A DNA stretch of 64,000 nt. It comes from an uncultured Verrucomicrobiae bacterium. GTDB taxonomy: Bacteria; Verrucomicrobiota; Verrucomicrobiia; Chthoniobacterales; JAATET01. The stretch lies in contig CAVVKW010000004.1 in NCBI GenBank assembly GCA_963749035.1, positions 594,531-658,530 of the forward strand. Direction: 5' to 3'. A program made the position numbers and the translations under genes. This document shows, piece by piece, positions 1 to 64,000 of the stretch; positions within the stretch are counted from its first letter, which is position 1; every line of letters starts with the position of its first letter. The notes under the pieces are model-generated. The model searched no databases, was not told the DNA's origin, and worked only from the letters and a program-made list of their open reading frames with translations.

Positions 1-124
1 TCCCGGTCGGAGCTTTGCTGAACGGTCAGTGTCGCGAGATGTGCTCGGCCGGGGCGCAGCGGGTCGGGCGGTCCCGAGAAAAGCACTAGAATTTCAGCGG
101 CATCGCGGGCATGATTTTCTCCTT

Positions 125-1699
125 ATGGCCGAACAAGACAACTCTCCCGCCCGTTTTCCCATCTGGATCGTTGGAGTCATCATTGGTGTCGTGATTGGTG
201 CCGCTATTATTTTTGGACTGAACCAGTCGGGTGGAGACAACGTGGTCGGCGAGCCGACCGCGAGCGCGTCACCGAGCAATAATTTTTCTTCCGCACAGTC
301 GGATTTAGAGACCGAGACGACATCGACGGCGATCGCCTCGCTACCGGACGGCGGAGCTTCGTACGAGGACTGGGATAAACGAATCGCCGACGCCCCGGTC
401 GACGAGTATGGCGACTTGATGAATGAAGCCGTGACCATCCAGGACCCCGCAACGCGAAAAGCCGTCGTCGAGCGGCTCCTGTTAACCTGGCTCGACACGG
501 ATCAGTCAGGATTTCTGAACTTTCTCGATGATGCGGAGTTTAGCCAGACGGAAGGCAGCGAACTCTGGCCAGCACTCGTCCCAGCGGCGGCCGCGGTGCT
601 GCCGAGCGTAAGCGAATCCGCGGCGGGCAGTGCGGATTTGGATGAGATTATCCAGTGGATGGTCGAGTATTATTCCGAGATGGATCCGGCAGCGGCTGCT
701 GAGTGGACGAACAACTGGTTGCTTGAGGACACTCGCGACTACGCCTTGGCAACGGTGGCTGGGGAGATGGCGCTCAAATCGCGTGAAGAGGCGGAGACTC
801 TCTTGGGCACAATCAATTCCTCCGACGCGAGGATGGAGGCGGTGATGAACATCGGAGCCGCGCTCGCGGAATCCGACAGCGACGCAGCCCTCGCGTGGGC
901 TCGGGCTCTGCCGAATGAGGAAGAGCGGACGCTCGCGGTCGAGGAGGTGCTTTGGACAATGTCGGAAACGGATCCGAGTGCGGCGGCGGCTCGCCTGACG
1001 GAGACCGAATCCCCGGGCGAACTCGACGCGGTCAGCGGCTCGATCGCCGAAGAGTGGGCGATCAAAGATCCGGCCAAGGCGATTGGGTGGGCCGAGGGAT
1101 TGCCTCAGGGTGCCGCTCGGGAAGAAGCGATTCAGGGCGCGCTTGCCGGCTGGGCAGAGAACGATCCGCGAGCTGCTTTCGCGCATTATCAATCCAATTT
1201 CGGGCAGAACCTCGAGACGGCTGAATGGATTTTCGATTCGTGGGCCTTTAACAACCCGAACGAAGCCTCGGCTGAGGTCATGAAGATCGCAAACCCCGAG
1301 ATGCGAGCCCGAGCGGTGTCGGGCGTTGTCAGCGGTTGGTTGGACGAGGGGTCGTCCGTTTCAGCGGTGGAGAATTGGGTGGATTCACTTCCCGCCGGAC
1401 GGGAGCGGGATGAGGCGTCCTACGCCGTGGTCGACATGTTGAGTTTCGACGAGCCGGAGGCGGCGTGGACTCGGGCGGCGACCATCCAAGAGCCGGACGT
1501 TCGGACGGAGGCGATTCAGACCGCGTTCGCGGGACTGGTCGACATCGATCCCGCCAAGGCTGAGACCGCGCTGCGGAACTCGAATCTTTCGCCGGAGGAG
1601 ATCGGGCAATTGCAGGGGATCCTCGACGGCGGCAACGTGATCCCGACGACACCGCAGACGGTTCCGGTGACGGCGCCGAGCGTGCCGGCCGCTCCGTGA
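125..1699 (+). CDS. membrane-anchored alpha-helical repeat protein (hypothetical)
   Basis: Track ORF 29..1699. ATG at 125 lies just before a TM segment (FPIWIVGVIIGVVIGAAIIFGL). Several degenerate repeats of the form DPxxAxxW...LP. No family recognised. Confidence 0.6.
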   Translation: MAEQDNSPARFPIWIVGVIIGVVIGAAIIFGLNQSGGDNVVGEPTASASPSNNFSSAQSDLETETTSTAIASLPDGGASYEDWDKRIADAPVDEYGDLMNEAVTIQDPATRKAVVERLLLTWLDTDQSGFLNFLDDAEFSQTEGSELWPALVPAAAAVLPSVSESAAGSADLDEIIQWMVEYYSEMDPAAAAEWTNNWLLEDTRDYALATVAGEMALKSREEAETLLGTINSSDARMEAVMNIGAALAESDSDAALAWARALPNEEERTLAVEEVLWTMSETDPSAAAARLTETESPGELDAVSGSIAEEWAIKDPAKAIGWAEGLPQGAAREEAIQGALAGWAENDPRAAFAHYQSNFGQNLETAEWIFDSWAFNNPNEASAEVMKIANPEMRARAVSGVVSGWLDEGSSVSAVENWVDSLPAGRERDEASYAVVDMLSFDEPEAAWTRAATIQEPDVRTEAIQTAFAGLVDIDPAKAETALRNSNLSPEEIGQLQGILDGGNVIPTTPQTVPVTAPSVPAAP

Positions 1700-1776
1700 C
1701 GAGCCGGGCTTGCCGGGGCACCTCGTCCCGTTTTCCGATTGCGTCGCGGTGATCCGCGACTAGCTTTCACCGCCTG

Positions 1777-2301
1777 ATGTTTCGCGAGGACGACTTTCAC
1801 TACGCCATGGAGAACACCCGGGTTCTTCGGCATCCGGTCCAGAAAATTCAGACGTTCGGCACGACGAGCTTCCGGTTTCAGCTGGTGAGCGAGCTCATGG
1901 ATCACGTCGATCGGGTGCGCGTGCGCGGCGGGATGATCCAAGCAGAGAAGCCGAGCATCGTTTCACCGCACAGCTTTTCGAAGTTGATGCTGGATGGGTT
2001 CAGCGACGAGGCTCGTGAATACGCCGACTGGCTCGAGGCCAACGGACGTTCGCTGAAATTCCTCCAGTATGGATTTCAGTTTCGAAAGACGAACGTGACC
2101 GAGGAAATCATTCACGGTCCGAAAGCGGAGGTGCTCGATCGGCTCGAATCGGAGGCGAATCGGCGTGACGATCCACTGGACGCTTTGATCGAAGGAGTGG
2201 ACGACGCGTGGGAGGTCTGTTTGCTCAAATTCACCGTTGATCTCATTGGGCAATCGACCGGCGACAACGTGAGCGATTGGAAGCGACGCGGGCTGCTGTA
2301 G
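1777..2301 (+). CDS. hypothetical protein
   Basis: 174-aa ORF with an ATG start in the sense frame of a GC-rich region. No recognisable motif. Confidence 0.5.
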   Translation: MFREDDFHYAMENTRVLRHPVQKIQTFGTTSFRFQLVSELMDHVDRVRVRGGMIQAEKPSIVSPHSFSKLMLDGFSDEAREYADWLEANGRSLKFLQYGFQFRKTNVTEEIIHGPKAEVLDRLESEANRRDDPLDALIEGVDDAWEVCLLKFTVDLIGQSTGDNVSDWKRRGLL

Positions 2302-2365
2302 GTAGGATGCATCGAAGCTGTTTAGAACTTTTCACCGGGCGGTCGGTTCGCCAAGCTGCGCGCCG

Positions 2366-3289
2366 ATGAGACTGGCCAAGGTCATAATTTTGCTTCTCGT
2401 GATCGCCATCGTATTTGGTGGAGGCGCGTATTTCGCGTATCGGATGTTCGTTCAACCCGCTGAGCTCGACTTGGCGGCTGAGATCGCCGAGGCCAACGCT
2501 CCCGAGCCGACCCCGCCGCCGGACTACAGCATCCCGCGGTTCGAAGAGATGATGAAGGTCGTTGCCGAATCCGACGTGCCGAAATCTCAGGAAGCGCTCC
2601 GAAATTTCATCGCTCAGTATCCGAAGTCGACTAAGTTGGCGGAGGCGAAGGCGGAGTTGGGCCGCATCAACATGGGTTTGGTTTACGGGGCGGGGGAGTC
2701 GCCTCGGAAGACAGCTTACGAGGTCGTCAGCGGCGATTCTCTTCTGCGGATCGCCGGAAAGACGGATTCCAACGGCGAGCTGATCATGCGATCAAACAAC
2801 CTGCTTTCGATCGACTTACGGATCGGGCAGGAATTGCTCATCCCCAGCGTGTCCGCGAGCATCTTCGTCGACCGAGCAGCGAAGACTTTGACGCTGCTGG
2901 ACGAGGGGAATCTTCTCAAGGAATATCCGATCGTTTCGCTGAAGATTCAGGGCAGTGCCGACTCGCCGATCGACACCACCGTCGCAGATCGCCTCGCGAT
3001 GAAGGATTCAGATCGAGTTGCCTTTGGAAGCGGCGGTTACGCGGGTGCCGAACGTTGGCTGATGCTGGGCTCGAACGGGATCGTGATTCGTGGTGTTCCG
3101 CCGGCTCCGGAGGGTGAAGGGACCGAAGAGAACGAGGAAGCCGCGGATGCCACGGAATCTCCGGAGGATGAGGGCGCGGAGAACGTCGAGGAAATGCCAA
3201 ATATGCCGCCGGGTATCGTGCTCGACGCTGCCGACATGTCGGAGATTTTCCCTCTCGTTCGTCAGGGAGCAACCGTTACCATTCAATAG
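2366..3289 (+). CDS. LysM domain-containing envelope protein
   Basis: N-terminal TM (VIILLLVIAIVFGGGAYFAY). LysM-like segment YEVVSGDSLLRIAGKT...LRIGQELLIP. Acidic C-terminal tract. Confidence 0.65.
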   Translation: MRLAKVIILLLVIAIVFGGGAYFAYRMFVQPAELDLAAEIAEANAPEPTPPPDYSIPRFEEMMKVVAESDVPKSQEALRNFIAQYPKSTKLAEAKAELGRINMGLVYGAGESPRKTAYEVVSGDSLLRIAGKTDSNGELIMRSNNLLSIDLRIGQELLIPSVSASIFVDRAAKTLTLLDEGNLLKEYPIVSLKIQGSADSPIDTTVADRLAMKDSDRVAFGSGGYAGAERWLMLGSNGIVIRGVPPAPEGEGTEENEEAADATESPEDEGAENVEEMPNMPPGIVLDAADMSEIFPLVRQGATVTIQ

Positions 3290-3291
3290 CC

Positions 3292-4245
3292 ATGAAAGCC
3301 CAACCCCTGGATTTCGAAAAGCCGATCGCAGAGCTGGAGCAGAAGCTCGAGGACATGAAGAAGCATCTGCAGGGACAGGCGATTGACATGGATCCCGAAG
3401 TGCAGCGGATTGCTGCGAGGATCGAGGAGACACGGCGCGAAGTTTACAGCAAGCTAACGGCGTGGCAGCGCGTTCAGATTGCCCGGCACACGCAGCGACC
3501 GTTTTTTTTGGATTACATCGAGCGGGCGTTCACGGACTTTGTCGAGCTCCACGGCGACCGGTTGTTTGGAGACGATGCGTCGATGCCAGCCGGACTCGCG
3601 ACGATCGGTGATCGGCGTTGCGTTGTGATCGGACAACAGAAGGGTCGTGACGTGAAAGAGAACCTTCTGAGGAACTTCGGCAGTCCGCATCCCGAGGGAT
3701 ACCGGAAGGCGCTGCGGCTGATGCGGATGGCAGAAAAATTCCAGCTACCCGTGGTTTGCCTCATCGACACCCCGGGCGCTTATCCGGGCGTGGGTGCCGA
3801 AGAGCGTCACATCGGCGAGGCCATCGCGGTGAACATTCGCGAGATGATGGTTCTACGGACTCCGATCATCGCCGTCGTGCTTGGGGAGGGCGGTTCGGGT
3901 GGAGCGCTGGGGATCGGAGTCGCTGATCGGGTGCTGATGCTCGAAAACGCTTACTATTCGGTAATCAGTCCAGAAGGCTGCGCGGCCATCCTGTGGAAAC
4001 ATCGTAAGCATGCTCCCGAAGCAGCGGAGGCTCTCAGAATCAACGCCGACGCGTTGCTCGAAATGAAGGTGGTCGACGGCATCGTCGAAGAGCCGCTAGG
4101 CGGCGCCCATCAAGATCACGCCCAGGCGGCAGAATTTCTGAAAGCGTCCCTAGAGGCGGGGCTGGCGGAACTGAGCAAGATCCCGATGGACGACCTCCTC
4201 GAGCAGCGTTATCAAAAATATCGCGCGATGGGTGTTACCGCCTGA
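3292..4245 (+). CDS. accA: acetyl-CoA carboxylase carboxyltransferase subunit alpha
   Basis: Full-length AccA-like sequence: LDFEKPIAELE..., RPFFLDYI, GQQKGRD, FGSPHPEGYRKALRLMRMAEKF, IDTPGAYPGVGAEERH, GEGGSGGALG. Confidence 0.93.
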   Translation: MKAQPLDFEKPIAELEQKLEDMKKHLQGQAIDMDPEVQRIAARIEETRREVYSKLTAWQRVQIARHTQRPFFLDYIERAFTDFVELHGDRLFGDDASMPAGLATIGDRRCVVIGQQKGRDVKENLLRNFGSPHPEGYRKALRLMRMAEKFQLPVVCLIDTPGAYPGVGAEERHIGEAIAVNIREMMVLRTPIIAVVLGEGGSGGALGIGVADRVLMLENAYYSVISPEGCAAILWKHRKHAPEAAEALRINADALLEMKVVDGIVEEPLGGAHQDHAQAAEFLKASLEAGLAELSKIPMDDLLEQRYQKYRAMGVTA

Positions 4246-4381
4246 TCTTTAGCGATTCGCTGGTTGGTCCGGAATCATTCCCACGGGCCGGTTGCCGCTT
4301 CTGTGGAACGAATCGCCTCAGGGGCCGTGAGATAAGTGCCAATGCTCAAAACCCAGGGCGCGTCATTCTTTTCCCGGCCTC

Positions 4382-5086
4382 TCAGAACTGGATGTAAAGA
4401 ATTCGGCTGCAATTTGGGCAATGGACGACCTGCTTCGCGGATTTCACCTCGAGCATCGTCTGCGTGGTGACCTTGACGTGGCAGCCGGTGCAGACTTCGC
4501 CTTCGAGCTCGACGATGGCGGTCCCGTTTTTGCTTTTAAAGATCCGCTCGTAACGATCGAGCTCGTCCTCGTCGATGCCTTCGGTGAGCGGCGCGCGGCT
4601 GGCGGTGAGTTCCGCGATCGAGGCTTCGATATTCTCTTTTTTGGAAGCGAGATCGGAGATCTGAGACTCGAGCTTACCGCGCTCTTCGGAATGGGCTCGC
4701 TCGGCTTCGGCGACGGCGGGCGCGAGTGACTCGGCTTCTTCCATGAGCTCGAGTTCCCGGTCTTCGGTTGTCCGGATGACGCGTTCGGCGTTCTCGATCT
4801 CGTGGCCGATGGCAGCGAATTCCTCGTTCTTGCGGGTTTCGAATTGCTGGGTGCGGTAGCGGGCGATCGCCGTGCGCTTGGATTCTGCCTCGAGCTCCAG
4901 GGTCTTCTTCTCGACCTCGATGGCTCGAAGGCGGGTCTTCGCAGCTTCCAGACGCGAGGCGGAAGTCGAAATCTGTTTTTGCTTAAGCGCCGTCTCCTCG
5001 GGGATGGCGGCCAATTCGATTTTGAGAGTGCGGATGCGCTGATCGCGATCCTGAAGAGTGAGAAGTTTTTCGATTTCCGGAAGCAT
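4382..5086 (-). CDS. coiled-coil / C4 zinc-ribbon protein (COG1579-like)
   Basis: Long coiled-coil followed by CTGCHVKV...HCPNCSRILY, a zinc ribbon at the C-terminus. Confidence 0.75.
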   Translation of the reverse strand: MLPEIEKLLTLQDRDQRIRTLKIELAAIPEETALKQKQISTSASRLEAAKTRLRAIEVEKKTLELEAESKRTAIARYRTQQFETRKNEEFAAIGHEIENAERVIRTTEDRELELMEEAESLAPAVAEAERAHSEERGKLESQISDLASKKENIEASIAELTASRAPLTEGIDEDELDRYERIFKSKNGTAIVELEGEVCTGCHVKVTTQTMLEVKSAKQVVHCPNCSRILYIQF

Positions 5087-5178
5087 CGCTGGGCTGAAGG
5101 TGTCGAATTGGAGAGACTCGGGCCAGCGAGAAATTACGGGTTGCGGAAGTTGCTGGTGGCTGGGGAGGTGTTGAATTA

Positions 5179-6357
5179 TTGCTCGCCGCCGTTCGTCCTG
5201 ACCTCACTGCCATGCCCGTTCCCGTTCCACCCAGCGATCCGCGAACCGCGGTGCCGGGGAAGCCGGCGAAATACCTGCCGCAACTCGACGGGCTGAGGGG
5301 GATCGCGATCCTCACGGTTTTGCTCCATCACTTTCACGTTCACCTACCTGCTTGGGTCGATTGGGGGCCGATCGGAGTGCGGCTGTTTTTTCTGCTGAGC
5401 GGCTATCTGATCACGATGTCACTGTGGAAATTGAACGCCCGAGCGGCAGCTGGGGCGGGTTGGTGGCGGGGGCTCTGGGATTTTCACACTCGGCGTTTTA
5501 CGAGATTGGCGCCGGTGCTGTATCTCATGTTGCTGGCGGCGTTTCTGCTGGGTCTGCCATTTTTCGGACGGGAGATTGCGTGGCACGCTGCGTTCCTGAC
5601 GAACTTCTACGCGATGATCCACGACCAGTGGCCGGGACCGGCTTCGCACCTCTGGTCCCTTTCTTTACAGGAGCAGTTTTACGTGCTGTGGCCGTTCGTG
5701 ATCGTCGCGATCCCGCGACGCTTTCTGCCGATTGTTCTGGTTGGGTTGTTTCTGAGTGCCTTCGGTTTTCGCTTTTGGGCGACGGCGACGAACGCGTCGG
5801 ATTTCGTGCGCTGGGTGATGCTGCCAGGCGTAATCGACAGCTTTGCGCTGGGAGCGCTGGTGTCGTGCTGGAAGGCCGCGCCGGGGCGGGCTCCAATCAT
5901 GTCCGGGAGGTTGGGTGCGGTGGTCGCGATCGCCGCCCTGGGTTGTTACGTCACGGCAAGATTCATGCGCTACGCGACGTTCAACTCGCCATTCCTCGCT
6001 CTCACCGAGACGTTCGAAAACGTGTTTCTCGCGTGGGTGATGCTGCGGACAATCGAGGGCTGGCCAGGATTGGCTGGACGGTTTTTCGCGAGCCCGGGGT
6101 TGGTTTACATCGGCAAGATCAGTTACGGGATCTACGTGTTCCACGTGTTGGTTCACGTGGTCGTAGGGCCTTGGCTCGATGCGATGGGGCTTCAGCCTTT
6201 CGTTTTTGCGCGGGCCGTCGTGCTGAGCGCCGTATCGATCGGAGTGGCCACCTTGTCGTGGCTTTACCTCGAGCAACCTCTCACCACTTGGATTCGTCGA
6301 CGGGAAGCTGCCAGGCGGGATCCGGCTGCGGTGACTTCGGAAGTGCCGGCGTCTTGA
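5179..6357 (+). CDS. acyltransferase family 3 (OafA-like) membrane protein
   Basis: YLPQLDGLRGIAILTVLLHH motif plus about 10 hydrophobic segments. True start may be the ATG at 5212. Confidence 0.8.
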   Translation: MLAAVRPDLTAMPVPVPPSDPRTAVPGKPAKYLPQLDGLRGIAILTVLLHHFHVHLPAWVDWGPIGVRLFFLLSGYLITMSLWKLNARAAAGAGWWRGLWDFHTRRFTRLAPVLYLMLLAAFLLGLPFFGREIAWHAAFLTNFYAMIHDQWPGPASHLWSLSLQEQFYVLWPFVIVAIPRRFLPIVLVGLFLSAFGFRFWATATNASDFVRWVMLPGVIDSFALGALVSCWKAAPGRAPIMSGRLGAVVAIAALGCYVTARFMRYATFNSPFLALTETFENVFLAWVMLRTIEGWPGLAGRFFASPGLVYIGKISYGIYVFHVLVHVVVGPWLDAMGLQPFVFARAVVLSAVSIGVATLSWLYLEQPLTTWIRRREAARRDPAAVTSEVPAS

Positions 6358-6378
6358 TTGGAAGCCGGGTCGAACCGG

Positions 6379-6819
6379 TCAGTCTCGCTTGACGGAATCT
6401 GGGAGCTCGTTCTGATCGTCGGGGAGGCGCGGAAAGTGCTCCGCCAACGCGATACCCGTCCGCTGGATCGCGGCGACGACGGCCTCGGTGAAGTGGCCTT
6501 CGGCAAGCTCCCGGTGAAGCTCTGCCGCAATCGCATTCCAAAATTCAGAGCCGCATTTTTCGTCGATCCCGCAATCGCCGAGGATAGCGAAACGTTGATC
6601 CCGCGGTGCGAAGTAGAGCAGCACACCGTTGCGAGCATCGGTCTCGGCCATCTTGAGCTTCTCAAAACACCGGGCCGCTTCGTCGAGCACGTCGCGTTTG
6701 CCAAGAGCGTGGCGAGTCACGAAGACCCGGATCTCTCCGGACGTCTGGGCTTCGGCTTGGTGGATCGCCTCGGCGACCTGAGCGTCATCCAATCGATTGA
6801 AAAATTCTTTCGGTTTCAT
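6379..6819 (-). CDS. TPM domain-containing protein
   Basis: EIRVFV...NGVLLYFAPRDQRFAILGD...F, a TPM/TLP18.3-like pattern. ATG at 6819 (MKPKEFF) chosen over the longer track ORF. Confidence 0.7.
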   Translation of the reverse strand: MKPKEFFNRLDDAQVAEAIHQAEAQTSGEIRVFVTRHALGKRDVLDEAARCFEKLKMAETDARNGVLLYFAPRDQRFAILGDCGIDEKCGSEFWNAIAAELHRELAEGHFTEAVVAAIQRTGIALAEHFPRLPDDQNELPDSVKRD

Positions 6820-6823
6820 TGAT

Positions 6824-7600
6824 TCACCATCCTCCGCTGGCTCCGCCGCCACCAAATCCGCCCCCCCCGCCGCCGAAGCCCCCACCGCCAAAGCCCCCGC
6901 CGCCAAAGCCCCCGCCGCGACGACGACTGCCGCCGCTCCCGATCGGAAAAAAGAACCCGCCTCCTCGGCGCCGACCGCGGGCGTCGTAGGTCCGGCCCCC
7001 GGCGCGGCTCAAGGTCTGGATCACCATGAAAACGATAAAGATTGTGAAGAGGAGGCTGATGAAACTCGCGCCGCCTGGGGCGTCGACGCGATCGGCATTC
7101 GTGCGTCCGGTTCCCTGGTATTCGCCTCGGGCCGCGGCGAACATGGCGTCGACGCCTCGAGTCACGCCAGCGTCGAAATTTCCGCCGCGAAACGCCGGCG
7201 TGATCTCACGGTCGAGGATCGTTTTGGCGGTGGCATCGGGGATGGCACCTTCCAGCCCGTAGCCGACCTCGATGCGGATTTTCCGATCGTCCCGGAAAAT
7301 GAAGAGGACGGCGCCGTTGTCGTCCTCGGACTGTCCGACGCCCCAGCTCTCCGCCGTGCGCTGAGTGAAATCTTCCATCGCGTAGTCGTCGGGGACCTGC
7401 GGAAAGGTCGCGACGAGGATTTGCGACGACGTATCTCGCTCAAAGGCGTCGAGGCGCGAATTGAGATCTGCCTCGGTGGCGGGCGATAGCAGATCGGCCT
7501 GGTCGGAAACGTAGCGTTCCGGCGGCTGCGGCAGCGGTGCGGCCCGAAGACCGACCACCGCCGCCAGCAACGGAAGCAGTAGAGACCCGAGGCGCAGCAC
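6824..7600 (-). CDS. TPM domain-containing protein (YgcG-like) with Gly-rich tail
   Basis: Signal peptide. TPM pattern QILVATFP...NGAVLFIFRDDRKIRIEVGYGLEG. TM segment, then a GGGFGGGG tail. Confidence 0.75.
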   Translation of the reverse strand: MLRLGSLLLPLLAAVVGLRAAPLPQPPERYVSDQADLLSPATEADLNSRLDAFERDTSSQILVATFPQVPDDYAMEDFTQRTAESWGVGQSEDDNGAVLFIFRDDRKIRIEVGYGLEGAIPDATAKTILDREITPAFRGGNFDAGVTRGVDAMFAAARGEYQGTGRTNADRVDAPGGASFISLLFTIFIVFMVIQTLSRAGGRTYDARGRRRGGGFFFPIGSGGSRRRGGGFGGGGFGGGGFGGGGGGFGGGGASGGW

Positions 7601-7612
7601 GGCGACCGGGGT

Positions 7613-8242
7613 CTATTGAGTTGGCGCGGGTGCGGTGCCGCTGAAGTCGAACTCCACCTCGGGGGCTCGCTCGGCTCCCGGGGTCGACTCGAACAGCGGG
7701 CGCGGCTCGAATCCGAGCAGCGCAGCGTAGAGGACCGTCGGGAATCTTTTGACGGCGGTATTGTAAATGGTCGCGGTCTCGTTGAACTTCCGCCGCTCGA
7801 CGGCGATCCGGTTTTCGGTTCCTTCCAGCTGAGCCTGCAGTTGCTGGAAATTTGCGTTGGCCTTGAGTTCAGGGTAGCGCTCGACGGTCACGAGTAGTCG
7901 GGAGAGGGCTCCGCTGAGTGCGTCCTGTGATTGTTGGAATTGCTGGAGCGAGGCCGGATCCGTCGGGGCTCCGCCGTCGGGAAGCTGGACCTCGGTGACC
8001 TGCTGGCGGGCTTTGATCACGTCCGTTAGCGTCGTCTGCTCGAACTCCGCAGCGCCTTTGACCGAGGCCACGAGATTGGGGATGAGGTCAGCCCGACGTT
8101 GGTAAACGTTTTCGACGTCAGCCCAGCTTTGGTTGACCGCCTGCTCCCGCTCGACGAGGGAGTTGTAACTTCCGCAGCCTCCAACGAGGAGGACCACCGC
8201 GAGGAGGATGATGACGCCGAGAATAGTGAGAACGATTTTCAT
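7613..8242 (-). CDS. lemA: LemA family protein
   Basis: N-terminal TM. YNSLV...QSWADVENVYQRRADLIPNLV...ERYPELKAN...RIAVERRKFNE...YN, typical of LemA. Upstream of two TPM genes. Confidence 0.85.
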   Translation of the reverse strand: MKIVLTILGVIILLAVVLLVGGCGSYNSLVEREQAVNQSWADVENVYQRRADLIPNLVASVKGAAEFEQTTLTDVIKARQQVTEVQLPDGGAPTDPASLQQFQQSQDALSGALSRLLVTVERYPELKANANFQQLQAQLEGTENRIAVERRKFNETATIYNTAVKRFPTVLYAALLGFEPRPLFESTPGAERAPEVEFDFSGTAPAPTQ

Positions 8243-8292
8243 GTATTTGGGGTGGAGGTGTAAGGGGTGGGGACGGGATTGGCCAACATTCT

Positions 8293-9807
8293 TCAGGTCG
8301 ATTTCTCTTGGAGGCGGTCCCGGATGGCCGCGACGAGTCCGGGGATGTCGTGCACGGAGGCTTCGACGTCGATGTCGAGTCCCAGCTTCCGCATCGTGGC
8401 GGAAGTGATGGGCCCGATGCTCGCGGTGCGGAGCCTCTCGGGAAGGGGAAGCTCGAGCGCGGCGAAATTTTCAGCCGTCGAGCTGCTCGTGAAGGTGATC
8501 CAGTCGGCACCTTCGGTCCGGAAGCGTTCGACTCCACCGGTGGGATCGCCGGTTTCCGGCACGGTGCGGTAAGCCACTGTCTCGTCGACGATCGCTCCGA
8601 GCGTGGTGAGTTCCGCGGCAAGGACCTCCCGAGCTCCTTCCGCCCGAGCAAGCAGGATCTTGAGGTTGTCGAGGGTGACTTCGGCTTGAAAGGCGCGAAC
8701 GATTTCTTCAGCGACGTATTTCTCCGGTTGAAGATCGACGGCGAACCGATTCTCGTTCACCCGGGCGGCGGTCGCTGGTCCGATGGCGGCGATCCGAACG
8801 CCCCCGAGGGAACGGGCATCTTTATAAAGGGTGTAGAAGGCCTCGAAGAAGGCGTCGACGCCGTTCGGGCTGGTGAAGACGAGCCAGTCGTAGCTGTGGG
8901 CGTGGGCGACGGATTCGTAAAACTCGCGCTTATTCGGTGCGGGTTCGATGCGAATGGTTGGAAGCTCATAGGCGTCGGCGCCGAGGTCTCGAAGCTCGGT
9001 GACGAGTGCGCCGGCCTGCTTGCGTGTGCGGGTGACGGCGATGGTCTGTCCAAAGAGCGGTCGAGTCTCGAACCAGTTTAGATCGTCGCGGCAGCGGACG
9101 ACTTCGCCGATGACGCAGACTGCTGGTGCTTTGAAACCAGTGCGCTCGACTTCGTCGGCGAGGGTGCCAAGCGTCGCGGTGAGGGTGCGTTGGCGACCGG
9201 TCGTTCCCCAGCGGACGAGCGCGGCGGGGGTCTCGGCCGACAGGCCTTCGTCAATCAGAGACGTCGTCAGGGGGCGCATTCGCTCGACGCCCATCAGCAT
9301 CACCTTCGTGCCGGGGGTGCGGGCGATGGCGGTGATGTCGAGGGTGGTCTCGGGCTTGGTCGGATCTTCGTGACCGGTAAAGATCGTCAGCGCCGTATTA
9401 TGGGTCCGGTGCGTGACCGGGATACCGGCGTAGGCGGGTGCAGCGATTGCTGAGGAGATCCCCGGAACGATCTCGAACGGGATGCCGGCGGACGCGAGGG
9501 CCTCGGCTTCCTCGCCGCCGCGACCGAAGACGAATGGGTCGCCGCCCTTTAAACGAACGACGGTCCGCCCGGCTTTCGCTTTCTCGACGAGGAGGGCGTT
9601 GATCCCGTCCTGTTTCAACGTGTGGGCCCCGGCTTTCTTGCCGACGTAGATGGTCTCGGCGGACGGCGGAGCGAACTGAAGAAACTCGGGATTGCTCAGG
9701 TAGTCGTAAACGACGACGTCGGCGCGTTGGAGCAGATCCTTACCGCGGAGCGTGAGGAGGCCGGGGTCGCCGGGGCCGGCGCCGACGAGGTAACAGGTGG
9801 CTTGCAT
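8293..9807 (-). CDS. cobA: uroporphyrinogen-III C-methyltransferase / uroporphyrinogen-III synthase fusion
   Basis: N-terminal VGAGPGDPGLLTLRG...VVYD...GGDPFVFGRGGEE (SUMT). C-terminal ~250 aa is HemD-like. Confidence 0.85.
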   Translation of the reverse strand: MQATCYLVGAGPGDPGLLTLRGKDLLQRADVVVYDYLSNPEFLQFAPPSAETIYVGKKAGAHTLKQDGINALLVEKAKAGRTVVRLKGGDPFVFGRGGEEAEALASAGIPFEIVPGISSAIAAPAYAGIPVTHRTHNTALTIFTGHEDPTKPETTLDITAIARTPGTKVMLMGVERMRPLTTSLIDEGLSAETPAALVRWGTTGRQRTLTATLGTLADEVERTGFKAPAVCVIGEVVRCRDDLNWFETRPLFGQTIAVTRTRKQAGALVTELRDLGADAYELPTIRIEPAPNKREFYESVAHAHSYDWLVFTSPNGVDAFFEAFYTLYKDARSLGGVRIAAIGPATAARVNENRFAVDLQPEKYVAEEIVRAFQAEVTLDNLKILLARAEGAREVLAAELTTLGAIVDETVAYRTVPETGDPTGGVERFRTEGADWITFTSSSTAENFAALELPLPERLRTASIGPITSATMRKLGLDIDVEASVHDIPGLVAAIRDRLQEKST

Positions 9808-9890
9808 GAGGGGGAGGGTAATGGGATTTCCAAAATGAGGGAGGAGTTTTCGGTTTTTCGTTCCCGGTCGAAGCGAGCTAGGATGACGGC

Positions 9891-11090
9891 ATGCGTTGGG
9901 TCGTCGTGTGGATGTTGTTGGGAGGCTCCGCGCTTTGGGCGGAAGAGTTTCGGACTTGGACTGACAACAGCGGCCGAACGGTGGAGGGACGCGTGCTAAG
10001 TGCGTCGACTGAGAATGTCGTTCTCGAGCTCGACGCGGGCGGGGAGGTCACCGTCCCGATACTGAATCTCTCGCAGGCGGACAGAGAGTGGCTGGCCGAG
10101 CGCGATGTCGCGGACACGCAAACGGAGATCGTGGCGCCCGGCGAACGGGACTACGATGGACCGGAGGCAGAGGCGGATTGGCCGCGCACAGTTCAGCTTA
10201 AGGATCGGCCCGAGGTCGAAGTGGTCAAGGAGGACGCGGACGCGAGGGAGTTCGTCTATGAGTCGGACAATTATGAATTCATCTCTGATTCCCTGCTGGG
10301 TGCCACGGCTGTCCGGGAATTTAGCCGGGTGTTCGAGGCGACGCGACTGGTCAACGCGCTGCTTCCGCTCGATCTGCGACCAATGCCTGAGGGGGACCGT
10401 GAAAAATTCCGGGCGAGAATTTTCACCGACGAAGGCGACTACCTCGGGGCAGGTGGCATGCCGGGATCAGCTGGGGTTTACGGCCGTCGGTTTGAAGCGC
10501 TGATGCTACCCCTCAAGAGCCTCGGCGTCAAAATGGCGGGGACGCGCGTGACGATCGACTACGTCGCGGAAGACTACGGGACGCTCATTCATGAGATCAC
10601 GCACCAGATGATGAACCACTGGCTGGGCCGGCTGCCGGTCTGGTACGTGGAGGGATCGGCCGAATACGTCGAGCTTGCGGAATACGATAATGCTCGGTTT
10701 TCGTTCATCGGTCAGGATCGTCGACTGTCGCGCCACCTTTCGCTGCTCGCGCATTTGGGAAAATTCGAGGTGTTGCCATTGAAGGATCTCATGACCATGG
10801 ACGGCGATACGTGGAGTGCCGCTTTGGTAACGCCGAACGGTGCGATGCAAAATTACGCTTCAGCTCTCGTTCTCACCTACTTCTTTTACCACCTGGACGG
10901 GGAGGGGAAGGGCGATGGAATGAAGGCGTTTCTGAGGGCGGTGGCGAAACTTGATCCAGGCGACGCGATCAGTGGCGCGATCGAGGAGCATCTCATCCGG
11001 GGCCGTTCATACGAGGAACTTCAGGACGAAGTTGTGAAAGGGCTGCGTCGATCGGGTATCAACGTTGTCTTCGGCGAAGCGTCCTCCTGA
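9891..11090 (+). CDS. secreted SHD1-domain protein with HExxH metallopeptidase motif
   Basis: Signal peptide. FRTWTDNSGRTVEGRV...LSQADREWL (SHD1-like). LIHEITHQMM zinc motif. Confidence 0.6.
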   Translation: MRWVVVWMLLGGSALWAEEFRTWTDNSGRTVEGRVLSASTENVVLELDAGGEVTVPILNLSQADREWLAERDVADTQTEIVAPGERDYDGPEAEADWPRTVQLKDRPEVEVVKEDADAREFVYESDNYEFISDSLLGATAVREFSRVFEATRLVNALLPLDLRPMPEGDREKFRARIFTDEGDYLGAGGMPGSAGVYGRRFEALMLPLKSLGVKMAGTRVTIDYVAEDYGTLIHEITHQMMNHWLGRLPVWYVEGSAEYVELAEYDNARFSFIGQDRRLSRHLSLLAHLGKFEVLPLKDLMTMDGDTWSAALVTPNGAMQNYASALVLTYFFYHLDGEGKGDGMKAFLRAVAKLDPGDAISGAIEEHLIRGRSYEELQDEVVKGLRRSGINVVFGEASS

Positions 11091-11116
11091 GAGGATTCGG
11101 TCCGCAGGGAACGACG

Positions 11117-12127
11117 TTGCAGTTTGACAGCGGCGGACGCTCGAATCTAGTTTTTGCTTCCCCTGTGATTCCGACCGTTCCCAAACCTGCTCCCGAGCGC
11201 ACCTTCGTGGTGGCTGCTTCAATCCTCGGGATCTTCGCGTTAATTCAGCTCATTGGCGTTGTCGTCGTGCTCGCGCCACAGGTTCGATTCTCGAGCAATG
11301 TCTCGCCGAGTGCGGCGCAGGCAAATTCGGGGAACGCGACGGTTACTCCAGAGGGTCGAGCCTCGGAAGATGCGATCGCTGCCGCTAACAGGTTTCTTGA
11401 TGAGGCGGATCAAGCCCGAGCTCGCGGGGACATCCAGGCCGGGCTCGAAGCCCTCGCGGAGGCCGACCACGCTTATCCGAATGACCCGGGAATTCTGTTT
11501 CAAATGGGCGTTACGCTGGAACAGGCTGGAAAGCGGGTGGAGGCGACGAGCGTTTACAATGCAATCCTCGCGCTCCCTGCAAATCCTTCGAATCCAGCGA
11601 GGGAGCGATTCGGACGTCAGGCTCAGAACCGGCTTAGTGTCATTGGGGGCGGCGGTGCCGGTGGCCCGGCTGCGCCGAGTCGGACTCTGATGCGCGACTC
11701 CGTCGGGATCCCGATTGGGTCGATGATGGGGATCGTGGATAGCCGTGTCGTCGATTCCGAGCCTGGATTCAAGCACCTGCGGGTCGCCACGAAGGCAGAC
11801 CCAGCGGAGGAGATCGATCCGGGTGAGCTCCAGGTCGCCGTTTTCTTCTACGAGCAAAACGACACGGGCGAAGTCCTGCGGGCGGACTCGGCGGTGCAGT
11901 CGGAGTGGCTGAGCCCACCGACAGATTGGTCAAATGATGAACCCGAACTCGTCGATATTCGCTACCCCTTGCCGGCCGACGACCGGGGCGATCTCCCGCC
12001 GTTGGAATACCACGGCTACGTTCTCGGAATTTATTACCGGGGAGAACTGCAGGATTCACGGGCTGAGCCGGTCTCGTTGCTCGAGGAGTTCCCGCTGGCC
12101 CTGACCCTGAACACCGAAGGGCTATGA
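11117..12127 (+). CDS. membrane-anchored TPR-like hypothetical protein
   Basis: TTG start and a TM segment (VVAASILGIFALIQLIGVVVVL). One TPR-like stretch. The stop overlaps the next gene. Confidence 0.5.
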   Translation: MQFDSGGRSNLVFASPVIPTVPKPAPERTFVVAASILGIFALIQLIGVVVVLAPQVRFSSNVSPSAAQANSGNATVTPEGRASEDAIAAANRFLDEADQARARGDIQAGLEALAEADHAYPNDPGILFQMGVTLEQAGKRVEATSVYNAILALPANPSNPARERFGRQAQNRLSVIGGGGAGGPAAPSRTLMRDSVGIPIGSMMGIVDSRVVDSEPGFKHLRVATKADPAEEIDPGELQVAVFFYEQNDTGEVLRADSAVQSEWLSPPTDWSNDEPELVDIRYPLPADDRGDLPPLEYHGYVLGIYYRGELQDSRAEPVSLLEEFPLALTLNTEGL

Positions 12128-14487
12128 AAATTCTATTGGTGGACGACGAACCAGGTGCCGCAGAAGCCTTGGCGACGGAGCTCCGTGGCGCGGGTTTTAC
12201 CGAAGTGACTGCCGTCGAGAGCGGTGAAGCGGCCCTGGAATTGAACGAGGCTTTTGACGTTCTGATCACCGACGTCATCATGGAAGGGCTCGACGGTTTC
12301 AGCCTTTGTGAGTCTCTTGAGCAGAATACGCCGGGTCTGAGCACAATCTTCTTTACCGAATACGATCTCTCCGATTACGAGGATCGGATCGGGGCCCGTC
12401 CCGTTCTGACGAAACCAGTCACGAGTGATGATCTGGTCTCATTGCTCCGCGGAATGGCACCAAATGATTCGCCGGTGACCTCGCCGACGGAACCAAGCAC
12501 CCCGATTTCCGTTAAGGCAGCGACCCCCGCGCCCACCGCAGAACCTGAGCCCACCGCCGCTCCAAAGGCCGCTCCCTCAGCTTCTCCGAAGGCTTTCCCG
12601 ATAGTCGCTAAGCCAGCCGTGGCCGTGAAGGCATCACCATCGGCGGAGCCCAAGGCTGCCACACCGATCGCCGCCCGCCCGACTGTCGCCAAAGCGGCTG
12701 CGGCTCCAAGCCACCAGAATGTCCCAACAGCCAAGAATGCCGGAGTGACCCCGACCGCCAAGGCCGCCCAGCCGAAAGCGGGTTCTCCGGTCAAGGCTCG
12801 GGCGATGGCTGGTCCGGTCGCGACTAGTCCGGCACAGGACTTCACCCCCACAGAAACGACTCTTCCGCCTGACGATCTCGTCGGACAGACCCTGGGTGAT
12901 TACGACATCGAGGCAAAGATCGACGAACAGGCGCATGGTGGGATGTATCGCGCTCGGCAGAAAAGCATCGGTCGCATGGTGCGGCTCTACGTATTGAAAT
13001 CAGAGCTAAACAGTGACGCTGAAGCGGTAAAGCGTTTCATCTCGAACGCGAGCGTCAAAGCCAATGTCCGCCACCCGGCGGTGCTGGCGGTGTTTGAGGC
13101 CGGAGAGAAACGCGGGCGGTATTATTACGCGTGCGAATACGTTCCCAACACGTCGCTGGAGGAAATTCAGAACGCAGGCCGGCAGCTGGATCCGTCGACG
13201 GTTCTTCGGCTCACCCAAACTGCCGCGGACGTGATGGCCTACTTTGGAAGGGAGCGGATTCAACACGATCCACTGCGGCCTTCCCAGCTCCTTCTCGACG
13301 TCAAGGGGCAACCGCGGATCGCAAATATCGCCGCTCATGAAGGCACCTCGAGTCCCGAGGGAGGCGAAGAAATTCAAGGCCTTGCTGGAATCCTGCTGCC
13401 CCTCATGGCCACCACACCGGTGTCCGAGAGTGCTTCGAGCTTACTCTCTACGGCCGGCCAGCCTGATAGCGAAATTCGGTCATGGGCGGCCTTGTCGCAG
13501 GAGGCGAAAAACCGGATGCCGCAGGTCAAACCGGCCGACGCGTACAAGCTCGACGCCAGAAGCCGCGCCGCGGTGAAGGCCGTCGAGGATGCTCGGAAAA
13601 AGCAGCAGCGAACCGTGCTCTTCAGTACGCTCGGCTCGCTGCTTCTACTTGCGACCGCTTTGACGGTATTTTACTTCGCTATCTTCCGCGAAACTCCGGT
13701 GAAGGATTTCGATACGATGATCGAGATTCCCGCCGGCGAGTTCGTCTATCAGGACGGCGAAAAGGTGACTTTGCCCTCATTCTGGATCGACGAATACGAG
13801 GTGACGATTGGTCAATACGCGGAATTTCTGGATTGGGTTGACTTTAATCCTGAAGCTGCCGCCAAACTCGCTCATCCGGACATGCCGGGAGGAAAATCTC
13901 ACGTCCCCGAAGGCTGGGCGGACGAAGAACTCGCGACGGGGCCGATGATGGGCTATTACACGCGGGCTAAACGGTGGGGCAAATATAAATCGGTGCCCCT
14001 CGATGTGAACTCACCGGTCTTTCACGTTGACTGGTTCGATGCCTACGCCTACGCGGCGTGGAAAGGTCGACGGTTGCCAACGGAGCAAGAGTGGGAAAAG
14101 GCTGCACGTGGAACGGACGGTCGGCAGTATCCGTGGGGAACCGACTTGGATCCGGAAAAGGTGAATAGTGGGGCGGACATCAAGCCAGATCCGACGAAGG
14201 GGGGTGAAATCGACGGTTACATCCGATGGTCGCCAGTCGACGAAGTCGATGGCGATAAGAGTCCATATGGCGTTATGGGGCTCGCCGGGAACGTTTCGGA
14301 ATGGACCGCGGATTTTGGCCTTAGCCCGAAGTGGGGCGATCAAGTTCCCGTCATCCGGGGCGGTAACTGGAACAATCCAGACGTCGCGGTCACGCGGAGA
14401 CTTTTGGTTTATGACGCCCTGCAAAGCGAAACTGCACTGGGATTCCGAACCGCGTCGGATAGAGCTCCCGACGAGGAGGGAGAATGA
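12124..14487 (+). CDS. response-regulator receiver / Ser-Thr kinase-like / FGE-sulfatase (SUMF1) fusion protein
   Basis: REC N-terminus (KILLVDDEP...DVLITDVIMEGLDG). Pro/Ala linker. Kinase-like domain with degenerate catalytic motifs. TM segment. C-terminal FGE-type domain (RLPTEQEWEKAARG...GNVSEW...RGGNW). Confidence 0.8.
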   Translation: MKILLVDDEPGAAEALATELRGAGFTEVTAVESGEAALELNEAFDVLITDVIMEGLDGFSLCESLEQNTPGLSTIFFTEYDLSDYEDRIGARPVLTKPVTSDDLVSLLRGMAPNDSPVTSPTEPSTPISVKAATPAPTAEPEPTAAPKAAPSASPKAFPIVAKPAVAVKASPSAEPKAATPIAARPTVAKAAAAPSHQNVPTAKNAGVTPTAKAAQPKAGSPVKARAMAGPVATSPAQDFTPTETTLPPDDLVGQTLGDYDIEAKIDEQAHGGMYRARQKSIGRMVRLYVLKSELNSDAEAVKRFISNASVKANVRHPAVLAVFEAGEKRGRYYYACEYVPNTSLEEIQNAGRQLDPSTVLRLTQTAADVMAYFGRERIQHDPLRPSQLLLDVKGQPRIANIAAHEGTSSPEGGEEIQGLAGILLPLMATTPVSESASSLLSTAGQPDSEIRSWAALSQEAKNRMPQVKPADAYKLDARSRAAVKAVEDARKKQQRTVLFSTLGSLLLLATALTVFYFAIFRETPVKDFDTMIEIPAGEFVYQDGEKVTLPSFWIDEYEVTIGQYAEFLDWVDFNPEAAAKLAHPDMPGGKSHVPEGWADEELATGPMMGYYTRAKRWGKYKSVPLDVNSPVFHVDWFDAYAYAAWKGRRLPTEQEWEKAARGTDGRQYPWGTDLDPEKVNSGADIKPDPTKGGEIDGYIRWSPVDEVDGDKSPYGVMGLAGNVSEWTADFGLSPKWGDQVPVIRGGNWNNPDVAVTRRLLVYDALQSETALGFRTASDRAPDEEGE

Positions 14488-15401
14488 ATTTCTGTGCCTC
14501 TAAGTTTGTCAGGATGAGCGCAACACTGATGCTGATCGGCATTGCGTTTCTGGGAGCAATTGCGAGCGTTGGTGCTCAAGTCAGAGTCGATCTCGCGGTC
14601 CCACGGACTCTCTTCATCCGCTACGAACCGTTGCTCGCGCAGGTCACGATCACAAACCAGAGCGGACAGGAACTAGAGTTTGCCGACGAGGGTAATTACA
14701 AATGGTTCAGTTTTAAGATTCAAACGACGTCCGGGCGCCTGGTTCCTCCGTATAATCCTGATTACCAGCTTAGTCCGATCCAGATCGGTCCGGGACAAAG
14801 CGCCAAGCGATTGGTGAATTTGACGCCGCTGTATCCGATGACCGAGTATGGCGTTTACCGACTCACGGCGACGATTTACTCCCGGCAATTGCAGCAATTT
14901 TTCAGTTCTGAACCCGCGTTGAACGTCGAGATTACGGAAGGTCGGGAAATTTGGCAGGAAGACGTCGGAGGTCCAAATGGTGCGGGGGTTCGCACCATCA
15001 GCTTGCTCTCGCATCGCCTTCCCGAATACACCCAACTCTACATTCGAATCATGGATGAGAACGGCAACGTGTTCTGCAACCATCAGCTCGGTCGGCTGGT
15101 CTTGACCTACGGAATCCCGGATATCGAACTCGACGCGGACAACAACACCCACATTCTTCAGAACGTCGCGCCAAAACGCTTCCTCTACTCAGTAATCGGG
15201 AGTTCCGGTGAAGTGCGTCGTCGCGATTTCTACGAATCGGTTAAGACCAAGCCGCAACTTCGGCGGGTCGGGCGGGGAGGAGTCGAGGTCGTTGGCGGGA
15301 TCTACGTTGACCCAAACCGTGAGGCTGTCGAAGGCGAAGCGCCGGTGAAGGCTCCAAGCGTCTCGGACCGTCCGGTTCCAATTCCGGGTGCCGCAGAATA
15401 A
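14484..15401 (+). CDS. secreted hypothetical protein
   Basis: ATG overlaps the upstream stop (ATGA). Signal peptide MLIGIAFLGAIASVGAQ. Confidence 0.6.
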   Translation: MNFCASKFVRMSATLMLIGIAFLGAIASVGAQVRVDLAVPRTLFIRYEPLLAQVTITNQSGQELEFADEGNYKWFSFKIQTTSGRLVPPYNPDYQLSPIQIGPGQSAKRLVNLTPLYPMTEYGVYRLTATIYSRQLQQFFSSEPALNVEITEGREIWQEDVGGPNGAGVRTISLLSHRLPEYTQLYIRIMDENGNVFCNHQLGRLVLTYGIPDIELDADNNTHILQNVAPKRFLYSVIGSSGEVRRRDFYESVKTKPQLRRVGRGGVEVVGGIYVDPNREAVEGEAPVKAPSVSDRPVPIPGAAE

Positions 15402-15444
15402 TGGAGTCGCCTCGAAGGTCGGGGTGATGAAAGCAGTGTTTTGG

Positions 15445-16797
15445 TTAGATAGGCGGAAACATTGCAAAGGCGCCAGCCGCCATTCCTAGAAACAGGAAAA
15501 ACCCTACGACGTCAGTGACCGTCGTGAGCATGATGGAAGATGCGAGTGCAGGATCGATATTCAGCGCTTTCAGACCGACGGGGATCAAAACTCCTGCCAT
15601 CGCCGCTGCGATCATGTTGAGCAACATGGCTGAGCACGCGACGACGCCGAGGACGAGACTTCCTTTCCAAAGGTATCCGATAACGCCAATTGCCAAACCG
15701 GTCGATAGACCCGTTAGCAGCGCAACGAGCATCTCCTTAAACAGGATTCTGCGCTTCAGGCGGCCCTCCATCTCGCCAAGTGCCATCGAGCGGACAACGA
15801 TCGTCAGCGTCTGCATTCCGACGTTTCCACCCTGACCCGCGATGATCGGAAGAAAGACAGCGAGAACAGCATATTTTGAAATTGTCGGCTCGAAGAGCGA
15901 GACGACCCAACCGGCGAGGATGGCTGTCCCAAGATTCACAAAAAGCCACGGCAGTCGTCGTTGAAATGATATTTTCCACGGCGTATCCAGCATCTCCTCC
16001 CCGGAAAGACCAATCATGCGTTGCATGTCCTCAGTTGCCTCTTCGTCCATGACGTCCATGACGTCATCGGAAGTGACGATCCCGCACAGTCGCTGGAAAT
16101 CATCGACGACCGGGAGGGCTACAAAGTGATGCTCTCGAAAGAGATTGGCGATGGCTTCCTGGTCTGCGTGCACCGAGACGGCTCGCACTTCGCGGATCAT
16201 CAGATTTCGCAAAAGTGTTTCGGGGCGTGAAAAAAGAAGATCCCGCGTCCGGAGTACGCCGCGCAGACGACCATCATCGTCCGTGACGTAAACGTAAAAC
16301 ATTCCCTCGTGAGCACCCGATTCCTCGGATCGCAAGACATTGATCGCTCCCTCTACCGACATCCCTTCGCGGAGCGCGACGAATTCCGGGTCCATGATCC
16401 CGCCCGCGGAATCGGAGGCGTAACCGAGGATTCTGGTGATTTTCTCCGCCGATTCCGGCGGAAGGTTTTTAAGAATCTCGGCCAGCCGAGGGGATGAGAG
16501 ATTGGCCAGGATGTCCGCCGCATCGTCAAGGAACATCTCATCGACGATTCCCGAGACCCGATGCAGCCGCATCTTCTCAAAAAGCCGGACTTGTAGGTCA
16601 GGCCCAAATTCGCCGATGACGTCGGCAGCTTGATCGTCCTTGAGTTTGCGTAGAACTGATCGCAGCTCTGACAGATCGAGATCAGCGAGTTGATTCGCAG
16701 CGTCTCGCGAGTCAGCTTCACGAAGGGCAGAAATCCAGACGGTATTCTCAGCGCGCCGATCCGCCAAAGGCGGAATCTCGGATTCAGTTGTAGGCAT
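15445..16797 (-). CDS. mgtE: magnesium transporter MgtE
   Basis: MgtE N-domain, two CBS repeats and a C-terminal 5-TM MgtE domain (GNVGMQ..., TDVVGFF). Confidence 0.92.
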   Translation of the reverse strand: MPTTESEIPPLADRRAENTVWISALREADSRDAANQLADLDLSELRSVLRKLKDDQAADVIGEFGPDLQVRLFEKMRLHRVSGIVDEMFLDDAADILANLSSPRLAEILKNLPPESAEKITRILGYASDSAGGIMDPEFVALREGMSVEGAINVLRSEESGAHEGMFYVYVTDDDGRLRGVLRTRDLLFSRPETLLRNLMIREVRAVSVHADQEAIANLFREHHFVALPVVDDFQRLCGIVTSDDVMDVMDEEATEDMQRMIGLSGEEMLDTPWKISFQRRLPWLFVNLGTAILAGWVVSLFEPTISKYAVLAVFLPIIAGQGGNVGMQTLTIVVRSMALGEMEGRLKRRILFKEMLVALLTGLSTGLAIGVIGYLWKGSLVLGVVACSAMLLNMIAAAMAGVLIPVGLKALNIDPALASSIMLTTVTDVVGFFLFLGMAAGAFAMFPPI

Positions 16798-16901
16798 GAG
16801 TGGACACTAAGCCGATGGCGTTTAAGGACCAGAGCGAAGCCCGGCGGGAACAAAATTGTCGGAAGAGGCAACGTCAGTCTGATTCCCCGTATCCCGCAAA
16901 A

Positions 16902-17420
16902 CTACTTGGGAGGAGTGTCGGACGACAGGAAGTCGCATTCCCTGCTGGTCGAAGCCCCGTCTGAAATTTCTTCAGCTTTCGCACGAGCCTCTTGTTCGAG
17001 CGGGGAATCTCGATAGCCATACCGCGCGCATTCGCGGAGGTATAGATCTAGAAATGAGCGAACGCCGCCGAGGCGCTCATATTGTGATACGTGGGCAAAT
17101 TCGTGCACCAAAAGCCTCCGACTCGACGCACAATCTTTCCGCACGTAGATTCCATAATTCAGCGTCATTGCCGCGGGAAATGCACCTGATAGGCCAAAGC
17201 CGCGACCGAGTCGTTGCAGAGTGGGGCCGACCGGCAAGGGAACGTCATCAACATAAAGGAGTCGAATTCGCTCGGGATGATTGACGCCGGCTGCGACCGA
17301 ATCGGAGAGACGCGGTTCCGCAAGTGGGACGCCTAGTGACAATATCTGACGTTCATGGCGGGAGACCCACCACGTGACTATTGGCAGGATAGAAGGGACT
17401 AACCAGAGAAGGGCTTTCAT
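16902..17420 (-). CDS. HExxH motif protein (putative zinc metallopeptidase-like)
   Basis: ATG at 17420 (MKALLWLV...) with an N-terminal TM. LLVHEFAHVSQYE motif. The longer track ORF extends into the IS flank. Confidence 0.6.
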   Translation of the reverse strand: MKALLWLVPSILPIVTWWVSRHERQILSLGVPLAEPRLSDSVAAGVNHPERIRLLYVDDVPLPVGPTLQRLGRGFGLSGAFPAAMTLNYGIYVRKDCASSRRLLVHEFAHVSQYERLGGVRSFLDLYLRECARYGYRDSPLEQEARAKAEEISDGASTSRECDFLSSDTPPK

Positions 17421-17587
17421 TTGACGCACAAAGACTCCTCCAAACCCAACGATCTCGCTGGCTCTTTTTACCCATACCACCTCACCCCTCCCGAAAAAGC
17501 CATTGGAGCATGCTGCGGTGGCCTGCCCCCGGAGAATTGGACGGTTAAAAAGTAGAGTTCTGTGGGATAGAAAAATAGTAGAACAAA

Positions 17588-17853
17588 ATGAAAAAGGTCG
17601 ATTCAGTGAAGCGCAGATTATCGGGATATTACGGGAGGGGCAGGCCGGGAAGTCGGTCAAGGCGGTGTGCGGCGAGCACAACGTCAGTGAAGCGACCTTC
17701 TATAACTGGAAGAAGAAGTATGGAGGGATGGACGTGAGCGAAGCGCGTCGGCTGCGGGCACTGGAGGAAGAGAACGGGCGGCTCAAGCGGATCATCGCCG
17801 ATTTGAGCGTCCAGAACCACGTTCTCAAGGAAGTGAACGCAAAAAAATGGTAA
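17588..17853 (+). CDS. IS3-family transposase OrfA (HTH)
   Basis: MKKGRFSEAQIIGILREGQAGKSV...ATFYNWKKKYGGM...RLRALEEENGRLKRIIADL. Confidence 0.8.
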
Positions 17854-18749
17854 GCCCGTCGACCAGGCGACGGGCGGTAAAGATGAGTGTGGAAGAAGGC
17901 TGGAGCGAAGGAAAGACGGCGTCGGCGTGCCGGGCGTTGGGCTTGGCGCGATCGAGCTATTACCGAGTGGCGAAGGTCAGCGTGGAGAGCCGACGCGTGC
18001 GCAAGGAGATCATCGATCTGAGCAGCAAGCATCCGAGATATGGCTACCGCAGGATCACGGCGCTTTTGCGGCGGGATGGCTTCGAGATCAACCCGAAACG
18101 GGTGGCCCGTATCCGGCGTGAAGAAGGCTTCAAGGTCAGCAAGCGGCGACGACGCATGCGTCGTCTGGGAGTCTCGACGGCCGAGCGCAAGCGAGCCGAG
18201 CGCCCGCGGGAAGTGTGGAGCTGGGACTTCGTCGAAGACCAAACCGAAGCTGGGAGCCGGTTCCGGATCCTGACGCTGATCGACGAGCATACCCGGGAGT
18301 GTCTGGCCACGCATGCCGCTTGGTCGATCCGGGCCGTGGATGTCATCGGAGTCGTGGAGGCCGCCATCGCCCGCTACCGAGCCCCGGAGCATATCCGCAG
18401 CGACAATGGTCCGGATTTTATCGCTTACGCGATCCAAGACTGGCTGGCGGCCCAAGCGATCAAGACAATCTACATCAAACCAGGAAGTCCGTGGTAGAAC
18501 GGCCACATCGAGAGCTCCCACGACAAACTGCGAGACGAATACCTCAACCGAGGACTCTTCGACAGTCTGGCCGAAGCCCGTGTCATCCTGGAAAGCTGGC
18601 GCGTCGAATACAACACTCTGCGACCGCACAGCTCGCTCGGCTTCCAGACGCCGGTGGAGTTCGCGGTCGCGGCCGACAAGTCCCGTCTCCAGTCGCCCTC
18701 CGGGCTCCTTCCGACGGGACTTGCTTCCAAAACGAAAACTCTAATTTAG
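17847..18749 (+). pseudogene. IS3-family transposase OrfB (DDE) with in-frame TAG
   Basis: rve-type sequence (WSWDFV, LIDEHTRE, IRSDNGPDF). PGSPW-TAG-NGHIESSHDKLRDE, with the stop at 18495-18497 where family members have Q. The frame continues to 18749. Confidence 0.75.
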
Positions 18750-18770
18750 ATCTGTCTCACTTCCGGGGCA

Positions 18771-18894
18771 GGCCAGTCAAGCTCAGCCACCCCGATCGGG
18801 TGTTCGAATTGCTGGTTGTCACCATCTGCAATCTGATCGTCCGCCAACCCCGAGAGCGAAGCGGCTAGGGGTTGGCTGCAGCGCCTTGTTCGCT
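18771..18894 (-). repeat. attC site 1 (distal-most; one R box replaced by the IS3 end)
   Basis: Starts ggccag|GTCAAGCTCAGCC directly after the IS end. The other box is gttcgct. Confidence 0.7.
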
Positions 18895-19392
18895 GTGTAT
18901 TGTGTCGATAAATTCCGCTTTCTGAGTCTCGGACTCAAAAACTCGAAGGGGAATGGTGCAAATGCCCCTAGGTCCGAACCAGATCTCCAATCTGCCTTCA
19001 TTCTCGCAAACATCTACGAGGTGTTCGAGCGGGAATTGCGTCACTATGTCCATGCAGGAATACGTAAGAGTGCCGCTTGCGATTGTAAACTCGGCCCTTA
19101 CAGGAAGTCTTCCTTCTGTCTGTTTTCTTATAAACTTAGTTACGCGATGCTTGATTGAAGGAATGAACGTGAAGAAATTCAAGGCCGCGCCAATAGCAGC
19201 TCCTAATAGGCCACCAAGTATGATCACGTTTACTGGATGCTCGCATAATAGGAACGCGACGACTAAACCTAGCGGGACTGCCCCGCGAATAGTCGAAATC
19301 ACGCGCTTTTTCGCAATCGGACTCGTCCGAAAATATTGGCGTAGAGCCGGTGCGGACATGTCATTCAGGTCGGCGAGGTATGAAATCGTCAT
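18865..19392 (-). CDS. cassette ORF, membrane protein (hypothetical)
   Basis: ATG at 19392 (MTISYLADL...). The track ORF start at 19482 lies inside attC 2. Two TM segments. Ends in the attC-encoded tail SEQGAAANP. Confidence 0.65.
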   Translation of the reverse strand: MTISYLADLNDMSAPALRQYFRTSPIAKKRVISTIRGAVPLGLVVAFLLCEHPVNVIILGGLLGAAIGAALNFFTFIPSIKHRVTKFIRKQTEGRLPVRAEFTIASGTLTYSCMDIVTQFPLEHLVDVCENEGRLEIWFGPRGICTIPLRVFESETQKAEFIDTIHSEQGAAANP

Positions 19393-19404
19393 TTGTAATT
19401 TATC

Positions 19405-19528
19405 AGCGAACGTCAAGCTCAGCCATTCTAAACGGGTGAATGCAAACGACTGGTGATCAACTGCCGGTAGCGGGTCGCGCAACCCAGCCGCGCAGCGGCT
19501 AAGGGTTGGCTACAGCGCCTTGTTCGGC
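19405..19528 (-). repeat. attC site 2
   Basis: Boxes agcgaac/gttcggc (read on + strand), 124 bp. Confidence 0.88.
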
Positions 19529-19885
19529 TGTATTTCTCATATTAGGGCGAGATGCCTTGAATTGAAAAAGTGCAGTGGAACCGCGGTGCTCTGCCAACGC
19601 AACTAGGGCGACAATCGCGATGATGCTGATTGGTGAGAGTGTAGTAAGAAGGGCGCCAAGCAAGCCGACAAGCGATCCCTGATAAAAGTAATTCAGATCG
19701 GAGCGAAACAATAGACCATAAATAATCACCGGAATGCCGACCAGCAAAGCAGCTTTTCCGAGGGCCATACGAATGGCTCCGAATATATCATCAAGATCAA
19801 TGTAGACATGAAAGTATTTTCCAATCTCGAGAATCAAGGGGGTTGCGATTGCAATAATTATGCACAGGATCAGAAGTCTTTTCAT
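19499..19885 (-). CDS. cassette ORF, small integral membrane protein
   Basis: 128 aa with 4 hydrophobic segments. Tail AEQGAVANP. Confidence 0.7.
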   Translation of the reverse strand: MKRLLILCIIIAIATPLILEIGKYFHVYIDLDDIFGAIRMALGKAALLVGIPVIIYGLLFRSDLNYFYQGSLVGLLGALLTTLSPISIIAIVALVALAEHRGSTALFQFKASRPNMRNTAEQGAVANP

Positions 19886-19943
19886 AAATATTGAGATTGC
19901 GCTGACGGATTTCCGGAGTGCGAGGATAAACCTATTTCAATGA

Positions 19944-20069
19944 GCCGAACGTCAAGCTCAGCCACCCCGAACGGGCGTGCGAGCTATGGATTGTGATCTG
20001 CTGAATTTGACGCTTTCGATCAACTGAACCGGAGCGCGGGTAGTGGTTTGCTGCAGCACCTTGTTAGAC
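19944..20069 (-). repeat. attC site 3
   Basis: Boxes gccgaac/gttagac, 126 bp. Confidence 0.9.
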
Positions 20070-20381
20070 GAGCTATTGAAGTTGGGACCTGCCGGAATCG
20101 TGATCGAGATTTGGTAGAGCTCGCTCATCGTGTGCCACGAAAATCCACGAGCAATGGACGGTGATCATATGCGACGAACGGGCGCGAAAAGGTGGACTTC
20201 GTGGCACTCGATGAGCTTCTACGGCTATCAGTGGCGTGTTTGGCAGATTGATGTGGAGCCGAAGGCGCGGAGTAAATCTACCTCGACCGATCATATCATA
20301 TTCTCGAGGCGTAGATTCTCGATTCAACGCGACCCCACGATTCGTCGTGCACTGTGATAGGTCGCGGCCTGTATCTCTGTA
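20070..20381 (-). repeat. cassette family C, divergent copy C1
   Basis: Carries the same hairpin arms, GCTCATCGTGTGCCACGAA (20123-20141) and TTCGTGGCACTCGATGAGC (20198-20216), with two compensatory pair changes relative to C2-C5. A 106-codon frame is open here only. Confidence 0.6.
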
Positions 20382-20508
20382 GTCTAACGTCAAGCTCAGC
20401 CACCCTGAGCAGGTGACCGAGCCGCCAGTGGCAGATTCCTACAGGTTGCACGGCCGCTAACCCCAGCCAGCGAAGCGGCTAGGGGTTGGCTGCAGCGCCT
20501 TGTTCGGC
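20382..20508 (-). repeat. attC site 4
   Basis: Boxes gtctaac/gttcggc, 127 bp. Confidence 0.9.
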
Positions 20509-21534
20509 TCAGATCTCAACCTCAATGTATGTTCCAATGCCGGAATTTGCGATGGCTTCGTTGATCTCAGCAATTCGTTTTTGTATTCGTGGCCAGCTTG
20601 TAGAAAGAAGGACAACAATAGCAATCCGTCTTCTTTTGGCTCTTCGCTATTCCGAGTGGGTTTACAGAGTGGGCCTGAAAGCTGGGATTTGAAGGTCGAG
20701 TTGACTGGCTTTGAGGTAGGCCATGGTTTGGAAGTTGCGGAGGGATCGGTATCCGCGAGCCAATCGTTTGGCGAGTTGAAGTAACCCGTTGATGGCCTCG
20801 ATGGCGCCGTTGGTGACGCGGGTTTTGAGGAAGGCGACGATTCCCTTCCAGTGCCGCTGGATGGAGCAAGCCAGCTTGCGGAAGGGTTCGAGCCGACTGA
20901 GTTTGGCACTCTTGCACCACCATCGCAGGCTTTCTTCATCTTCTCCGGCGAGGATGTCCTGAAGGGTCTCGCGCAGACCCAACGCGCGACCGAGTTTGGG
21001 ATGGAGGCGGATCAGATTGCGGCGTTCGGCTTGCTGAGCTTCTGTTCGGCTCCATGAGTTGCCCCGCAAGGCCCAGAGTACTCCGCTCAGATCGGCTCCC
21101 TGCCGGGCGATCATCTTGCGCACCCGATCGCAAGCCTGCCCGGCCATCATCATGAGATGGAAGCGATCGAAGACAACCTCTGCCCACGGGAAGCTTTCCC
21201 TGGCCCCTTTCTGGTAAGCCTCGCTCATGTCCATACTGATGAGGCGGATCTGTTCGGGGCAGGCTTGGTGGGCGGGCAACTCTTTGGCGAAATCAGCCAA
21301 GGCTTGAGCGCTGCGACCTTCGACCATGAGCAAGAGTTGTGGGTGTCGGCGTCGATGATGTTGATCACGTAACGGTAACCCCGGCGTGAACTCGTCTCAT
21401 CAACGCAAATCCGCGTGACTTCCGACCAACTTTCCCGGGCATGAGCACTTTCCACGTAATGTTGGGCCACGCGCCAGAGTCGGGTATTGAGGTGGTGCTG
21501 AAAATGCGGACACGGGATAGACCAAGAAAAAGCC

Positions 21535-21885
21535 GTGAACGAAAAACCAAGAGAAACGAACAAGGGGCGACGATTTGACGAAGAGTTCAAACGAAGCGCC
21601 GTGGAAATGCTGGAAAGCGGAACGCGAAGCGCGACACAACTAGCGCTTGAGCTGGGGATCTCGACGTGGAGCCTGGGCAGGTGGAAGAAGCTTTACGGGA
21701 GAACCGCCGCCGGGACGGGTCCGGAGGGGGGAGGAGGACCCGTCCCGGCGGCGGGGCGGCCCCAGGACCTCGCCAGCGAGAACGCTCGCCTGAGAAGGGA
21801 ACTGGAGTTCACCACCCGCCAACGAGACATTTTAAAAAAAGCCTGCGCCATTTTGGGTCAGGAACCGTGGAACGCTTTGCGCTGA
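21535..21885 (+). CDS. IS3-family transposase OrfA
   Basis: RRFDEEFKRSAVEMLESG...ELGISTWSLGRWKK...LRRELEFTTRQRDILKKA. A6G slippery site at ~21835. Confidence 0.85.
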   Translation: MNEKPRETNKGRRFDEEFKRSAVEMLESGTRSATQLALELGISTWSLGRWKKLYGRTAAGTGPEGGGGPVPAAGRPQDLASENARLRRELEFTTRQRDILKKACAILGQEPWNALR

Positions 21886-22760
21886 TCGAGACGATGGAAA
21901 AGAACAGCTTTACCCTCAAGGAGCTTTGCCTGGCTCTGGAAGTCAGTCGCAGCGGCTACTACGCCCACGGGAAAAAGACCGAAGGTCTGCGCCAGCGCGA
22001 AGACGCCGATCTGAGTGATCGGATCGAAGCGGCTTTCCACGAGAACCGCCGAACCTACGGGACCCGTCGGCTGCGCGTCGTCCTTGATCGAGAAGGGCAA
22101 GTCTGCGGGCGACGACGTATCTCGCGCTTGATGTCCCAGAAAGGACTATGTGCCTTGCGCAAGGGTCGTTATCGGCCCCGCACGACCGACAGCTGCCACC
22201 CTCATCCCATCGCCCCGAATCGGCTCTTGTCCGATACGACCAACACGACCTCGTCTACCCCTGGGCAGACATGGGTGGCTGACATCACCTACCTACCCAC
22301 CGATGAAGGCTGGCATTATCTGGCTGCCGAAATGAACCTCGCTTCCCGTCGGATCGTTGGCTGGAAAACGGGATCAACCATGGAGAGCACCCTCGTCGAA
22401 AGTGCCTTCAGCCGCGCCGTCTTGCTCTCAGGAACTCGTCCACAACTCCACCATTCCGACCGCGGCAGCCAGTACGCCGCTGGGGCTTTCCGCTCCCTGC
22501 TCGACTCCCACGGCGTGACGCCGAGCATGAGCCGACGCGCCAACTGCTATGATAACGCCGCCATGGAGTCGTTCTGGTCCACTCTCAAAACCGAATGCTT
22601 CCACGCCGGCCCTCCGGCCACCCAAGCCCAAGCCGACGCGATGCTCTTCGACTACATCGAAACCTTCTACAATCCACGCCGACTCCATAGCTCCCTCGAC
22701 TACCAATCACCCCTCGAATACGAAAACTCACTCAATAACCTAACAACCAAAACAGACTAA
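21838..22760 (+). CDS. IS3-family transposase OrfB (DDE, via -1 frameshift)
   Basis: rve motifs WVADITYLPT, HHSDRGSQY, YDNAAMESFWSTLKTE. The start coordinate is approximate (frameshift product). Confidence 0.8.
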
Positions 22761-23172
22761 CTTCCCCTGTCCACTTTTTCGGCTCCACTTCATACTGGAA
22801 GAAATCCAGATGCCTCCACTCTTTGCTCACGCTGTCGTGGGTCCCACAACGCTGCCCACGCTGCGGACACGCAAACCGTTCTCCACGAGCAAAATCGAGT
22901 TCCAAGAGCAGCCGTTTGGGGTCACCCGCAAATTCGCATCGCTCCACTTTCCAGCCTTCATCCAACGCCAATGCCGCGGTAAACAGTGATTCGGGTGTCA
23001 TCCCTGGACTCTGATCCCCGACTATGGGCCGCTTCAAGTCGCTTCCGACCCCACCGCCCGATTCAACATCGCGCCGTTTGCTGCCTGCCTACCCACTCAT
23101 TTCAGCGAAGACCCATAAAGTAAAGAACCAGTATGCCTCTGAGAATGTCGATTGGGATGTTTTCATATTATA

Positions 23173-23298
23173 GCCGAACGTCAAGCTCAGCCACCTCGAA
23201 CAGATGGTCGAACTACTGATTGTGATCTGGAGAAGGTGACGCTTCCGAGCGTCTGAAAAGGAGAGCGGCTAGGGGTTGGCTGCAGCGCCTTGTTCGAC
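23173..23298 (-). repeat. attC site 5
   Basis: Boxes gccgaac/gttcgac, 126 bp. Confidence 0.9.
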
Positions 23299-23663
23299 TG
23301 GATCGGCTGGTGGTCCGGGAAAGGCATCGAGCTACTGGGAGCGTCGTATACTTTGGTTCAAATCGCGAAGCCACTTCAATGATTGGACGAATCCAGAGAG
23401 AAGGGTTCGACTTGGCAGGGATATATTTACGACCGCGGAAGTGATGAGGGCTGGATGTGGCTGGAATGAACAGGGACCAAGCTACGAATTTTTTTTCATC
23501 CGCCGGAGGCTGCTCACGGACATCGGTCGAAATCCGGTGGAGCTGATCTTGTCTTCGGGGTGGCCTCTCAAGTCGTCGCAGTCTGAACCAATGGTAGTTT
23601 GCCGGGTTTGTCGTCAGCTTCAGAATACCGAATTTACTCATCCGCCGGAGGCTGCATCATGAA
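23299..23663 (-). repeat. cassette family B, copy B1 (apparently non-coding)
   Basis: ~365-bp unit shared by 10 cassettes. Contains two CATCCGCCGGAGGCTGC motifs (23497, 23639). Confidence 0.8.
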
Positions 23664-23789
23664 GTCGAACGTCAAGCTCAGCCACCCCGATCGGGTGTTC
23701 GAACTACTGATCGTGATCATCTGCAATCTGGTCGTTCGCCAACCCCGAGAGCGAAGCGGCTAGGGGTTGACTGCAGCGCCTTGTTCGAC
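23664..23789 (-). repeat. attC site 6
   Basis: Boxes gtcgaac/gttcgac, 126 bp. Confidence 0.9.
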
Positions 23790-24463
23790 AAATCTTTGAT
23801 CGGGATCATAGCCGACAAGAAACAAACGTGCTTGGTCATCAAATCTATATATTAAGTCTCCACCGTAGCTTTCCCAAACGAGAATCTTTTGTCTCTCAAT
23901 CCAGTCGCTGAAATGGCGGAATCCGGGCCCGGGCGTATTTGGTGGAGAATGCTTTTTGTCCCATGAAGCCCCCGCCGCTAGCGTTTTCGAGTGTAACTTC
24001 TGGAAATAATCAGATTCTTCAAATGGTGACTTCTCAATGGTGGCGAGCTTCCACTCGCCAGAAGAGGTTCGAAGATAAAGTCGAGTCTCGCTCATTATTC
24101 TTCCCATGTCGAGGCGAAGCCGGAAACCCTTATGTTCTGGATGCCAACTGCAAGTGACCATTGATGTGAGAGGCCCCCAAGAGAAGTCTCCGTTGACTGG
24201 AGTCTCCCAAAGAATTCTCGTGGTGTCTGTCTCGATTAGATATGCGCTGAATGGACTTGGGCCATCTCCCTTGGGAACAGGCAATCCCACGTTCTGATTC
24301 GTGTGACAACAATAGCTAAGTCGCCATCTTGGGAAAGTCCATCACCTTCAATTCGGTTTCCGGTATCGTATCCGACAACGAAATAATCATCGATCTTACG
24401 TGGAGTGTCGTCGGCCAAAAGAATGCTCCCTGTGAAGAGAGATATGATCATTGGAAGTTTCAT
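23760..24463 (-). pseudogene. cassette gene for a secreted protein, apparent frameshift
   Basis: ORF 24236..24463 (MKLPMIISLFTGSILLA signal peptide) and ORF 23760..24290 overlap in different frames around 24270-24290. Tail VEQGAAVNP. Could also be a sequencing error. Confidence 0.45.
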
Positions 24464-24469
24464 ATTTAT

Positions 24470-24598
24470 GTCGAACGTCAAGCTCAGCCACCCCGAACAC
24501 GGGACCGAACTTGCATGGTGGACGTTGGATGGAATGGCGGAAGTCAGAACAACTGCGCCCTGTCGCGGCTAGGGGTTGGCTGCAGCGCCTTGTTCGGC
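24470..24598 (-). repeat. attC site 7
   Basis: Boxes gtcgaac/gttcggc, 129-bp subtype. Confidence 0.9.
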
Positions 24599-24883
24599 AT
24601 CATTTATATCATGCCAAATTTTGAATGCATTTGTGCGGCGCAGATATTCAGCGTGGCGATCAGCAGATTGTTCGCACGAGGATCGATTACTCGGGTAACG
24701 TATTTTGCGGCGAAAGCGATTCTGATGATGATGACCAAGTTCATGTAAAAACACCTCGGCAAACATGAAGAATGCGATGTCGATCCGCTGCTTCCAGTGA
24801 ACTTCTACAATGTCGGGTAGTCGAGTCGTCTCAGCTGAATGGCCGTAATACCAATCTTCGATGTGCGGAAGGAGCGTCTTATA
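24569..24883 (-). pseudogene. cassette ORF with HExxH motif, 5' end truncated by IS630
   Basis: The frame is open from the IS junction (KWYKTLLPHIEDWYYGH...FLHELGHHH...) to the tail AEQGAAANP. No start codon remains upstream. Confidence 0.55.
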
Positions 24884-26017
24884 CCATTTCTATCTAAGAA
24901 TAGGACGTAAAAGTTTGTAGGAACTGTTTGTTTGAGAGAGCAGCCAGCCTTGACCAATCAAGGTGTTTACATTGGCGGGAGATTCCCAAAATTGTTTCAG
25001 CAGGCGGACGATGGCGGCTTCGATGTCGTCCAGAGTATCAAACAAGGCGTTGCCGATCTCGTCTTTGAGCTGGTCGAAGAGCTTTTCAACGGGATTGAGT
25101 TCTGGGCCATAGGCCGGAAATTGGAGGACGTGGATGCGCTCGGGAAGCGGATGAGAGCCCGCCTTTTGATGGAAGCCGGCACCATCCCAAATGATGACGT
25201 GATGGGCGCTCTCGTCGCTCTCGGCCAATTGACGCAGGAAGAAGTCGCTGACTTCCAGACTGAGCGTTGGGCTGAAAAAGAACTCGCTGGCGTTGTCTCC
25301 GTCAATCTCAAGCGCCGCGTAGAGGTGGCCCCACTGATATTTAGTTTGGTAGGGCGCGGTGGGTTTGACACCCCGCAACGTCCAAACCTTGCGGATCTCG
25401 CTGATCAGCCCATAGCGATGCTCATCAACCATCCAAACACGAACCTTTGCCTCACTCGGCAAGTCGAGGGCTTGAAGACGCTGGGCCAGTTCTTCTTTGA
25501 ATGCCAAGGCCGCGACCTCGTCTTTGCGAGCGTGAGTCTTGCGCGGCACTTTCAAGACTCCGCCGACTTTTCCCAACCAGTAATAAACCCCTTTGAGGCT
25601 GAGTTGCACGCCGTGATCTTCGCTCAGCCATGCCCGAACCTCCTTGGCCCGCTTCCAGCGACCTTGGCGCAGACCTTCCTTAAAGACTTCAATAAGCTCT
25701 GGACTCAGCGACGGCTCGTTGCCGGGCGGCTTCTTGCGTTCCAGCAAACCAGCTATTCCAGCCTCTCGATACCAACTCGCCCAGCGACCGACCGCTGAAC
25801 GGGCTCGAACGACCGCTTCAGCGACCTCTTCCATCGTGTAGTTGCCACTCATTCCCATTCGAACCGCTTGTAGCTTCTCAATATCTCGACGTTCGGTTGC
25901 CGCCTTTTCCGCTGCCTTGACCTCAACGAGATCTCCATCAATTCGAAACTTTTTTCCCATCGCCTAAACTACCAGATTCTTGGAATCTTGAATAGTCCTC
26001 AAGTTACATAGAAATGG
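24884..26017 (-). mobile_element. IS630-family insertion sequence
   Basis: IRs CCATTTCTAT(C/G)TAA at both ends. TA dinucleotide on each flank (24882-83, 26018-19). Confidence 0.85.
24890..25960 (-). CDS. IS630-family transposase
   Basis: 356 aa. HTH N-terminus, then WMVDEHRYGL, IIWDGAGFH, PAYGPELNPVEKLF (DDE). Confidence 0.88.
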   Translation of the reverse strand: MGKKFRIDGDLVEVKAAEKAATERRDIEKLQAVRMGMSGNYTMEEVAEAVVRARSAVGRWASWYREAGIAGLLERKKPPGNEPSLSPELIEVFKEGLRQGRWKRAKEVRAWLSEDHGVQLSLKGVYYWLGKVGGVLKVPRKTHARKDEVAALAFKEELAQRLQALDLPSEAKVRVWMVDEHRYGLISEIRKVWTLRGVKPTAPYQTKYQWGHLYAALEIDGDNASEFFFSPTLSLEVSDFFLRQLAESDESAHHVIIWDGAGFHQKAGSHPLPERIHVLQFPAYGPELNPVEKLFDQLKDEIGNALFDTLDDIEAAIVRLLKQFWESPANVNTLIGQGWLLSQTNSSYKLLRPILR

Positions 26018-26019
26018 TA

Positions 26020-26265
26020 TGACACGACAACACACGCGAACGGATTGATGGTCTTTTGCAGGTTTGCCCGTGGCATACAGGTTGCCGTCGTGGCGGTCGA
26101 TGAGCTCTCCAGCAACGGAAGTGTGAATATCTCGGTGGAGGTGAAGGTGAAGGGACGCTGATCTAAAGGAGGTGAATATCAATATGACTGCTGAACGCCT
26201 TGCAGACGATTAGGCACCCATTTTGCTTTCTGGCGTTCGCATACGAAGACTCCGCATTTCATTCT
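26020..26265 (-). repeat. cassette family A, copy A1 (truncated by IS630)
   Basis: Begins mid-element at TGACACGACAACACACGCG, directly after the IS630 TA. Confidence 0.8.
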
Positions 26266-26391
26266 GTCCATCGTCAAGCTCTGCCACCCTGATCGGGCGT
26301 GCGAGCTACTGATTCTGATCTACTGGAAGAAGTGGTTCCGAGCTTCTGAGACGGAACGCGGCTAGGGGTTGGCTACAGCGTCTTGTTCGGC
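26266..26391 (-). repeat. attC site 8 (ATC-type box on family A side)
   Basis: Boxes gtccatc/gttcggc, 126 bp. Confidence 0.85.
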
Positions 26392-26637
26392 ATCTTTTCC
26401 TTGCCTTGTGCGGCTATTATCTGCGCTTCGCAAATGTTTGTTTGGGTGAGCGAATCGGTAAAGATCTATGCTAGATGTCAATGTAACAAACAATAAAAGG
26501 GCTGGGGCAAACGAGCGTGTAAAGGCTAAGATATTTCCCTGCGAGAATATGATAAACAAGCACGTTGCACCAATTACTAGGATAGAGCGGACAACTATTC
26601 CCAATTCATGGTCGGTGAAGGTCTTCATGGAGTCCAT
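26362..26637 (-). CDS. cassette ORF, small membrane protein
   Basis: 91 aa with 2 TM segments. Tail AEQDAVANP. Confidence 0.6.
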   Translation of the reverse strand: MDSMKTFTDHELGIVVRSILVIGATCLFIIFSQGNILAFTRSFAPALLLFVTLTSSIDLYRFAHPNKHLRSADNSRTRQGKDAEQDAVANP

Positions 26638-26710
26638 TTCGTCTAGGGTTTGTTTAGCTGGTCAATAATATAAAGTGTGTTATCGAAATCATTTCTACGG
26701 TTGCCCAGAT

Positions 26711-26836
26711 GCCGAACGTCAAGCTCAGTCACCCCGATCGGGCGTCCGAGCTACTGGTTGTGATCAACTGCAATCTGGTCGTCCGCCAACCCCGAGAGCG
26801 AAGCGGCTAGGGGTTGACTGCAGCGCCTTGTTCGGC
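26711..26836 (-). repeat. attC site 9
   Basis: Boxes gccgaac/gttcggc, 126 bp. Confidence 0.9.
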
Positions 26837-26998
26837 CCGCATTTCAGTATCTTGAAGTTCGAAGTTCAGACCCCCGAAGAATCTCGCCCACAGATTGTAT
26901 GTCCAAGCAAGAACGAAGCCGGAGACGAGCCCGAAGATCGTATTAATGACCGGATGCAAAAATACTAACTTATAATCTATTGTATTTGAAAATGTCAT
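26807..26998 (-). CDS. cassette ORF, small membrane protein
   Basis: 63 aa. Tail AEQGAAVNP. Overlaps the end of the upstream 59-aa ORF. Confidence 0.5.
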   Translation of the reverse strand: MTFSNTIDYKLVFLHPVINTIFGLVSGFVLAWTYNLWARFFGGLNFELQDTEMRAEQGAAVNP

Positions 26999-27149
26999 TG
27001 AACTGAATCCGGAAAGAGTAACTGTTACCGCCCTCTTTCATCGGTGTAGTGAGGAGAAAGACGATTCCGAGGAGTGATCCAAATAAACCAAAACAAGCGA
27101 GGAGAAGGGCAAGTTTGGATGGCGAAATGCGTGTTAGTTGCGTTTTCAT
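26970..27149 (-). CDS. cassette ORF, 59-aa membrane peptide
   Basis: Read by hand: ATG at 27149, MKTQLTRISPSKLALLLACFGLFGSLLGIVFLL... Below the track's 60-aa cutoff. Confidence 0.4.
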   Translation of the reverse strand: MKTQLTRISPSKLALLLACFGLFGSLLGIVFLLTTPMKEGGNSYSFRIQFNDIFKYNRL

Positions 27150-27162
27150 AATTTTGATAATA

Positions 27163-27289
27163 GCCGAACGTCAAGCTCAGCCACCCTGAGCGGATGACCG
27201 AGCCCACCCCTAGGTGAGCTGCGAGTAGCGGGACCGAGCAACCCCAGCCAGCGAAGCGGCTAGGGGTTGGCTGCAGCGCCTTGTTGGGC
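27163..27289 (-). repeat. attC site 10
   Basis: Boxes gccgaac/gttgggc, 127 bp. Confidence 0.9.
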
Positions 27290-27739
27290 CTCATTACTTT
27301 GTAGATAGCGTGGATTCTTCAATGCTTCAAGATAATCGGATTTACGATAGAATGGCCAATACCGAACAGGTCCATCTTCAAGTAAAACGGGCGGCGTCCT
27401 GCAAAATGGGTGGATTCGGAAAGTCGAGTTGATGAATCCGCGAATTCCTCTTTTGATCTGCCACTCGTATTCGAGATCTGTCTTCGGAAATAGGATTGCT
27501 CTTGCAAAGTCCTTTCGGATCCCGTCAGTTAATGCGTGCTCGCCGCTGAGCGTATGCCGATGGAAATCGTCATATTGAGGCCAAACTAAGCGATGTTCAA
27601 TTTCTGAGATGGCGGGATCGCCGCTGCTGCCGATGACACTCTGCTCACACGATTCTTCAAACTCGCGATTCGTAATTTAACCGGTCGCCAAATGGCGCAG
27701 GTTCTCAGCAAGGCGGTTTCGGTCGGTTCGTGATATCAT
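27260..27739 (-). pseudogene. cassette gene with in-frame TAA at codon 21
   Basis: Hand translation: MISRTDRNRLAENLRHLATG-TAA-ITNREFEES...RYLQSNEAQQGAAANP. A single frame is open across the whole cassette apart from that stop. Confidence 0.45.
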
Positions 27740-27748
27740 AATTTCTTG

Positions 27749-27874
27749 GCCCAACGTCAAGCTCAGCCACCCCGAACGGGCGTGCGAGCTACTGATTGTG
27801 ATCTGCTGAAGGTGACGCTTTCGAACGTCTGAAACGGAACGCGGCTAGGGGTTGGCTGCAGCGTCTTGATGGAC
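27749..27874 (-). repeat. attC site 11 (GAT-type box)
   Basis: Boxes gcccaac/gatggac, 126 bp. Confidence 0.85.
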
Positions 27875-28185
27875 AGAATTTTATGGAACCGCCGCCTGGC
27901 AATTGAGTTATCAAACCTTCGAAGGATGCGCTCATCGAGTGACACGACAACACACGCGAACGGATTGATGGTTTTTTGCAGGTTTGCCCGTGGCATACAG
28001 GTTGCCGTCGTGGCGGTCGATGAGCTCTCCAGCAACGGAAGTGTGAATATCTCGGTGTAGGTGGCGGTGAAGGGAAGCTGATCCAAAGGAGGTGAATATC
28101 AATATGACTGCTGAACGCCGTGCAGACGATTACGCACCCATTTTGCTTTCTGGCGTTCGCATACGAAGACTCCGCATTTCATTCT
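27875..28185 (-). repeat. cassette family A, copy A2
   Basis: Shared ~310-370-bp unit. Hairpin arms at 27930-27951 and 28001-28025. Confidence 0.85.
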
Positions 28186-28310
28186 GTCCATCGTCAAGCT
28201 CAGCCACCCTGAACGGGCGACCGAGAATCTGGAAAAGGTGAACTGCCGGAAAGAGTCACCTCAACCCGGGCGCGAAGCGGCTAAGGGTTGGCTGCAGCGC
28301 CTTGTTCGGC
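28186..28310 (-). repeat. attC site 12
   Basis: Boxes gtccatc/gttcggc, 125 bp. Same attC body as sites 30 and 45. Confidence 0.85.
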
Positions 28311-28595
28311 TGCATTCTTAGTATTTTTCAAGGTCCGTTCAATCCGTGGATTGATTACAAATCCCCAATAAAGAAATACTGACATAATTATTAACGGAAG
28401 CTCCAAAAGCCAAAAATAGTTCAAAGACAGCAGATCAAGAATCGATGGTATTCCAAATGCAAAAATTAAAAGTGGCAATCGAAGCCACATAATGAATGGC
28501 TCTCTTATCTCAAGATTTCTCATAATGGAGCGGATCTCTGACGGCGATTTGTCAGATAATTCTTTTATCTGGCTATGACGCAAAATGAATTTCAT
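28281..28595 (-). CDS. cassette ORF, 104-aa membrane protein (copy 1 of 3)
   Basis: MKFILRHSQIKEL... with 2 TM segments. Tail AEQGAAANP. Near-identical copies at 38099 and 46820. Confidence 0.7.
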   Translation of the reverse strand: MKFILRHSQIKELSDKSPSEIRSIMRNLEIREPFIMWLRLPLLIFAFGIPSILDLLSLNYFWLLELPLIIMSVFLYWGFVINPRIERTLKNTKNAAEQGAAANP

Positions 28596-28602
28596 TGTAA
28601 TA

Positions 28603-28728
28603 GCCGAACGTCAAGCTCAGCCACCCCGAACGGGCTTCCGAGCTACGGGTTGTGATCTACTGGAAGAAGTGCTTCCGAGCATCTGAGACGGAACGCGGCT
28701 AGGGGTTGGCTGCAGCGTCTTGATGGAC
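28603..28728 (-). repeat. attC site 13
   Basis: Boxes gccgaac/gatggac, 126 bp. Confidence 0.85.
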
Positions 28729-29045
28729 AGAATTTGATTGAACCGCCGCCTGGCAATCGAGCTATCAAACCTTCGAACGATGCGCTCATCGAGTGACACG
28801 ACAACACACGCGAACGGATTGATGGTCTTTTGCAGGTTTGCCCGTGGCATACAGGTTGCCGTCGTGGCGGTCGATGAGCTCTCCAACAACGGAAGTGTGA
28901 ATGTCTCGGTGGAGGTAAAGATGAAAATGAAGGTAAGCTGATCCAAAAGAGGTAAATATCAATATGACTGCTGAACGCTTTGCAGACGATTACGCACCCA
29001 TTTTGCTTTCTGGCGTTTGCATACGAAGACTCCGCACTTCCTTCT
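28729..29045 (-). repeat. cassette family A, copy A3
   Basis: Appears identical to copy A6 (45918-46234), including the preceding attC. Confidence 0.85.
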
Positions 29046-29171
29046 GTCCATCGTCAAGCTCAGCCACCCTGAACGGGCGTGCGAAATGCGGAACGCAGTT
29101 CCGCCAGGAAGCGGCTACGAGTTGGGTGTGTCAGCACGCGGCTAGGGGTTGGCTGCAGCGCCTTGTTAGGG
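29046..29171 (-). repeat. attC site 14
   Basis: Boxes gtccatc/gttaggg, 126 bp. Confidence 0.85.
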
Positions 29172-29483
29172 CCGTATCTGTATGTAGCTTCCGGCTGTTG
29201 AATCACGGATGGCAGATCTGATTTCTTCGATGCGGACTTCGAGAAGTTCAATGAGTGTAAAAGGGAGTTCCACGATTGAGACGGTTCGATTTGATAGATT
29301 CTGCTGATATCGAAGATTCTTGTCACCCGTGACAAGAACATCGAATTGACCATCAATGAGCTCCACCAATGAGCCATTTTTTACTCCAGTCCAACCTTTA
29401 AATCGAACGGTCACGACGTCGAATTCTTGCAACAAAAGTCGAAGGTCGATGGGCAAATTTTCGTCAAGAATGACTGTCTTCAC
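29166..29483 (-). CDS. DUF5615-like (PIN-like) putative toxin
   Basis: GTG start at 29483 (VKTVILDENLPIDLR...), aligned to the paralog at 61194..61511. The stop TAA lies in the R box CCCTAAC. Confidence 0.65.
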   Translation of the reverse strand: MKTVILDENLPIDLRLLLQEFDVVTVRFKGWTGVKNGSLVELIDGQFDVLVTGDKNLRYQQNLSNRTVSIVELPFTLIELLEVRIEEIRSAIRDSTAGSYIQIRP

Positions 29484-29676
29484 GAACCAACTTAAGGAAC
29501 TCGAGGGCGTCGTCCCGATCAACGGAAGGAAACTGTGCAAGAAATGAGTCAACCGAGTGACCTGCATCGATGTATTCAAGCAACGATTGAGCGATCACCC
29601 GCGTATCGCGAAATACGACTGTTCCACCCAGAATCTCTGGATCGGAATGAACTGGACTGTGATCAAGAGTTACCAT
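29464..29676 (-). CDS. DUF433-like putative antitoxin
   Basis: 70 aa. SDPEILGGTVVFRDTRV...LLEYIDAGHSVDSFLAQFPSV pattern. Overlaps the downstream gene by 20 nt. Confidence 0.65.
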   Translation of the reverse strand: MVTLDHSPVHSDPEILGGTVVFRDTRVIAQSLLEYIDAGHSVDSFLAQFPSVDRDDALEFLKLVREDSHS

Positions 29677-29720
29677 TGCGTGATATTACCGATTGCGAGT
29701 CTTTCTGCAACTGTATTGGG

Positions 29721-29846
29721 CCCTAACGTCAAGCTCAGCCACCCCGAACGGATGATCGAGCAATGGGTTGTGATCTGCTGGAGGGAAGACGTGGATGAAA
29801 GCTGACTGCGTAGCGGCTAGGGGTTGGCTACAGCGCCTTGTTCGGT
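29721..29846 (-). repeat. attC site 15
   Basis: Boxes ccctaac/gttcggt, 126 bp. Confidence 0.9.
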
Positions 29847-29852
29847 CTGTAT

Positions 29853-30242
29853 TTATTCTTTTCCGTAGAATTCGGAGATCTCTATTTGATTGAGCGACCT
29901 GATGAAGAACCAATCTCGCAGAAACGCATAAAGCAATATGAGCGCAGTCCCTCCGATGGCCGTGTAAGAGAATCGATTCTGCCAGAGCAAAGACAAAAAT
30001 TCGTAAGCTCCATTGTCAAAACTCCAAGTTAGGAGAAGATAAAGTCCTAGGAATTGGATGGACCACATTGGGGTTTGAGCTACTTGAGGTTTTTGGCGAT
30101 GAGGGGCCATCATCCTGACGAACGCGGCCCCGACGAAAAACACTACAGCAATCCAAAGGTTGAGAATAAATGCAATGGCTGTGCCGATGAACAGCAGGAA
30201 ATGCGATGAGAGAACTAATTGTTTCACGCTGATGTAGACCAT
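29853..30242 (-). CDS. cassette ORF, 129-aa integral membrane protein (copy 1 of 2)
   Basis: 4 TM segments with its own TAA stop. Near-identical copy at 36437..36826. Confidence 0.7.
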   Translation of the reverse strand: MVYISVKQLVLSSHFLLFIGTAIAFILNLWIAVVFFVGAAFVRMMAPHRQKPQVAQTPMWSIQFLGLYLLLTWSFDNGAYEFLSLLWQNRFSYTAIGGTALILLYAFLRDWFFIRSLNQIEISEFYGKE

Positions 30243-30287
30243 GAGTGAGATTTTTGGCTAGTTAGGGTTTCGCTAAAGTATTTCTGG

Positions 30288-30413
30288 ACCGAACGTCAAG
30301 CTCAGCCACCCCGAACGAGCTTCCGAGGTATGGATTGATGTTTGTTGGAGGAAGAGCTTTCGAACGTCGGAAACGGAGGGCGGCTAGGGGTTGGCTGCAG
30401 CGCCTTGTTAGAC
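30288..30413 (-). repeat. attC site 16
   Basis: Boxes accgaac/gttagac, 126 bp. Confidence 0.9.
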
Positions 30414-30731
30414 TGGTCAGGATAAAATAGTGAGCTGCGGAGAAGATAATCGAAAACTGCGGACTAGCTCATCGTGTGCCACAACAATGTACGCAGTCGA
30501 GAAACTGATCTCTTTCAGGATCTCATGGTCGTATACAAGTGACAGTTGTGGCACTCGATGAGCCTCCCACAGCAGGGGGAACGTTGAATGCGTGATAGGC
30601 TCCCGTGCCGAAGGATTTCACGGATGCTACGATCTGGACAACTATTCTTTATGCTCGTTCTTTAATCGCCCGATTAATTGTTCGCAATCGAATGCCTGTT
30701 GGAAACGGAAGTCGCAATGCAGTATCAGGAA
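30414..30731 (-). repeat. cassette family C, copy C2
   Basis: Hairpin arms at 30467-30485 and 30545-30563. No frame is conserved with C3-C5. Confidence 0.8.
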
Positions 30732-30857
30732 GTCGAACGTCAAGCTCAGCCACCCCGTACGGGCGTTCGAGCTACGGGTTGTGAACTGCTGGAAGAATCG
30801 CTTTCGAGCATCTGAGACGGAACGCGGCTAGGGGTTGGCTGCAGCGTCTTAATGGAC
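30732..30857 (-). repeat. attC site 17
   Basis: Boxes gtcgaac/aatggac, 126 bp. Confidence 0.85.
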
Positions 30858-31228
30858 AGAATTTCATCGAGTCGCCGCCTGGCAATCGAGCTATCAAACC
30901 TTCGAATGATGCGCTTATCGAGTGACACGACAACAAACGCAAACGGATTGATGGTCTTTCGGAGGTTTGCCCGTGGCATACAGGTTGCCGTCGTGGCGGT
31001 CGATGAGCTCTCCAGCAACGGAAGTGTGAATGTCTCGGTGGAGGTGAATGTGAAGGTGAAGGTGAAGGTGAAGGTGAAGGTGAAGGTGAAGGTGAAGGTG
31101 AAGGTGAAGGTGAAGAAACGCTGATCCAAAGGAAGTGAATATCAATATGACTGCTGAACGCCTTGCAGACGGTTACGCACCCATTTTCCTTTCTGGCGTT
31201 CGCATACGAAGAATCCGCATTTCATTCT
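30858..31228 (-). repeat. cassette family A, copy A4 (expanded hexamer tract)
   Basis: Same unit as A2, with 12 GGTGAA-type units. Confidence 0.85.
31043..31114. repeat. (GGTGAA)n microsatellite, 12 units (10 perfect)
   Basis: Counted directly: perfect units from 31055 to 31114. Confidence 0.95.
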
Positions 31229-31354
31229 GTCCATCGTCAAGCTCAGCCACCCCGATCGGGTGTGCGAGCTACTGTTTGTGATCTACTGAAAGAATCGCTT
31301 TCGAGCATCTGAGACGGAACGCGGCTAGGGGTTGGCTGCAGCGCCTTGTTCGAC
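31229..31354 (-). repeat. attC site 18
   Basis: Boxes gtccatc/gttcgac, 126 bp. Confidence 0.85.
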
Positions 31355-31721
31355 TGGATTGGGTTGTCGTCCGGGAAAGTCATCGAGCTACTGGGGGCGT
31401 CGTATACTTTAGTTCAAATCGCGAAGCCACTTCAATGAATGGACGAATCCGGAGAGAAGGGTTCGACTCGGAAGGCATATATTTCACGAGCGTGGAACGG
31501 ATGAGGGCTGGATGTGACCGGAACGAGTAGGGATCAAGCTACAAATCTTTTTTTCATCCGCCGGAGGCTGCTCACGGACATCGGTCGAAATCCGGTAGAG
31601 CCGACCTTGCCTCCGGCGTGGCCTCTCAAGTCGTCGCAGTCTGAACCAATGGTAGTTTGCCGGGTTTGCCGTCAGCTACAGAAGCCCGGATTTAATCATT
31701 CGCCGGAGGCTGCATCATGAA
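31355..31721 (-). repeat. cassette family B, copy B2
   Basis: Family B unit. Confidence 0.8.
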
Positions 31722-31847
31722 GTCGAACATCAAGCTCAGCCACCCCGAACGGGCGTGCGAGCTACGGGTTGTGATCTACTGGAGGAAAACTGAGGAAGAA
31801 AGCTGATAGTGGAGCGGCTAGGGGTTGGCTGCAGTGCCTTGTTAGCT
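31722..31847 (-). repeat. attC site 19
   Basis: Boxes gtcgaac/gttagct, 126 bp. Confidence 0.9.
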
Positions 31848-32235
31848 GCCTTCGTGGTGCGATCGTCATCCATGTTGGGTTGGGATGTCGCCTGAGCTGC
31901 TTTTTATTGGATTGATTCTGTGCTAGCGAGTGAGACTCGAACGTAAATATCAGCTATTACAATTTACTTCCTTTGCACGACTGCAATGATGAAGTTCGAA
32001 TCTGAAGATGGGTTCTATACCGAAGTCACAATATCATTATGAAAGCGCAATTCATTCGAAGGAGGTGAGAATAAAGAAGAGGACCTTCGTGTGAATCATA
32101 TATGTATTCAATTTGTGTCAATTGTTTTATAGAATAGTGAAGATCAAACTATGATATGGATTGGGACTCAGATGCACATCAACGATCTACAGAACGACGT
32201 CGCATTGCGGGTTGTTGCATGAATATTGTATAAGC

Positions 32236-32361
32236 AGCTAACGTCAAGCTCAGCCACCCCGAACGGGCGTTCGAGCTACGGGTTGTGATCTACTGGAGGA
32301 AAACGGTGGAAGAAGCTCGGCAGGTGAGCGGCTAGGGGTTGGCTGCAGCGCCTTGTTCGGC
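32236..32361 (-). repeat. attC site 20
   Basis: Boxes agctaac/gttcggc, 126 bp. Confidence 0.9.
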
Positions 32362-32366
32362 TGTAT

Positions 32367-32894
32367 TCACTGTGCAAACGATCGGATTCTTTCCTCGAGT
32401 CCGATTGCAACCGTCATCCTAGATTCGATCTCAAGCTCGTCGGGATAAAATTGGCGACCGCCGTCTGAAACTAGGAACCTTAAAAAGTGCAGCACAGCGT
32501 TGTTCGCTCGAACGATCATGTCGTATAGCAACCAGCTTTTTGGAAAGTGTTCCGCTCGTTCAAGCGTCAGATGTGAAAAATGCTTATTGATGTCGGATCT
32601 TTCAGAGTCAGTCAGAAACGGACCGGGGGAAGTGAACTCCGGATACATGTCAGCGCACAAATCCGTGGGAAACTTTGGTGCGCAAAAGAAAGAGTTAATT
32701 AGGCGCATGCTGGAAAGTGAAGTCTCAATCGTCCCATTTTCGAGGGCATCGATCGCAGCTGAGGGAATGTTGGTCTCTCTGATGGCTCTTCCAAAGTGGG
32801 TCTGCCAGTAGAACGGTAGAGAAATCATATCTGCTGAAAGGCAGAACTCTCGAGCACCGCCCTTTAGTTGGGATAGTGTAGGGTCTGATTTCAT
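32367..32894 (-). CDS. cassette ORF, 175-aa hypothetical protein
   Basis: ATG start and own TGA stop, immediately 5' of the conserved ATACAG+R box. A CATCCGCCGGAGGCTG motif lies upstream (32927-32942). Confidence 0.7.
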   Translation of the reverse strand: MKSDPTLSQLKGGAREFCLSADMISLPFYWQTHFGRAIRETNIPSAAIDALENGTIETSLSSMRLINSFFCAPKFPTDLCADMYPEFTSPGPFLTDSERSDINKHFSHLTLERAEHFPKSWLLYDMIVRANNAVLHFLRFLVSDGGRQFYPDELEIESRMTVAIGLEERIRSFAQ

Positions 32895-32943
32895 TATGAG
32901 CTGGGAAAGGTGTGCGTCATTTATATCATCCGCCGGAGGCTGA

Positions 32944-33069
32944 GCCGAACGTCAAGCTCAGCCACCCCGAACGGGCTTGCGAGCTACTGGTTGTAATCTG
33001 CTGAAAGAATCGCTTTCGAGCATCTGAGACGGAATGCGGCTAGGGGTTGGCTGCAGCGCCTTGTTCGAC
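32944..33069 (-). repeat. attC site 21
   Basis: Boxes gccgaac/gttcgac, 126 bp. Confidence 0.9.
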
Positions 33070-33435
33070 TGTATCGGCTGGTGGTCCGGGAAAGTCATCG
33101 ATCTACTGGGAGCGTCGTATACTTTGGTTCAAATCGCGAAGCCACTTCATTGTTTCGAGGAATCCAAAGAGAAGTGCTTGACTCGGAAGGCATATATTTC
33201 ACGAACGCGGAAGGGATGAGGGCTGGATGTGGCTGGAATGAACAGGGACCAAGCTACGAATTTTTTTTCATCCGCCGGAGGCTGCTCACGGACGTCGGTC
33301 GAAATCCGGTGGAGCCGATCTTGTCTTCGGGGTGGCCTCTCAAGTCGTCGCAGTCTGAACCAATGGTAGTTTGCCGGGTTTGCCGTCAGCTAGAGAACAC
33401 CGAATTTACTCATCCGCCGGAGGCTGCATCATGAA
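33070..33435 (-). repeat. cassette family B, copy B3
   Basis: Family B unit. Confidence 0.8.
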
Positions 33436-33564
33436 GTCGAACGTCAAGCTCAGTCACCCCGAACACGGGACCGAACTTGCATGGTGGACGTTGGATGGAA
33501 TGGCGGAAGTCAGAACAACTGCGCCGTGTCGCGGCTAGGGGTTGGCTGCAGCGCCTTGTTCGGT
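33436..33564 (-). repeat. attC site 22
   Basis: Boxes gtcgaac/gttcggt, 129-bp subtype. Confidence 0.9.
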
Positions 33565-33948
33565 CGTATCTTTTACAATTTCTATATGGTCGTCGCTATT
33601 GGGAGCTGAATCAACGATCTTATTTTTGCCGAATGACCATATGATCATCCTATCTGAGCGATGAGCGAACACATACGGAGTCCCCCATGGATCAACAAAC
33701 CGGCCTTCCGAATCGATACTCCTTCTAGGAAACTTGATATACTGAATATTCCCGTCTTTGCCATCTAGCTTCCGTGAGATCTCAATATTTGATCCTTGTG
33801 GAAAGGTGCCTTCGCGCGACTGATATCGTTGGATCGCTACCGCGAGGGTGCTCAGCTCTAAATCGATCCAAGATACATTTTCCGACTGGACGCACGCAGA
33901 TGTCGAAATGCATATAGAAAGAAGAAGATTGGCGGAGAAGCGAATCAC
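33535..33948 (-). CDS. GspG-like (type II secretion pseudopilin C-terminal domain) lipoprotein-like cassette protein
   Basis: GTG at 33948 gives MIRFSANLLLSICISTSAC. LAVAIQRYQSREGTFPQ and DPWGTPYVF resemble the pseudopilin G globular domain. Tail TEQGAAANP. The track ORF extends through attC 23. Confidence 0.5.
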   Translation of the reverse strand: MIRFSANLLLSICISTSACVQSENVSWIDLELSTLAVAIQRYQSREGTFPQGSNIEISRKLDGKDGNIQYIKFPRRSIDSEGRFVDPWGTPYVFAHRSDRMIIWSFGKNKIVDSAPNSDDHIEIVKDTTEQGAAANP

Positions 33949-33962
33949 GGCGAAGTTTTTGG

Positions 33963-34088
33963 ACCGAACGTCAAGCTCAGCCACCCCGAACAGATGGTCG
34001 AAATACTGATTGTGTTCTGATGAAGGTGACGCTTCCGAGCGTCTGAAAAGGAGAGCGGCTAGGGGTTGGCTGCAGCGCCTTGTTGGGC
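33963..34088 (-). repeat. attC site 23
   Basis: Boxes accgaac/gttgggc, 126 bp. Confidence 0.9.
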
Positions 34089-34514
34089 TTTCATCTTCCA
34101 TAGGACAACTGATCCAATGACTGCAATCATCAGAATGCAGGCGGTCATGACGATGCAAATATGTTGAAATGCAGGTGATAGTTCACGAGTGAGAACGGGA
34201 AAGCTCCAAGGTCGAGAGCATAGAATCAGAATTGAATAGGCTGATGTAGCGATCCAAAAATACCTACTGAATGAAACGAAATTCCGCACTAAAATCGAAA
34301 TCGCGCCGAAGATAAACGCGAAGTAACCGTAAATCCATGCCGTTTGGATTGCGGCAATCCAAACTCCATTTGCAGAGCGTAGGCGGGAAACCTCGTTCCA
34401 CAACTCAACAGGCGTCACGAGTGCTGCGAAAATGGTGTAGGGAATGGCAAGGCTAGTCGGGAAAAGTATGGTGAGTCCGACGAAAGCAAAAACGCGGTGT
34501 AGATGCTTTTTCAT
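34059..34514 (-). CDS. cassette ORF, 151-aa integral membrane protein
   Basis: ATG at 34514 (MKKHLHRVF...) with 4-5 TM segments. Tail AQQGAAANP. Confidence 0.7.
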   Translation of the reverse strand: MKKHLHRVFAFVGLTILFPTSLAIPYTIFAALVTPVELWNEVSRLRSANGVWIAAIQTAWIYGYFAFIFGAISILVRNFVSFSRYFWIATSAYSILILCSRPWSFPVLTRELSPAFQHICIVMTACILMIAVIGSVVLWKMKAQQGAAANP

Positions 34515-34517
34515 ATA

Positions 34518-34643
34518 GCCCAACGTCAAGCTCAGCCACCCCGAACGGGCATGCGAGCTACGGGTTGTGAACTGCTGAAGGTAACGCTTCCGAGAGTCTG
34601 AAACGGAGCGCGGCTAGGGGTTGGCTGCAGCGCCTTGTTAGCC
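34518..34643 (-). repeat. attC site 24
   Basis: Boxes gcccaac/gttagcc, 126 bp. Confidence 0.9.
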
Positions 34644-34644
34644 C

Positions 34645-35109
34645 TCATTTAGGATACTGATCGGACCAGACTACCGATTTTGGTTCGGTCGTAGCGGACA
34701 GTGGATTCTCTGGATCTACAAGATTCAATCCAGTTCGAGCCGTAGATTTAAGGTGATCGAGGTTTGCTGAAAAGACGACTGATCGATAAGGTGGTAGGCT
34801 GCAAATTCGCAGACCAGTTCCGCAGAACCATCCTACTTCGACGTCGCTCCATTCATCGTCGACCATATTCTGAACCCGATACCATGGAGATGATGCGGAA
34901 TATCCGATATATCTGACTGTCTCTGATGAATTGTTTATTAGTCTAAAAGCGCGATGACCGAGCATCTTAGATGGCGAATCGTCAATGACTATAAAAATGC
35001 CATCATTTTGTTTGTATATTTCAGGAATATCTTCAGATATCGCAGCATCAATTTTTGTGCTCTCGATTTCTGCGATACGAGCCGCTTCCTCCAAGCTGTC
35101 TTGAGCCAT
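34645..35109 (-). CDS. cassette ORF, hypothetical protein
   Basis: First ATG outside the attC is at 35109 (MAQDSLEE...). The track start at 35178 is a TTG inside attC 25. Own TGA stop. Confidence 0.6.
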   Translation of the reverse strand: MAQDSLEEAARIAEIESTKIDAAISEDIPEIYKQNDGIFIVIDDSPSKMLGHRAFRLINNSSETVRYIGYSASSPWYRVQNMVDDEWSDVEVGWFCGTGLRICSLPPYRSVVFSANLDHLKSTARTGLNLVDPENPLSATTEPKSVVWSDQYPK

Positions 35110-35166
35110 GGATGAGAAAACCGACGCGCAGAAAAAAGACTGTATAGAACGATTTTGTATCTCATA

Positions 35167-35292
35167 GGCTAACGTCAAGCTCAGCCACCCTGAACGGGTA
35201 ACCGAATTTGTCTGGTGATCTTCTGGAAGTTGAGGGTCCGCGCAACCCCAAGAGCGAAGCGGCTAGGGGTTGGCTGCAGCGCCTTGTTGGGC
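35167..35292 (-). repeat. attC site 25
   Basis: Boxes ggctaac/gttgggc, 126 bp. Confidence 0.9.
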
Positions 35293-35802
35293 TGTATTGT
35301 TCACCCAGGTAGGAATATTCTTGAGGGGTTGCTTTATGACTGACTTTGATGAAGTGGCGCTTGGAAAGTCGATTTCTTTCGGGCGCTTCATCGAAATGGA
35401 TAGCAGCTTCTTTCGGCTATCGAATGGAACTTCAAATCGTTCATGACCATCGGAACTATCAAATACAAATCGATCCGAGGATATGGAGATCACATTCGTA
35501 GCTTTCCATTGCCCTGAGAATCTATTTAAGAAGTCGGAATTACTTCCTTCAGTGATATGCCAGTATTTATTGTCTTTCAGATTCCAGCGTCCCCAAGAAA
35601 CAACGATTTCTGATGCCTTGTTCAAGTCGTAGCTCAAATACCATTTCTGAGCGAATCGGCCATCGCCATATCTATCAATAATCCAGTAACCGGTTGGAAC
35701 CGTTTCTGCCATCCAGCGGCCAATCAAAAGTTTGCTTTGATCGGCGGCGAATGAAAATTGAAGGCTTGCGATGGAGAAAAGTGCGAAAATTAGAGTGCGC
35801 AT
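35263..35802 (-). CDS. cassette ORF, secreted protein (lipocalin-like?)
   Basis: Signal peptide MRTLIFALFSIASLQFSFA. LLIGRWMAE motif, also seen in the 55068 cassette. Tail AQQGAAANP. Confidence 0.7.
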   Translation of the reverse strand: MRTLIFALFSIASLQFSFAADQSKLLIGRWMAETVPTGYWIIDRYGDGRFAQKWYLSYDLNKASEIVVSWGRWNLKDNKYWHITEGSNSDFLNRFSGQWKATNVISISSDRFVFDSSDGHERFEVPFDSRKKLLSISMKRPKEIDFPSATSSKSVIKQPLKNIPTWVNNTAQQGAAANP

Positions 35803-35812
35803 TTGTAAAAAG

Positions 35813-35938
35813 CCCTAACGTCAAGCTCAGCCACCCCGAACGGGCGTGCGAGCTACTGGTTGTGATCTGCTGAACGTGACGCTTTCGAACATCTGAAACA
35901 GAACGCGGCTAGGGGTTGGCTGCAGCGCCTTGTTCGAC
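35813..35938 (-). repeat. attC site 26
   Basis: Boxes ccctaac/gttcgac, 126 bp. Confidence 0.9.
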
Positions 35939-36304
35939 TGTATCGGATGGCGGTCCGGAAAGGTGTTCGAGCTACACTGGGAATTGTATTCGTCTTACCA
36001 AATCGCGAAGACACTTTCATGTTTCAGCGAACCCTAAGAAAAGGGTTCGACTCGGAAGGCATATATCTCGCGAACGCGGAAGGGATGAGGGCTGGATGTG
36101 GCCGGAACGACCGGGGATCAAGCTACAATTCTTTTTTCATCCGCCGGAGGCTGCTCACGGACATCGGTCGAAATCCGGTTGAGCCGATCTTGTCTTCGGG
36201 GTGGCCTCTCAAGTCGTCGTAGTCTGAACCAATGGTAGCTTGCCGGGTTTGCCGTCAGCTACAGAATACCGAATTCCCTGATCCGCCGGAGGCTGCATCA
36301 TGAA
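35939..36304 (-). repeat. cassette family B, copy B4
   Basis: Family B unit, close to B9. Confidence 0.8.
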
Positions 36305-36430
36305 GTCGAACGTCAAGCTCAGCCACCCCGAACAAGCTTCCGAGGTATGGATTGATGTTTGTTGGAGGAAGAGCTTTCGAACGTCGAAAACGGAGTGCGG
36401 CTAGGGGTTGGCTGCAGCGCCTTGTTCGGT
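36305..36430 (-). repeat. attC site 27
   Basis: Boxes gtcgaac/gttcggt, 126 bp. Confidence 0.9.
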
Positions 36431-36436
36431 CTGTAT

Positions 36437-36826
36437 TTATTCTTTTCCGTGGAATTCGGAGATCTCTATTTGATCGAGCGACCTGATTAAGAACCAATCT
36501 CGCAGAGACGCATAAAGCAATATGAGCGCAGTCCCTCCGATGGCCGTGTAAGAGAATCGATTCTGCCAGAGCAAAGACAAAAATTCGTAAGCTCCATTGT
36601 CAAAACTCCAAGTTAGGAGAAGATAAAGTCCTAGGAATTGGATGGACCACATCGGGGTTTGAGCTACTTGAGGTTTTTGGCGATGAGGGGCCATCATCCT
36701 GACGAACGCGGCCCCGACGAAAAACACTATAGCAATCCAAAGATTGAGAATAAATGCAATGGCTGTGCCGATGAACAGCAGGAAATGCGATGAGAGAACT
36801 AATTGTTTCACGCTGATGTAGACCAT
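36437..36826 (-). CDS. cassette ORF, 129-aa integral membrane protein (copy 2 of 2)
   Basis: Differs from 29853..30242 at a few residues. Confidence 0.7.
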   Translation of the reverse strand: MVYISVKQLVLSSHFLLFIGTAIAFILNLWIAIVFFVGAAFVRMMAPHRQKPQVAQTPMWSIQFLGLYLLLTWSFDNGAYEFLSLLWQNRFSYTAIGGTALILLYASLRDWFLIRSLDQIEISEFHGKE

Positions 36827-36871
36827 GAGTGAGAATTTTTGCTAGTTAGGGTTTCGCTAAAGTATTTTTGG

Positions 36872-36997
36872 ACCGAACGTCAAGCTCAGTCACCCCGATC
36901 GGATGTTCGAACTACTGGTTGTGATCAACTGCAAACTGATCGTCCGCCAACCCCGAGAGCGAAGCGGCTAGGGGTTGACTGCAGCGCCTTGTTCGGT
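36872..36997 (-). repeat. attC site 28
   Basis: Boxes accgaac/gttcggt, 126 bp. Confidence 0.9.
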
Positions 36998-36998
36998 C

Positions 36999-37304
36999 TC
37001 ATTTTCTTGATCGCAATGATTGGCGAATGCGTGAAGGCCGTCGAACTGCGCCGATGACGAGCGCGATGATCAGGATATCGTCGTGATATCGATAGAACAG
37101 GAAATAGGGAAACGGCTCCAATAGGATCTTCCGAAAATCGGAGTAAAAAATTCTGTGTGCCGTGCCCGAGCCACAAATCTCTGGGATGTAAGAGTAAAAT
37201 GTATCAATGAATTTGTTTCCTAGACCGTGGTATCCGTTCTCGTCGTACCAATTTGCAATTTCAGCAATATCATCTGCGACTTCTGGTAGGATTCGGAAAT
37301 CCAT
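36999..37304 (-). CDS. RelE/ParE-family toxin
   Basis: ATG at 37304 (MDFRILPEVADDIAEI...FPYFLFYRYHDDILIIALV...RRP). Start overlaps the antitoxin stop (TAATG). Confidence 0.7.
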   Translation of the reverse strand: MDFRILPEVADDIAEIANWYDENGYHGLGNKFIDTFYSYIPEICGSGTAHRIFYSDFRKILLEPFPYFLFYRYHDDILIIALVIGAVRRPSRIRQSLRSRK

Positions 37305-37528
37305 TAAGAGCGAAGTTCGCCAAGTCGCACTTTGAAAGCATCCAACGACAGTGCTGAGTCGGGGTCGGTGATGAACCGATCCCATCGCTCATCGAGCAAC
37401 GTTTTCTCCGCAGGAGAAACATCTACCGAATCCAAATTGTGAATGACATCAATCCACAGTTCATCAACTAGCTCGAGTTTATCGCGTGGCGAAAGTGCCT
37501 GTATTTCAGGTAATTGTGCAAGAGTCAT
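37304..37528 (-). CDS. putative addiction-module antitoxin component
   Basis: 74 aa. LSPRDKLELVDELW...LLDERW pattern. Immediately upstream of the toxin. Confidence 0.6.
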   Translation of the reverse strand: MTLAQLPEIQALSPRDKLELVDELWIDVIHNLDSVDVSPAEKTLLDERWDRFITDPDSALSLDAFKVRLGELRS

Positions 37529-37574
37529 GACTGGATTATAGCTGAAAACGGCTCCCGGGGAACCTCATTTATTG

Positions 37575-37700
37575 ACCGAACGTCAAGCTCAGTCACCCCG
37601 AGCGGGCGTCCAAACTTCTGGTTGTGATCAACTTGAATCTGGTCGTTCGCCAACTCCGAGAACGAAGCGGCTAGGGGTTGACTGCTGCGCCTTGTTAGGT
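37575..37700 (-). repeat. attC site 29
   Basis: Boxes accgaac/gttaggt, 126 bp. Confidence 0.9.
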
Positions 37701-37815
37701 CTTTGCGTAATTTTTGTCAATCTCGAGTGGGGCCGAATCTTCGCTCTGCTTCTTCAATGGTCATTAACGGAGTCTCTTTATCGGATGGCTTACTTCCCAT
37801 GAGAACGGACATAAT

Positions 37816-37995
37816 CTAATATAGAATGATTCCGGGAAGAATCCCGGTGAGAGCTGATGCCAGTATCCAAGCTCCGCGCAGCATGTCCGAATTCCAACTA
37901 AAATGTGCCGCTATGCCGCCGCATACACCTGAGATCTTTCGATCGTTGTCTGAGAGATGCAATGGTTCCGTCTTTTCTTGAGATGCTATATTCAT
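37816..37995 (-). CDS. PspC domain-containing small membrane protein
   Basis: ATG at 37995. RKISGVCGGIAAHFSWNSDMLRGAWILASALTG matches the PspC pattern. 59 aa. Confidence 0.6.
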   Translation of the reverse strand: MNIASQEKTEPLHLSDNDRKISGVCGGIAAHFSWNSDMLRGAWILASALTGILPGIILY

Positions 37996-38003
37996 TTTTG
38001 ATG

Positions 38004-38128
38004 ACCTAACGTCAAGCTCAGCCACCCTGAACGGGCGACCGAGAATCTGAAAAAGGTGAACTGCCGGAAAGAGTCACCTCAACCCGGGCGCGAAGCGGCT
38101 AAGGGTTGGCTGCAACGCCTTGTTCGGC
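38004..38128 (-). repeat. attC site 30
   Basis: Boxes acctaac/gttcggc, 125 bp. Confidence 0.9.
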
Positions 38129-38413
38129 TGCATTCTTAGTATTTTTCAAGGTCCGTTCAATCCGTGGATTGATTACAAATCCCCAATAAAGAAATACTGA
38201 CATAATTATTAACGGAAGCTCCAAAAGCCAAAAATAGTTCAAAGACAGCAGATCAAGAATCGATGGTATTCCAAATGCAAAAATTAAAAGTGGCAATCGA
38301 AGCCACATAATGAGCGGCTCTCTTATCTCAAGATTTCTCATAATGGAGCGGATCTCTGACGGCGATTTGTCAGATAATTCTTTTATCTGGCTATGACGCA
38401 AAATGAATTTCAT
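38099..38413 (-). CDS. cassette ORF, 104-aa membrane protein (copy 2 of 3)
   Basis: MKFILRHSQ... paralog. Tail AEQGVAANP. Confidence 0.7.
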   Translation of the reverse strand: MKFILRHSQIKELSDKSPSEIRSIMRNLEIREPLIMWLRLPLLIFAFGIPSILDLLSLNYFWLLELPLIIMSVFLYWGFVINPRIERTLKNTKNAAEQGVAANP

Positions 38414-38420
38414 TGTAATA

Positions 38421-38546
38421 GCCGAACGTCAAGCTCAGCCACCCCGAACGGGCGAACGAGCTAATGATTGTGATCTACGGGAGGAAAACTGTGGAAGTAA
38501 CCTGGTGGTGGAGCGGCTAGGGGTTGGCTGCAGCACCTTGTTCGAC
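38421..38546 (-). repeat. attC site 31
   Basis: Boxes gccgaac/gttcgac, 126 bp. Confidence 0.9.
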
Positions 38547-38913
38547 TGTACGGGATAGTGGTCCGAAAATGTCATCGAACTAAAGTAGGCGATATTTACT
38601 TTGGTCCAAATTGCGAAGCCACTTTTCAAGAGTTAGCAAATCTAACGAGGAGGGTTCGACTCGGGAGGCATATATTTCACGAACGCGGAAGGGATGAGGG
38701 CTGGATGTGGCCGGAACGACCGGGGATCAAGCTACAAATCATTTTTCATCCGCCGGAGGCTGCTGACGAACATCAGTCGAAATCCGGTGGAGCCGATCTT
38801 GTCTTCGGCGTGGCCTCTCAAGTCGTCGCAGTTTGAACCAATGGTAGTTTGTCGGGTCTACCGTCACCTACAGAATCCCGGATTTACTCATCCGCCGGAG
38901 GCTGCATCATGAA
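38547..38913 (-). repeat. cassette family B, copy B5
   Basis: Family B unit with a divergent 5' half. Confidence 0.8.
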
Positions 38914-39039
38914 GTCGAACGTCAAGCTCAGCCACCCTGAACGGGCGGGCGAACTGAGGGTTGTGATCTGCTGGAGGCGGATCGTGGAGTAAAGCTGGGC
39001 ATGGAGCGGCTAAGGGTTGGCTGCAGCGCCTTGTTAGGC
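38914..39039 (-). repeat. attC site 32
   Basis: Boxes gtcgaac/gttaggc, 126 bp. Confidence 0.9.
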
Positions 39040-39590
39040 CCTTTTCGCTAATCCCATCGCGATCAACGCTTCTACTGATAAAATCGTTGGATGATAGATG
39101 AAATCGTCGGATACCTCGTCCTGAAACCACAAAATCTCCCCGGCATCTGACGGACGACCATCTGAATAAGAAATTACCGACTGGATCGTCGCGTCGACCA
39201 TCTCGCCGCTGCAGAAAGTGATCCAGCAATGCATTTCTACGTGGTCTGGGTCCGGATATCTTGATGAAATCCACCTGATAATATCCTCTCTTGAATGTTT
39301 GAAATACTCGTGGCCTTGATGCTCTACCCATCCGAGTGTGAGATAACACGGGGTGTCATGGAAGCAGTCAAAGAATACATTGTATAAAAATTCGTGGACC
39401 GAGAAACACTTTAGGAGAAACTGGTTTAAATCTTGCCCATGATACTTGGTTCGCAGTGATGAAGTGCCGCATCACAAAAGCTCGAAGACAGATATTTGCG
39501 TTTGCTATAGGAATCTGGTGGGAGTGGGGGGATGTTGATACCGAGTTTCGTGGTAAACTCATGGGCGGCGATCCATTCGCGAGATAACAT
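39034..39590 (-). pseudogene. cassette gene, apparent frameshift
   Basis: ATG at 39590 opens a 54-codon frame (MLSREWIAAHEF...). A second frame is open from ~39440 to the TAA at 39034 (...YHGQDLNQFLLKCFSVHEFLYNVFFDCFHD...MGLAKRA) but has no start of its own. Confidence 0.4.
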
Positions 39591-39599
39591 GGTGATTTG

Positions 39600-39725
39600 G
39601 CCTAACGTCAAGCTCAGCCACCCCGAACGGGCGTGCGAGTTATAGGCTGTGATCTACTGTAGGGAAATCGTGGATGAAAGTTGGTAGTGTCGCGGCTAGG
39701 GGTTGGCTGCAGCGCCTTGTTCGCT
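39600..39725 (-). repeat. attC site 33
   Basis: Boxes gcctaac/gttcgct, 126 bp. Confidence 0.9.
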
Positions 39726-40283
39726 GTCACTTTCGTCCGGGTGTTGCTTCGAAACTTTCTCCTCGTAGACATCTGAAGCGGATCGTGAAGCGACTTCAAT
39801 GTTGCTTAGGCGAATAACCCAGACGGAGTTGGGCCAGCTATCGAAAGACGAAAGTCCCTTTTCGGTTGGTTGTAAAACTGTGGGAAAGAATTCATCACTT
39901 CCTAGTCCGCGATGGGCGCAATCCACGGCGATAGTCTTTTGAATCTCAGTCGTCCTCGAGAGCATGGTCATCGATTCATCTTGTGTCATGTTGAATGTAA
40001 TCGTTCTCTTCGGATCTGTTACTTTAGCGACGACTTTCGGTTGGACAAGCTCTCCATCGACATCTTGAAACTCTAAGTGAATGGTATCGCCTGGGAATAT
40101 CTCTAAGATTCCGGCATCATTCAGTCGTTCGATCTCTGGAATCTCGATCGTCCGTTGAAATTTGAGAGTAGTCTCACCTGAAGGGCGAATATTCGCATTG
40201 GTCGTTGATGCATTCTGCTTTCCCTGAGCAAAGATTTGCGGAGCCAGAAGTCCAATAAGGACGAGCGATGTGTGTATCTTCAT
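39696..40283 (-). CDS. cassette ORF, secreted 195-aa protein
   Basis: Signal peptide MKIHTSLVLIGLLAPQIFAQG. Tail SEQGAAANP. Confidence 0.72.
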   Translation of the reverse strand: MKIHTSLVLIGLLAPQIFAQGKQNASTTNANIRPSGETTLKFQRTIEIPEIERLNDAGILEIFPGDTIHLEFQDVDGELVQPKVVAKVTDPKRTITFNMTQDESMTMLSRTTEIQKTIAVDCAHRGLGSDEFFPTVLQPTEKGLSSFDSWPNSVWVIRLSNIEVASRSASDVYEEKVSKQHPDESDSEQGAAANP

Positions 40284-40293
40284 GAGTGAAGTC

Positions 40294-40419
40294 AGCGAAC
40301 GTCAAGCTCAGCCACCCCGAACGGGCGTGCGAGCATCTGTTTGTGATCTACTGAAAGAATCGCTTTCGAGCATCTAAGACGGAACGCGGCTAGGGGTTGG
40401 CTGCAGCGTCTTGATGGAC
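40294..40419 (-). repeat. attC site 34
   Basis: Boxes agcgaac/gatggac, 126 bp. Confidence 0.85.
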
Positions 40420-40736
40420 AGAATTTTATTGAACCGCAGCCTGGCAATTGAGCTATCAAACCTTCGAACGATGCGCTCATCGAGTGACACGACAACACAC
40501 GCGAACGGATTGATGGTCTTTTGCAGGTTTGCCCGTGGCATACAGGTTGCCGTCGTGGCGGTCGATGAGCTCTCTAGCAACGGAAGTGTGAATATCTCGG
40601 TGTAGGTAAAGGTGAAGGTGGAGGGACGTTGATCCAAAGGAAGTGAATATCAATATGGCTGCTGAACGCCTTGCAGACAATTACGCACCCATTTTGCTTT
40701 CTGGCGTTCGCATACGAAGAATCCGCATTTCATTCT
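40420..40736 (-). repeat. cassette family A, copy A5
   Basis: Family A unit. Confidence 0.85.
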
Positions 40737-40862
40737 GTCCATCGTCAAGCTCAGCCACCCCGAACGGGCGATCGAGCTACTGGTCGTGATTTACTGGAGG
40801 TAAGGCGTGGATAAAAGCAATCTGTGGAGCGGCTAGGGGCTGGCTGCAGCGCCTTGTTCGGT
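40737..40862 (-). repeat. attC site 35
   Basis: Boxes gtccatc/gttcggt, 126 bp. Confidence 0.85.
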
Positions 40863-41501
40863 CTGTATAAATGGCTTCTCAAGCGAGTTGTTGTCGATAA
40901 CGAGAGATGCGTGATCGCGCGGTTGACACTCTGAGAAATAGATCTGTTGGCCTTCGATATAACGATTGTTCGAAGGAGCGAATATTGAGGGAGAGCCTTC
41001 GCCACGCGTTGCACCTCTCGGAATGGAATTCTCGAAGGCAACGTTCAGGAAAATAGAGAAATCCCAGAAATCGCGTAGTTCAGGTCTGTGCAGGAATATA
41101 CCATCGAACAGCAAGATAGAATCATTCGCAGCAGTCTGCCATGGCGGACTGACTGGCATATCCAATCGATGATCAAAAGCAGCTGTACGAAATCGTAAAT
41201 CTCCTCCCGGACTCAAAGGTCTCAAAAGAACCGAAATCAAGAGTGAATAGTTATACGAATCTCGAAAAAAACCTTCAGGTGACGATTGGCCGCGTGTGTA
41301 TCGAATAGATCTGGAATTGTGAAATCCGTCAACTGAGGCCTGAATAATAGATTTTCCGGTCTTCCGTAGTTGTATTGCCAGTTCGTTTGCAAGATAAGTC
41401 TTGCCCGACCCATCGACGCCGTCGATGGCGACACGCATGACGCCGCTTTTGCGTTCGCGAAGGATCTTGCTTGCGATCTCGGCGAGAAGTCTTGCGCGCA
41501 T
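40833..41501 (-). CDS. P-loop nucleoside/nucleotide kinase-like protein (uridine kinase family-like)
   Basis: Walker A in VAIDGVDGSGKTYLANEL. LLFDGIFLHRPEL. Tail TEQGAAASP. Confidence 0.7.
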   Translation of the reverse strand: MRARLLAEIASKILRERKSGVMRVAIDGVDGSGKTYLANELAIQLRKTGKSIIQASVDGFHNSRSIRYTRGQSSPEGFFRDSYNYSLLISVLLRPLSPGGDLRFRTAAFDHRLDMPVSPPWQTAANDSILLFDGIFLHRPELRDFWDFSIFLNVAFENSIPRGATRGEGSPSIFAPSNNRYIEGQQIYFSECQPRDHASLVIDNNSLEKPFIQTEQGAAASP

Positions 41502-41511
41502 TATTTCATGG

Positions 41512-41637
41512 ACCGAACGTCAAGCTCAGCCACCCCGAACAGGCATGCGAGTTATGGGCTGTGATCTACTGTAGGGAAATCGTGGATGAAAGTTGGTAGT
41601 GTCGCGGCTAGGGGTTGGCTGCAGCGCCTTGTTAGAC
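41512..41637 (-). repeat. attC site 36
   Basis: Boxes accgaac/gttagac, 126 bp. Confidence 0.9.
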
Positions 41638-41957
41638 TGGTCAGGATAAAATGGTGAGCTGCGGAGAAGATGATCGAATAACTGCGGACTAGCTCATCGT
41701 GTGCCACAACAATGTACGCAGTCAAGAAACTGATCTCTTTCAGGATAACCCGGTCGTATACAAGTGACAGTTGTGGCACTCGATGAGCCTCCTATAGCAG
41801 GCGGAACGTTGAATGCGTGATAGGCTCCCGTGCCGAAGGCTTCCACGGGTGCTACATGATGGAAAGTTATTCTCTTATGCTCGTTCTTTGATCGCCCGAT
41901 CAATTCTTCGCAATCGAATGTCTGTTGGAAACGGAAGTTGCAACGCAGTATCAGGAA
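41638..41957 (-). repeat. cassette family C, copy C3
   Basis: Family C unit. Confidence 0.8.
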
Positions 41958-42083
41958 GTCTAACGTCAAGCTCAGTCACCCCAATCGGGTGTCCGAACGG
42001 CTAGTAGTGATCATCTGCAATCTGGTCGTGCGCCAACCCCGAGAGCGAAGCGGCTAGGGGTTGACTGCAGCGCCTTGTTCGGT
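41958..42083 (-). repeat. attC site 37
   Basis: Boxes gtctaac/gttcggt, 126 bp. Confidence 0.9.
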
Positions 42084-42404
42084 CTGCAAGTGAAGATGTT
42101 GAACGATAGCGAAACAAGAAAGAAAAACGCCAATAAGTAAGAAAACAATCGATGCGAATTTGAAAAACCTCGCGTGGATGAGTTTAGGTCTTGAATCACA
42201 TTGTCCCCATATTGCATTTCCAAAGTGCAGAGCAATAGCCGCGAAACTAATGGCGGTTCCTAGCAGGAACTGAAAAATTAATGGTTCTGATATCCAGATT
42301 CCCGTTCCACGGCGAACTATGACAATTAATCCGACGATAATTCCGCAAATACCGCCGCTGATAAAATGTAGAACTCTATGGCTCCACCAAGTCTGATGCC
42401 TCAT
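42054..42404 (-). CDS. cassette ORF, 116-aa integral membrane protein
   Basis: 4 TM segments. Tail TEQGAAVNP. Confidence 0.7.
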   Translation of the reverse strand: MRHQTWWSHRVLHFISGGICGIIVGLIVIVRRGTGIWISEPLIFQFLLGTAISFAAIALHFGNAIWGQCDSRPKLIHARFFKFASIVFLLIGVFLSCFAIVQHLHLQTEQGAAVNP

Positions 42405-42414
42405 GTAATATATG

Positions 42415-42540
42415 ACCGAACGTCAAGCTCAGCCACCCTGAACGGGCGAACGAAGAGCGGAACGCAGTTCCGCCAAGTAGCGTTTGCGAGTTGGATGTGT
42501 CAGCACGCGGCTAGGGGTTGGCTGCAGCGCCTTGTTCGGC
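42415..42540 (-). repeat. attC site 38
   Basis: Boxes accgaac/gttcggc, 126 bp. Confidence 0.9.
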
Positions 42541-43029
42541 CGGATCTCTGACTGGTTGTAGGTAGATGTAACGATAAGTTCCGTCGGAATCGAGTCCTAC
42601 GGCGTCGATTGATTGCGCGCTCTGATCAGAGTCAATTGTTGTTCGGGTTATCACGGTGGCACCTATGGGCTTCAATCGGGGCAAGTATGGCTGTCCGTCG
42701 ATAATGGTGGGCGCATCGTACATGTCCTTAAGGAGTTGGGGATAATGTTGGTTGATCTGTTCTATTTCTGAAATCGGATGAAATGAAACATCAGTGACCT
42801 GCCATCCCGCATTCAAGGAATCAAAAAACATCGCCCAAGAGGAAAATGTATCCTTGAACCCGCGCGACCGTCGGGCCTCGTCGCCATAGAGGCCGATGAT
42901 CGAATCAATGCTCCGTGTGCTGATGGCGTTTTGCAATCTGTCCATGAATTGCTTTTCTGAATCGATAGGCGTGCACGAATTCAAGCCCACAGTGGAGGCT
43001 ATAAACAGAATTACTCTGATAGAAGCCAT
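42511..43029 (-). CDS. cassette ORF, putative lipoprotein
   Basis: ATG at 43029 gives MASIRVILFIASTVGLNSC (lipobox). Tail AEQGAAANP. CATCCGCCGGAGGCTG lies upstream (43062-43077). Confidence 0.68.
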   Translation of the reverse strand: MASIRVILFIASTVGLNSCTPIDSEKQFMDRLQNAISTRSIDSIIGLYGDEARRSRGFKDTFSSWAMFFDSLNAGWQVTDVSFHPISEIEQINQHYPQLLKDMYDAPTIIDGQPYLPRLKPIGATVITRTTIDSDQSAQSIDAVGLDSDGTYRYIYLQPVRDPAEQGAAANP

Positions 43030-43078
43030 AAACTCAATGTTGGGTGTGGGCAATCTGGATTCATCCGCCGGAGGCTGG

Positions 43079-43204
43079 GCCGAACGTCAAGCTCAGTCAC
43101 CCCGAACGGATGTTCGAACTACTGGTTGTGATCACCTGCAATCTGGTAGTCCGCCAACCCCGAGAGCGAAGCGGCTAGGGGTTGACTGCAGTGCCTTGTT
43201 AGCT
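43079..43204 (-). repeat. attC site 39
   Basis: Boxes gccgaac/gttagct, 126 bp. Confidence 0.9.
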
Positions 43205-43209
43205 CTGTA

Positions 43210-43533
43210 TTATGTTTTCAAATCTAGGGCGAATCGCAGTGCAGATTTCACTGCATCCATTCTATCGGAAGGTAGAGTTCCGAGTCGCCTGCCGAGTTCA
43301 TGGTGCTGCACCGCTTGCAAGCCTTGGACGTTCACGAAGCTGAATTTATCTAGGAAGCGCTGTTTGCCAATCTCGACCTCGTAGTCGCTTGAGCGGCTGG
43401 TCGTCGTGATTGGTGCGCAGATAGATAAGGCGCGGGGGGCGTCGGGATCCTTTCGGGAAACGATCAACATCGGACGTGCCTTTGACGTGATACCAAGATC
43501 AACAAGGTAGATTTCCCTTGGGCTAGTCGTCAT
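43210..43533 (-). CDS. mazF: MazF/PemK-family toxin
   Basis: REIYLVDLG...ARPMLIVSR...ICAPITTT...VNVQGLQAV...LG pattern, 107 aa. Confidence 0.7.
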   Translation of the reverse strand: MTTSPREIYLVDLGITSKARPMLIVSRKDPDAPRALSICAPITTTSRSSDYEVEIGKQRFLDKFSFVNVQGLQAVQHHELGRRLGTLPSDRMDAVKSALRFALDLKT

Positions 43534-43759
43534 AAACGGAATCCAAGGCAGATTTACGGACAGCGACCGGTAGAAGAATATCTGAATTGTCCTCTTTTAC
43601 GCGCAGATCAAACGGTAGTCCTCTGTGTATCTTAATCTGATGGAGAAAAATCCGAATTGCTTCTGTTGTGGTGATCCCCAATTCGTTCAGAATCGCTTCT
43701 GAATCTTGCTTGAGGCGATCGTCCACGCGAGCGCGAACGTATGATTCCTTAAGTGCCAT
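43523..43759 (-). CDS. RelB/DinJ-family antitoxin
   Basis: ATG at 43759 (MALKESYVRARVDDRLKQDSEAILNELGITTTEAIRIFLHQI...). Overlaps the toxin start. Confidence 0.68.
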   Translation of the reverse strand: MALKESYVRARVDDRLKQDSEAILNELGITTTEAIRIFLHQIKIHRGLPFDLRVKEDNSDILLPVAVRKSALDSVYDD

Positions 43760-43806
43760 GTCCGAACGTAGTCTGGATGTGCCACGCGAGTCAAGCTGAT
43801 TGAAAT

Positions 43807-43932
43807 GAGCTAACGTCAAGCTCAGCCACCCCGATCGAGTGTCCGAACTACTGGTTGTAATCCGCTGGAGGTGACGCTTTCGAACATCTGAAACAGAAAG
43901 CGGCTAGGGGTTGGCTGCAGCGCCTTGTTCGG
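43807..43932 (-). repeat. attC site 40
   Basis: Boxes agctaac/gttcggt, 126 bp. Confidence 0.9.
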
Positions 43933-44170
43933 TCTGCATCTGCTTTTTCGCAAGATATAGTCGCTCTGCAATCCAAACCTTGATTAATGATTGGCGAGGA
44001 ACACCAATACGATTGGCCTCAAAATCAAGTTTGTTGATCATCCATGCGGGAAAATCGACATTGACTCGCTTGCCTTCGTGACCAGGACGGACAGCTTTCG
44101 ACAAATCCAAGTATGGAAGGATGTCTTCGTCGCCGTCGTCAAAAATTTTATCTAATTCTTCCGCTGTCAT
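43904..44170 (-). CDS. brnA: BrnA-family antitoxin
   Basis: KRVNVDFPAWMINKLDFEANRIGVPRQSLIKVWIAERL. Tail TEQGAAANP. Confidence 0.68.
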   Translation of the reverse strand: MTAEELDKIFDDGDEDILPYLDLSKAVRPGHEGKRVNVDFPAWMINKLDFEANRIGVPRQSLIKVWIAERLYLAKKQMQTEQGAAANP

Positions 44171-44420
44171 ATGCTTGTTCTTCTTTAGGTCTTGCTCTTC
44201 TGACTGAAATCAATCGGGTTGCCTGTTGGCGCATTGTGAAGAATGCGATCCAGATCTTGTTCTCATGGCGGGCCAATAATCCGAATCGTGGTTCTGTGTC
44301 ACTCGTTGCAGGAATCTGAACACGATTTTCATCGTTCCAGAGCAGCTGTGCCTGCTCAAAGTCGATCCCATGCTTCTGGTGATTCAAGATACTTTTTGCT
44401 GGATCATACTCAAATTCCAT
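44148..44420 (-). CDS. brnT: BrnT-family (DUF497) toxin
   Basis: MEFEYDPAKSILNHQKHGIDFEQAQ...EPRFGLLA...LISVRRARPKEEQAY. Confidence 0.72.
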   Translation of the reverse strand: MEFEYDPAKSILNHQKHGIDFEQAQLLWNDENRVQIPATSDTEPRFGLLARHENKIWIAFFTMRQQATRLISVRRARPKEEQAYDSGRIR

Positions 44421-44474
44421 CCGGCATGAAAAATATACCGGAAAGCTTGTTGATCAAGAGCATTTTTTCACGAG

Positions 44475-44600
44475 GCCGAACGTCAAGCTCAGTCACCCCG
44501 AACGGGGGTTCGAACTACTGGTTGTGATCTGCTGGAGGTGACGCTTTCGAGCGTCTGAAACGGAGTGCGGCTAGGGGTTGGCTGCAGCGCCTTGTTAGGC
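44475..44600 (-). repeat. attC site 41
   Basis: Boxes gccgaac/gttaggc, 126 bp. Confidence 0.9.
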
Positions 44601-45059
44601 TGCATTTGATATGATTTCAATATCGACTTTCGCATACCGAGCGAATGGGTCTTCGCCATCCCAATCATCTGGCATTCGGAATCGCAACTCACCTGTGTTT
44701 AATCTTGCATGTTCCGCTTTCGTGACGACAACCACTCTGAATAGGCGATCAAGCAGATCAATTACACGTCCGCGCTCAATTGGTCGTTGCATATCCATAA
44801 GCCGATTCACAATTTCCATGTTGGGGACGGCATGCTCAACGATCCATTGAGATCTATCTGAATTGTGAGCGTCCTTGGAATGTGGGATACGGTCTCTATG
44901 AATTTGTCTGTGCTGCTTGAGTATCTTGTTTTGCCAATACTGATGCAAGGCGATCTTCAAATTTCTACAGCATTCATTCCGGGTGAAGCCAAAATCTTGC
45001 GCTCCGCGGGCCTGAATGGTCGCGAAAATTATAAAGTCGGCCGCTGTCTCTCTTGTCAT
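44595..45059 (-). CDS. cassette ORF, 154-aa hypothetical protein
   Basis: ATG at 45059 (MTRETAADF...). The stop TAA is formed by the R box GCCTAAC. Confidence 0.62.
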   Translation of the reverse strand: MTRETAADFIIFATIQARGAQDFGFTRNECCRNLKIALHQYWQNKILKQHRQIHRDRIPHSKDAHNSDRSQWIVEHAVPNMEIVNRLMDMQRPIERGRVIDLLDRLFRVVVVTKAEHARLNTGELRFRMPDDWDGEDPFARYAKVDIEIISNAA

Positions 45060-45068
45060 AATGGAATA

Positions 45069-45194
45069 GCCTAACGTCAAGCTCAGCCACCCCGAACGGG
45101 TGACCGAGCAATGGGTTGTGATCTCCTGAAGGGAAATCGTGGAGGAAAGCTGACAGCGGAGCGGCTAGGGGTTGGCTGCAGCGCCTTGTTAGGT
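45069..45194 (-). repeat. attC site 42
   Basis: Boxes gcctaac/gttaggt, 126 bp. Confidence 0.9.
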
Positions 45195-45782
45195 CTTCAC
45201 CCCGATAAAGACTACGTGTCCTTCTGGAAATTGATCATGCTCGACGTGGAAACATGACACTCCTTCAGAATCCATTGCTTTCACGAATCCATTTACACCC
45301 AGAGTGCTGTAACCAAATTCCAGGCCGTGAAATGTTCCGGTGATTTCGACCGCAGGTCCAGAACCGCCAGTGAATAGCAGAACACCGTGCGAATTCAGCA
45401 TTCTACAGATGCTGCTCAATACGGGAACCTGCGAATCGAGAGGTAGATGAAACGTGCTGTCCCATGCAGTAATCAAATCGTAAGTCCGGACGGACTTCCA
45501 AGTGCATATGTCTTCGTTATAAAACACTGTTTCGGGACTCCGCTGACGGGCAAGATCGATCATCGTCGATGAAATATCTATGCCTTCGGTTTGGAATCCG
45601 TGGGCTCTCATTGTCTCAATGTAACGACCATGACTACCGCAACCTACGTCAAGAGCTAAAATCTTGGACTTGCAGAATCCGATCGCTCGTTCAAGTGCAG
45701 CGATGCCGTAACTGTCGTGAGTATCAGTCTGCCATCTTTGTGCGATTACATCGTAATTATCGCGGATCTGAGCGGGATTCAT
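45189..45782 (-). CDS. class I SAM-dependent methyltransferase
   Basis: ATG at 45782 (MNPAQIRDNY...). Motif I ILALDVGCGSHG. LLFTGG. Confidence 0.75.
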   Translation of the reverse strand: MNPAQIRDNYDVIAQRWQTDTHDSYGIAALERAIGFCKSKILALDVGCGSHGRYIETMRAHGFQTEGIDISSTMIDLARQRSPETVFYNEDICTWKSVRTYDLITAWDSTFHLPLDSQVPVLSSICRMLNSHGVLLFTGGSGPAVEITGTFHGLEFGYSTLGVNGFVKAMDSEGVSCFHVEHDQFPEGHVVFIGVKT

Positions 45783-45791
45783 TGTATAAAG

Positions 45792-45917
45792 ACCGAACGT
45801 CAAGCTCAGCCACCCCGAACGGGCTTCCGAGCTACGGGTTGTGATCTACTGGAAGAAGTGCTTCCGAGCATCTGAGACGGAACGCGGCTAGGGGTTGGCT
45901 GCAGCGTCTTGATGGAC
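45792..45917 (-). repeat. attC site 43
   Basis: Boxes accgaac/gatggac, 126 bp. Confidence 0.85.
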
Positions 45918-46234
45918 AGAATTTGATTGAACCGCCGCCTGGCAATCGAGCTATCAAACCTTCGAACGATGCGCTCATCGAGTGACACGACAACACACGC
46001 GAACGGATTGATGGTCTTTTGCAGGTTTGCCCGTGGCATACAGGTTGCCGTCGTGGCGGTCGATGAGCTCTCCAACAACGGAAGTGTGAATGTCTCGGTG
46101 GAGGTAAAGATGAAAATGAAGGTAAGCTGATCCAAAAGAGGTAAATATCAATATGACTGCTGAACGCTTTGCAGACGATTACGCACCCATTTTGCTTTCT
46201 GGCGTTTGCATACGAAGACTCCGCACTTCCTTCT
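45918..46234 (-). repeat. cassette family A, copy A6
   Basis: Duplicate of A3. Confidence 0.85.
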
Positions 46235-46360
46235 GTCCATCGTCAAGCTCAGCCACCCCGAACGGGCGTGCGAGCTATGGATTGTGATCTGATGAAGGTG
46301 ACGCTTCCGGACGTCTGAGACGGAGCGCGGCTAGGGGTTGGCTGCAGCGCCTTGTTCGAC
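46235..46360 (-). repeat. attC site 44
   Basis: Boxes gtccatc/gttcgac, 126 bp. Confidence 0.85.
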
Positions 46361-46724
46361 TGTATGGGATGGTCGCCCGGGAAAGTCATCGAGCTATTGG
46401 GGGCGTCGTATACCTTGGTTCTAATCGCGAAGGCACTTTAATGATTGGACGAATTCAAAGAGAAGGGTTCGACTTGGCAGGCATATATTTACGACCGCGG
46501 AAGTGATGAAGGCTGCATGTGGCCGGAACGAGCGGGGATCAAGCTACGAATTTTTTTCATCCGCCGGAGGCTGCTGACGGACATCGGTCGAAATCCGGTG
46601 GAGCCGATCTTGTCTTCGGCGCGGCCTCTCAAGTCGTCGCAGTCTGAACCAATGGTGGTTTGCCGGGTTTGCCGTCACCTACAGGAGCCCGGATTTAATC
46701 ATCCGCCGGAGGCTGCATCATGAA
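46361..46724 (-). repeat. cassette family B, copy B6
   Basis: Family B unit, close to B8. Confidence 0.8.
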
Positions 46725-46849
46725 GTCGAACGTCAAGCTCAGCCACCCTGCACGGGCGACCGAGAATCTGGAAAAGGTGAACTGCCGGAAAGAGTCACCT
46801 CAACCCGGGCGCGAAGCGGCTAAGGGTTGGCTGCAGCGCCTTGTTCGGC
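46725..46849 (-). repeat. attC site 45
   Basis: Boxes gtcgaac/gttcggc, 125 bp. Confidence 0.9.
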
Positions 46850-47134
46850 TGCATTCTTAGTATTTTTCAAGGTCCGTTCAATCCGTGGATTGATTACAAA
46901 TCCCCAATAAAGAAATACTGACATAATTATTAACGGAAGCTCCAAAAGCCAAAAATAGTTCAAAGACAGCAGATCAAGAATCGATGGTATTCCAAATGCA
47001 AAGATTAAAAGTGGCAATCGAAGCCACATAATGAATGGCTCTCTTATCTCAAGATTTCTCATAATGGAGCGGATCTCTGACGGCGATTTGTCAGATAATT
47101 CTTTTATCTGGCTATGACGCAAAATGAATTTCAT
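46820..47134 (-). CDS. cassette ORF, 104-aa membrane protein (copy 3 of 3)
   Basis: Protein identical to the 28281..28595 copy. Confidence 0.7.
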   Translation of the reverse strand: MKFILRHSQIKELSDKSPSEIRSIMRNLEIREPFIMWLRLPLLIFAFGIPSILDLLSLNYFWLLELPLIIMSVFLYWGFVINPRIERTLKNTKNAAEQGAAANP

Positions 47135-47141
47135 TGTAATA

Positions 47142-47267
47142 GCCGAACGTCAAGCTCAGCCACCCTGAACGGGCGTGCGAAATGCGGAACGCAGTTCCGC
47201 CAGGTAGCGGCTACGAGTTGGGTGTGTCAGCACGCGGCTAAGGGTTGGCTGCAGCGCCTTGTTCGGT
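47142..47267 (-). repeat. attC site 46
   Basis: Boxes gccgaac/gttcggt, 126 bp. Confidence 0.9.
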
Positions 47268-47273
47268 GGTATT

Positions 47274-47654
47274 TTATCTGCACATCCAAATACGGTCTAT
47301 TTTCCATGCATTCTTGTCCCGAATGAAATCAATATGAATGTGCCCAAGTTCCTGTCCATGTCCGCCAAGTTTGAATTGGCTCTTCTCTATAGGGAAATCA
47401 CGATTCGCATACCGCTCGGCAAGTCTGATTGCTCCATGAGAAGTATCGAGTGCCTCAATGTAGTTGATACGAATTGTCGTTGCATCAAGTGGTGAAGCAA
47501 AAGAGTCGGCGATTGCTGTGAAATCTTTCAATTCAAGTTTCTGGTCAAGCCAACGAAGCGCTTCTGGTAGAGATGTGAACTCAGGAGTATCTTGTGCGCT
47601 CGCGGAACAAGAGACGTGGATAGCGCAGAGAATAGTGAAGAGAAGAGATCTCAT
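47274..47654 (-). CDS. cassette ORF, secreted protein
   Basis: ATG at 47654 gives MRSLLFTILCAIHVSCSASAQD (signal peptide). Own stop. Confidence 0.68.
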   Translation of the reverse strand: MRSLLFTILCAIHVSCSASAQDTPEFTSLPEALRWLDQKLELKDFTAIADSFASPLDATTIRINYIEALDTSHGAIRLAERYANRDFPIEKSQFKLGGHGQELGHIHIDFIRDKNAWKIDRIWMCR

Positions 47655-47664
47655 AAATTTATTC

Positions 47665-47790
47665 ACCGAACGTCAAGCTCAGCCACCCCGATCGGGCGTT
47701 CGAGCTACGGGTTGTGAACTGCTGAAAGAATCGCTTTCGAGCATCTGAGACGGAACGCGGCTAGGGGTTGGCTGCAGCGTCTTGATGGAC
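47665..47790 (-). repeat. attC site 47
   Basis: Boxes accgaac/gatggac, 126 bp. Confidence 0.85.
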
Positions 47791-48101
47791 AGAATTTCAT
47801 CGAGTCGCCGCCTGGCAATCGAGGTATCAAACCTTCGAACGATGCGCTCATCGAGTGACACGACAACACACGCGAACGGATTGATGGTCTTTTGCAGGGT
47901 TGCCCGTGGCATACAGGTTGCCGTCGTGGCGGTCGATGAGCTCTCCAGCAACGGAAGTGTGAATATCTCGGTGTAGGTAAACGTGAAGGGAAGCTGATCC
48001 AAAGGAGGTGAATATCAATATGACTGCTGAACGCCTTGCAGACGATTACGCACCCATTTTGCTTTCTGGCGTTCGCATACGAAGACTCCGCATTTCATTC
48101 T
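47791..48101 (-). repeat. cassette family A, copy A7
   Basis: Family A unit. Confidence 0.85.
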
Positions 48102-48226
48102 GTCCATCGTCAAGCTCAGTCACCCCGATCAGGTGCAGAGGAAAGTGGAGTGATCAACCGCAATCTGGTCGTCCGCCAACCCCGAGAGCGAAGCGGCTAG
48201 GGGTTGACTGCAGCGCCTTGTTCGAC
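48102..48226 (-). repeat. attC site 48
   Basis: Boxes gtccatc/gttcgac, 125 bp. Confidence 0.85.
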
Positions 48227-48928
48227 TGTATTTGTATGTCCTAAGAAATGAGTGTCGAGAGGACACTCGACAACAGAATCTCCTTCAGTGCTGATGTAAA
48301 AGGCCTGCGCAGTGGGACGTGAACTCACCACATAGGCAAGGGCATCATCGATAAAATGAAGAGCGACGCCGTCATCAATAGCATAACCGGGAGATAGCCT
48401 ATGCTGTTGGATCAAAGTGTGAAATGAAAGGCGGCGTTCAGGCTCTCCATCGTAATGAGGTGTGCAACTGCCGGAAAGGAAACCGAGGCAATCCATCACA
48501 GATAAATCACCGTCTGAATCTGTGTGTCCCTGATCAAACCAACAAATGGCGCCGGCACTTAAGCCGCACAGAACAACGCCGTTCTTCCAAGCTTCGTGAA
48601 GCATGGAATCTAGGTTGAAAGAGCGCCAAGTGGTAAGCATGTTTCGTGTATTCCCTCCACCGACGTAAATCACGTCGCACTCTTTCACAAATTCCGTCAA
48701 GTCCGGGGGACTATCGGAGAGCGAAAGATGGCATGGCCGGCAAGGCAATGTTGAAAATGCGGTGTAAAAGCGATCAATGTATCCTTCAGAATCTCCGCTG
48801 GCTGTCGGTAGAAAACAAACTTTCGGCTCAGGCTTACCGGTGGAATCTAAGGCGTAGCGATCGAGAAGGAGATTTGCGGGTTCCATCGAAAACCCGCCAC
48901 CGCCCATCGCTATAATGTGCCTTTTCAT
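48197..48928 (-). CDS. peptidase S51 (dipeptidase E-like) family protein
   Basis: IIAMGGGGF...VCFLPTASGDS...IYVGGGNTRNML...LCGLSAGAICWF. Tail VEQGAAVNP. Confidence 0.78.
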   Translation of the reverse strand: MKRHIIAMGGGGFSMEPANLLLDRYALDSTGKPEPKVCFLPTASGDSEGYIDRFYTAFSTLPCRPCHLSLSDSPPDLTEFVKECDVIYVGGGNTRNMLTTWRSFNLDSMLHEAWKNGVVLCGLSAGAICWFDQGHTDSDGDLSVMDCLGFLSGSCTPHYDGEPERRLSFHTLIQQHRLSPGYAIDDGVALHFIDDALAYVVSSRPTAQAFYISTEGDSVVECPLDTHFLGHTNTVEQGAAVNP

Positions 48929-48936
48929 GATTTATA

Positions 48937-49062
48937 GTCGAACGTCAAGCTCAGCCACCCCGAACGAGAGTTCAAACGACTGACTGTGATCTGCTGAAGG
49001 TGACGCTTTCGAACGTCTGAAACGGAACGCGGCTAGGGGTTGGCTGCAGCGTCTTGATGGAC
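48937..49062 (-). repeat. attC site 49
   Basis: Boxes gtcgaac/gatggac, 126 bp. Confidence 0.85.
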
Positions 49063-49378
49063 AGAATTTGATTGAACCGCCGCCTGGCAATTGAGCTATC
49101 AGACCTTCGAACGATGCGCTCATCGAGTGACACGACAACACACGCGAACGGATTGATGGTCTTTTGCAGGTTTGCCCATGGCATACAGGTTGCCGTCGTG
49201 GCGGTCGATGAGTTCTCCAGCAACGGAAGTGTGAATATCTCGGTGTAGGTAAAGGTGAAGGTGAAGGGACGCTGATCTAAAGGAAGGGAATATCAATATG
49301 ACTGCTGAACGCCTTGCAGACGATTGGGCACCCATTTTGCTTTCTGCGTTCGCATACGAAGAATCCGCATTTCATTCT
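49063..49378 (-). repeat. cassette family A, copy A8
   Basis: Family A unit, with a 1-nt deletion in the 3' part relative to the other copies. Confidence 0.85.
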
Positions 49379-49504
49379 GTCCATCGTCAAGCTCAGCCAC
49401 CCCGAACGGGCGTGCGAGCTATGGATTGTGATCTACTGGAGGTGGTGCTTTCGAACATCTGAAACAGAAAGCGGCTAGGGGTTGGCTGCAGCGCCTTGTT
49501 CGAC
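49379..49504 (-). repeat. attC site 50
   Basis: Boxes gtccatc/gttcgac, 126 bp. Confidence 0.85.
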
Positions 49505-49868
49505 TGTATGGGATGGTCGCCCGTGAAAGTCATCGAGCTACTGGGGGCGTCGTATACTTTGGTTCAAATTGCGAAGCCACTTCAATGATTGGACGAATCC
49601 AGAGAGAAGGGTTCGACTCGGAAGGCATATATTTCACGAGCGTGGAAGGGATGAGGGCTGGATGTGGCCGGAACGAGTAGGGATCAAGTTACGAATTTTT
49701 TCATCCGCCGGAGGCTGCTCACGGACATCGGTCGAAATCCGGCGGAGCCGATCTTGTCTTCGGCGCGGCCTCTCAAGTCGTCGCAGTCTGAACCAATGGT
49801 AGTTTGCCGGGTTTGCCGTCAGCTACAGAATACAGAATTTACTCATCCGCCGGAGGCTGCATCATGAA
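49505..49868 (-). repeat. cassette family B, copy B7
   Basis: Family B unit. Confidence 0.8.
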
Positions 49869-49994
49869 GTCGAACGTCAAGCTCAGCCACCCCGAACGGG
49901 CTTCCGAGCTATGGATTGATGTTTGCTGGAGGAACAGCTTTCGAACGTCGAAAACGGAACGCGGCTAGGGGTTGGCTGCAGCACCTTGTTAGAC
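49869..49994 (-). repeat. attC site 51
   Basis: Boxes gtcgaac/gttagac, 126 bp. Confidence 0.9.
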
Positions 49995-50314
49995 TGGTCA
50001 GGATAAAATGGTGAGCTGCGGAGAAGATGATCGAAAAACTGCGGAGTAGCTCATCGTGTGCCACAACAATGTACGCAGTCGAGAAACTGATCTCTTTCAG
50101 GATATCCCGGTCGTATACAATTGACAGTTGTGGCACTCGATGAGCCTCCCATAGCAGACGGAACGTTGATTGCGTGATAGGCACCCGCGCCGAAGGCTTC
50201 TACGGGTGCTACATTATGGAAAGTTATTCTCTTATGCTCGTTCTTTGATCGCCTGATTAATTCTTCGCAATCGAATGCCTGTTGGAAACGGAAGTTGCAA
50301 CGCTGCATCATGAA
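49995..50314 (-). repeat. cassette family C, copy C4
   Basis: Family C unit. Confidence 0.8.
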
Positions 50315-50443
50315 GTCGAACGTCAAGCTCAGCCACCCCGAACATGGGACCGAACTTGCATGGTGGACGTTGAATGGAATGGCGGAAGTCAGAACAACTG
50401 CGCCGTGCGGCGGCTAGGGGTTGGCTGCAGCGCCTTGTTCGAC
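50315..50443 (-). repeat. attC site 52
   Basis: Boxes gtcgaac/gttcgac, 129-bp subtype. Confidence 0.9.
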
Positions 50444-50807
50444 TGTATGGGATGGTCGCCCGGGAAAGTCATCGAGCTATTGGGGGCGTCATCTACTTTG
50501 GTTCAAATCGCGAAGGCACTTTAATGATTGGACGAATTCAAAGAGAAGGGTTCGACTTGGCAGGCATATATTTACGACCGCGGAAGTGATGAAGGCTGCA
50601 TGTGGCCGGAACGAGCGGGGATCAAGCTACGAATTTTTTTCATCCGCCGGAGGCTGCTGACGGACATCGGTCGAAATCCGGTGGAGCCGATCTTGTCTTC
50701 GGCGCGGCCTCTCAAGTCGTCGCAGTCTGAACCAATGGTAGTTTGCCGGGTTTGCCGTCACCTACAGGAGCCCGGATTTAATCATCCGCCGGAGGCTGCA
50801 TCATGAA
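50444..50807 (-). repeat. cassette family B, copy B8
   Basis: Family B unit. Confidence 0.8.
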
Positions 50808-50933
50808 GTCGAACGTCAAGCTCAGCCACCCCGAACGGGCTTGCGAGCTACTGGTTGTGAACTGCTGAACGTGACGCTTTCGAACATCTGAAACAGAACG
50901 CGGCTAGGGGTTGGCTGCAGCGCCTTGTTCGAC
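50808..50933 (-). repeat. attC site 53
   Basis: Boxes gtcgaac/gttcgac, 126 bp. Confidence 0.9.
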
Positions 50934-51299
50934 TGTATCGGATGGCGGTCCGGAAAGGTGTTCGAGCTACACTGGGAATTGTATTCGTCTTACCAAATCG
51001 CGAAGACACTTTCATGTTTCAGCGAACCCTAAGAAAAGGGTTCGACTCGGAAGGCATATATCTCGCGAACGCGGAAGGGATGAGGGCTGGATGTGGCCGG
51101 AACGACCGGGGATCAAGCTACAATTCTTTTTTCATCCGCCGGAGGCTGCTGACGAACATCGGTCGGAATCCGGTGGAGCCGATCTTGTCTTCGGGGTGGC
51201 CTCTCAAGTCGTCGCAGTCTGAACCAATGGTAGTTTGCCGGGTTTGCCGTCAGCTACAGAATACCGAATTCCCTGATCCGCCGGAGGCTGCATCATGAA
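50934..51299 (-). repeat. cassette family B, copy B9
   Basis: Family B unit, directly adjacent to B8. Confidence 0.8.
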
Positions 51300-51424
51300 G
51301 TCGAACGTCAAGCTCAGCCACCCCGAACGGGCTTGCGAGCACTGTTTGTGATCTACCTGAAAAATCGCTTTCGAGCGTCTGAGACGGAACGCGGCTAGGG
51401 GTTGGCTGCAGCGCCTTGTTCGGT
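51300..51424 (-). repeat. attC site 54
   Basis: Boxes gtcgaac/gttcggt, 125 bp. Confidence 0.9.
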
Positions 51425-51440
51425 CTGTATTGGTTTCGTG

Positions 51441-51809
51441 CTATTGCATTGATCTTGGATAATATGATTGCAATTGATTTGTGCGATACCGTTCGACGCG
51501 TTCTGATTGGCGTCTAACGGTATCAGTATTATCGTCGATTAGTTCCAGATAAGTTGGAGCTTGAAGTTGCTTCTCCGAAGTCCTTTTGATTTGTATTTTG
51601 TTCTTCTGTGCGAACAAAATTGGATTTGTTGAATCCAAAATGAGTGCTTCCTCTATCACTTTTTCAGATCGATCGTATTCACCTTTCTCGAAAAGCGTCA
51701 TGGAGGTTCGCAAGAGATCAAACGTCTTGGCTTGCGTTGCCTTATCATCGGCAGCTGCTGTAGTCATTCCGATGACCAAGGATGAGACTATAAGTGCGAG
51801 CGTCTTCAT
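51441..51809 (-). CDS. cassette ORF, secreted 122-aa protein
   Basis: Signal peptide MKTLALIVSSLVIGMTTAAA. Own stop. Confidence 0.68.
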   Translation of the reverse strand: MKTLALIVSSLVIGMTTAAADDKATQAKTFDLLRTSMTLFEKGEYDRSEKVIEEALILDSTNPILFAQKNKIQIKRTSEKQLQAPTYLELIDDNTDTVRRQSERVERYRTNQLQSYYPRSMQ

Positions 51810-51819
51810 GATTATTATG

Positions 51820-51945
51820 ACCGAACGTCAAGCTCAGCCACCCCGAACGGGTGTCCGAACTACTGGTTGAAATCTGCTGGAGGTGACGCTTTCGAACATC
51901 TGAAACAGAAAGCGGCTAGGGGTTGGCTGCAGCGTCTTGATGGAC
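51820..51945 (-). repeat. attC site 55
   Basis: Boxes accgaac/gatggac, 126 bp. Confidence 0.85.
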
Positions 51946-52256
51946 AGAATTTTATGGAACCGCCGCCTGGCAATTGAGCTATCAAACCTTCGAACGATGC
52001 GCTCATCGAGTGACACGACAACACACGCGAACGGATTGATGGTCTTTTGCAGGTTTGCCCGTGGTATACAGGTTGCCGTCGTGGCGGTCGATGAGCTCTC
52101 CAGCAACGGAAGTATGTATGTCTCGGTGTAGGTAAAGGTGAAGAGACACTGATCCAAAGGAGGTGAATATCAATATGACTGCTGAACGCCTTGTAGACTA
52201 TTACGGCCGGATTTCATTCCTTCGCCCTCGCATATGGAGAATCCGCATTTCATTCT
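51946..52256 (-). repeat. cassette family A, copy A9 (one end diverged)
   Basis: Family A unit. Region 52190-52240 differs from the other copies. Confidence 0.8.
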
Positions 52257-52382
52257 GTCCATCGTCAAGCTCAGCCACCCCGAACGGGTGTCCAAACTAC
52301 TGGTTTAAATCTGCTGGAGGTGACTCTTTCGAACATCTGAGACGGAACGCGGCTAGGGGTTGGCTGCAGCGCCTTGTTCGAC
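52257..52382 (-). repeat. attC site 56
   Basis: Boxes gtccatc/gttcgac, 126 bp. Confidence 0.85.
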
Positions 52383-52745
52383 TGTATCGGCTGCTGGTCC
52401 GGGAAAGTCATCGAGCTACTGGGAGCGTCGTATACTTTGGTTCAAATCGCGAAGCCACTTCTATGATTGGACCAATCCAGAGAGAAGGGTTCGACTTGTA
52501 AGGCATATATGTTACGAACGCGGAAGAGATGAGGGCTGGATGTGGCCGTAACGAGTGGGGATCAAGCTACGATTTTTTCATCCGCCGGAGGCTGCTGACG
52601 GACATCGGTCGAAATCCGGTGGAGCCGATCTTGTCTTCGGGGTGGCCTCTCAAGTCGTCGCAGTCTGAACCAATGGTAGTTTGCCGGGTTTGCCGTCAGC
52701 TACAGAATACCGAATTCACTCATCCGCCGGAGGCTGCATCATGAA
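52383..52745 (-). repeat. cassette family B, copy B10
   Basis: Family B unit. Confidence 0.8.
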
Positions 52746-52871
52746 GTCGAACGTCAAGCTCAGCCAACCTGAACGGGCGGGCGAAGAGCGGAACGTAGTT
52801 CCACCAAGTAGCGGTTACGAGTTGGATGTGTCAGCACGCGGCTAGGCGTTGGCTGCAGCGTCTTGTTCGGC
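52746..52871 (-). repeat. attC site 57
   Basis: Boxes gtcgaac/gttcggc, 126 bp. Confidence 0.9.
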
Positions 52872-53125
52872 TGTATCTGAATTCGGTATAGAAAGAGGAG
52901 GCTTGAATCCGAGAATCTCTTTCTTCGTCGAGGAGTTGAAATAGAGAAGGATGTAAAATGGTAGAACCGCAAATGCCAATCCGACAATCGCAGCAAATGA
53001 TTTGATGAATCGCGAATTCGCGATCTCTTGCAACGTTGGGAATAAAGTAGAGCTAACTTCTAGCAATTTGAGCCAGCCCAAAGCAGGAAGAACTGAAGTG
53101 GAGCCGAAAAAGTGGACAGGGGAAG

Positions 53126-54048
53126 TTAGTCTGTTTTGGTTGTTAGGTTATTGAGTGAGTTTTCGTATTCGAGGGGTGATTGGTAGTCGAGGGAGCTATG
53201 GAGTCGGCGTGGATTGTAGAAGGTTTCGATGTAGTCGAAGAGCATCGCGTCGGCTTGGGCTCGGGTGGCCGGAGGGCCAGCGTGGAAGCATTCGGTTTTG
53301 AGAGTGGACCAGAACGACTCCATGGCGGCGTTATCATAGCAGTTGGCGCGTCGGCTCATGCTCGGCGTCACGCCGTGGGAGTTGAGCAGGGAGCGGAAAG
53401 CCCCAGCAGCATACTGGCTGCCGCGGTCGGAATGGTGGAGTTGTGGACGAGTTCCTGAGAGCAAGACGGCGCGGCTGAAGGCGCTTTCGACGAGGGTGCT
53501 CTCCATGGTTGATCCCGTTTTCCAGCCAACGATCCGACGGGAAGCGAGGTTCATTTCGGCAGCCAGATAATGCCAGCCTTCATCGGTGGGTAGGTAGGTG
53601 ATGTCAGCCACCCATGTCTGCCCAGGGGTAGACGAGGTCGTGTTGGTCGTATCGGACAAGAGCCGATTCGGGGCGATGGGATGAGGGTGGCAGCTGTCGG
53701 TCGTGCGGGGCCGATAACGACCCTTGCGCAAGGCACATAGTCCTTTCTGGGACATCAAGCGCGAGATACGTCGTCGCCCGCAGACTTGCCCTTCTCGATC
53801 AAGGACGACGCGCAGCCGACGGGTCCCGTAGGTTCGGCGGTTCTCGTGGAAAGCCGCTTCGATCCGATCACTCAGATCGGCGTCTTCGCGCTGGCGCAGA
53901 CCTTCGGTCTTTTTCCCGTGGGCGTAGTAGCCGCTGCGACTGACTTCCAGAGCCAGGCAAAGCTCCTTGAGGGTAAAGCTGTTCTTTTCCATCGTCTCGA
54001 TCAGCGCAAAGCGTTCCACGGTTCCTGACCCAAAATGGCGCAGGCTTT
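53126..54048 (-). CDS. IS3-family transposase OrfB
   Basis: Same protein as copy 1 with 2 substitutions in the track ORFs (D/N, Q/R). The 5' coordinate is approximate (frameshift product). Confidence 0.8.
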
Positions 54049-54351
54049 TTTTAAAATGTCTCGTTGGCGGGTGGTGAACTCCAGTTCCCTTCTCAGGCGA
54101 GCGTTCTCGCTGGCGAGGTCCTGGGGCCGCCCCGCCGCCGGGACGGGTCCTCCTCCCCCCTCCGGACCCGTCCCGGCGGCGGTTCTCCCGTAAAGCTTCT
54201 TCCACCTGCCCAGGCTCCACGTCGAGATCCCCAGCTCAAGCGCTAGTTGTGTCGCGCTTCGCGTTCCGCTTTCCAGCATTTCCACGGCGCTTCGTTTGAA
54301 CTCTTCGTCAAATCGTCGCCCCTTGTTCGTTTCTCTTGGTTTTTCGTTCAC
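54001..54351 (-). CDS. IS3-family transposase OrfA
   Basis: Identical to the protein encoded at 21535..21885. Confidence 0.85.
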   Translation of the reverse strand: MNEKPRETNKGRRFDEEFKRSAVEMLESGTRSATQLALELGISTWSLGRWKKLYGRTAAGTGPEGGGGPVPAAGRPQDLASENARLRRELEFTTRQRDILKKACAILGQEPWNALR

Positions 54352-54465
54352 GGCTTTTTCTTGGTCTATCCCGTGTCCGCATTTTCAGCACCACCTCAGA
54401 ACGAAAAGGGTGGCCTCAAATGCGACTAGCAAAAGTAGGCGTGAGAACTGATGCATCTTATAATA

Positions 54466-54591
54466 GCCGAACGTCAAGCTCAGCCACCCCGAACGGGTGT
54501 TCGAACGACTGACTTTGATCTCCTGGAAGTGACGCTTTCGATCACCTGAAACGGAGCGCGGCTAGGGGTTGGCTGCAGCGTCTTGATGGAC
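54466..54591 (-). repeat. attC site 58
   Basis: Boxes gccgaac/gatggac, 126 bp. Confidence 0.85.
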
Positions 54592-54932
54592 AGAATTTCA
54601 TCAAGTCGCCGCCTGGCAATTGAGCTATCAAACCTTCGAACGATGCGCTCATCGAGTGACACGACAACACACGCGAACGAATTGATGGTCTTTTGCAGGT
54701 TTGCCCGTGGCATACAGGTTGCCGTCGTGGCGGTCGATGAGCTCTCCAGCAACGGAAGTGTGAATGTCTCGGTGTAGGTAAAGGTGAAGGTGAAGGTGAA
54801 GGTGAAGGTGAAGGTGAAGGGAAGCTGATCCAAAGGAGGTGAATATCAATATGACTGCTGAACGCCCTGCAGACGATTACGCACCCATTTTGCTTTCCGG
54901 CGTTCGCATACGAAGACTCCGCATTTCATTCT
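54592..54932 (-). repeat. cassette family A, copy A10
   Basis: Family A unit with an expanded hexamer tract. Confidence 0.85.
54771..54818. repeat. (GGTGAA)n microsatellite, 8 units (6 perfect)
   Basis: Counted directly: perfect units from 54783 to 54818. Confidence 0.95.
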
Positions 54933-55056
54933 GTCCATCGTCAAGCTCAGCCACCCCGAACGGGCGACCGCAAACTACTGGTGATCAACTGCCGGTAGCG
55001 GATCCGCAACCCCGAGAGCGAAGCGGCTAGGGGTTGGCTGCAGCGCCTTGTTCGGC
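54933..55056 (-). repeat. attC site 59
   Basis: Boxes gtccatc/gttcggc, 124 bp. Confidence 0.85.
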
Positions 55057-55067
55057 TCGTATTGGTA

Positions 55068-55466
55068 TTATTGTGCCCGCACGAAAGTTGTGGTCTGAGG
55101 CTTTATGGTTTCGGCACCTTGGGTAGAAATCACCAAAAGGTGATCCGTGAGAGTAATGATATCCGACCGAATCTCATCGGGCTCGCCCTGTGATACAGTG
55201 TCAGAAGATACCGTGAGAGAGTCTCCTTCAATCTTCCATGATCCTTTTCGGGTTTTTGAAAACGCGTGCGGAGGTAATCGGTCGTATGTCTCTGATACAA
55301 AGGTGTGATCAGGGTTGAATGTGGTGGAGACATCGAATTCGTGTCTTCCGATTCGAACTTCATCTCTAGCGGTCCATTTTCCGATGAGTGTGGATTCCTG
55401 TGAAGGCTTGCATGCGCAGACTAAGGTGGAAAGTATAACTAGTAAGAAAATTGAGGTTTTGTTCAT
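55068..55466 (-). CDS. cassette ORF, lipoprotein (lipocalin-like?)
   Basis: MNKTSIFLLVILSTLVCAC lipobox. TLIGKWTA motif. Own stop. Confidence 0.7.
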   Translation of the reverse strand: MNKTSIFLLVILSTLVCACKPSQESTLIGKWTARDEVRIGRHEFDVSTTFNPDHTFVSETYDRLPPHAFSKTRKGSWKIEGDSLTVSSDTVSQGEPDEIRSDIITLTDHLLVISTQGAETIKPQTTTFVRAQ

Positions 55467-55488
55467 GGTCTTGGTTTTATTTAAATTG

Positions 55489-55614
55489 GCAGAACGTTAA
55501 GCTCAGCCACCCTGAACGGGCAACCGAATTTGTCTGGTGATCTTCTGGAAGTTGTGGGTCCGCGCAACACCAAGAGCGAAGCGGCTAGGGGTTGGCTAAA
55601 GCGCCTTGTTCGAC
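55489..55614 (-). repeat. attC site 60
   Basis: Boxes gcagaac/gttcgac, 126 bp. Slightly degenerate (gttaagctc, ggctaaagcg). Confidence 0.85.
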
Positions 55615-55617
55615 GAA

Positions 55618-55968
55618 TTATTCGCTCGATTTCAGTGTAGCTACATACTCCGAATTTCTTCTCAAGAGAGTTTTTTCCATTTGTCGTGTGATTGAATACC
55701 GAATGTTTAGCGGGTTGAGTAGGTCGGCGTTGGTGCCCGGTAAATCTTTCGCGCTTTCGAATGACTTTGCTAAATAAAGTGTCGATTTAGCAACCTCAGC
55801 GCGGGGCTTGTCAGACTCGATCATGCTATGGACAATGTATAATTGATTGGCTGTGAGGGCGCTTTCTACGCGCCAAGTGCCGAATGCGCCAAGGGAATGA
55901 CCGAGCCAGAATGAAACCGCAATGGCGAGAATGAACGAGATAGGAAGAAGGTATTTTTTAGTTTTCAT
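55618..55968 (-). CDS. cassette ORF, membrane-anchored 116-aa protein
   Basis: N-terminal TM LLPISFILAIAVSFWLG. Own stop next to the attC. Confidence 0.68.
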   Translation of the reverse strand: MKTKKYLLPISFILAIAVSFWLGHSLGAFGTWRVESALTANQLYIVHSMIESDKPRAEVAKSTLYLAKSFESAKDLPGTNADLLNPLNIRYSITRQMEKTLLRRNSEYVATLKSSE

Positions 55969-56016
55969 GGTTTTATAGCTAAGTTTAAGAGACTGTCGAG
56001 GGAATGGAGATTATGA

Positions 56017-56142
56017 GCCGAACGTCAAGCTCAGCCACCCTGAACGTGCGACCGGATGCAACTGGTGTTCAACTGCCGGTAGCGGGACCGCGCAACCCCA
56101 GGAGCGAAGCGGATAGGGGTTGGCTGCAGCGCCTTGTTAGGC
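56017..56142 (-). repeat. attC site 61
   Basis: Boxes gccgaac/gttaggc, 126 bp. Has GGATAGGGG instead of GGCTAGGGG. Confidence 0.9.
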
Positions 56143-56832
56143 ATCCTCTCGTTCTGCAACAAAGCGATTCTTCAGTGCATCGAGATTCGGAGCAGTAGCG
56201 CCTACGGTTGTCATTGCTTCGATCGTTACCATGGCGCAGAGCGACATTGTATAGTTGTCATGTTGTTCAAATTCGGCGAGATCACCAGCACTGGCTCGAA
56301 ATGCAGCGTGGGTGAACCGACAGTATAATCTATAATGACTGTCATAATATGCACCTATCTCTGCGATATGGGCAGTATCGCGTAGATTCAGAGTTTTCTC
56401 TGTGCATTCGTGGTCTGGATTGCGACTCTTATAGGATTCACGAAAATCCTCCCATTCCGTTTTGAGTTTAGCGATCAAAATGTCTGATTGAGGTAGGTCT
56501 AGCGCCTTCGTCCACTTGATATCTTCCTGATATTCTGTGTATGCAACCTGAAAAACGAACTCAGCATGCTTGCGAATAGCATGAATTCGAATAACCGATT
56601 CAATGGCGGTTCGAACAAGCATCTTCGAAGCTTCGAGCAGACCGTTCTCTCGTAGGAGAATGTATGATTCGATTGCCGTCTTGACGTAGATGGAAGTATA
56701 GAAAATGTAGTTCTCCGCTAGGCTCTCGCTGACTCTTCCACCAACGGAGTCGAGCGCATGACGCAATTCAGAGAGAAATGCACGAGTTAGCGAAAGCGAA
56801 CGTTGTTCGTATGATTGTGTGTTCGTATTCAT
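56137..56832 (-). CDS. cassette ORF, 231-aa helical hypothetical protein
   Basis: ATG start. The stop TAA lies in the R box GCCTAAC. No motif recognised. Confidence 0.7.
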   Translation of the reverse strand: MNTNTQSYEQRSLSLTRAFLSELRHALDSVGGRVSESLAENYIFYTSIYVKTAIESYILLRENGLLEASKMLVRTAIESVIRIHAIRKHAEFVFQVAYTEYQEDIKWTKALDLPQSDILIAKLKTEWEDFRESYKSRNPDHECTEKTLNLRDTAHIAEIGAYYDSHYRLYCRFTHAAFRASAGDLAEFEQHDNYTMSLCAMVTIEAMTTVGATAPNLDALKNRFVAEREDA

Positions 56833-56839
56833 GTATATT

Positions 56840-56966
56840 GCCTAACGTCAAGCTCAGCCACCCTGAGCGGGCAATCAAGCCAACCCTGAGGTGAGCTGCC
56901 AGTAGCGGGTCCGAGCAACCCCAGCCAGCGAAGCGGCTAGGGGTTGGCTGCAGCGCCTTGTTCGGC
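56840..56966 (-). repeat. attC site 62
   Basis: Boxes gcctaac/gttcggc, 127 bp. Confidence 0.9.
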
Positions 56967-57335
56967 TGTATTTGCCCGGATAAAGTAGGATTGTGTTGTT
57001 TGAACATCGCCGAACGATCTTCCGTCGAACTGAACCTTGACTTGAATTCCCGGCCTAGGCGAGAAGATTGGCAGAATACCGAAATATAAATGCTTACCCA
57101 GCATGCCGATCTCCTCTTCATCAGCAATAGTTAGCGTCTGTCCTCCAACTAGTTTCTTGGACTCCCCAGATTTGTGAATGACAATATAGCTAGGTCCTTC
57201 TGAAACTTTTATTACGAGCTTGCCGTTGTCCAAAGCTACGGACTCGAATGGGCTAGTTCCCCGGACATCTGCAGCAGCAGAAATATGTGAATAGACCAAG
57301 ATGGCAGACGCTATAGTAAGTAGTGGAATATTCAT
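56937..57335 (-). CDS. cassette ORF, secreted 132-aa protein
   Basis: Signal peptide MNIPLLTIASAILVYSHISAAA. Tail NTAEQGAAANP. Confidence 0.7.
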   Translation of the reverse strand: MNIPLLTIASAILVYSHISAAADVRGTSPFESVALDNGKLVIKVSEGPSYIVIHKSGESKKLVGGQTLTIADEEEIGMLGKHLYFGILPIFSPRPGIQVKVQFDGRSFGDVQTTQSYFIRANTAEQGAAANP

Positions 57336-57411
57336 GATTATTTAGGTAAGCAGTCGATTGGCACGTTTCAAGGTCGGTTTATCACAAACTATATCATCCA
57401 CCGGAGGTTGA

Positions 57412-57538
57412 GCCGAACGTCAAGCTCAGCCACCCTGAGCGGGTGAACGAGCCAACCCTGAGGTGAGCTGCCAATAGCGGGACCGATCAACCCCAGCCAG
57501 CGAAGCGGCTAGGGGTTGGCTGCAGCGCCTTGTTCGGC
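57412..57538 (-). repeat. attC site 63
   Basis: Boxes gccgaac/gttcggc, 127 bp. Confidence 0.9.
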
Positions 57539-57808
57539 TGTATTCTTTCCGCGAATCAAACTGAAAATTATTCCCGTGATAGCGGCAACAACAAACGAGC
57601 ACAATGCTATAGTTAGGATCGCCGCCGGATTGGATGGGTTGTCCATTCTCAAAAGATAGTATCCGGCAATTGGCGATATTACAGTGGTAATCGCTGTGGC
57701 TGCAACGCTGCTCCAGATAAGCTTCTGCATCCAGAAATGCGTAATTACAGACGATGCAATTGAAATGCCAAGTAGGGCAGCGATGAAGTAGATTTCTTCG
57801 ATGATCAT
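57509..57808 (-). CDS. cassette ORF, 99-aa integral membrane protein
   Basis: 3 TM segments. Tail NTAEQGAAANP. Confidence 0.7.
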   Translation of the reverse strand: MIIEEIYFIAALLGISIASSVITHFWMQKLIWSSVAATAITTVISPIAGYYLLRMDNPSNPAAILTIALCSFVVAAITGIIFSLIRGKNTAEQGAAANP

Positions 57809-57937
57809 AGTTGTAAGGTTTAGTTAGTCGTATGTGGTGTGAATTCTCTAACTGAGGTATCCTAGCGACAAAGTTAATCTACTGTGGTTGGTATGCACGT
57901 CTTTTATTATCAAATTCCGCCGGAGGATGCTTATTGA

Positions 57938-58063
57938 GCCGAACGTCAAGCTCAGCCACTCCGAACGGGTGATCGAGCTATAGGTCGTGATCTACTGGAG
58001 GAAGATCGTGGATGAACGCTGGCAGCAGCGCGGCTAGGGGTTGGCTGCAGCGCCTTGTTCGCT
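57938..58063 (-). repeat. attC site 64
   Basis: Boxes gccgaac/gttcgct, 126 bp. Confidence 0.9.
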
Positions 58064-58867
58064 CCGACGGCGCACAAACGTCCACAGCATCCAGACGACA
58101 AGGACGGACGCGAGAAAACTGAAAGCGGTAGGCTCGGCAATAGTTTGCATCACCGCGGATGAGTCGAGTGCCTCGTTATAGATCCTCAGATCATCAAGAG
58201 TTCCTGCGAAAAATTCAAATGCACCAGCAGTTGAGCCTAAGGTAGATGCCGAGCTGTCTGTTGTTGAGGTCGTTGTCTGGGGGAACGAGATCGATCCGGG
58301 AAGTAGAAGCTGAAGTTCTCCATTGAAGTAAATATCAATCCTATCGTTCGCATAATCGATGACGCCAGCGATATGAATCCACTCGTCCAGTGCTACCTGG
58401 CTGCTCGTCACCCTGGACTGGAAAGATGATGAATCTGATGCACGCCCGGCGACCTCGACGAAGCCATCTCCGGAGATGAACATGCCTCCGCGACTCTCGA
58501 ATGAATTGTTTGTGGTGCTTATAAATGCAAGGGATCCAATGTCAGATGGATATGCATCGATCTTGATCCATGTAGTAAATGACGCGCCCGAGGCGTTGTT
58601 CAAGAGGTCGTTATTCTGCCCGTTTGGTTCTAGCGAAACATATGAGCTGCTGCCAGATAGACGTAACGCGAAAGAACCCACTTTCCCGGGGACATATTGG
58701 GCATTGATGATAGTTCCGTCGTCGACCGGTGACGATGTTCCGTCAGCTACTGCGGAATCAAAGGCAATGGATCCAGATCCCTCCTCAAATCCATATTGGG
58801 CGACGAGACCGGCATATCCAGACGATGTGAATAGAACGAACAGCAAAAAGGGTAGTTGAGATTTCAT
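58034..58867 (-). CDS. LamG/concanavalin-like domain protein with PEP-CTERM-like anchor
   Basis: Signal peptide. AQYGFEEGSG...GKVGSFALRLSGSSSYVSL (LamG-type). C-terminal AEP + TM + RRR, then the attC tail SEQGAAANP. Confidence 0.72.
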   Translation of the reverse strand: MKSQLPFLLFVLFTSSGYAGLVAQYGFEEGSGSIAFDSAVADGTSSPVDDGTIINAQYVPGKVGSFALRLSGSSSYVSLEPNGQNNDLLNNASGASFTTWIKIDAYPSDIGSLAFISTTNNSFESRGGMFISGDGFVEVAGRASDSSSFQSRVTSSQVALDEWIHIAGVIDYANDRIDIYFNGELQLLLPGSISFPQTTTSTTDSSASTLGSTAGAFEFFAGTLDDLRIYNEALDSSAVMQTIAEPTAFSFLASVLVVWMLWTFVRRRSEQGAAANP

Positions 58868-58889
58868 GGGTTCAGAATTGTATTATATG

Positions 58890-59015
58890 AGCGAACGTCA
58901 AGCTCAGCCAACCCGAACGGGCTTCCGAGGTATGGATTGATGTTTGTTGGAGGAAGAGCTTTTGAATGTCGAAAACGGAGTGCGGCTAGGGGTTGGCTGC
59001 AGCGCCTTGTTAGAC
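58890..59015 (-). repeat. attC site 65
   Basis: Boxes agcgaac/gttagac, 126 bp. Confidence 0.9.
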
Positions 59016-59334
59016 TGGTCAGGATAAAATGGTGAGCTGCGGAGAAGATGATCGAATAACTGCGGACTAGCTCATCGTGTGCCACAACAATGTACGCAGT
59101 CGAGAAACTGATCTCTTTCAGGATCTCCCGGTCGTATACAAGTGACAGTTGTGGCACTCGATGAGCCTCCCACAGCAGGGGGAACGTTGAATGCATGATA
59201 GGCTCCCGTGCCGAAGGCTTCCACGGGTGCTACGATCTGGACAACTATTCTTTATGCTCGTTCTTTAATCGCCCGATCAATTCTTCGCAATCGAATGCCT
59301 GTTGGAAACGGAAGTTGCAATGCAGTATCAGGAA
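59016..59334 (-). repeat. cassette family C, copy C5
   Basis: Family C unit. Confidence 0.8.
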
Positions 59335-59460
59335 GTCTAACGTCAAGCTCAGTCACCCCGATGTGGTGTTTGAGCAACCAGTGAAAATCAACAGCAAGAA
59401 GAGGGTCCGCCAACCCCGAGAGCGAAGCGGCTAGGGGTTGACTGCAGCGCCTTGTTCGGC
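59335..59460 (-). repeat. attC site 66
   Basis: Boxes gtctaac/gttcggc, 126 bp. Confidence 0.9.
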
Positions 59461-59475
59461 TGCATCTTCTCACCG

Positions 59476-59739
59476 TCAGAATAAGTCTGAATGTGTTCCT
59501 GTTCGTTCTAGACGGAGTTCGTCTGGTGAAACCTGATAGATTAAGATCCAGTCTGGTTCTACGTGGCAGTCTCGTCTGCCTTTCCAAGGACCAGTCAATG
59601 AGTGATCTCGGTAGCGAGGAGGCAGTGCTTGACCAGATATAAGGATCTCGATGACTGTCTTGATCTTCTCAAGGTCCTTGCCTCTCTTTGTTTGTTTCTT
59701 GATGTCTTTCTTGAATTGTGAGGTCTGACTTACGGTCAC
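59476..59739 (-). CDS. yafQ: YafQ/RelE-family toxin
   Basis: FKKDIKKQTKRGKDLEKI...RDHSLTGPWKGRRDCHVEPDWILIY...TGTHSDLF. Confidence 0.75.
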   Translation of the reverse strand: MTVSQTSQFKKDIKKQTKRGKDLEKIKTVIEILISGQALPPRYRDHSLTGPWKGRRDCHVEPDWILIYQVSPDELRLERTGTHSDLF

Positions 59740-59996
59740 TTTTTCCAGGACGCGTAGAGGTCATCGGTGTTTCCGAAGGTCTCAATATCTTCACCCTTAT
59801 CGCTTTTTGCCAGGACCTCGGAAGTCAGGGCATTTGGAACGTGAAGTTCGAGAGGAAACTCTTGGCGAAGTGCAATCTGTTTGTAGAAAAGCCGGATCGC
59901 TTCCGTGGGCGTCATGCCCAAAGTATCCAGGATCGCCTCGGTTGCCTTCTTGGTAGCGGAATCGATCCGAGCGTGAATTATTGCTGATTGCGACAT
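59736..59996 (-). CDS. dinJ: DinJ/RelB-family antitoxin
   Basis: IHARIDSATKKATEAILDTLGMTPTEAIRLFYKQIA...FPLEL. 4-nt overlap with the toxin. Confidence 0.72.
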   Translation of the reverse strand: MSQSAIIHARIDSATKKATEAILDTLGMTPTEAIRLFYKQIALRQEFPLELHVPNALTSEVLAKSDKGEDIETFGNTDDLYASWKK

Positions 59997-60042
59997 GCTA
60001 GAACTGTATCACGGGTGATACACGATGCAATGAATTCTTATA

Positions 60043-60168
60043 GCCGAACGTCAAGCTCAGCCACCCCGAACGGGTGTTCGAACGACTGAATGTGATCTGC
60101 TGAAGGTGACGCTTCCGAGCGTCTGAGACGGAACGCGGCTAGGGGTTGGCTGCAGCGCCTTGTTAGGC
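60043..60168 (-). repeat. attC site 67
   Basis: Boxes gccgaac/gttaggc, 126 bp. Confidence 0.9.
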
Positions 60169-60173
60169 TCGTA

Positions 60174-60566
60174 TTATTTTCTCGGATCCGGCGACAAAAA
60201 GACAGATTGGATATTGTCAGACACATCAACGATCTTCCAATCTAGTGGTCGCTGACTGTCAGATCCTCGAGAAACAAAATATCTCGTCTGATACGAAGTC
60301 CCATTTATGAATTGTATGAGATATGGTTGCCCTCCGTGTTTCGATGTGATCTTGAAACTACTCTGGTCTATTTCGAATGGTTGCAGTTCTCCAAATGATA
60401 TAAGTCTGGAAATCTCTCGTTTCAGAAAAGCTCTTTCAGATGATTCATTTGTGGCTCTTCGGTAAAACACGAAGTAGTCGCCGAAAATAAGCGCCAAGAT
60501 TAAGAAGACAACGATGATGAACCCAAATATGAGGCCGGAACGAACTTCTGATAAATCCTTTTTCAT
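60174..60566 (-). CDS. cassette ORF, membrane-anchored 130-aa protein
   Basis: N-terminal TM GLIFGFIIVVFLILALIF. Own stop. Confidence 0.68.
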   Translation of the reverse strand: MKKDLSEVRSGLIFGFIIVVFLILALIFGDYFVFYRRATNESSERAFLKREISRLISFGELQPFEIDQSSFKITSKHGGQPYLIQFINGTSYQTRYFVSRGSDSQRPLDWKIVDVSDNIQSVFLSPDPRK

Positions 60567-60636
60567 TCGTCAGGCTGTGCGCAACTCGTTGCAAGATCTA
60601 CTAGGAAATTCCGATTGATTCTCCGCCGGAGGTTGA

Positions 60637-60762
60637 GCCTAACGTCAAGCTCAGCCACCCCGAACGGGCGTGCGAGCTACTGGTTGTAATCTACTGAAAG
60701 AATCGCTTTCGAGCATCTGAGACGGAACGCGGCTAGGGGTTGGCTGCAGCGTCTTGATGGAC
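60637..60762 (-). repeat. attC site 68
   Basis: Boxes gcctaac/gatggac, 126 bp. Confidence 0.85.
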
Positions 60763-61073
60763 AGAATTTGATTGAACCGCCGCCTGGCAATTGAGCTATC
60801 AAACCTTCGAACGATGCGCTCATCGAGTGACACGACAACACACGCGAACGAATTGATGGTCTTTTGCAGGTTTGCCCGTGGCATACAGGTTGCCGTCGTG
60901 GCGGTCGATGAGCTCTCCAGCAACGGAAGTGTGAATATCTCGGTGAAGGTGAAGGTGAAGGGACGCTGATCCAAAGGAGGTGAATATCAATATGACTGCT
61001 GAACGCCTTGCAGACGATTACGCACCCATTTTGCTTTCTGGCGTCCGCATACGAAGAATCCGCATTTCATTCT
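60763..61073 (-). repeat. cassette family A, copy A11
   Basis: Family A unit. Confidence 0.85.
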
Positions 61074-61199
61074 GTCCATCGTCAAGCTCAGTCACCCCGA
61101 TCGGGTGTCCGATCTACTGGTTGTGATCAACTGCAAACTGATCGTCCGCCAACCCCGAGAGCGAAGCGGCTAGGGGTTGACTGCAGCGCCTTGTTAGGG
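61074..61199 (-). repeat. attC site 69
   Basis: Boxes gtccatc/gttaggg, 126 bp. Confidence 0.85.
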
Positions 61200-61511
61200 C
61201 TGTATTTGTATGTAGCTGCCAGGTTCAGATACACTGATGGCAGATGTAATGCGATCAATGTATCTTGAGATGTCCTCTTTTTGGATCAGAGGAATCTCGA
61301 CAATCGAGATCCTTCGACCCGATAGGTTCTGCTGGTATCGCAACTTCGAGTCAGCGGTGACGAATACATCAAATTGTGAATCAATCAGTTGAATCAATTC
61401 GCCGTTTTGAATGCCGGCCCATCCTTTAAAGTAGACGGTGACTACATCGAATTCCTTGAGAGAGTGGCGAAGTGCAACAGGCAGGTTCTCGTCAAGAATT
61501 ACGGTCTTCAC
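61194..61511 (-). CDS. DUF5615-like (PIN-like) putative toxin, paralog 2
   Basis: MKTVILDENLPVALR... Clearly related to 29166..29483 by eye. Confidence 0.68.
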   Translation of the reverse strand: MKTVILDENLPVALRHSLKEFDVVTVYFKGWAGIQNGELIQLIDSQFDVFVTADSKLRYQQNLSGRRISIVEIPLIQKEDISRYIDRITSAISVSEPGSYIQIQP

Positions 61512-61704
61512 GAGTCATTTCTAAAAACTGAATTGCTTGATCTCTATCCACCGACGGGAAATCCTCCAAAAAATCTTCTACCGAGTTCCCTGCATTGATG
61601 TAGTCCAGAAGACTTTGGGCAAAGACTCTAGTGTTGCGGAACACCAATGCTCCGCTGACAATTTTCGGGTCAGAGTGAACTGGGCTGTGGCCGATCGTGA
61701 TCAT
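61492..61704 (-). CDS. DUF433-like putative antitoxin, paralog 2
   Basis: SDPKIVSGALVFRNTRV...LLDYINAGNSVEDFLEDFPSV. Confidence 0.68.
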   Translation of the reverse strand: MITIGHSPVHSDPKIVSGALVFRNTRVFAQSLLDYINAGNSVEDFLEDFPSVDRDQAIQFLEMTREDRNS

Positions 61705-61747
61705 ATATTGAGGTTAGCCGCGGAAGGTCGGATTGCAACCTTATTGG

Positions 61748-61873
61748 CCCTAACGTCAAGCTCAGCCACCCCGAACGGGTGATGAGGAATGAGTGATGGT
61801 CAACTGCCAATGGCGGGTGGCGCAACCCCAGCCAGCGAAGCGGCTAGGGGTTGGCTGCAGCGCCTTGTTCGGT
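61748..61873 (-). repeat. attC site 70
   Basis: Boxes ccctaac/gttcggt, 126 bp. Confidence 0.9.
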
Positions 61874-62143
61874 CCGTAACCGGTGCGTTTCGTAGACGTC
61901 GAGAAGCTCGGAAACCCTTACGCCAAAGATTGTCATTCCTTCTATATTGGCATTGGAGATTGAGACCTGAGATAGGTTCACATCGTCGAAAGTAGCAGCG
62001 GAGAAGTCGATGTCGGAGAATCGTGCGTTGCGGAAGGCAGCATCGCAAAAGACGGAACTGTTGAGGGAGACATTATTGAACCTCGCAGCATCCAGATTGG
62101 AGTTTTCGAAACTCGGAGAATCGGTTGAAGAATCGGTTTTCAT
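61844..62143 (-). CDS. pentapeptide repeat protein
   Basis: FENSNLDAARFNNVSLNSSVFCDAAFRNARFSDIDFSAATFDDVNLSQVSISNANI. Tail TEQGAAANP. Confidence 0.72.
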   Translation of the reverse strand: MKTDSSTDSPSFENSNLDAARFNNVSLNSSVFCDAAFRNARFSDIDFSAATFDDVNLSQVSISNANIEGMTIFGVRVSELLDVYETHRLRTEQGAAANP

Positions 62144-62492
62144 ATTTCGATGGTTCCAGCTTGTGGCGGGTTCGAGCTACAGACCCACGAGCTGATCTAG
62201 CGGTGTGGGGCTCTGACCACTGCGCCAGATGAGCGACTGCTGCAATGTTGTGATGCCAAGCAGCTTGGCGAGGTCTTCGTGGTCGCTGCTCTGAGCGAGC
62301 CACGATGAACGGTCGAACTATGAACTAGGGGAGACGTTGCTGGCCTGTAAATCGAGATCACACGCAGGATCATGGGAGGAATCGAGGGGTCGCGGGCGAT
62401 CCTCTCCATGATCCCTGCAAGTGTGATCGGTGGAACGTAATATTCACCGTTCGTTGACCAATGTATAAATATCTCATCCGCCGGAGGCTGAG

Positions 62493-62618
62493 ACCGAACG
62501 TCAAGCTCAGCCACCCTGAACGGGCGGTTTGAGGCTACTGGTGATCAACTGCCGGTAAGAGGTCCGCGCAACCCCAGGAGCGAAGCGGATAGGGGTTGGC
62601 TGCAGCGCCTTGTTCGGC
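62493..62618 (-). repeat. attC site 71
   Basis: Boxes accgaac/gttcggc, 126 bp. Confidence 0.9.
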
Positions 62619-62623
62619 TGTAT

Positions 62624-62905
62624 TTATTCAGCCTGCTCTGTCGGTGTCTGCTTCAACTTTGGGCGTCTCAGTTGAAGAAACCAAAAGAGTGCCCCAACGA
62701 CCCACCCGATTCCTCCAACGGCTCGAAGTGATGTCCATATTGGTTCGAACGGAGTGTCCCGCACTTCGGAATAATTCCGGGAGCAAACCTCGATCCATGC
62801 TACTAAGCCATCCCAGTAGCTTAAAATCTGGATAATCCCAACAATCATAAAGAGAGTCGCTACAAAGATCGGGACTCGAGAGTCTTTTATGTTTGTTATC
62901 TTCAT
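62624..62905 (-). CDS. cassette ORF, 93-aa membrane protein
   Basis: ATG at 62905 (MKITNIKDSRVPIFVATLFMIVGIIQIL...). The track ORF start lies in attC 72. Confidence 0.65.
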   Translation of the reverse strand: MKITNIKDSRVPIFVATLFMIVGIIQILSYWDGLVAWIEVCSRNYSEVRDTPFEPIWTSLRAVGGIGWVVGALFWFLQLRRPKLKQTPTEQAE

Positions 62906-63000
62906 GCAATCGAGGAAGAATGAAAAACGAGTATATCGTGCTGGCTGGCGAACCAAAATATTTGCCGAGTTTCGTTTGGTGTTATTTCGTGGATATTCGA

Positions 63001-63127
63001 GCCGAACGTCAAGCTCAGCCACCCTGAACGGGCGTCCAAGCTACAAGATAATGATCAACTGCCATTTGTGGGTGGAACAACCCTGGCCGCGCAGCGGCTA
63101 AGGGTTGGCTGCAGCGCCTTGTTGGGC
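63001..63127 (-). repeat. attC site 72 (last one visible)
   Basis: Boxes gccgaac/gttgggc, 127 bp. Confidence 0.9.
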
Positions 63128-63826
63128 TAGTATCTTTCTATTCATAAAACTTGAAATTAGGGATTGGGTTTGCTTGGAGTAGCATCCGAAGCTTGGCATT
63201 CCTGGGTGGTAAACCTTGAGAATTTCTACCTGTCGACCAGTTGTTGTCTTAAATGTTCCAAAGCCAAATCCAGCTCGCGGCAGTGGTGAAAACTTGACGT
63301 CTGTCGTCCCCTCCGTAGAGAGGATATAATCTGTGACGTGGGCACCCCAGCAAATGCAATGCGTTACATCCAATACTTCAAATAAGTCAACCGCGATCCG
63401 TTTACTTATTTCTATTTGCTCGGGGGTTGCGAGAGCGTTTTGAACTTCGCTGACTACTATGTCTTGAATGAAGTTCACATACGAAATCGTCTCCAAAAAA
63501 TTAGAAACGCGCTTGAGAGTGGATGGATTCGAACTCTCATCGAAATTGCATGTTAACGCCGATCCGGCTTTTACGAATGAGCGAAATGCCCGCTTGTAAT
63601 TGCGTTTAGAGTAAGTATATTCATTTATGGCGTTTGCCCAAGTAGCCTTGGAACTCCATTGAGATTTCCGATTTTCTATATCGGACTTTCGAACCGGAAT
63701 ATTGTGAGCAAAGACCAGAGCACGGTTACCTGAGTCTCTGAACCTTTGCCCTACAAAAGGATACCATCGCAAACACTCAATCGTGTCGAACTCTGGTTCA
63801 TACGTTGAATCTTTTGGAATTTCCAT
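63098..63826 (-). CDS. cassette ORF, 242-aa hypothetical protein
   Basis: ATG start. Tail AQQGAAANP. A weak resemblance to a UDG-superfamily layout (VFAHNIP, HCICWG, VYHPG) is unverified. Confidence 0.68.
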   Translation of the reverse strand: MEIPKDSTYEPEFDTIECLRWYPFVGQRFRDSGNRALVFAHNIPVRKSDIENRKSQWSSKATWANAINEYTYSKRNYKRAFRSFVKAGSALTCNFDESSNPSTLKRVSNFLETISYVNFIQDIVVSEVQNALATPEQIEISKRIAVDLFEVLDVTHCICWGAHVTDYILSTEGTTDVKFSPLPRAGFGFGTFKTTTGRQVEILKVYHPGMPSFGCYSKQTQSLISSFMNRKILAQQGAAANP

Positions 63827-63874
63827 AATGTAGCGAAATATGTGGGACTGCTGATTTTCCAGAGTTGACGGGTC

Positions 63875-64000
63875 TCCTAAATTTTGATCATTCCCGTAAA
63901 GTCAGAATATCGGCCATTCGCGCCCATCAGGATGAATGCTCGCTTGCCGCGTCGACCGAGCGGGAAAAGAGTAATCCGGTCTGTCGAAACGCTTTCAATC
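63875..64000 (-). CDS. 3' end of an ORF entering from beyond the window (partial)
   Basis: Hand translation of the minus strand is open from 64000 to a TAG at 63875-63877 (...RITLFPLGRRGKRAFILMGANGRYSDFTGMIKI). GC is higher than in the cassettes. Identity unknown. Confidence 0.3.

What the first reader, a model, noticed from the sequence alone, without database searches (positions are those of the whole stretch)
18771..63127. Very large sedentary-type integron array: 72 near-uniform attC sites in 44 kb, with no integrase in view
Seventy-two 124-129 bp imperfect palindromes recur every ~0.4-0.85 kb. On the + strand each reads RYYYAAC-GTCAAGCTCAGCCACCC...variable...GGCTAGGGGTTGGCTGCAGCGCCTT-GTTRRRY. 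This is the R''-L''...L'-R' layout of integron attC sites. The length uniformity is typical of sedentary chromosomal integrons rather than mobile ones.

Three observations place the cassettes on the minus strand:
- Nearly all long ORFs are on the minus strand.
- The three copies of the MKFILRHSQ cassette keep the same attC body on their low-coordinate side (28186-28310, 38004-38128, 46725-46849). Their last 6 nt and their high-coordinate attC differ, which is what a G|TT crossover predicts.
- The + strand carries extra unpaired bases in its 3' arm (GGGGTTGGCTGCAG versus CTCAGCC-ACCCC), as expected for the recombinogenic bottom strand.

intI and attI should therefore lie to the right of 63.8 kb. 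An array of this size in a Verrucomicrobiota/Planctomycetota-like genome context would be among the larger arrays reported.
Basis: partly seen in the sequence, partly recalled or inferred. Interest (0 to 1): 0.75.

Follow-up and report, generated by a model that had tools for sequence, protein, structure and literature searches.

The report
Giant chromosomal integron in soil Verrucomicrobia
The 44-kb repeat region is part of a very large chromosomal integron (a gene-cassette bank) in a soil Verrucomicrobiota bacterium; it is a new member of a known system, and its array seems to face replication the opposite way from other large integrons.

Summary
A profile search finds exactly 72 repeats of 124-129 nt, all on one strand, from 18776 to 63127. 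They have attC anatomy: a 7-nt R box, a 4-5-nt unpaired spacer, a 13-bp L stem with two bulges on one arm, and a variable centre.

- The ORFs lie on the minus strand and stop inside the attC.
- Paralogous cassettes share their low-coordinate attC in 73 of 82 pairs.
- The bulges lie on the 3' arm of the + strand.
- In three related long-read contigs, IntI lies exactly where this orientation predicts.

The outer 6 nt of each site pair with the neighbouring site in 63 of 71 junctions, against 6 of 72 for the site's own box. That is the mark of a G|TT crossover.

intI is not in the window. A conspecific assembly (GCA_049793755.1) does encode an IntI. Relatives carry 98-214 sites per array, and one MAG has at least 411.

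An IS3-family element truncates the left end of the array. This is a new member of a known kind. GC skew and gene-strand bias place the attC bottom strands on the lagging-strand template, which is not yet proven and would be the opposite of Vibrio-type large arrays.

The parts
18776..63127 (+). Array of 72 attC sites. The recombinogenic bottom strand is the + strand. The array delimits 71 complete cassettes, which are transcribed on the minus strand.
   Evidence: nhmmer finds 72 hits. The consensus fold gives the R box, unpaired spacer, L stem with two bulges and compensatory pairs.
63128..64000 (-). The 72nd cassette, cut by the window end. Its ORF (63098-63826, 242 aa) ends ...QQGAAANP* inside attC 63001-63127. 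The array therefore continues beyond the window.
   Evidence: ORF list. No Pfam or PADLOC hit.
17519..18775 (+). A 1257-bp IS3-family element (HTH_Tnp_1 orfA, HTH_21 + rve orfB). It replaces the outer R box of the first attC and forms the left, intI-distal boundary of the array. It has no target-site duplication.
   Evidence: Pfam rve/HTH_21. Terminal inverted repeats at 17519-17534 and 18760-18775, with flanking CGG versus GTC. Gene calls in L081.
21488..22792 (+). A 1305-bp IS3-family element inside cassette c03 (364-aa transposase at 21666-22760).
   Evidence: Pfam rve, HTH_21, rve_3. blastn shows 99.5% identity to the copy at 53094-54398.
53094..54398 (-). Second copy of the same IS3-family element, in inverted orientation, inside cassette c56.
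   Evidence: blastn 99.54% over 1305 bp, opposite strand.
24890..25960 (-). IS630-like (DDE_3) transposase of an IS that splits a family-B cassette. The cassette's remaining 246 bp lie at 26020-26265.
   Evidence: Pfam DDE_3, HTH_33, HTH_32. blastn of the cassette remnant against ten family-B cassettes.
59476..59996 (-). Toxin-antitoxin cassette: YafQ-family toxin (59476-59739) and RelB/DinJ antitoxin (59736-59996).
   Evidence: Pfam YafQ_toxin 1.6e-35 and RelB 3.6e-13. A 91.5% nt homologue lies in a relative's array.
61194..61704 (-). Two-gene cassette: DUF433 protein (61492-61704) plus a 105-aa partner (61194-61511). It is a putative toxin-antitoxin pair and has a paralogue at 29166-29676.
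   Evidence: Pfam DUF433 1.7e-12. Paralogy found by clustering.
27755..28191 (-). Example of 'family B', a 10-11-copy cassette family of about 311-317 bp between sites. Its own recombination core is the paired non-canonical GTCCATC/GATGGAC. Other copies begin near 28609, 30738, 40300, 45798, 47671, 48943, 51826, 54472 and 60643.
   Evidence: Repeat families D6, D7 and D12. Clustering. R-box table. No Pfam hit.
28192..28608 (-). One of three 99-100% identical copies of the 104-aa MKFILRHSQ cassette. The others are at 38010-38426 and 46731-47147. Each has different neighbours.
   Evidence: Repeat family D15. Spacer identity 0.99-0.997, low-side attC 0.97-0.99, high-side attC 0.70-0.80.
1..17518 (.). 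Housekeeping chromosomal flank at 56-64% GC (the array is 48-52% GC). It contains the CobA/HemD fusion (8293-9807, minus), a response-regulator/kinase/FGE-sulfatase protein (12124-14487, plus) and MgtE (15445-16797, minus).
   Evidence: Pfam. Composition. 99.77% identical to a contig of GCA_049793755.1.

Best explanation
The region is the intI-distal part of a sedentary chromosomal integron in a soil Chthoniobacterales (Verrucomicrobiota) bacterium. Each roughly 126-nt repeat is an attC site. Its + strand (the bottom strand) folds into a hairpin with paired R boxes, an unpaired central spacer, an L stem carrying two extrahelical bases, and a variable loop.

An integron integrase (IntI) binds this folded strand and cleaves between A and C of the 5'-AAC box (G|TT on the top strand). 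That excises a cassette as a circle and reinserts it. The expected reinsertion point is attI, next to intI, and intI should lie to the right of the window, transcribed away from the cassettes.

The cassettes are mostly small genes of unknown function on the minus strand, whose stop codon often lies inside their own attC. Toxin-antitoxin cassettes and IS elements are interspersed among them. An IS3-family element truncated the distal end of the array.

Shown here: the anatomy, the cassette boundaries, the crossover position, single-cassette duplication and movement, and the presence of a true IntI beside the same attC type in relatives and in a conspecific assembly.

Inferred: that IntI is active, that recombination goes through the single-stranded bottom strand, and that intI adjoins this particular array.
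For: - **Count and regularity.** 72 co-oriented repeats with E-values of 1e-23 to 1e-36.
- **Structure.** The consensus structure has 12 pairs plus two bulged bases on the 3' arm. Compensatory changes occur at two pairs: CG 61 / UA 8 / UG 2 and CG 53 / UA 7 / UG 12.
- **Folding.** Every bottom strand favours the R-paired hairpin. My pfold proxy has a median of 0.91.
- **Crossover signature.** The outer 6 nt of site i (right box) and site i+1 (left box) are perfectly complementary in 63 of 71 junctions (mean 5.85 of 6). Within a single site the figure is 6 of 72 (mean 3.97).
- **Orientation.** 57 of 71 cassettes have their longest ORF on the minus strand. ORFs end ...EQGAAANP* inside the attC. 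The low-side attC travels with the cassette in 73 of 82 paralogue pairs.
- **Single-cassette mobility.** The three-copy cassette has different neighbours at each site. Cassettes c12 and c42 are 100% identical, attC included.
- **IntI in relatives.** The exact attC arm occurs in 96 tiles of related MAGs, giving 1041 sites. IntI lies at the predicted end and strand in L108, L175 and L262. The L108 and L175 proteins score 422-426 bits on TIGR02249 against a cutoff of 265. The L108 protein aligns end to end with VchIntIA (2A3V, E=1.7e-84), including the integron-specific insertion.
- **IntI in the same species.** GCA_049793755.1 is 99.77% identical to the window over 10.5 kb and encodes IntI P0005.
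- **Sedentary character.** intI-ABC-ABC synteny is shared by two species. The attC sites are uniform. The array GC of about 0.50 contrasts with the flank at about 0.60.
- **Cassette content.** It is typical of sedentary integrons: mostly without Pfam hits, with YafQ/RelB and DUF433 cassettes.
- **Shared cassette pool.** 15 of 71 cassettes have full-length nt homologues in relatives' arrays, up to 97.7% identical, against about 75% for mgtE.
Against: - intI and attI are not in the window, and the source contig could not be recovered beyond 64 kb.
- At least one relative has a 185-site block with no intI at its proximal end (L104). Large integrase-less blocks therefore exist in this clade, and this array could be one.
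- The IntI of the conspecific MAG sits on a 1.7-kb contig that cannot be linked physically to the array, and MAG bins can be chimeric.
- No experiment shows recombination.
- The R boxes deviate from the textbook RYYYAAC/GTTRRRY.
Confidence: 0.93

Rival explanations
1. The array is a CALIN, a large cluster of attC sites that has lost or been separated from its integrase. Here the separation would be by IS-mediated rearrangement. In that case no intI lies just right of the window, and cassettes move only through an IntI encoded elsewhere in the genome.
For: - Relative CAWHTR07 has a 185-site block whose proximal flank (L104) has no IntI, 85 kb from a 195-site block that does.
- Relative bin.2.59 has a second 83-site block on another contig.
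- The window's array is already truncated at one end by an IS without a target duplication.
- It contains two inverted IS3 copies that could drive rearrangement.
Against: - All three arrays whose proximal end I could read next to an intI are complete integrons with the predicted layout.
- The conspecific MAG has an IntI.
- Recent single-cassette duplications, up to 100% identical, imply an active integrase acting on this array.
- Even as a CALIN it would still be an integron cassette array.
Confidence: 0.25
2. The repeats are a generic intergenic palindromic repeat family (REP/BIME-like, a MITE, or terminator hairpins) that spread among small genes, and have nothing to do with integrase recombination.
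For: The repeats are imperfect palindromes located at the 3' ends of genes and could serve as terminators. No integrase is in view.
Against: - All 72 are co-oriented and confined to one low-GC block. There are none in the 18-kb flank or in the 21-kb mgtE flanks of relatives.
- The junction signature (63 of 71 against 6 of 72) and co-travel of the attC with its ORF (73 of 82) are specific to cassette recombination at a fixed point in the R box.
- In relatives the arrays end at a TIGR02249 IntI on the predicted side.
Confidence: 0.01
3. The cassettes lie on the + strand (the canonical drawing), intI once lay to the left, and the IS at 17.5-18.8 kb destroyed it.
For: The + strand reads ...AAC...GTT... 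as both strands of any attC do. An IS lies exactly at the left end.
Against: - ORFs lie on the minus strand and stop inside the low-coordinate attC.
- The low-side attC co-travels with the cassette.
- The bulges lie on the 3' arm of the + strand, as in canonical bottom strands.
- In relatives IntI is always on the side corresponding to the window's right.
Confidence: 0.01

Closest known systems
Vibrio cholerae superintegron and other Vibrio sedentary chromosomal integrons (VCR/VXR repeats, IntIA; PDB 2A3V)
   Same: - Long, highly uniform attC sites of about 123-129 nt, with hundreds of cassettes in the relatives.
- Mostly ORFan cassettes.
- Interspersed toxin-antitoxin cassettes.
- IS3-family insertions inside cassettes (PMC11023631).
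- Divergent intI.
- The relative's IntI aligns end to end with VchIntIA, including the integron-specific insertion.
   Different: - The host phylum is Verrucomicrobiota rather than gamma-Proteobacteria, which hold 93% of RefSeq complete integrons (PMC9024848).
- The attC sequence is unrelated, and its core is mostly GYCGAAC/GTTCGRY with a tolerated ATC/GAT variant.
- The IntI carries a conserved N-terminal extension of about 200 aa.
- The attC bottom strands appear to lie on the G-rich (leading) strand, which is the lagging-strand template. In Vibrio they are always on the leading-strand template (PMC5371416).
Xanthomonas chromosomal integrons
   Same: These are the only sedentary integrons reported with attC bottom strands on the lagging-strand template (5 of 30 SCIs; PMC5371416).
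   Different: The Xanthomonas arrays have at most 22 cassettes. Here there are at least 72 in the window and 98-214 per array in relatives.
CALIN elements (clusters of attC sites lacking integron-integrase; Cury et al. 2016, PMC4889954)
   Same: Within the window this is formally an attC cluster with no integrase. A relative has a 185-site block with no adjacent intI.
   Different: CALINs are usually small, averaging about 6 attC sites (PMC9024848). This array is at least 72 sites, shows recent cassette duplication, and its species encodes an IntI.
Mobile integrons, classes 1-5
   Same: The recombination chemistry and cassette organisation are the same.
   Different: Mobile integrons have few cassettes, heterogeneous short attC sites, a transposon or plasmid context and resistance genes. 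None of those applies here.

Membership tests
Integron attC site | Imperfect palindrome with R''-L''...L'-R' boxes. The outer 7-nt R boxes carry the conserved AAC/GTT triplets. | tested here: met
   AAC in 60 of 72 and GTT in 62 of 72 sites. The remainder are a paired ATC/GAT variant. The L stem of 13 bp is conserved. The strict RYYYAAC/GTTRRRY pattern fits only 10-15 of 72.
Integron attC site | The folded single strand has an unpaired central spacer between the R and L boxes, and extrahelical bases on one arm only. That arm is the R''-L'' arm of the bottom strand. | tested here: met
   The bubble is GTCAA opposite GCCTT. Two single-base bulges (a T at alignment column 110 and a C/G at columns 116-117) both lie on the 3' arm of the + strand. 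Compensatory changes occur at 2 stem pairs.
Integron attC site | The crossover is inside the R box (G|TT), so each inserted cassette carries 6 nt of its own R' at one end and the rest of its attC at the other. | tested here: met
   Neighbour-site outer 6 nt are perfectly complementary in 63 of 71 junctions. Within a single site the figure is 6 of 72.
Integron attC site | Scores above threshold with the IntegronFinder attC covariance model. | not testable with these tools
   The model is not in Rfam, and a gathering-threshold scan of the window gave 0 hits. It is not otherwise available here.
Integron (complete) | intI encodes a tyrosine recombinase with the IntI-specific additional domain and lies adjacent to the array. 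| tested here: inconclusive
   intI is not in the window and the contig could not be extended. The feature is met in relatives with the same attC type: TIGR02249 scores of 422-426 bits against a cutoff of 265 for L108 and L175, an ungapped alignment of the L108 protein to 2A3V through the insertion, and IntI adjacent to arrays in L108, L175 and L262. A conspecific MAG encodes an IntI, but on an unlinked 1.7-kb contig.
Integron (complete) | An attI site and Pc promoter lie between intI and the first cassette. | not tested
   They lie outside the window. In L262 about 600 bp separate the last attC (ending at 9403) from the called intI start (10001). I did not dissect that interval.
Sedentary chromosomal integron | More than 10-19 attC sites, high attC sequence homogeneity, a chromosomal location, and vertical association with a lineage. 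| tested here: met
   72 sites with 75% mean column identity. The flank is housekeeping chromosome. The same attC type occurs in at least 6 related genomes. The intI-ABC-ABC synteny is shared by two species. The thresholds are from PMC9024848.
Sedentary chromosomal integron, 'large-array' orientation rule (Loot et al. 2017) | attC bottom strands lie on the leading-strand template. | tested here: not met
   The strand carrying the bottom strands is the G-rich one. The window flank has a skew of +0.079, with GC3 skew positive for genes on both strands. The relatives show +0.19 to +0.39, sign-adjusted, at the five intI-side flanks and two same-contig flanks. 65-80% of called-gene bp lie on that strand. 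Replication direction is inferred here, not mapped.

The most novel reading that the evidence does not exclude
[quoted passage not shown] The sites also fold readily (pfold proxy about 0.9).

In Vibrio this orientation causes runaway excision. Among the surveyed sedentary integrons it was seen only in arrays of at most 22 cassettes. If the reading is right, the current explanation of how massive arrays are stabilised (orientation relative to replication) is not general. This clade would then have to restrain excision some other way, for example through its IntI with the extra N-terminal domain, tight integrase control, or toxin-antitoxin cassettes.
Probability: 0.5. Interest if true: 0.72.

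Novelty: new member of a known kind. Interest (0 to 1): 0.58.

Why it matters
Large sedentary integrons have been studied almost only in Vibrio. Soil is known to hold a vast pool of gene cassettes whose hosts are largely unknown.

This window and its relatives show that soil Chthoniobacterales carry Vibrio-scale or larger cassette banks, which long-read assemblies can recover. They share a clade-specific attC type that could be used to assign soil cassettes to hosts. There is also evidence that cassettes are exchanged between species: up to 97.7% nt identity for a cassette, against about 75% for a housekeeping gene.

If the replication-orientation reading holds, this clade is a natural counter-example to the rule linking array size to attC strand placement. 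That would make it a useful test case for how cassette arrays are kept stable.

Tried and rejected
- **Rfam.** A gathering-threshold scan of the window gave no family. Rfam has no attC model.
- **Recovering the source contig beyond 64 kb.** Exact-protein look-ups of the two rightmost cassette ORFs found nothing. An exact 46-nt probe found nothing in metagenome contigs. The only public contigs with this organism's MgtE are 2-10.5 kb long and break at the IS.
- **attC near mgtE in relatives.** There are none within ±10 kb. The array's position next to mgtE is therefore specific to this genome and probably results from the IS-mediated rearrangement.
- **The search for related loci with IntI.** That shows the family is ordinary but did not help with this genome.
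- **PADLOC on the ten largest cassette proteins.** The only hit was a generic methyltransferase match to mad2, so no defence system was identified.
- **Greedy ORF strand counts in high-GC flanks.** They were uninformative. I replaced them with real gene calls.
- **The window's IS types and the inverted attC blocks in relatives.** None of the three window transposases hits the tiles holding the orientation switches (L099, L114, L126, L127, L152), so the cause of those inversions is open.
- **An apparent 100% amino-acid match for cassette c27.** It did not hold at nucleotide level (70%), and I dropped it.
- **CRISPR, tandem-repeat and REP/MITE readings.** I rejected them on repeat length, ORF-bearing spacers, uniform orientation and the junction signature.

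Full report
**1. Observation**

The repeat finder shows several overlapping families of a 126-nt repeat between 18.8 and 63.1 kb. An nhmmer profile built from 31 clean copies finds exactly 72 copies. All are on the + strand, with E-values of 1e-23 to 1e-36, running from 18776 to 63126. There are none in the first 18 kb.

Lengths are 124-129 nt, and 57 of the 72 are 126 nt. Spacing is 417-2791 bp. The array is 48-52% GC against 56-64% in the left flank.

**2. Anatomy**

The aligned sites have these parts on the + strand:
- A 7-nt outer box, mostly GYCGAAC.
- A spacer, GTCAA.
- A left arm, GCTCAGCCACCCC.
- A variable centre of about 70 nt.
- A right arm, GGGG-T-TGGCTG-C-AGC.
- A spacer, GCCTT.
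- A 7-nt outer box, mostly GTTCGRY.

RNAalifold pairs the two arms. It leaves two single-base bulges, both on the 3' arm of the + strand, and a 4-5-nt bubble between the L stem and the R boxes. Two stem pairs show compensatory change: CG 61 / UA 8 / UG 2, and CG 53 / UA 7 / UG 12.

This matches the R box, unpaired central spacer, L box with extrahelical bases, and variable terminal structure described for attC sites (PMC2727003, PMC5027507). The extrahelical bases sit on the arm that, in canonical sites, belongs to the recombinogenic bottom strand.

The strict RYYYAAC/GTTRRRY pattern fits only 10-15 of the 72 sites. The conserved AAC/GTT triplets are present in 60 and 62 of 72. The rest are a paired ATC/GAT variant.

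**3. Cassette boundaries and orientation**

Two quantitative tests address these.

(a) The outer 6 nt of the right box of site i and of the left box of site i+1 are perfectly complementary in 63 of 71 junctions (mean 5.85 of 6). The two boxes of a single site are perfectly complementary in only 6 of 72 (mean 3.97). This is expected if each cassette was once a circle with a matched R''/R' pair that was opened after the first base of the R' box (G|TT) on insertion.

(b) Among 82 pairs of paralogous cassettes (at least 85% identity between spacers), the attC body on the low-coordinate side is the more similar in 73 pairs (mean identity 0.86 against 0.76). The attC belonging to each cassette therefore lies at its low-coordinate end, which puts the cassettes on the minus strand.

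Other results agree:
- 57 of 71 cassettes have their longest ORF on the minus strand.
- Many of these ORFs end ...EQGAAANP*, with the TAG stop inside the attC.
They also have different neighbours at each location, so they moved as single cassettes.
- Cassettes c12 and c42 are 100% identical, attC included. That points to very recent duplication.

**4. The integrase**

The window has none. The left flank holds housekeeping genes (CobA/HemD, a response-regulator/kinase/FGE protein, MgtE) and an IS.

MgtE is 85-86% identical to proteins of five long-read MAGs from one sample, labelled uncultured Verrucomicrobiae. The exact 28-nt attC arm occurs in 96 8-kb tiles, which belong to those MAGs and to Spartobacteria and Chthoniobacterales MAGs. 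The profile finds 1041 sites in these tiles.

Array sizes, all lower bounds, are:

| Contig | attC sites | Span |
|---|---|---|
| CAVRCI02 | 214 | 148 kb |
| CAWHTR07, block 1 | 195 | 123 kb |
| CAWHTR07, block 2 | 185 | 106 kb |
| CAWDOJ03 | 153 | 104 kb |
| CAVUDH18 | 98 | 63 kb |
| CAVUDH16 | 83 | 61 kb |

I scanned the non-array gaps at array ends for large ORFs. That gave two tyrosine recombinases at exactly the predicted places: right of a + array on the + strand (L108), and left of a - array on the - strand (L175). Both score 422-426 bits on NCBIfam TIGR02249 (integron integrase, cutoff 265). The L108 protein aligns without a break to VchIntIA (2A3V, E=1.7e-84) through the integron-specific insertion that Xer recombinases lack.

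A database search found further members. P0004 lies at 175,745-177,352 of CAVRCI02, about 600 bp right of the last attC of the 214-site array. P0002 and P0004 are both followed by two ABC-transporter genes, so the chromosomal position is conserved.

P0005 (80% identical) is encoded on a 1.7-kb contig of GCA_049793755.1. Another contig of that assembly is 99.77% identical to window 8066-18565. Physical linkage to this array is not shown.

**5. Cassette content and IS elements**

Of 30 representative cassette proteins, most have no Pfam family. The exceptions are:
- a YafQ/RelB toxin-antitoxin pair;
- a DUF433 two-gene cassette, present in two copies;
- an S51 peptidase;
- a LamG-domain protein;
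- a class-I methyltransferase;
- DUF5677;
- a lipocalin-like protein.

PADLOC adds nothing convincing. Two families, of 10 and 11 copies, make up about 30% of the cassettes.

Three kinds of IS are present:
- A 1257-bp IS3-family element at 17519-18775. Its right inverted repeat abuts the attC body at 18776, and there is no target-site duplication (CGG against GTC). The distal end of the array was therefore probably removed by an IS-mediated rearrangement. In relatives the arrays lie 70-100 kb from mgtE.
- Two 99.5%-identical 1305-bp IS3-family copies in inverted orientation, 30 kb apart.
- An IS630-like element that splits a family-B cassette.

IS3 copies within cassettes, and toxin-antitoxin cassettes, are also features of the V. 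cholerae superintegron (PMC11023631, PMC13108822).

**6. Exchange between species**

Fifteen of the 71 cassettes have full-length nucleotide homologues in the relatives' arrays. Several are 91-98% identical. mgtE is only about 75% identical at nucleotide level. This fits a shared mobile cassette pool with high turnover.

**7. Orientation relative to replication (lead, not settled)**

Loot et al. [quoted passage not shown] In the opposite orientation, arrays never exceeded 22 cassettes.

Here the strand carrying the bottom strands is the G-rich strand:
- Window flank: skew +0.079, with third-codon-position skew positive for genes on both strands.
- Array spacers: +0.06.
- Relatives: +0.19 to +0.30 in every 2-kb bin but one of the 21-kb mgtE flanks. 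This includes two cases on the same contig as an array.
- The five intI-side flanks: +0.22 to +0.39, sign-adjusted.
- Real gene calls place 65-80% of coding bp on that strand.

By the usual rule that the leading strand is G-rich and gene-rich, the bottom strands are on the lagging-strand template. That is the orientation which destabilises the Vibrio array when it is inverted experimentally (PMC13108822, PMC11023631). The sites also fold readily by my proxy, which has a median of 0.91. That proxy is not the published metric. Origin and terminus were not mapped, so I put this at about 50%.

**8. Comparison and verdict**

The literature already records integrons in Verrucomicrobia (PMC4889954), and Vibrio arrays of 178-303 cassettes (PMC11023631; bioRxiv 10.64898/2026.03.17.712381). 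In the library searched, no paper links integrons to Chthoniobacterales or Spartobacteria.

The finding is a new member of a known kind: a sedentary chromosomal integron array, correctly read by the first-stage reader.

It is interesting for three reasons:
- its scale in the clade, outside Proteobacteria;
- the possible orientation anomaly;
- two smaller peculiarities, namely a tolerated ATC/GAT core and an IntI with a conserved N-terminal extension.

Noticed in passing
L108:4473-6167 (+), L175:225-1904 (-), L262:10001-11608 (+); proteins P0001-P0004, P0059, P0065: The IntI proteins of this clade are called at 513-552 aa. Their N-terminal extension of about 200 aa is conserved (GWRVAFT...WLGRFVRSIGRRRLDE..DV..FL...DWQV.Q...A...WAK.W). 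Its core aligns in a single BLASTP HSP with the N-termini of 471-476-aa RefSeq IntIs from Chromatiales. A weak Pfam hit (Phage_int_SAM_4, E=0.13) hints at a second SAM-like domain. Many environmental IntIs in the database are 440-500 aa rather than about 320 aa.
   Followed up: partly
window, 11 attC junctions, e.g. 27868-27874 / 28186-28192; also 28722/29046, 40413/40737, 60756/61074: A paired non-canonical recombination core, GTCCATC/GATGGAC (ATC/GAT instead of AAC/GTT), travels with the 10-11-copy family-B cassette. It occurs in 15% of the window's sites and about 4% of the relatives' 1019 scored sites. An ACC/GGT variant occurs in about 1%. The integrase evidently tolerates a change next to the cleavage point when it is compensated.
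   Followed up: partly
window 1-64000; L001-L005, L261, L262: GC skew in the relatives is unusually strong (0.2-0.4 over 10-20 kb, whichever strand the genes are on). The window's own genome shows only about 0.08, with the same sign. The attC bottom strands are always on the G-rich strand, which implies the lagging-strand template. That is contrary to the rule for large sedentary integrons.
   Followed up: partly
window 21488-22792 (+) and 53094-54398 (-): Two 99.5%-identical IS3-family copies lie in inverted orientation 30 kb apart inside the array. Recombination between them would invert about 45 cassettes. Relatives contain inverted blocks of 10 and 22 attC sites (CAVRCI02, CAWDOJ03), but the window's IS types do not flank those blocks.
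   Followed up: partly
window 17519-18775: A 1257-bp IS3-family element with TGGCCTGCCCC.../...GGGGCAGGCCA ends lies between the mgtE region and the array, with no target-site duplication. It replaces exactly the outer R box of the first attC. An 89%-aa relative of its transposase sits inside the array of CAWHTR07 (L123).
   Followed up: yes
L104 (CAWHTR010000007.1, 1,432,001-1,440,000): A 185-site attC block ends here with no IntI in the 5.3-kb proximal flank. It lies 85 kb from a 195-site block that does have intI. It is either a very large CALIN or a split integron. Together with a 31-site block on another contig, this MAG has at least 411 attC sites.
   Followed up: partly
window 56846-57417 (c61), 61754-62498 (c69), 62499-63006 (c70), 59341-60048 (c65, YafQ/RelB): Whole cassettes are 91-98% identical at nucleotide level to cassettes in arrays of different species, whose mgtE is only about 75% identical. 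That points to recent exchange of cassettes between species.
   Followed up: partly
window 58034-58867 (-): A 277-aa LamG-domain (Laminin_G_3) cassette protein has an N-terminal signal-like segment and a C-terminal hydrophobic segment followed by RRRS, which looks like a PEP-CTERM sorting tail. Its last residues (EQGAAANP) are encoded by the attC.
   Followed up: no
window 23276-23662, 33081-33434, 50942-51298 (+) and seven further copies: 'Family A' is a cassette of about 365 bp present in 10 copies. Its only sizeable ORF (117-128 aa, no Pfam hit) lies on the + strand, antisense to the array, and is frameshifted in most copies. It may be non-coding or may carry a reversed gene with its own promoter.
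   Followed up: no

Follow-up and report, generated by a model that had tools for sequence, protein, structure and literature searches.

Paralogous non-coding gene cassettes are already known from Vibrio where, in the sections of Boucher 2006 (PMC1382264) cited here, they are described as bounded by attC sites, without a conserved ORF, present in many copies per array (45 in one family) and with close homologs confined to related species, and where 6–49 % of an array is non-coding. Their conservation was attributed to selection or gene conversion, and they were proposed to be selfish elements or integron regulators; the terms "secondary structure" and "small RNA" are absent from the whole paper. 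Other short, gene-free cassettes of large arrays have been proposed to act on the expression of their neighbours, and promoter activity was shown for gene-less cassettes of Vibrio and Treponema (Blanco 2024, PMC11014356, for the parts cited here; Tansirichaiya 2019, PMC6557892, as cited in a review). A cassette may also carry a non-protein product, as does that of sRNA-Xcc1 from Xanthomonas, which differs from those studied here in that it also bears symE and is oriented against Pc (PMC12444791 and PMC8876359, sections cited).

Here we examine family C, a group of cassettes from a window of 64,000 nt (the whole stretch of DNA that was analysed) from an uncultured Verrucomicrobiae bacterium, a host from another phylum than Vibrio. 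Family C resembles the Vibrio paralogs in the features listed above, including the restriction of its close homologs to related species, and the same two proposals, selfish element and integron regulator, arise for it. Nevertheless, and judging the Vibrio cassettes by their published description rather than by their sequences, families that cannot be aligned with each other here share a compensated 19-bp inverted repeat at a fixed distance from attC, and this shared hairpin module appears to be new. The sRNA-Xcc1 family is in Rfam, and neither a sequence match nor an Rfam match to it was found in the window. The Vibrio set of Blanco 2024 (PMC11014356) consists of 29 cassettes without an ORF longer than 70 aa, whereas some family C copies hold longer, non-conserved frames, and no shared hairpin is described for that set in the sections cited.

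Cassettes of family C in a chromosomal integron

The copies of family C are integron gene cassettes, bounded by attC sites in an array adjoining an integrase gene. The chromosomal integron holding them contains 191 attC, all on the same strand of genome contig C4 and 72 of them within the window; its intI gene (contig C4, 734992–735921; 428.5 bits with TIGR02249) is situated immediately right of the array, past the right end of the window and ca. 1.6 kb from the last attC. Since the integrase lies beyond that end, the sense strand of the cassettes is the minus strand and the own attC of each copy is to its left, the reverse of the strand and boundaries given in the earlier note. The minus strand is also that of the ORF of the first cassette and of all three Pfam-matched cassette ORFs and, viewed on the plus strand, the left attC tracks family C better than the right one. 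The R boxes of the attC of family C copies are GTCTAAC and GTTAGAC. The cassettes considered here are:

19948–20385, minus strand: C1, distant member (type C1), own attC 19948–20065, content 20066–20385
30292–30735, minus strand: C2 (unit U016), own attC 30292–30409, content 30410–30735
41516–41961, minus strand: C3 (unit U036), own attC 41516–41633, content 41634–41961
49873–50318, minus strand: C4 (unit U051), own attC 49873–49990, content 49991–50318
58894–59338, minus strand: C5 (unit U065), own attC 58894–59011, content 59012–59338
60756–60925, minus strand: family-A cassette, as an example of the 170-nt module, with 10 full copies within the window

The earlier note had counted five copies, which is right for the window, with four near-repeats (C2–C5, content ca. 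327 nt each, pairwise identity 91–96 %) and C1 as a distant relative; the family itself is larger, with 16 close and 2 distant copies in the whole genome. BLAST with C3 as query missed C1, whose module has a score of 120 bits under model R1. The tree of the C-alpha copies is star-like (pairwise identity 89.5–97.9 %), and family C copies are dispersed in the array, next to unrelated neighbours. Three families, A, B and C, account for 78 of the 191 cassettes; family B contributes 33 copies, all without the long hairpin described below.

According to GC skew, the attC bottom strand, here the plus strand, has its place in the lagging-strand template; the array seems to be oriented with its attC bottom strands on that template. 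In the sections of Loot 2017 (PMC5371416) cited here, excision was greater in this orientation, VCR-flanked test cassettes were excised more when they were shorter, and short cassettes were lost even without integrase.

Reading frames and the shared 3′ module

Not one of the six frames stays open throughout the copies, and the variable sites show no overall three-base periodicity. The lack of a conserved frame, proposed in the earlier note, holds over the wider set of homologs, and several details behind it were also found as described: the quoted 1-nt indels between copies are present; a 91-codon frame (41694–41969, minus strand, with a TTG start in C3) is open in C3 and C4 and interrupted by a TAG in C2 and C5; and the other long frame shifts early in C2 and runs into attC in C3–C5. 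The 91-aa frame matched 0 Pfam families. Among relatives whose frame is open across the hairpin, differences were distributed 8/7/10 by codon position, with 4 synonymous versus 14 non-synonymous codon changes. Individual copies hold stop-free frames of 88–115 codons, so that some of them would be classed as coding by a length rule alone (non-coding being <150 bp in Boucher 2006, PMC1382264, and ≤70 aa in Blanco 2024, PMC11014356, in the sections cited). The confirmation rule of Boucher 2006 looks for a conserved frame or a pattern at synonymous sites, and family C has neither; it is also paralogous in the array, with close homologs just in related species. These results show that family C has no conserved frame and no codon-like substitution pattern.

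What the cassettes do share is a 3′ module of ca. 170 nt, common to types C, C1, A, D, E, F and G, composed of a 19-nt inverted repeat that encloses a freely varying loop of ca. 59 nt and of a tail of ca. 61 nt of constant length, followed by attC. The inverted repeat is imperfect and built as 7+5+7 (GCTCATC, GAGYG, CCACRAC, plus the partner arm), and the module measures 166–172 nt in 64 of 64 distinct sequences. Its elements in the window are:

20123–20216, no strand: hairpin of C1, arms GCTCATCGAGTGCCACGAA / TTCGTGGCACACGATGAGC (ssDNA fold, z −5.19)
30467–30563, no strand: long hairpin of C2, 19-nt arms and 59-nt loop
41692–41788, no strand: long hairpin of C3 (ssDNA, z −5.89 for the minus and −4.52 for the plus strand)
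50049–50145, no strand: long hairpin of C4
59070–59166, no strand: long hairpin of C5 (ssDNA, z −5.23)
41634–41691, minus strand: tail of C3 between hairpin and attC, holding TTCGATCA and GCAGCTCACC, of equal length in all types
41827–41849, no strand: small helix of C3, CCCGTG-N11-CACGGG, with the minus-strand loop GAAGCCTTCGG

The arms are found at the same place in 47 of the 191 cassettes (29 of family A, 16 C and 2 C1) and are nearly invariant over seven or more types, while the rest of the cassettes is unalignable between types. The part that is shared and selected is the 3′ half. Non-coding cassettes of ca. 325 nt each make up a genus-restricted superfamily, of which family C forms one branch. 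The relationship with family A put forward in the earlier note is supported by the same 170-nt 3′ module in the same place, and so is its overall reading, a structured non-coding cassette related to family A.

The superfamily was seen solely in integron arrays of one Verrucomicrobiae genus. A pattern search of the own genome found 0 hairpins outside the main array. Of the genus's 5 other genomes, 4 had matches to model R1, as against 0 of 11 from the other genera of the family; a BLAST search matched 0 of 55 genomes of other genera, and a search of a metagenome collection gave 0 true matches. Expansions in further genomes concern other types, amounting to at least 15 and at least 29 full matches, which shows that different types multiplied in different species. 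With MITE- and REP-like repeats the element has in common its short length, multicopy occurrence, lack of coding content, conserved inverted repeats and bursts in particular species. A dispersed repeat of this kind was nevertheless rejected, because all 47 pattern matches are in the array and the only additional match of model R1 in this genome is in the first cassette of a second integron; unlike those repeats, the hairpin is always at the same place in the cassette and, should it move, would do so within an attC-bounded unit.

Other elements of the earlier note were less consistent. The supposedly conserved CCCGTG-N11-CACGGG helix is perfect in just 2 of the 4 window copies and, instead of being nested, sits 39 nt outside the long hairpin. 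Allowing 2 mismatches there are 4 matches versus 2.8 expected, a number reached by 28 of 100 shuffles, so the small helix alone is in no excess over chance and constitutes weak evidence; in a 22-copy alignment, its pairs are retained mostly via minus-strand G-U. As for the direct repeats, TCCGCAG does occur twice in every copy, but the doubled ATTGCGA is limited to some copies (C2 in the window), the other window copies having ATTGCAA and ATTGCGA.

Folding, conservation and attC likeness of the long hairpin

The long ATC/GAT hairpin mentioned in the earlier note is real and far above chance: the window contains 8 occurrences of its 19-nt arm versus 0 expected and, folded as ssDNA, the hairpin reaches z of −4.5 to −5.9, with 0 of 200 shuffles folding equally well. 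It is present in every type, with changes on both sides at 7 of 23 stem pairs (7 being reached by 3 of 500 shuffles) and a covariation score of 0.101, versus 0.061 for shuffles and ≤0.058 for slid partners, these compensatory changes representing few events between types in an alignment (A4) that had been fitted to the structure. Pairs 29-95 and 31-93 are altered on both sides between C1 and type C, and distinct compensated variants occur together within one genome; for type C by itself there is next to no covariation (term −1.47, 3 of 72 pairs). These data show that arm pairing is maintained by compensatory changes, which agrees with the structured nature claimed for the cassettes.

Stem mismatches lie at positions 9–11 and 13, i.e. 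the 5-nt middle segment and the next base; in type C this segment is fully paired but for one A-A. Among 73 distinct sequences, a 1-nt insertion in arm 2 was found once (type A′), the others having mismatches only. Over the 23 pairs, 85.8 % of cells are paired in the sense and 83.4 % in the antisense strand, versus 88.3 and 92.3 %, respectively, over the 19-bp arms; an inner extension of the stem (pairs 32–35) is retained largely via sense-strand G-U. Among the 16 paralogs, singleton mutations number 2 in 38 sites of the arms versus 49 in 152 of the 5′ region (Fisher p = 0.0004; p = 0.049 for the arm depletion without the divergent copy U149), whereas the loop, with 21 in 59 sites, is as variable as the 5′ region. 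The arms are thus shown to be shielded from mutation among paralogs.

The hairpin resembles attC sites in being an imperfect palindrome of which a single strand folds, in its layout (7-nt outer boxes, a mismatched 5-nt middle, 7-nt inner boxes and a variable loop) and in its length, since 97 nt is inside the attC range. Its outer boxes, GCTCATC and GATGAGC, coincide with RYYYAAC and GTTRRRY at 6 of 7 positions each, a match of limited weight because it was noticed after several other motifs had been tried; the deviant base is the same middle-base swap as in the working ATC/GAT cores of family A, and the array has this swap in 30 of its 191 R′ boxes (GATGGAC). However, attC sites use bulged (extrahelical) bases and have an unpaired central segment when folded, and the real attC of the array fold with two of them whereas the hairpin folds without any; additionally, its inner boxes are unlike those of these attC, and it lies inside cassettes whereas attC bound them. 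Joints of attC to ATGAGC or of arm 2 to a cassette start, as crossover at the hairpin would produce, numbered 0 in the array of this genome and in all other loci examined. A true attC was rejected for the absence of bulged bases and, in the copies examined, of crossover use.

Possible roles of the module

A conserved hairpin at a fixed distance from a recombination site suggests that it is a nucleic-acid structure, rather than a protein, for which the cassettes have been kept and multiplied, and we consider it probable that this is a non-coding, cis-acting structure of some kind. Our preference leans towards an attC-like structure acting in cis, with a role at the transcript level as a close second. 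We propose tentatively that the module is an accessory structure on ssDNA linked to recombination, in which the hairpin would work in cis as a folded single strand beside attC, aiding the excision and re-insertion of short, empty cassettes, which could thereby multiply like selfish elements; the lagging-strand template would be where such cassettes are excised best. The narrower mechanism by which the hairpin would fold in that template and recruit the integron integrase, or draw the flanking attCs together, so raising excision and re-insertion of its carrier, seems to us rather unlikely. Against a recombination-linked structure we count the lack of crossover joints and bulged bases, the near-equal pairing on both strands, the few covariation events, almost nil within type C, the dependence of the singleton p value on U149, and the multiplication of family B to 33 copies without a hairpin.

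That the module belongs to an RNA, either a small RNA borne by the cassette or an element acting in cis in the array's transcript, we judge somewhat unlikely. The long stem may then serve in processing, in stabilisation or in the binding of a protein, and the cassettes may be kept as regulators of the array or the cell, which is consistent with the covarying stem pairs and with the retention of the inner extension and of the small 5′ helix largely via sense-strand G-U. RNA roles were suggested for paralogous non-coding cassettes (Boucher 2006, PMC1382264, sections cited), and the cassette-borne sRNA of Xanthomonas (PMC8876359, PMC12444791, sections cited) is a precedent. On the other hand, the antisense strand pairs better within the arms, the fold of the whole cassette is unremarkable (z −1.2 sense, −2.3 antisense), a free RNA needs neither a sequence-invariant outer stem nor a fixed distance from attC, and there is no promoter-like or terminator-like site within the content of C3 or C5. 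A known Rfam family was rejected: the window gave 0 matches at or above the gathering threshold, and C3 with its flanks gave 0 even when E was allowed up to 10. It is improbable that these are promoter cassettes, from whose conserved 3′ part the next cassette, or else the antisense strand, would be transcribed. The sigma-54 promoter consensus has a GG-N10-GC spacing, usually with TT in its −12 part; the C and C1 arms have this spacing (TGGCAC-N5-GAGC) and rpoN is in the genome, but the usual TT is missing from the −12 part (GAGC), GT replaces GG in the sense arm of most types (A, D, E, G), and only 2 full consensus sites exist in the whole genome. The 120-kb array needs internal promoters, and Tansirichaiya is said to have provided in 2019 further experimental precedent for gene-less cassettes that act as promoters; yet compensatory changes from arm to arm are unexpected in a promoter. 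A consensus scan found 0 sigma-70-like sites within C3 or C5 content, although a heading in Blanco 2024 (PMC11014356), which offers experimental precedent in the sections cited, states that such promoters are not identifiable in silico.

The absence of any present function appears quite improbable. The cassettes could be decayed coding cassettes, or fusions of two cassettes with an inner attC that died (AAC to ATC, with loss of the bulges), copied passively by unequal crossing-over between near-identical attCs, whose long identical ends would favour slippage. The 1-nt indels and stops that break the frames, the attC layout of a hairpin without crossovers and the integrase-free loss of short cassettes (Loot 2017, PMC5371416, sections cited) are in line with this; however, the arms are nearly invariant across seven or more otherwise unalignable types, private mutations are depleted in the paralog arms but not in the loop, double changes restore pairing, and translated frames are dissimilar between types. 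A small protein or peptide, translated from a GTG inside arm 1 or from the 88–91-codon frame open in C3 and C4, is hardly credible. In types C and C1 a GGGAGG precedes the GTG by 8 nt, and this frame is open for at least 79 codons in 14 of the genome's 16 copies, as it is in the copies shown of G001 and G004, but it lacks a stop of its own and ends at varying points inside attC, types A, D and E lack this start codon, and the loop-encoded residues of C and C1 are unrelated. The region shows no codon periodicity (variable sites 9/10/8 and 2/6/4 by position), and stops interrupt the 88–91-codon frame in 12 of these 16 copies as well as in those shown of G001 and G004; it matches 0 Pfam families.

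Under the narrower and rather unlikely mechanism, in which the hairpin recruits the integrase or draws the flanking attCs together, the integron would have parasites of its own in families A, C, C1, D, E, F and G, reduced to cis signals, and these "empty" cassettes would be comparable to the MITEs of transposons, which would explain the large share of non-coding repeats in this array of 191 cassettes.

The cassette array and its orientation

The right 45 kb of the window falls within a very large chromosomal integron on contig CAVVKW010000004.1 (contig C4, distinct from the cassette copy of that name).

Integron features (positions on contig C4)
613,303-733,406: all 191 attC sites of the genome, an array of ~120 kb (motif search)
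Within the window: 72 attC sites of 116-121 nt, in a single orientation (motif search)
734,992-735,921, plus strand: integron integrase (TIGR02249, 428.5 bits), just past the last attC and outside the right end of the window
1271062-1272600 (locus L081): second integron integrase (346 bits), in a decayed integron
1204215-1205195: third intI-like gene

Because the integrase is situated at the right end of the array, the cassettes are sense on the minus strand of the window. This reading is borne out by the first cassette beside the integrase, a minus-strand ORF terminating in attC (…EQGAAVNP*), by the minus-strand location of 20 of the 25 ORFs of at least 150 aa in the array of the window and of all three cassette ORFs that match Pfam families (Peptidase_S51, DUF5677 and Laminin_G_3), and by family C, in which the left attC (in plus-strand view) tracks the family and the right one varies freely between copies. 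The earlier note had the strand, and with it the cassette boundaries, reversed. The open frame bearing the integrase (734239-735921 of the contig) has 561 codons and extends beyond the integrase model by ~250 codons on its N-terminal side. At its left end the array (18773-64000 of the window) adjoins an IS3-type element (17503-18700), and it contains two IS3-family transposase genes of equal length and domain make-up (21666-22760, plus strand; 53126-54220, minus strand) that, being oppositely oriented, are a possible substrate for inversion of ~30 kb of cassettes.

Clustering of all 191 cassettes left 76 singletons; the three large families have 33, 29 and 16 members and together comprise 78 cassettes, the one with 29 being family A of the earlier note. 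The five copies of family C sit where that note had placed them (C1, 20066-20385; C2, 30410-30735; C3, 41634-41961; C4, 49991-50318; C5, 59012-59338), although the family is not one of five, since the genome has 16 close copies plus two of the C1 kind. As described, C2-C5 are near-repeats (91-96 % identical) with 1-nt indels between copies, and C1 is a distant relative, which a BLAST search with C3 does not link to the others but a covariance model of the module described below does (120 bits). The copies are dispersed in the array, among unrelated neighbours. The four sequencing runs found for the stretch are all of DNA, with none of RNA listed, and come from one study; their contigs, not assignable to single copies, cover 30 of 30 bins of window 30200-50190, with three indel differences, none of them in the content of C2, C3 or C4.

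The core boxes of family A carry ATC/GAT instead of AAC/GTT (e.g., window 60641-61077; 10 full copies in the window), and its copies are scattered through the array despite these cores. Among the 191 attC sites, 28 R″ boxes read GTCCATC and one GTCCATT, and 30 R′ boxes read GATGGAC. In family A, the number of CACCTT hexamer units differs among paralogs, from none to ~10 (e.g., cassette U017, window about 30854-31232). Family B (33 copies, content ~373 nt; e.g., window 35935-36308) contains AGCCTCCGGCGGATGA twice, each copy meeting a stop within a few codons; in related genomes, this leader also stands ahead of the ATG in cassettes with an ORF.

Coding potential of family C

The claim that family C is non-coding stands: no frame is open in every copy on either strand. 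The 91-codon frame, reported as open in C3 and C4 and interrupted by a TAG in C2 and C5, has exactly this distribution; among the 16 own copies just 4 have this frame (88-91 codons) open, and it has stops in the copies shown from two other genomes (G001 and G004). The other long frame, running into an attC, is also as described. A frame running from the hairpin into attC stays open in 14 of 16 own copies, without an ATG or a stop of its own, and the residues encoded by its loop are wholly different in types C and C1. Variable sites across the whole content did not show three-base periodicity overall (37/45/35). One sub-segment out of 12 tests gave p = 0.007 with the divergent copy left out; its frame is stopped in three own copies out of 16, which the alignment shows to be U016, U099 and U107, and also in the G001, G004 and U149 copies. 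In types A and D, an open frame spans the hairpin, with differences distributed 8/7/10 by codon position and 4 synonymous versus 14 non-synonymous codon changes, and neither of the remaining frames looks different. A Pfam search with the 91-aa frame had no match. From these frame, periodicity, substitution and Pfam results we conclude that family C encodes no conserved protein. Coding in any of the six frames, from the ATG of arm 2, from an ATC that follows GGAGAA, from the GTG of arm 1 or by TGA read-through was considered and rejected, none giving a product conserved between types.

A common hairpin module before attC

The proposed relation to family A is supported, since the same inverted repeat occupies the same place in families A and C and in the two C1 copies, amounting to 47 cassettes and one remnant. 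Types D and E were found via relatives in other genomes, and then F, G and a decayed type A′. The 5′ halves of the different types are unalignable; the 3′ 166-172 nt are alignable in 64 of the 64 distinct sequences collected.

Parts of the 3′ module, in order
Part 1: purine-rich GGAGAA-like run
Part 2: arm 1, GCTCATC-GAGYG-CCACRAC
Part 3: loop of ~59 nt
Part 4: arm 2, GTYGTGK-CACWC-GATGAGC
Part 5: spacer of 14-15 nt, TYGATCA, 8 nt, GCAGCTCAYC (the last absent in type A)
Part 6: 15-16 nt, then attC

Spacers in the module keep their length and differ in sequence between types. The long hairpin reported in the earlier note is well founded: the 19-nt arm occurs eight times in the window versus 0 expected, and the 97-nt element folds as single-stranded DNA with z from -4.5 to -5.9, none of 200 shuffles being as good. 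The smaller helix (CCCGTG-N11-CACGGG), described there as conserved and nested, is perfect in only two of the four window copies, is not above chance as a pattern (four matches versus 2.8 expected) and lies outside the long hairpin, not within it. A pseudoknot between the GATC of the loop and that of the tail did not show consistent pairing, and is better read as a direct repeat. Neither hammerhead-like nor rolling-circle nick motifs seemed to fit, and no arm-like motifs were found near attI.

For covariation we used 73 distinct sequences aligned by fitting to the structure model, in which 85.8 % of the cells form pairs. Both sides have changed in 7 of the 23 stem pairs, a value reached by 3 of 500 shuffles, and the covariation score was 0.101, versus 0.061 for shuffles and at most 0.058 for slid partners; in an earlier MAFFT alignment, with the divergent types left out, both sides had changed in 4 of the 23 pairs. 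The compensated positions are 9, 11, 15, 17 and 19 of the arm and two pairs just inside the arms, and mismatches cluster at arm positions 9-11 and 13. Different compensated versions coexist in one genome, which favours base pairing over two copies of the double-stranded binding site of one protein. Covariation is nearly absent within type C alone. Since the compensatory changes are few events between types and one of the alignments was fitted to the structure, support for pairing of the arms is fair, but not overwhelming. Paired cells over the 23 pairs were 85.8 % for the sense versus 83.4 % for the antisense strand, the order being reversed within the 19-bp arms (88.3 versus 92.3 %).

Singleton mutations in the 16 own paralogs numbered 49 in the 152 sites of the 5′ region, 21 in 59 of the loop, 9 in 53 of the tail and 2 in 38 of the arms (arms versus 5′ region, Fisher p = 0.0004, or 0.049 without the divergent U149). 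The stems are protected from mutation and the loop is not, a contrast that extends to the tips of the paralog tree. Overall, the earlier observation was largely right and its structured non-coding interpretation is supported, with the strand wrong.

In a type-A cassette (window 24595-26269), an IS630-like element, whose transposase (Pfam DDE_3) is encoded at 24890-25960 on the minus strand, interrupts the hairpin inside arm 2; what follows the element is part of another cassette, indicating that a deletion accompanied the insertion. With its TA-type end and the adjacent deletion, the element does not count as evidence for the hairpin being an insertion target. A type-E cassette from genome G003 (locus L080, 447-528) lacks the entire hairpin, with 3 nt in place of 88 model positions, with intact flanks, a loss of the kind expected from slippage across an inverted repeat.

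Distribution, possible role and meaning of the hairpin

In its own genome, a pattern search finds the hairpin confined to the array, and the covariance model adds one copy, a decayed type A′ cassette with the module that is the first cassette of the second, decayed integron. With 150 first-look candidates scored per genome, so that counts are lower bounds, the model matched four of five other genomes of the genus (at least 15, 29, 5 and 1 full matches); under the same scoring there was no match in the fifth (98 % complete) or in 11 genomes from the three other genera of the family. BLAST with C3 gave matches in 5 of 61 genomes, its own included, all within one genus, and a scan at one genome per species gave exact matches in two Verrucomicrobiae MAG records. 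A first pattern scan of a metagenome collection gave 0 matches, and the two loci from a relaxed scan were rejected, one being a long but unrelated palindrome and the other coding sequence. Type C comprises two subfamilies: C-alpha, with 15 copies in this genome only and a star-like tree, and C-beta, whose own copy, U149 (contig C4, 706950-707278), is 93 % identical to a G001 copy (locus L020) and 86-88 % to G004 copies, but just 80-83 % to its 15 own-genome paralogs. Either two old subfamilies have persisted or cassettes pass between species.

In sum, these cassettes are non-coding, have multiplied and are found in integron arrays only, and what selection acts on in them is a hairpin at a constant position ahead of attC. 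As for its function, we lean tentatively to a DNA-level role linked to recombination, because the spacing to attC is kept while spacer sequences change, the arms have an attC-like 7+5+7 layout, and cis signals are conserved in many redundant paralogs with species-specific bursts, a pattern shown by elements under selection for their own propagation. The outer 7 bp (GCTCATC / GATGAGC) fit RYYYAAC / GTTRRRY except for the middle base, a match spotted only after other motifs had been tried; family A shows the same swap in its working ATC/GAT cores, and the mismatches lie in the middle segment, as in attC. Unlike the attCs of the array, which have two bulged bases, the hairpin has none, no crossover joint was found at it, and family B multiplied without it. 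The GC skew of contig C4, positive to ~790 kb and negative beyond, with the array at 613-735 kb, also inclines us to a recombination role: as judged from this MAG contig, the plus strand, i.e., the attC bottom strand, appears to lie on the lagging-strand template, an arrangement in which excision is higher according to Loot et al. (2017; PMC5371416). The same study reports higher rates for shorter VCR-flanked test cassettes, and few cassettes of the array are shorter than those of families A and C; it also gives at most 22 cassettes for arrays in that replication orientation, versus 191 here.

A role in the transcript, whether as a small RNA or as an element for its processing or stability, is doubtful but nearly as likely as one in DNA; an Rfam search gave no match. 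That the cassettes act as promoters seems unlikely, as it leaves the compensatory changes unexplained, and a promoter and terminator scan found nothing inside the content of copies C3 and C5; a sigma-54 promoter reading of the arms was tried and rejected. Work by Tansirichaiya in 2019 reportedly offers experimental precedent for promoter cassettes, and Blanco et al. (2024; PMC11014356) showed promoter activity in most of 29 gene-less Vibrio cassettes. Decay without function, quite unlikely, and a small protein, very improbable indeed, both fit the conservation pattern poorly.

Boucher et al. (2006; PMC1382264) described this phenomenon in Vibrio, where non-coding cassettes account for 6-49 % of arrays, are highly paralogous (one family has 45 copies), have close homologs in related species only and are read as selfish elements or regulators. 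Family C therefore adds to a known class of paralogous non-coding cassettes, with a host in another phylum. In the main-text literature surveyed, no description was found of a common, compensated hairpin module at a fixed attC distance across otherwise unrelated cassette families. Whether such highly repeated cassettes are selfish or regulatory has been a puzzle since they were described in Vibrio, and this genus provides a testable handle on it, one short compensated hairpin at a fixed distance from attC in at least seven cassette families. Very large integron arrays of such make-up exist outside Proteobacteria, and this one appears to sit in the replication orientation tied by earlier work to small, unstable arrays.

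Follow-up and report, generated by a model that had tools for sequence, protein, structure and literature searches.

An amplified, recombining integron cassette family with two tandem leader modules: a candidate gene-less regulatory cassette in a Verrucomicrobiae bacterium

Experiments have established that some gene-less integron cassettes have promoter activity, a class described as promoter cassettes in sedentary chromosomal integrons (Blanco et al. 2024, NAR; PMC11014356); earlier gene-less cassettes from Treponema are among the work cited in that paper. The Vibrio examples are 491 to 666 bp long, were delimited by a working definition (no annotated gene and no ORF of more than 210 bp) and have promoters that were not recognisable in silico (PMC11014356). 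Other cassettes, including toxin-antitoxin cassettes, cmlA, ere(A) and qnrVC1, contain internal promoters of their own (PMC11014356). The repeated cassettes of the Vibrio superintegron are mostly toxin-antitoxin cassettes, which stabilise the array (PMC11014356 and general knowledge).

Here, we analysed a 64,000-nucleotide stretch of DNA (the window) from a Verrucomicrobiae bacterium. It is part of a chromosomal integron array with more than 70 cassettes, the length of which was put at more than 100 kb. One of its cassette families, B, resembles the Vibrio promoter cassettes in its size, its normal attC, the lack of a gene under selection and its location in a very large chromosomal array and, on the reading favored below, in a putative regulatory role for neighbouring cassettes. 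Open-frame relics are found in B and in some of the Vibrio cassettes alike, and half of the B copies violate the 210-bp ORF limit because of an antisense frame. Unlike the Vibrio promoter cassettes, which occur singly in Vibrio hosts, B is hyper-amplified, with 59 of 303 cassettes (19%, about a fifth), and recombining. It also contains two dyad motifs that head 22 other cassette families, whereas no shared module was reported in Vibrio. Similarly to the superintegron repeats, B is multicopy and dispersed along a large array, but it encodes neither toxin nor antitoxin. The 22 other motif-bearing families are comparable to own-promoter cassettes in having a long 5' leader and a -10-like element before the ORF; they differ in that a single module, adjoining the recombination junction, is common to unrelated cassettes. 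The new element is this oriented CCTCCGGCGGA module, which 23 of 143 families, including B, have at their 5' junction.

The window contains 72 attC-type sites and 71 cassettes, whereas intI, attI and Pc are outside it, with the Pc-proximal side beyond the 64 kb. Cassette polarity is defined by the extrahelical bases on the R''-L'' arm of attC. Inspection of the imperfect inverted arms placed the arm with two extra bases as the 5' arm on the minus strand, and the longest frame of cassettes outside families A, B and C lies on the window minus strand in 157 cases versus 16 on the other strand. By convention, the array has the window minus strand as its top strand; therefore, the attC belonging to each B cassette lies at the low-coordinate end and the conserved half of B is its 5' end. 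This reverses the polarity of the earlier note, which had assigned the high-coordinate attC to B. The R' and R'' boxes match across each cassette body, with TTCGAC/GTCGAAC in every B copy. B is an integron gene cassette, bounded by attC and with its first 6 nt complementary to its own inverse core.

All ten B copies were found where the earlier note had placed them. Their body of approximately 370 nt (previously given as about 365 bp) forms part of a cassette of 489 to 493 nt. Delimited by attC core sites and alignment, the copies are all on the minus strand: B1 (23179..23669, 491 nt, with its own attC at the low-coordinate end), B2 (31235..31727, 493 nt), B3 (32950..33441, 492 nt), B4 (35819..36310, 492 nt), B5 (38427..38919, 493 nt), B6 (46241..46730, 490 nt), B7 (49385..49874, 490 nt), B8 (50321..50813, 493 nt), B9 (50814..51305, 492 nt) and B10 (52263..52751, 489 nt). 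B5 and B8 have an attC centre unlike that of most copies. B9, the reference copy, consists of its attC (50814-50933) and its body (50934-51305). Extending the search beyond the window yielded 50 further copies from related metagenome contigs and a single copy in each of two Verrucomicrobiae MAGs, with identities of 91% and ~70%. Six of the loci were retrieved by way of their intact ORFs, which biases this sample toward intact copies. Two further hyper-abundant small families, A and C, accompany B; a recount attributed 24 of 71 cassettes to the three families rather than 26 of 72. An ARAGORN search for tRNA and tmRNA returned no genes in the window. A MITE or IS element was rejected, as B has no terminal inverted repeats, its ends are attC junctions and it has no match among 72,556 plasmids. 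The sole inverted repeat in B is internal, involves 11 nt and an attC arm, and is lost in L005, a diverged relative.

The conserved 5' half of B is composed of two tandem leader modules, each containing a core-site-like TTCGAC, 8 to 12 nt, an imperfect dyad, (G)CAGCCTCCGGCGGATGA, and an A/T-rich stretch. The 17-mer CATCCGCCGGAGGCTGC occurred 23 times with two mismatches or fewer, compared to 0.02 expected, and 20 of these occurrences were in B, where two direct copies per cassette lie 142 nt apart, as the earlier note had proposed. In B9, module 1 (51275..51291, minus strand) is a 17-mer whose core, CCTCCGGCGGA, lies 18 nt into the cassette from the 5' junction; in the sense direction, TGA/TCA and an A/T-rich hexamer come next. 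Module 2 (51133..51149, minus strand), the second 17-mer, is 142 nt downstream in sense and 160 nt from the junction, and is followed by a poly-A tract.

Across nine loci, CCTCCGGCGGA with no more than one mismatch was present 153 times in sense and 5 times in antisense orientation, nearly always 9 to 24 nt or approximately 160 nt from the 5' junction. The motif is located within the first 45 nt of the 23 families; the 22 besides B are mostly ORF bearing, with the module directly inside the 5' junction, and an ORF-bearing family (family 80) has its first ~35 nt in common with B. In the window, such modules form the 5' end of non-B cassettes on the minus strand at 32895..32949 (TTCGGC TCAG CCTCCGGCGGA TGA TATAAA, in an unrelated cassette with an ORF that begins 55 nt from the junction), 43054..43084, 57387..57417 (variant CCTCCGGTGGA TGA TATAGT), 57906..57943 (17 nt from the junction), 60612..60642 and 62465..62498. 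The typical order at the 5' end of a cassette is motif, TGA, -10-like hexamer and a long untranslated leader. TGA follows the motif in 15 of 23 families, and 52% have a -10-like hexamer (A2 and T6) after it, compared to 11% for randomly chosen cassette positions (resampling P<1e-4). The ORF of motif-bearing families starts at a median distance of 134 nt from the junction, with no start inside the first 30 nt, whereas that of motif-less families starts at a median of 20 nt, in 61% within 30 nt (Mann-Whitney P=4e-6).

The half of B adjacent to the high-coordinate junction shows a nucleotide diversity of ~0.05-0.06, compared to ~0.13 in the other half, which agrees with the earlier description of a conserved half. 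B copies are mosaics: four-gamete incompatibility amounts to 28-54%, and the between-copy distances in the two halves correlate weakly (rho 0.16). The 2.3-fold lower diversity of the 5' half despite this free recombination suggests that the half is under constraint. In L005, which is otherwise ~70% identical to B, both motif copies and the blocks of 13-18 nt around them are identical, and sites that vary within the family coincide with those that differ in L005 (P=0.0065). Window copies of B differ by 1-nt indels, in line with the frame-breaking indels noted before. The homopolymer after module 2 (51120..51132 in B9, minus strand) is length-variable and often interrupted; it reads as poly-A in sense and as a T-run on the plus strand. 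Among the 61 copies, runs of 5, 6, 7 and 8 were counted in 13, 13, 14 and 2 copies, respectively. The T-run lengths listed earlier for the window copies were correct except for B5, which has 5 T after 'ca'.

We consider it possible, with a probability of roughly 0.37, that B is a regulatory cassette that lacks a gene, contains two putative promoter/operator-like modules and acts through DNA and the control of transcription without a protein or a folded RNA. Orientation and fixed position of CCTCCGGCGGA, the -10-like enrichment, the long leaders and the 5' end common to B and family 80 point in this direction, as do the motif copies and blocks kept in the ORF-less L005, the low 5'-half diversity and the match between variable and L005-differing sites. 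The leader module would be a cassette-borne promoter/operator, in which the GC-rich dyad TCCGnCGGA may bind a dimeric regulator and TGn plus a TAnnnT-like hexamer may form an extended -10. Most families have the motif starting ~10 nt from the junction, and the recombination core TTCGGC would then fall at -35. Operator dyads in promoter spacers are known from repressor or MerR-type control. The 4+1+4 dyad directly upstream of the TGn/-10-like element would resemble them, with the difference that the -35 is weak or absent, and this likeness is no more than an analogy. B might then supply, or titrate, regulated sense initiation for cassettes far from Pc, and slippage in the poly-A tract would alter the -10 geometry of module 2 copy by copy.

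A more specific version, in which a regulator acting across the array has CCTCCGGCGGA as its operator, an extended -10 promoter is assembled at the junction and B is a mobile, hyper-amplified double promoter/operator, is doubtful. If it were true, Verrucomicrobiae integron cassettes would fall into two classes, promoter-less ones and those with their own regulated promoter; B would switch on blocks of the >100-kb array, or buffer them by regulator titration, and the poly-A tract would tune each copy.

Several observations weigh against a promoter/operator function. The hexamer after module 1 of B varies (TAAATT, TAAATC, GGAATT and TGAATT), and after module 2 there is merely poly-A. The putative -35, TTCGGC, fits the consensus at 2 of 6 positions, and a simple sigma-70 scan of the B cassettes recovered 0 -35/-10 pairs versus 2.6 expected, with a consensus that may not be that of Verrucomicrobiae. 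In B itself the motif is 18 nt from the junction, which takes the core site out of register. The -10-like enrichment could reflect inheritance of the module from a common ancestor instead of function, and ~110 well-conserved nt between the modules are left unaccounted for.

An alternative that we regard as rather unlikely treats B as a passenger, selfish or neutral, without a function of its own, over-copied because its attC recombines well, with the motif as a shared historical leader fragment. Copy similarity would be maintained by gene conversion. The abundance of B beside families A and C, the widespread mosaicism, substitutions that are neutral for every reading frame and the lack of a match to any known RNA or protein family are all compatible with a passenger. 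However, it does not readily explain why the 5' half is less diverse despite free recombination, why blocks are identical in L005, why variable sites are the same within and between species or why the motif has a consistent orientation and a fixed position in 23 unrelated families. Useless cassettes are also, as a general argument, readily lost through excision (PMC11014356).

The earlier note had favored a structured element, and a small or structured noncoding RNA gene, the transcript of which would be made from one strand and act by its fold or by base-pairing, would account for noncoding conservation arranged in blocks. In a possible 9-bp plus-strand hairpin, UCCGCCGGA/UCCGGUGGA, most changes are one-sided and preserve pairing. 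Nevertheless, B as a structured RNA is not supported, and we judge this alternative improbable. Rfam returned no match at the gathering score over the whole window, and four B copies searched at E<=1 gave none either. Compensatory change was seen in 1-2 of 37-40 predicted pairs and pair-breaking changes were at least as common, in a test of limited power because only one relative is diverged. By inspection, that hairpin and the previously proposed ATCGG/CCGAT helix are both broken in L005 without compensation. Folding energy z-scores of +0.46 (plus strand) and +2.2 (cassette sense) indicate that B folds no better, or worse, than shuffled sequences, and a search for terminator-like sites detected none.

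On the plus (antisense) strand, a frame of ~120 codons extends across the entire body, its stop falling 6 nt short of the junction. A decaying protein gene in reverse orientation, once functional or still so in intact copies, would encode ~119 aa (M..VRESHRATGG...IRRRLLTDIGRNPVEP...HPPEAAS, then stop). This frame is open in 32 of the 61 copies, from a sample in which intact copies are over-represented, and 20 such products were annotated by gene callers; degenerated genes are known among the gene-less cassettes of Vibrio (PMC11014356). In the window it is open throughout in B3 and B9, with the consensus frame, and in B1 via a frame-shifted path, and it is interrupted in B4 by the internal stop already reported (36220-36222). 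The sense strand has no long ORF except in B1, the only copy with the 142-aa minus-strand ORF noted before, whereas the antisense strand is open for up to 360 nt in about half of the copies. The earlier statement that no reading frame is conserved was thus too strong, although its noncoding reading was supported. Since 11% of dinucleotide-preserving shuffles of the consensus contain a 120-codon frame (P=0.11), composition alone can explain the open frame. Stop-creating variants were slightly fewer than expected (8 versus 13.6, P=0.065), but diversity by codon position was flat (0.108/0.101/0.092), with the third position least variable, synonymous variants numbered 99 versus 91 expected and omega was ~0.9. 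No frame of B displayed codon periodicity or synonymous excess, in contrast to ORF-bearing cassettes of the same arrays, which served as a positive control (variable sites by codon position, 40/18/45). The copies are 367-374 nt long, with no bias toward multiples of three, the two 17-mers lie in different frames, L005 has stops in all six frames and the ORF would begin at the attC, leaving no space for a promoter. Predicted B products have no Pfam match and, in a set of 1.84 billion representative proteins, no relatives outside the family. As stated earlier, a protein product is unlikely, and we give the decaying gene little credence.

Rut sites are typically unstructured and rich in C, and the ops element of RfaH has the sequence GGCGGTAGnnTG. 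B as a transcriptional insulator that loads Rho and ends read-through, or its GGCGG motif as an ops-like pause/antitermination site, would suit a C-rich sense strand (31% C, 22% G) with no ORF to protect the transcript, a conserved half the sense RNA of which folds worse than 198 of 200 shuffles and a sense-specific motif in leaders, but is very improbable, since the C-richness is nothing special in an array with one sign of GC skew over its whole length, the ops likeness is limited to 5 nt and a terminator role leaves the motif before the genes of ORF-bearing cassettes unaccounted for. Toxin-antitoxin cassettes occur separately in related loci and include ParE, PemK/RelB, PIN and DUF433.

A chromosomal integron cassette array with 72 attC-type sites and 71 cassettes fills the window from about 18.77 kb up to the end, adjoining ordinary 60%-GC chromosomal genes (accA, cobA/hemD, mgtE, and a response-regulator kinase). 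The earlier note had oriented this array backwards; its conventional top strand is the window minus strand (18775-64000). Cassette open reading frames (ORFs) start just within the high-coordinate junction and end within the low-coordinate attC with tails of the form ...EQGAAANP*. Among cassettes other than those of the three big families (A, B, and C), 157 had their longest frame on the minus strand and 16 had it on the plus strand. Inspection showed that the attC arm marked as the R''-L'' side by its extra bases is the 5' one when read on the minus strand. When boundaries were redrawn, the low-coordinate attC was alignable across the B copies and the high-coordinate attC was not. The attC centres of all loci differed only weakly between own and neighbouring sites (0.70 versus 0.67), so it is ORF orientation, arm asymmetry, and the alignment of the ten copies that establish polarity instead. 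No intI, attI, or Pc was found within the window. The platform must therefore lie beyond 64 kb, making 18.77 kb the distal end. GC skew on the plus strand was positive throughout 18775-64000, so the lagging strand may be the one that bears the cassette genes. Unrelated cassette proteins have a common C-terminal tail, ...(A)EQGAAANP (e.g., 35263-35802, 34059-34529, and 28281-28595), because cassette ORFs often enter their attC and stop at its conserved TAG.

The earlier note's observation of the B family was largely right. All ten copies were present at the places it had reported, together with a conserved half at the high-coordinate junction and a variable other half, T-runs of the lengths described, 1-nt indels between copies, a stop at 36220, and a 142-aa ORF confined to copy B1. 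With polarity reversed, each B cassette becomes a minus-strand unit of 489 to 493 nt. Read in the sense direction, its 5' part is conserved over 175 nt and leads into a poly-A tract; a variable segment of 190 nt and the cassette's own attC (approximately 120 nt) come after. The duplicated 17-mer CATCCGCCGGAGGCTGC occurs 23 times in the window at two or fewer mismatches, versus 0.02 occurrences expected, and, in agreement with the pairing already noted, 20 of the 23 belong to B, where they form pairs spaced by 142 nt.

Cassettes outside B also carry the core of this motif, CCTCCGGCGGA. Nine loci contain 153 occurrences in the sense of the cassette and 5 in antisense, nearly all located either 9 to 24 nt or about 160 nt from the cassette 5' junction, and of 143 cassette families, 23 have the core within their first 45 nt. 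Most commonly, this leader has the form TTCGGC-TCAG-CCTCCGGCGGA-TGA, followed by an A/T-rich hexamer; TGA follows the motif in 15 of the 23 families. A −10-like hexamer (A2, T6) was present after the motif in 52% of cases, compared to 11% at random cassette positions. Motif-bearing families have long untranslated leaders, with a median ORF start 134 nt from the junction and none within 30 nt, whereas the median in motif-less families is 20 nt (P = 4e-6). B itself contains two such modules, each preceded by TTCGAC; the poly-A tract comes after the second one and is 5, 6, 7, or 8 nt long or interrupted, depending on the copy. Inspection of the motif revealed a dyad, TCCGnCGGA, within a wider imperfect 18-bp palindrome.

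In B, in families 80, 89, 117, and 126, and in the B homologue of the related locus L005 (5800-5833), an ATG opens a mini-ORF of 8 to 52 codons, M(M)xPPADE.., across the motif. In these cases, the motif starts 12 to 18 nt from the junction with the ATG just upstream. A leader peptide was rejected as a general explanation, since inspection of the majority class, in which 10 nt separate the junction from the motif start, found no start codon and an in-frame TGA just upstream. The mini-ORF may be a coincidence or a second layer of control. On the plus strand, the junction-proximal motif of B contains GGAGG-N7-ATG (window 23655-23662 and equivalents), which is lacking in the other motif-bearing cassettes; L005 has GGAGG-N4-ATG. 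The resulting frame runs for about 35 codons across the neighbour's attC, stops at the attC TAG, and is kept relative to attC in L005 through the 3-nt difference.

The usual view of large chromosomal integrons is one of largely silent gene stores read from a single promoter, Pc. The best-supported reading, still a tentative one to which we assign a probability of roughly 0.37, is that B is a gene-less regulatory cassette whose two leader modules resemble promoters or operators. Such a cassette would influence sense-direction transcription inside an array whose length exceeds what Pc alone could serve. Three results count against this reading: a simple sigma-70 scan of B was negative, the hexamers after its modules are weak, and the 110 conserved nucleotides between the modules are left unaccounted for. 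A gene-less integron cassette is a known kind of element. Among known classes, B comes closest to gene-less promoter cassettes, which were recently demonstrated in Vibrio and Treponema integrons only (PMC11014356). What is new is the extreme amplification of the B family, to about a fifth of a verrucomicrobial array, the Verrucomicrobiae host, and a junction-anchored, orientation-fixed motif that B has in common with the leaders found in one of every six cassette families. If the motif is a promoter or operator, internal and possibly co-regulated transcription would be built-in and mobile in integron arrays outside Proteobacteria, and the motif would provide a sequence handle to predict self-expressed cassettes.

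Alternatively, B could be a selfish passenger without function, which is the most probable of the rival explanations but less likely than the regulatory reading; it would then be a clear example of a non-coding cassette spreading. Among 303 cassettes, B accounts for 59 (19%), A for 53, and C for 18, which is 43% for the three combined, and no other family exceeds 5. Six screened loci contributed 50 more B copies. Adjacency of B and A was enriched approximately 1.8-fold in both directions; a directed preference of B for an A neighbour was rejected, and the two-way enrichment reflects clustering or duplication. The B copies are a recombining population: four-gamete incompatibility was 28% between sites closer than 30 nt and around 50% at larger distances, and the pairwise distances of the two halves were barely correlated (rho 0.16). 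Despite recombination, diversity was 2.3-fold lower in the 5' half, blocks of 13 to 18 nt are identical in L005, and the sites variable within the family are those that differ between species (P = 0.0065), which together argues for constraint at the sequence level. Biased gene conversion may be an alternative explanation.

These copies were collected in several searches. Scanning a genome collection by double 11-mer returned at least 116 hits, mostly chance matches in GC-rich genomes; the only real ones were L046 (91% identity to B) and L005 (about 70%), both from Verrucomicrobiae metagenome-assembled genomes of one sample series. A protein search with the antisense ORF yielded 20 products. 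A single ENA metagenome assembly was the source of all of them, and none has a Pfam domain. Via these and one product of an exhaustive search (P0021), seven 20-kb loci were fetched, including the six screened for B copies. The arrays of this assembly (ERZ25039505; L117-L122 and L124) exceed 100 kb and are of the same type as the window array; contig_10884 has B copies at 16-37 kb and 102-122 kb. They also contain toxin-antitoxin cassettes (ParE, PemK/RelB, PIN, PhdYeFM, and DUF433/Unstab_antitox) as well as acetyltransferase, SnoaL, and glyoxalase cassettes.

The earlier note had proposed a structured RNA; structure is unsupported, and a structured or small RNA now appears improbable. Rfam searches came back empty, both for the window at gathering score and for four B copies at E ≤ 1. 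RNAalifold on 61 copies identified 1 or 2 compensatory pairs of about 40, with pair-breaking changes at least as numerous, in a comparison of limited power that depends on a single diverged relative, L005. That power stayed low because the JGI metagenome scan (one hit, judged chance) and the viral scan added no further diverged relatives; no real B match was present in the viral and plasmid collections. By inspection, the ATCGG/CCGAT helix suggested earlier is disrupted in L005 without compensation, and so is the best plus-strand hairpin. On the plus strand, folding of the conserved half was no better than that of shuffled sequence (z = +0.46); in cassette sense, 198 of 200 shuffles folded better (z = +2.2). 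Neither tRNAs nor terminator-like sites were found. Interpreting the conserved half as a degenerate inverted attC, or as pairing with an attC arm, was rejected: matches were limited to 11-mers with a score of 22 against a null of 17 ± 2.5, and the 11-nt complement is not kept in L005.

Slightly less probable still is a decayed gene in reverse orientation. A plus-strand frame, antisense to the cassette, spans the whole B body, and about half of the copies keep it open; an open frame of 120 codons arises in 11% of dinucleotide-preserving shuffles of the B consensus. The evidence is against a functional gene in this frame. Diversity by codon position was flat (0.108/0.101/0.092), with the third position least variable in the variable half, whereas ORF-bearing multi-copy cassettes of the same arrays, used as the positive control, showed 40/18/45 variable sites. 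Among 337 unique variants, 99 were synonymous (91 expected) and 8 created stops (13.6 expected), and no other reading frame of B performed better. Copy lengths of 367 to 374 nt showed no preference for multiples of three. The antisense ORF had no Pfam match, B translations were the only matches when 1.84 billion representative proteins were searched exhaustively with HMMER, and every one of the six frames of the L005 homologue contains stops. The non-coding character asserted earlier is supported by much stronger tests than were available to the earlier note. A Rho-dependent insulator or ops-like element is the least probable account of B.

Family A (27755-28191, 28609-29051, 30738-31234, 40300-40742, 45798-46240, and others) carries a hexanucleotide microsatellite, (TTCACC)n, so that copies vary in length by multiples of 6 nt between 431 and 497 nt. 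A stop interrupts the consensus sense frame of this family, and no codon-position signature was seen. Family C (49875-50320, 41518-41963, and others; 444 to 448 nt) likewise lacks a coding signature, and its central segment is recognisably related to that of A (...PLL.E...VV..DE.VR.. in one frame). Three "cassettes" are oversized (20388-23178, 24476-26271, and 52752-54471, the third being 1,720 nt). The first two contain insertion sequences: a plus-strand IS3-type two-ORF element (21535-22760), a minus-strand ISL3-like fragment (20662-21333), and a minus-strand IS630-like transposase (24890-25960). Transposases (DDE_Tnp_ISL3, DDE_Tnp_1, and rve) were also present inside the arrays of related loci. 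Three 417-nt cassettes (28192-28608, 38010-38426, and 46731-47147), which are 99% identical and encode a membrane-protein-like product of 104 aa (MKFILRHSQIKELSDK...), look like a recent triplication.
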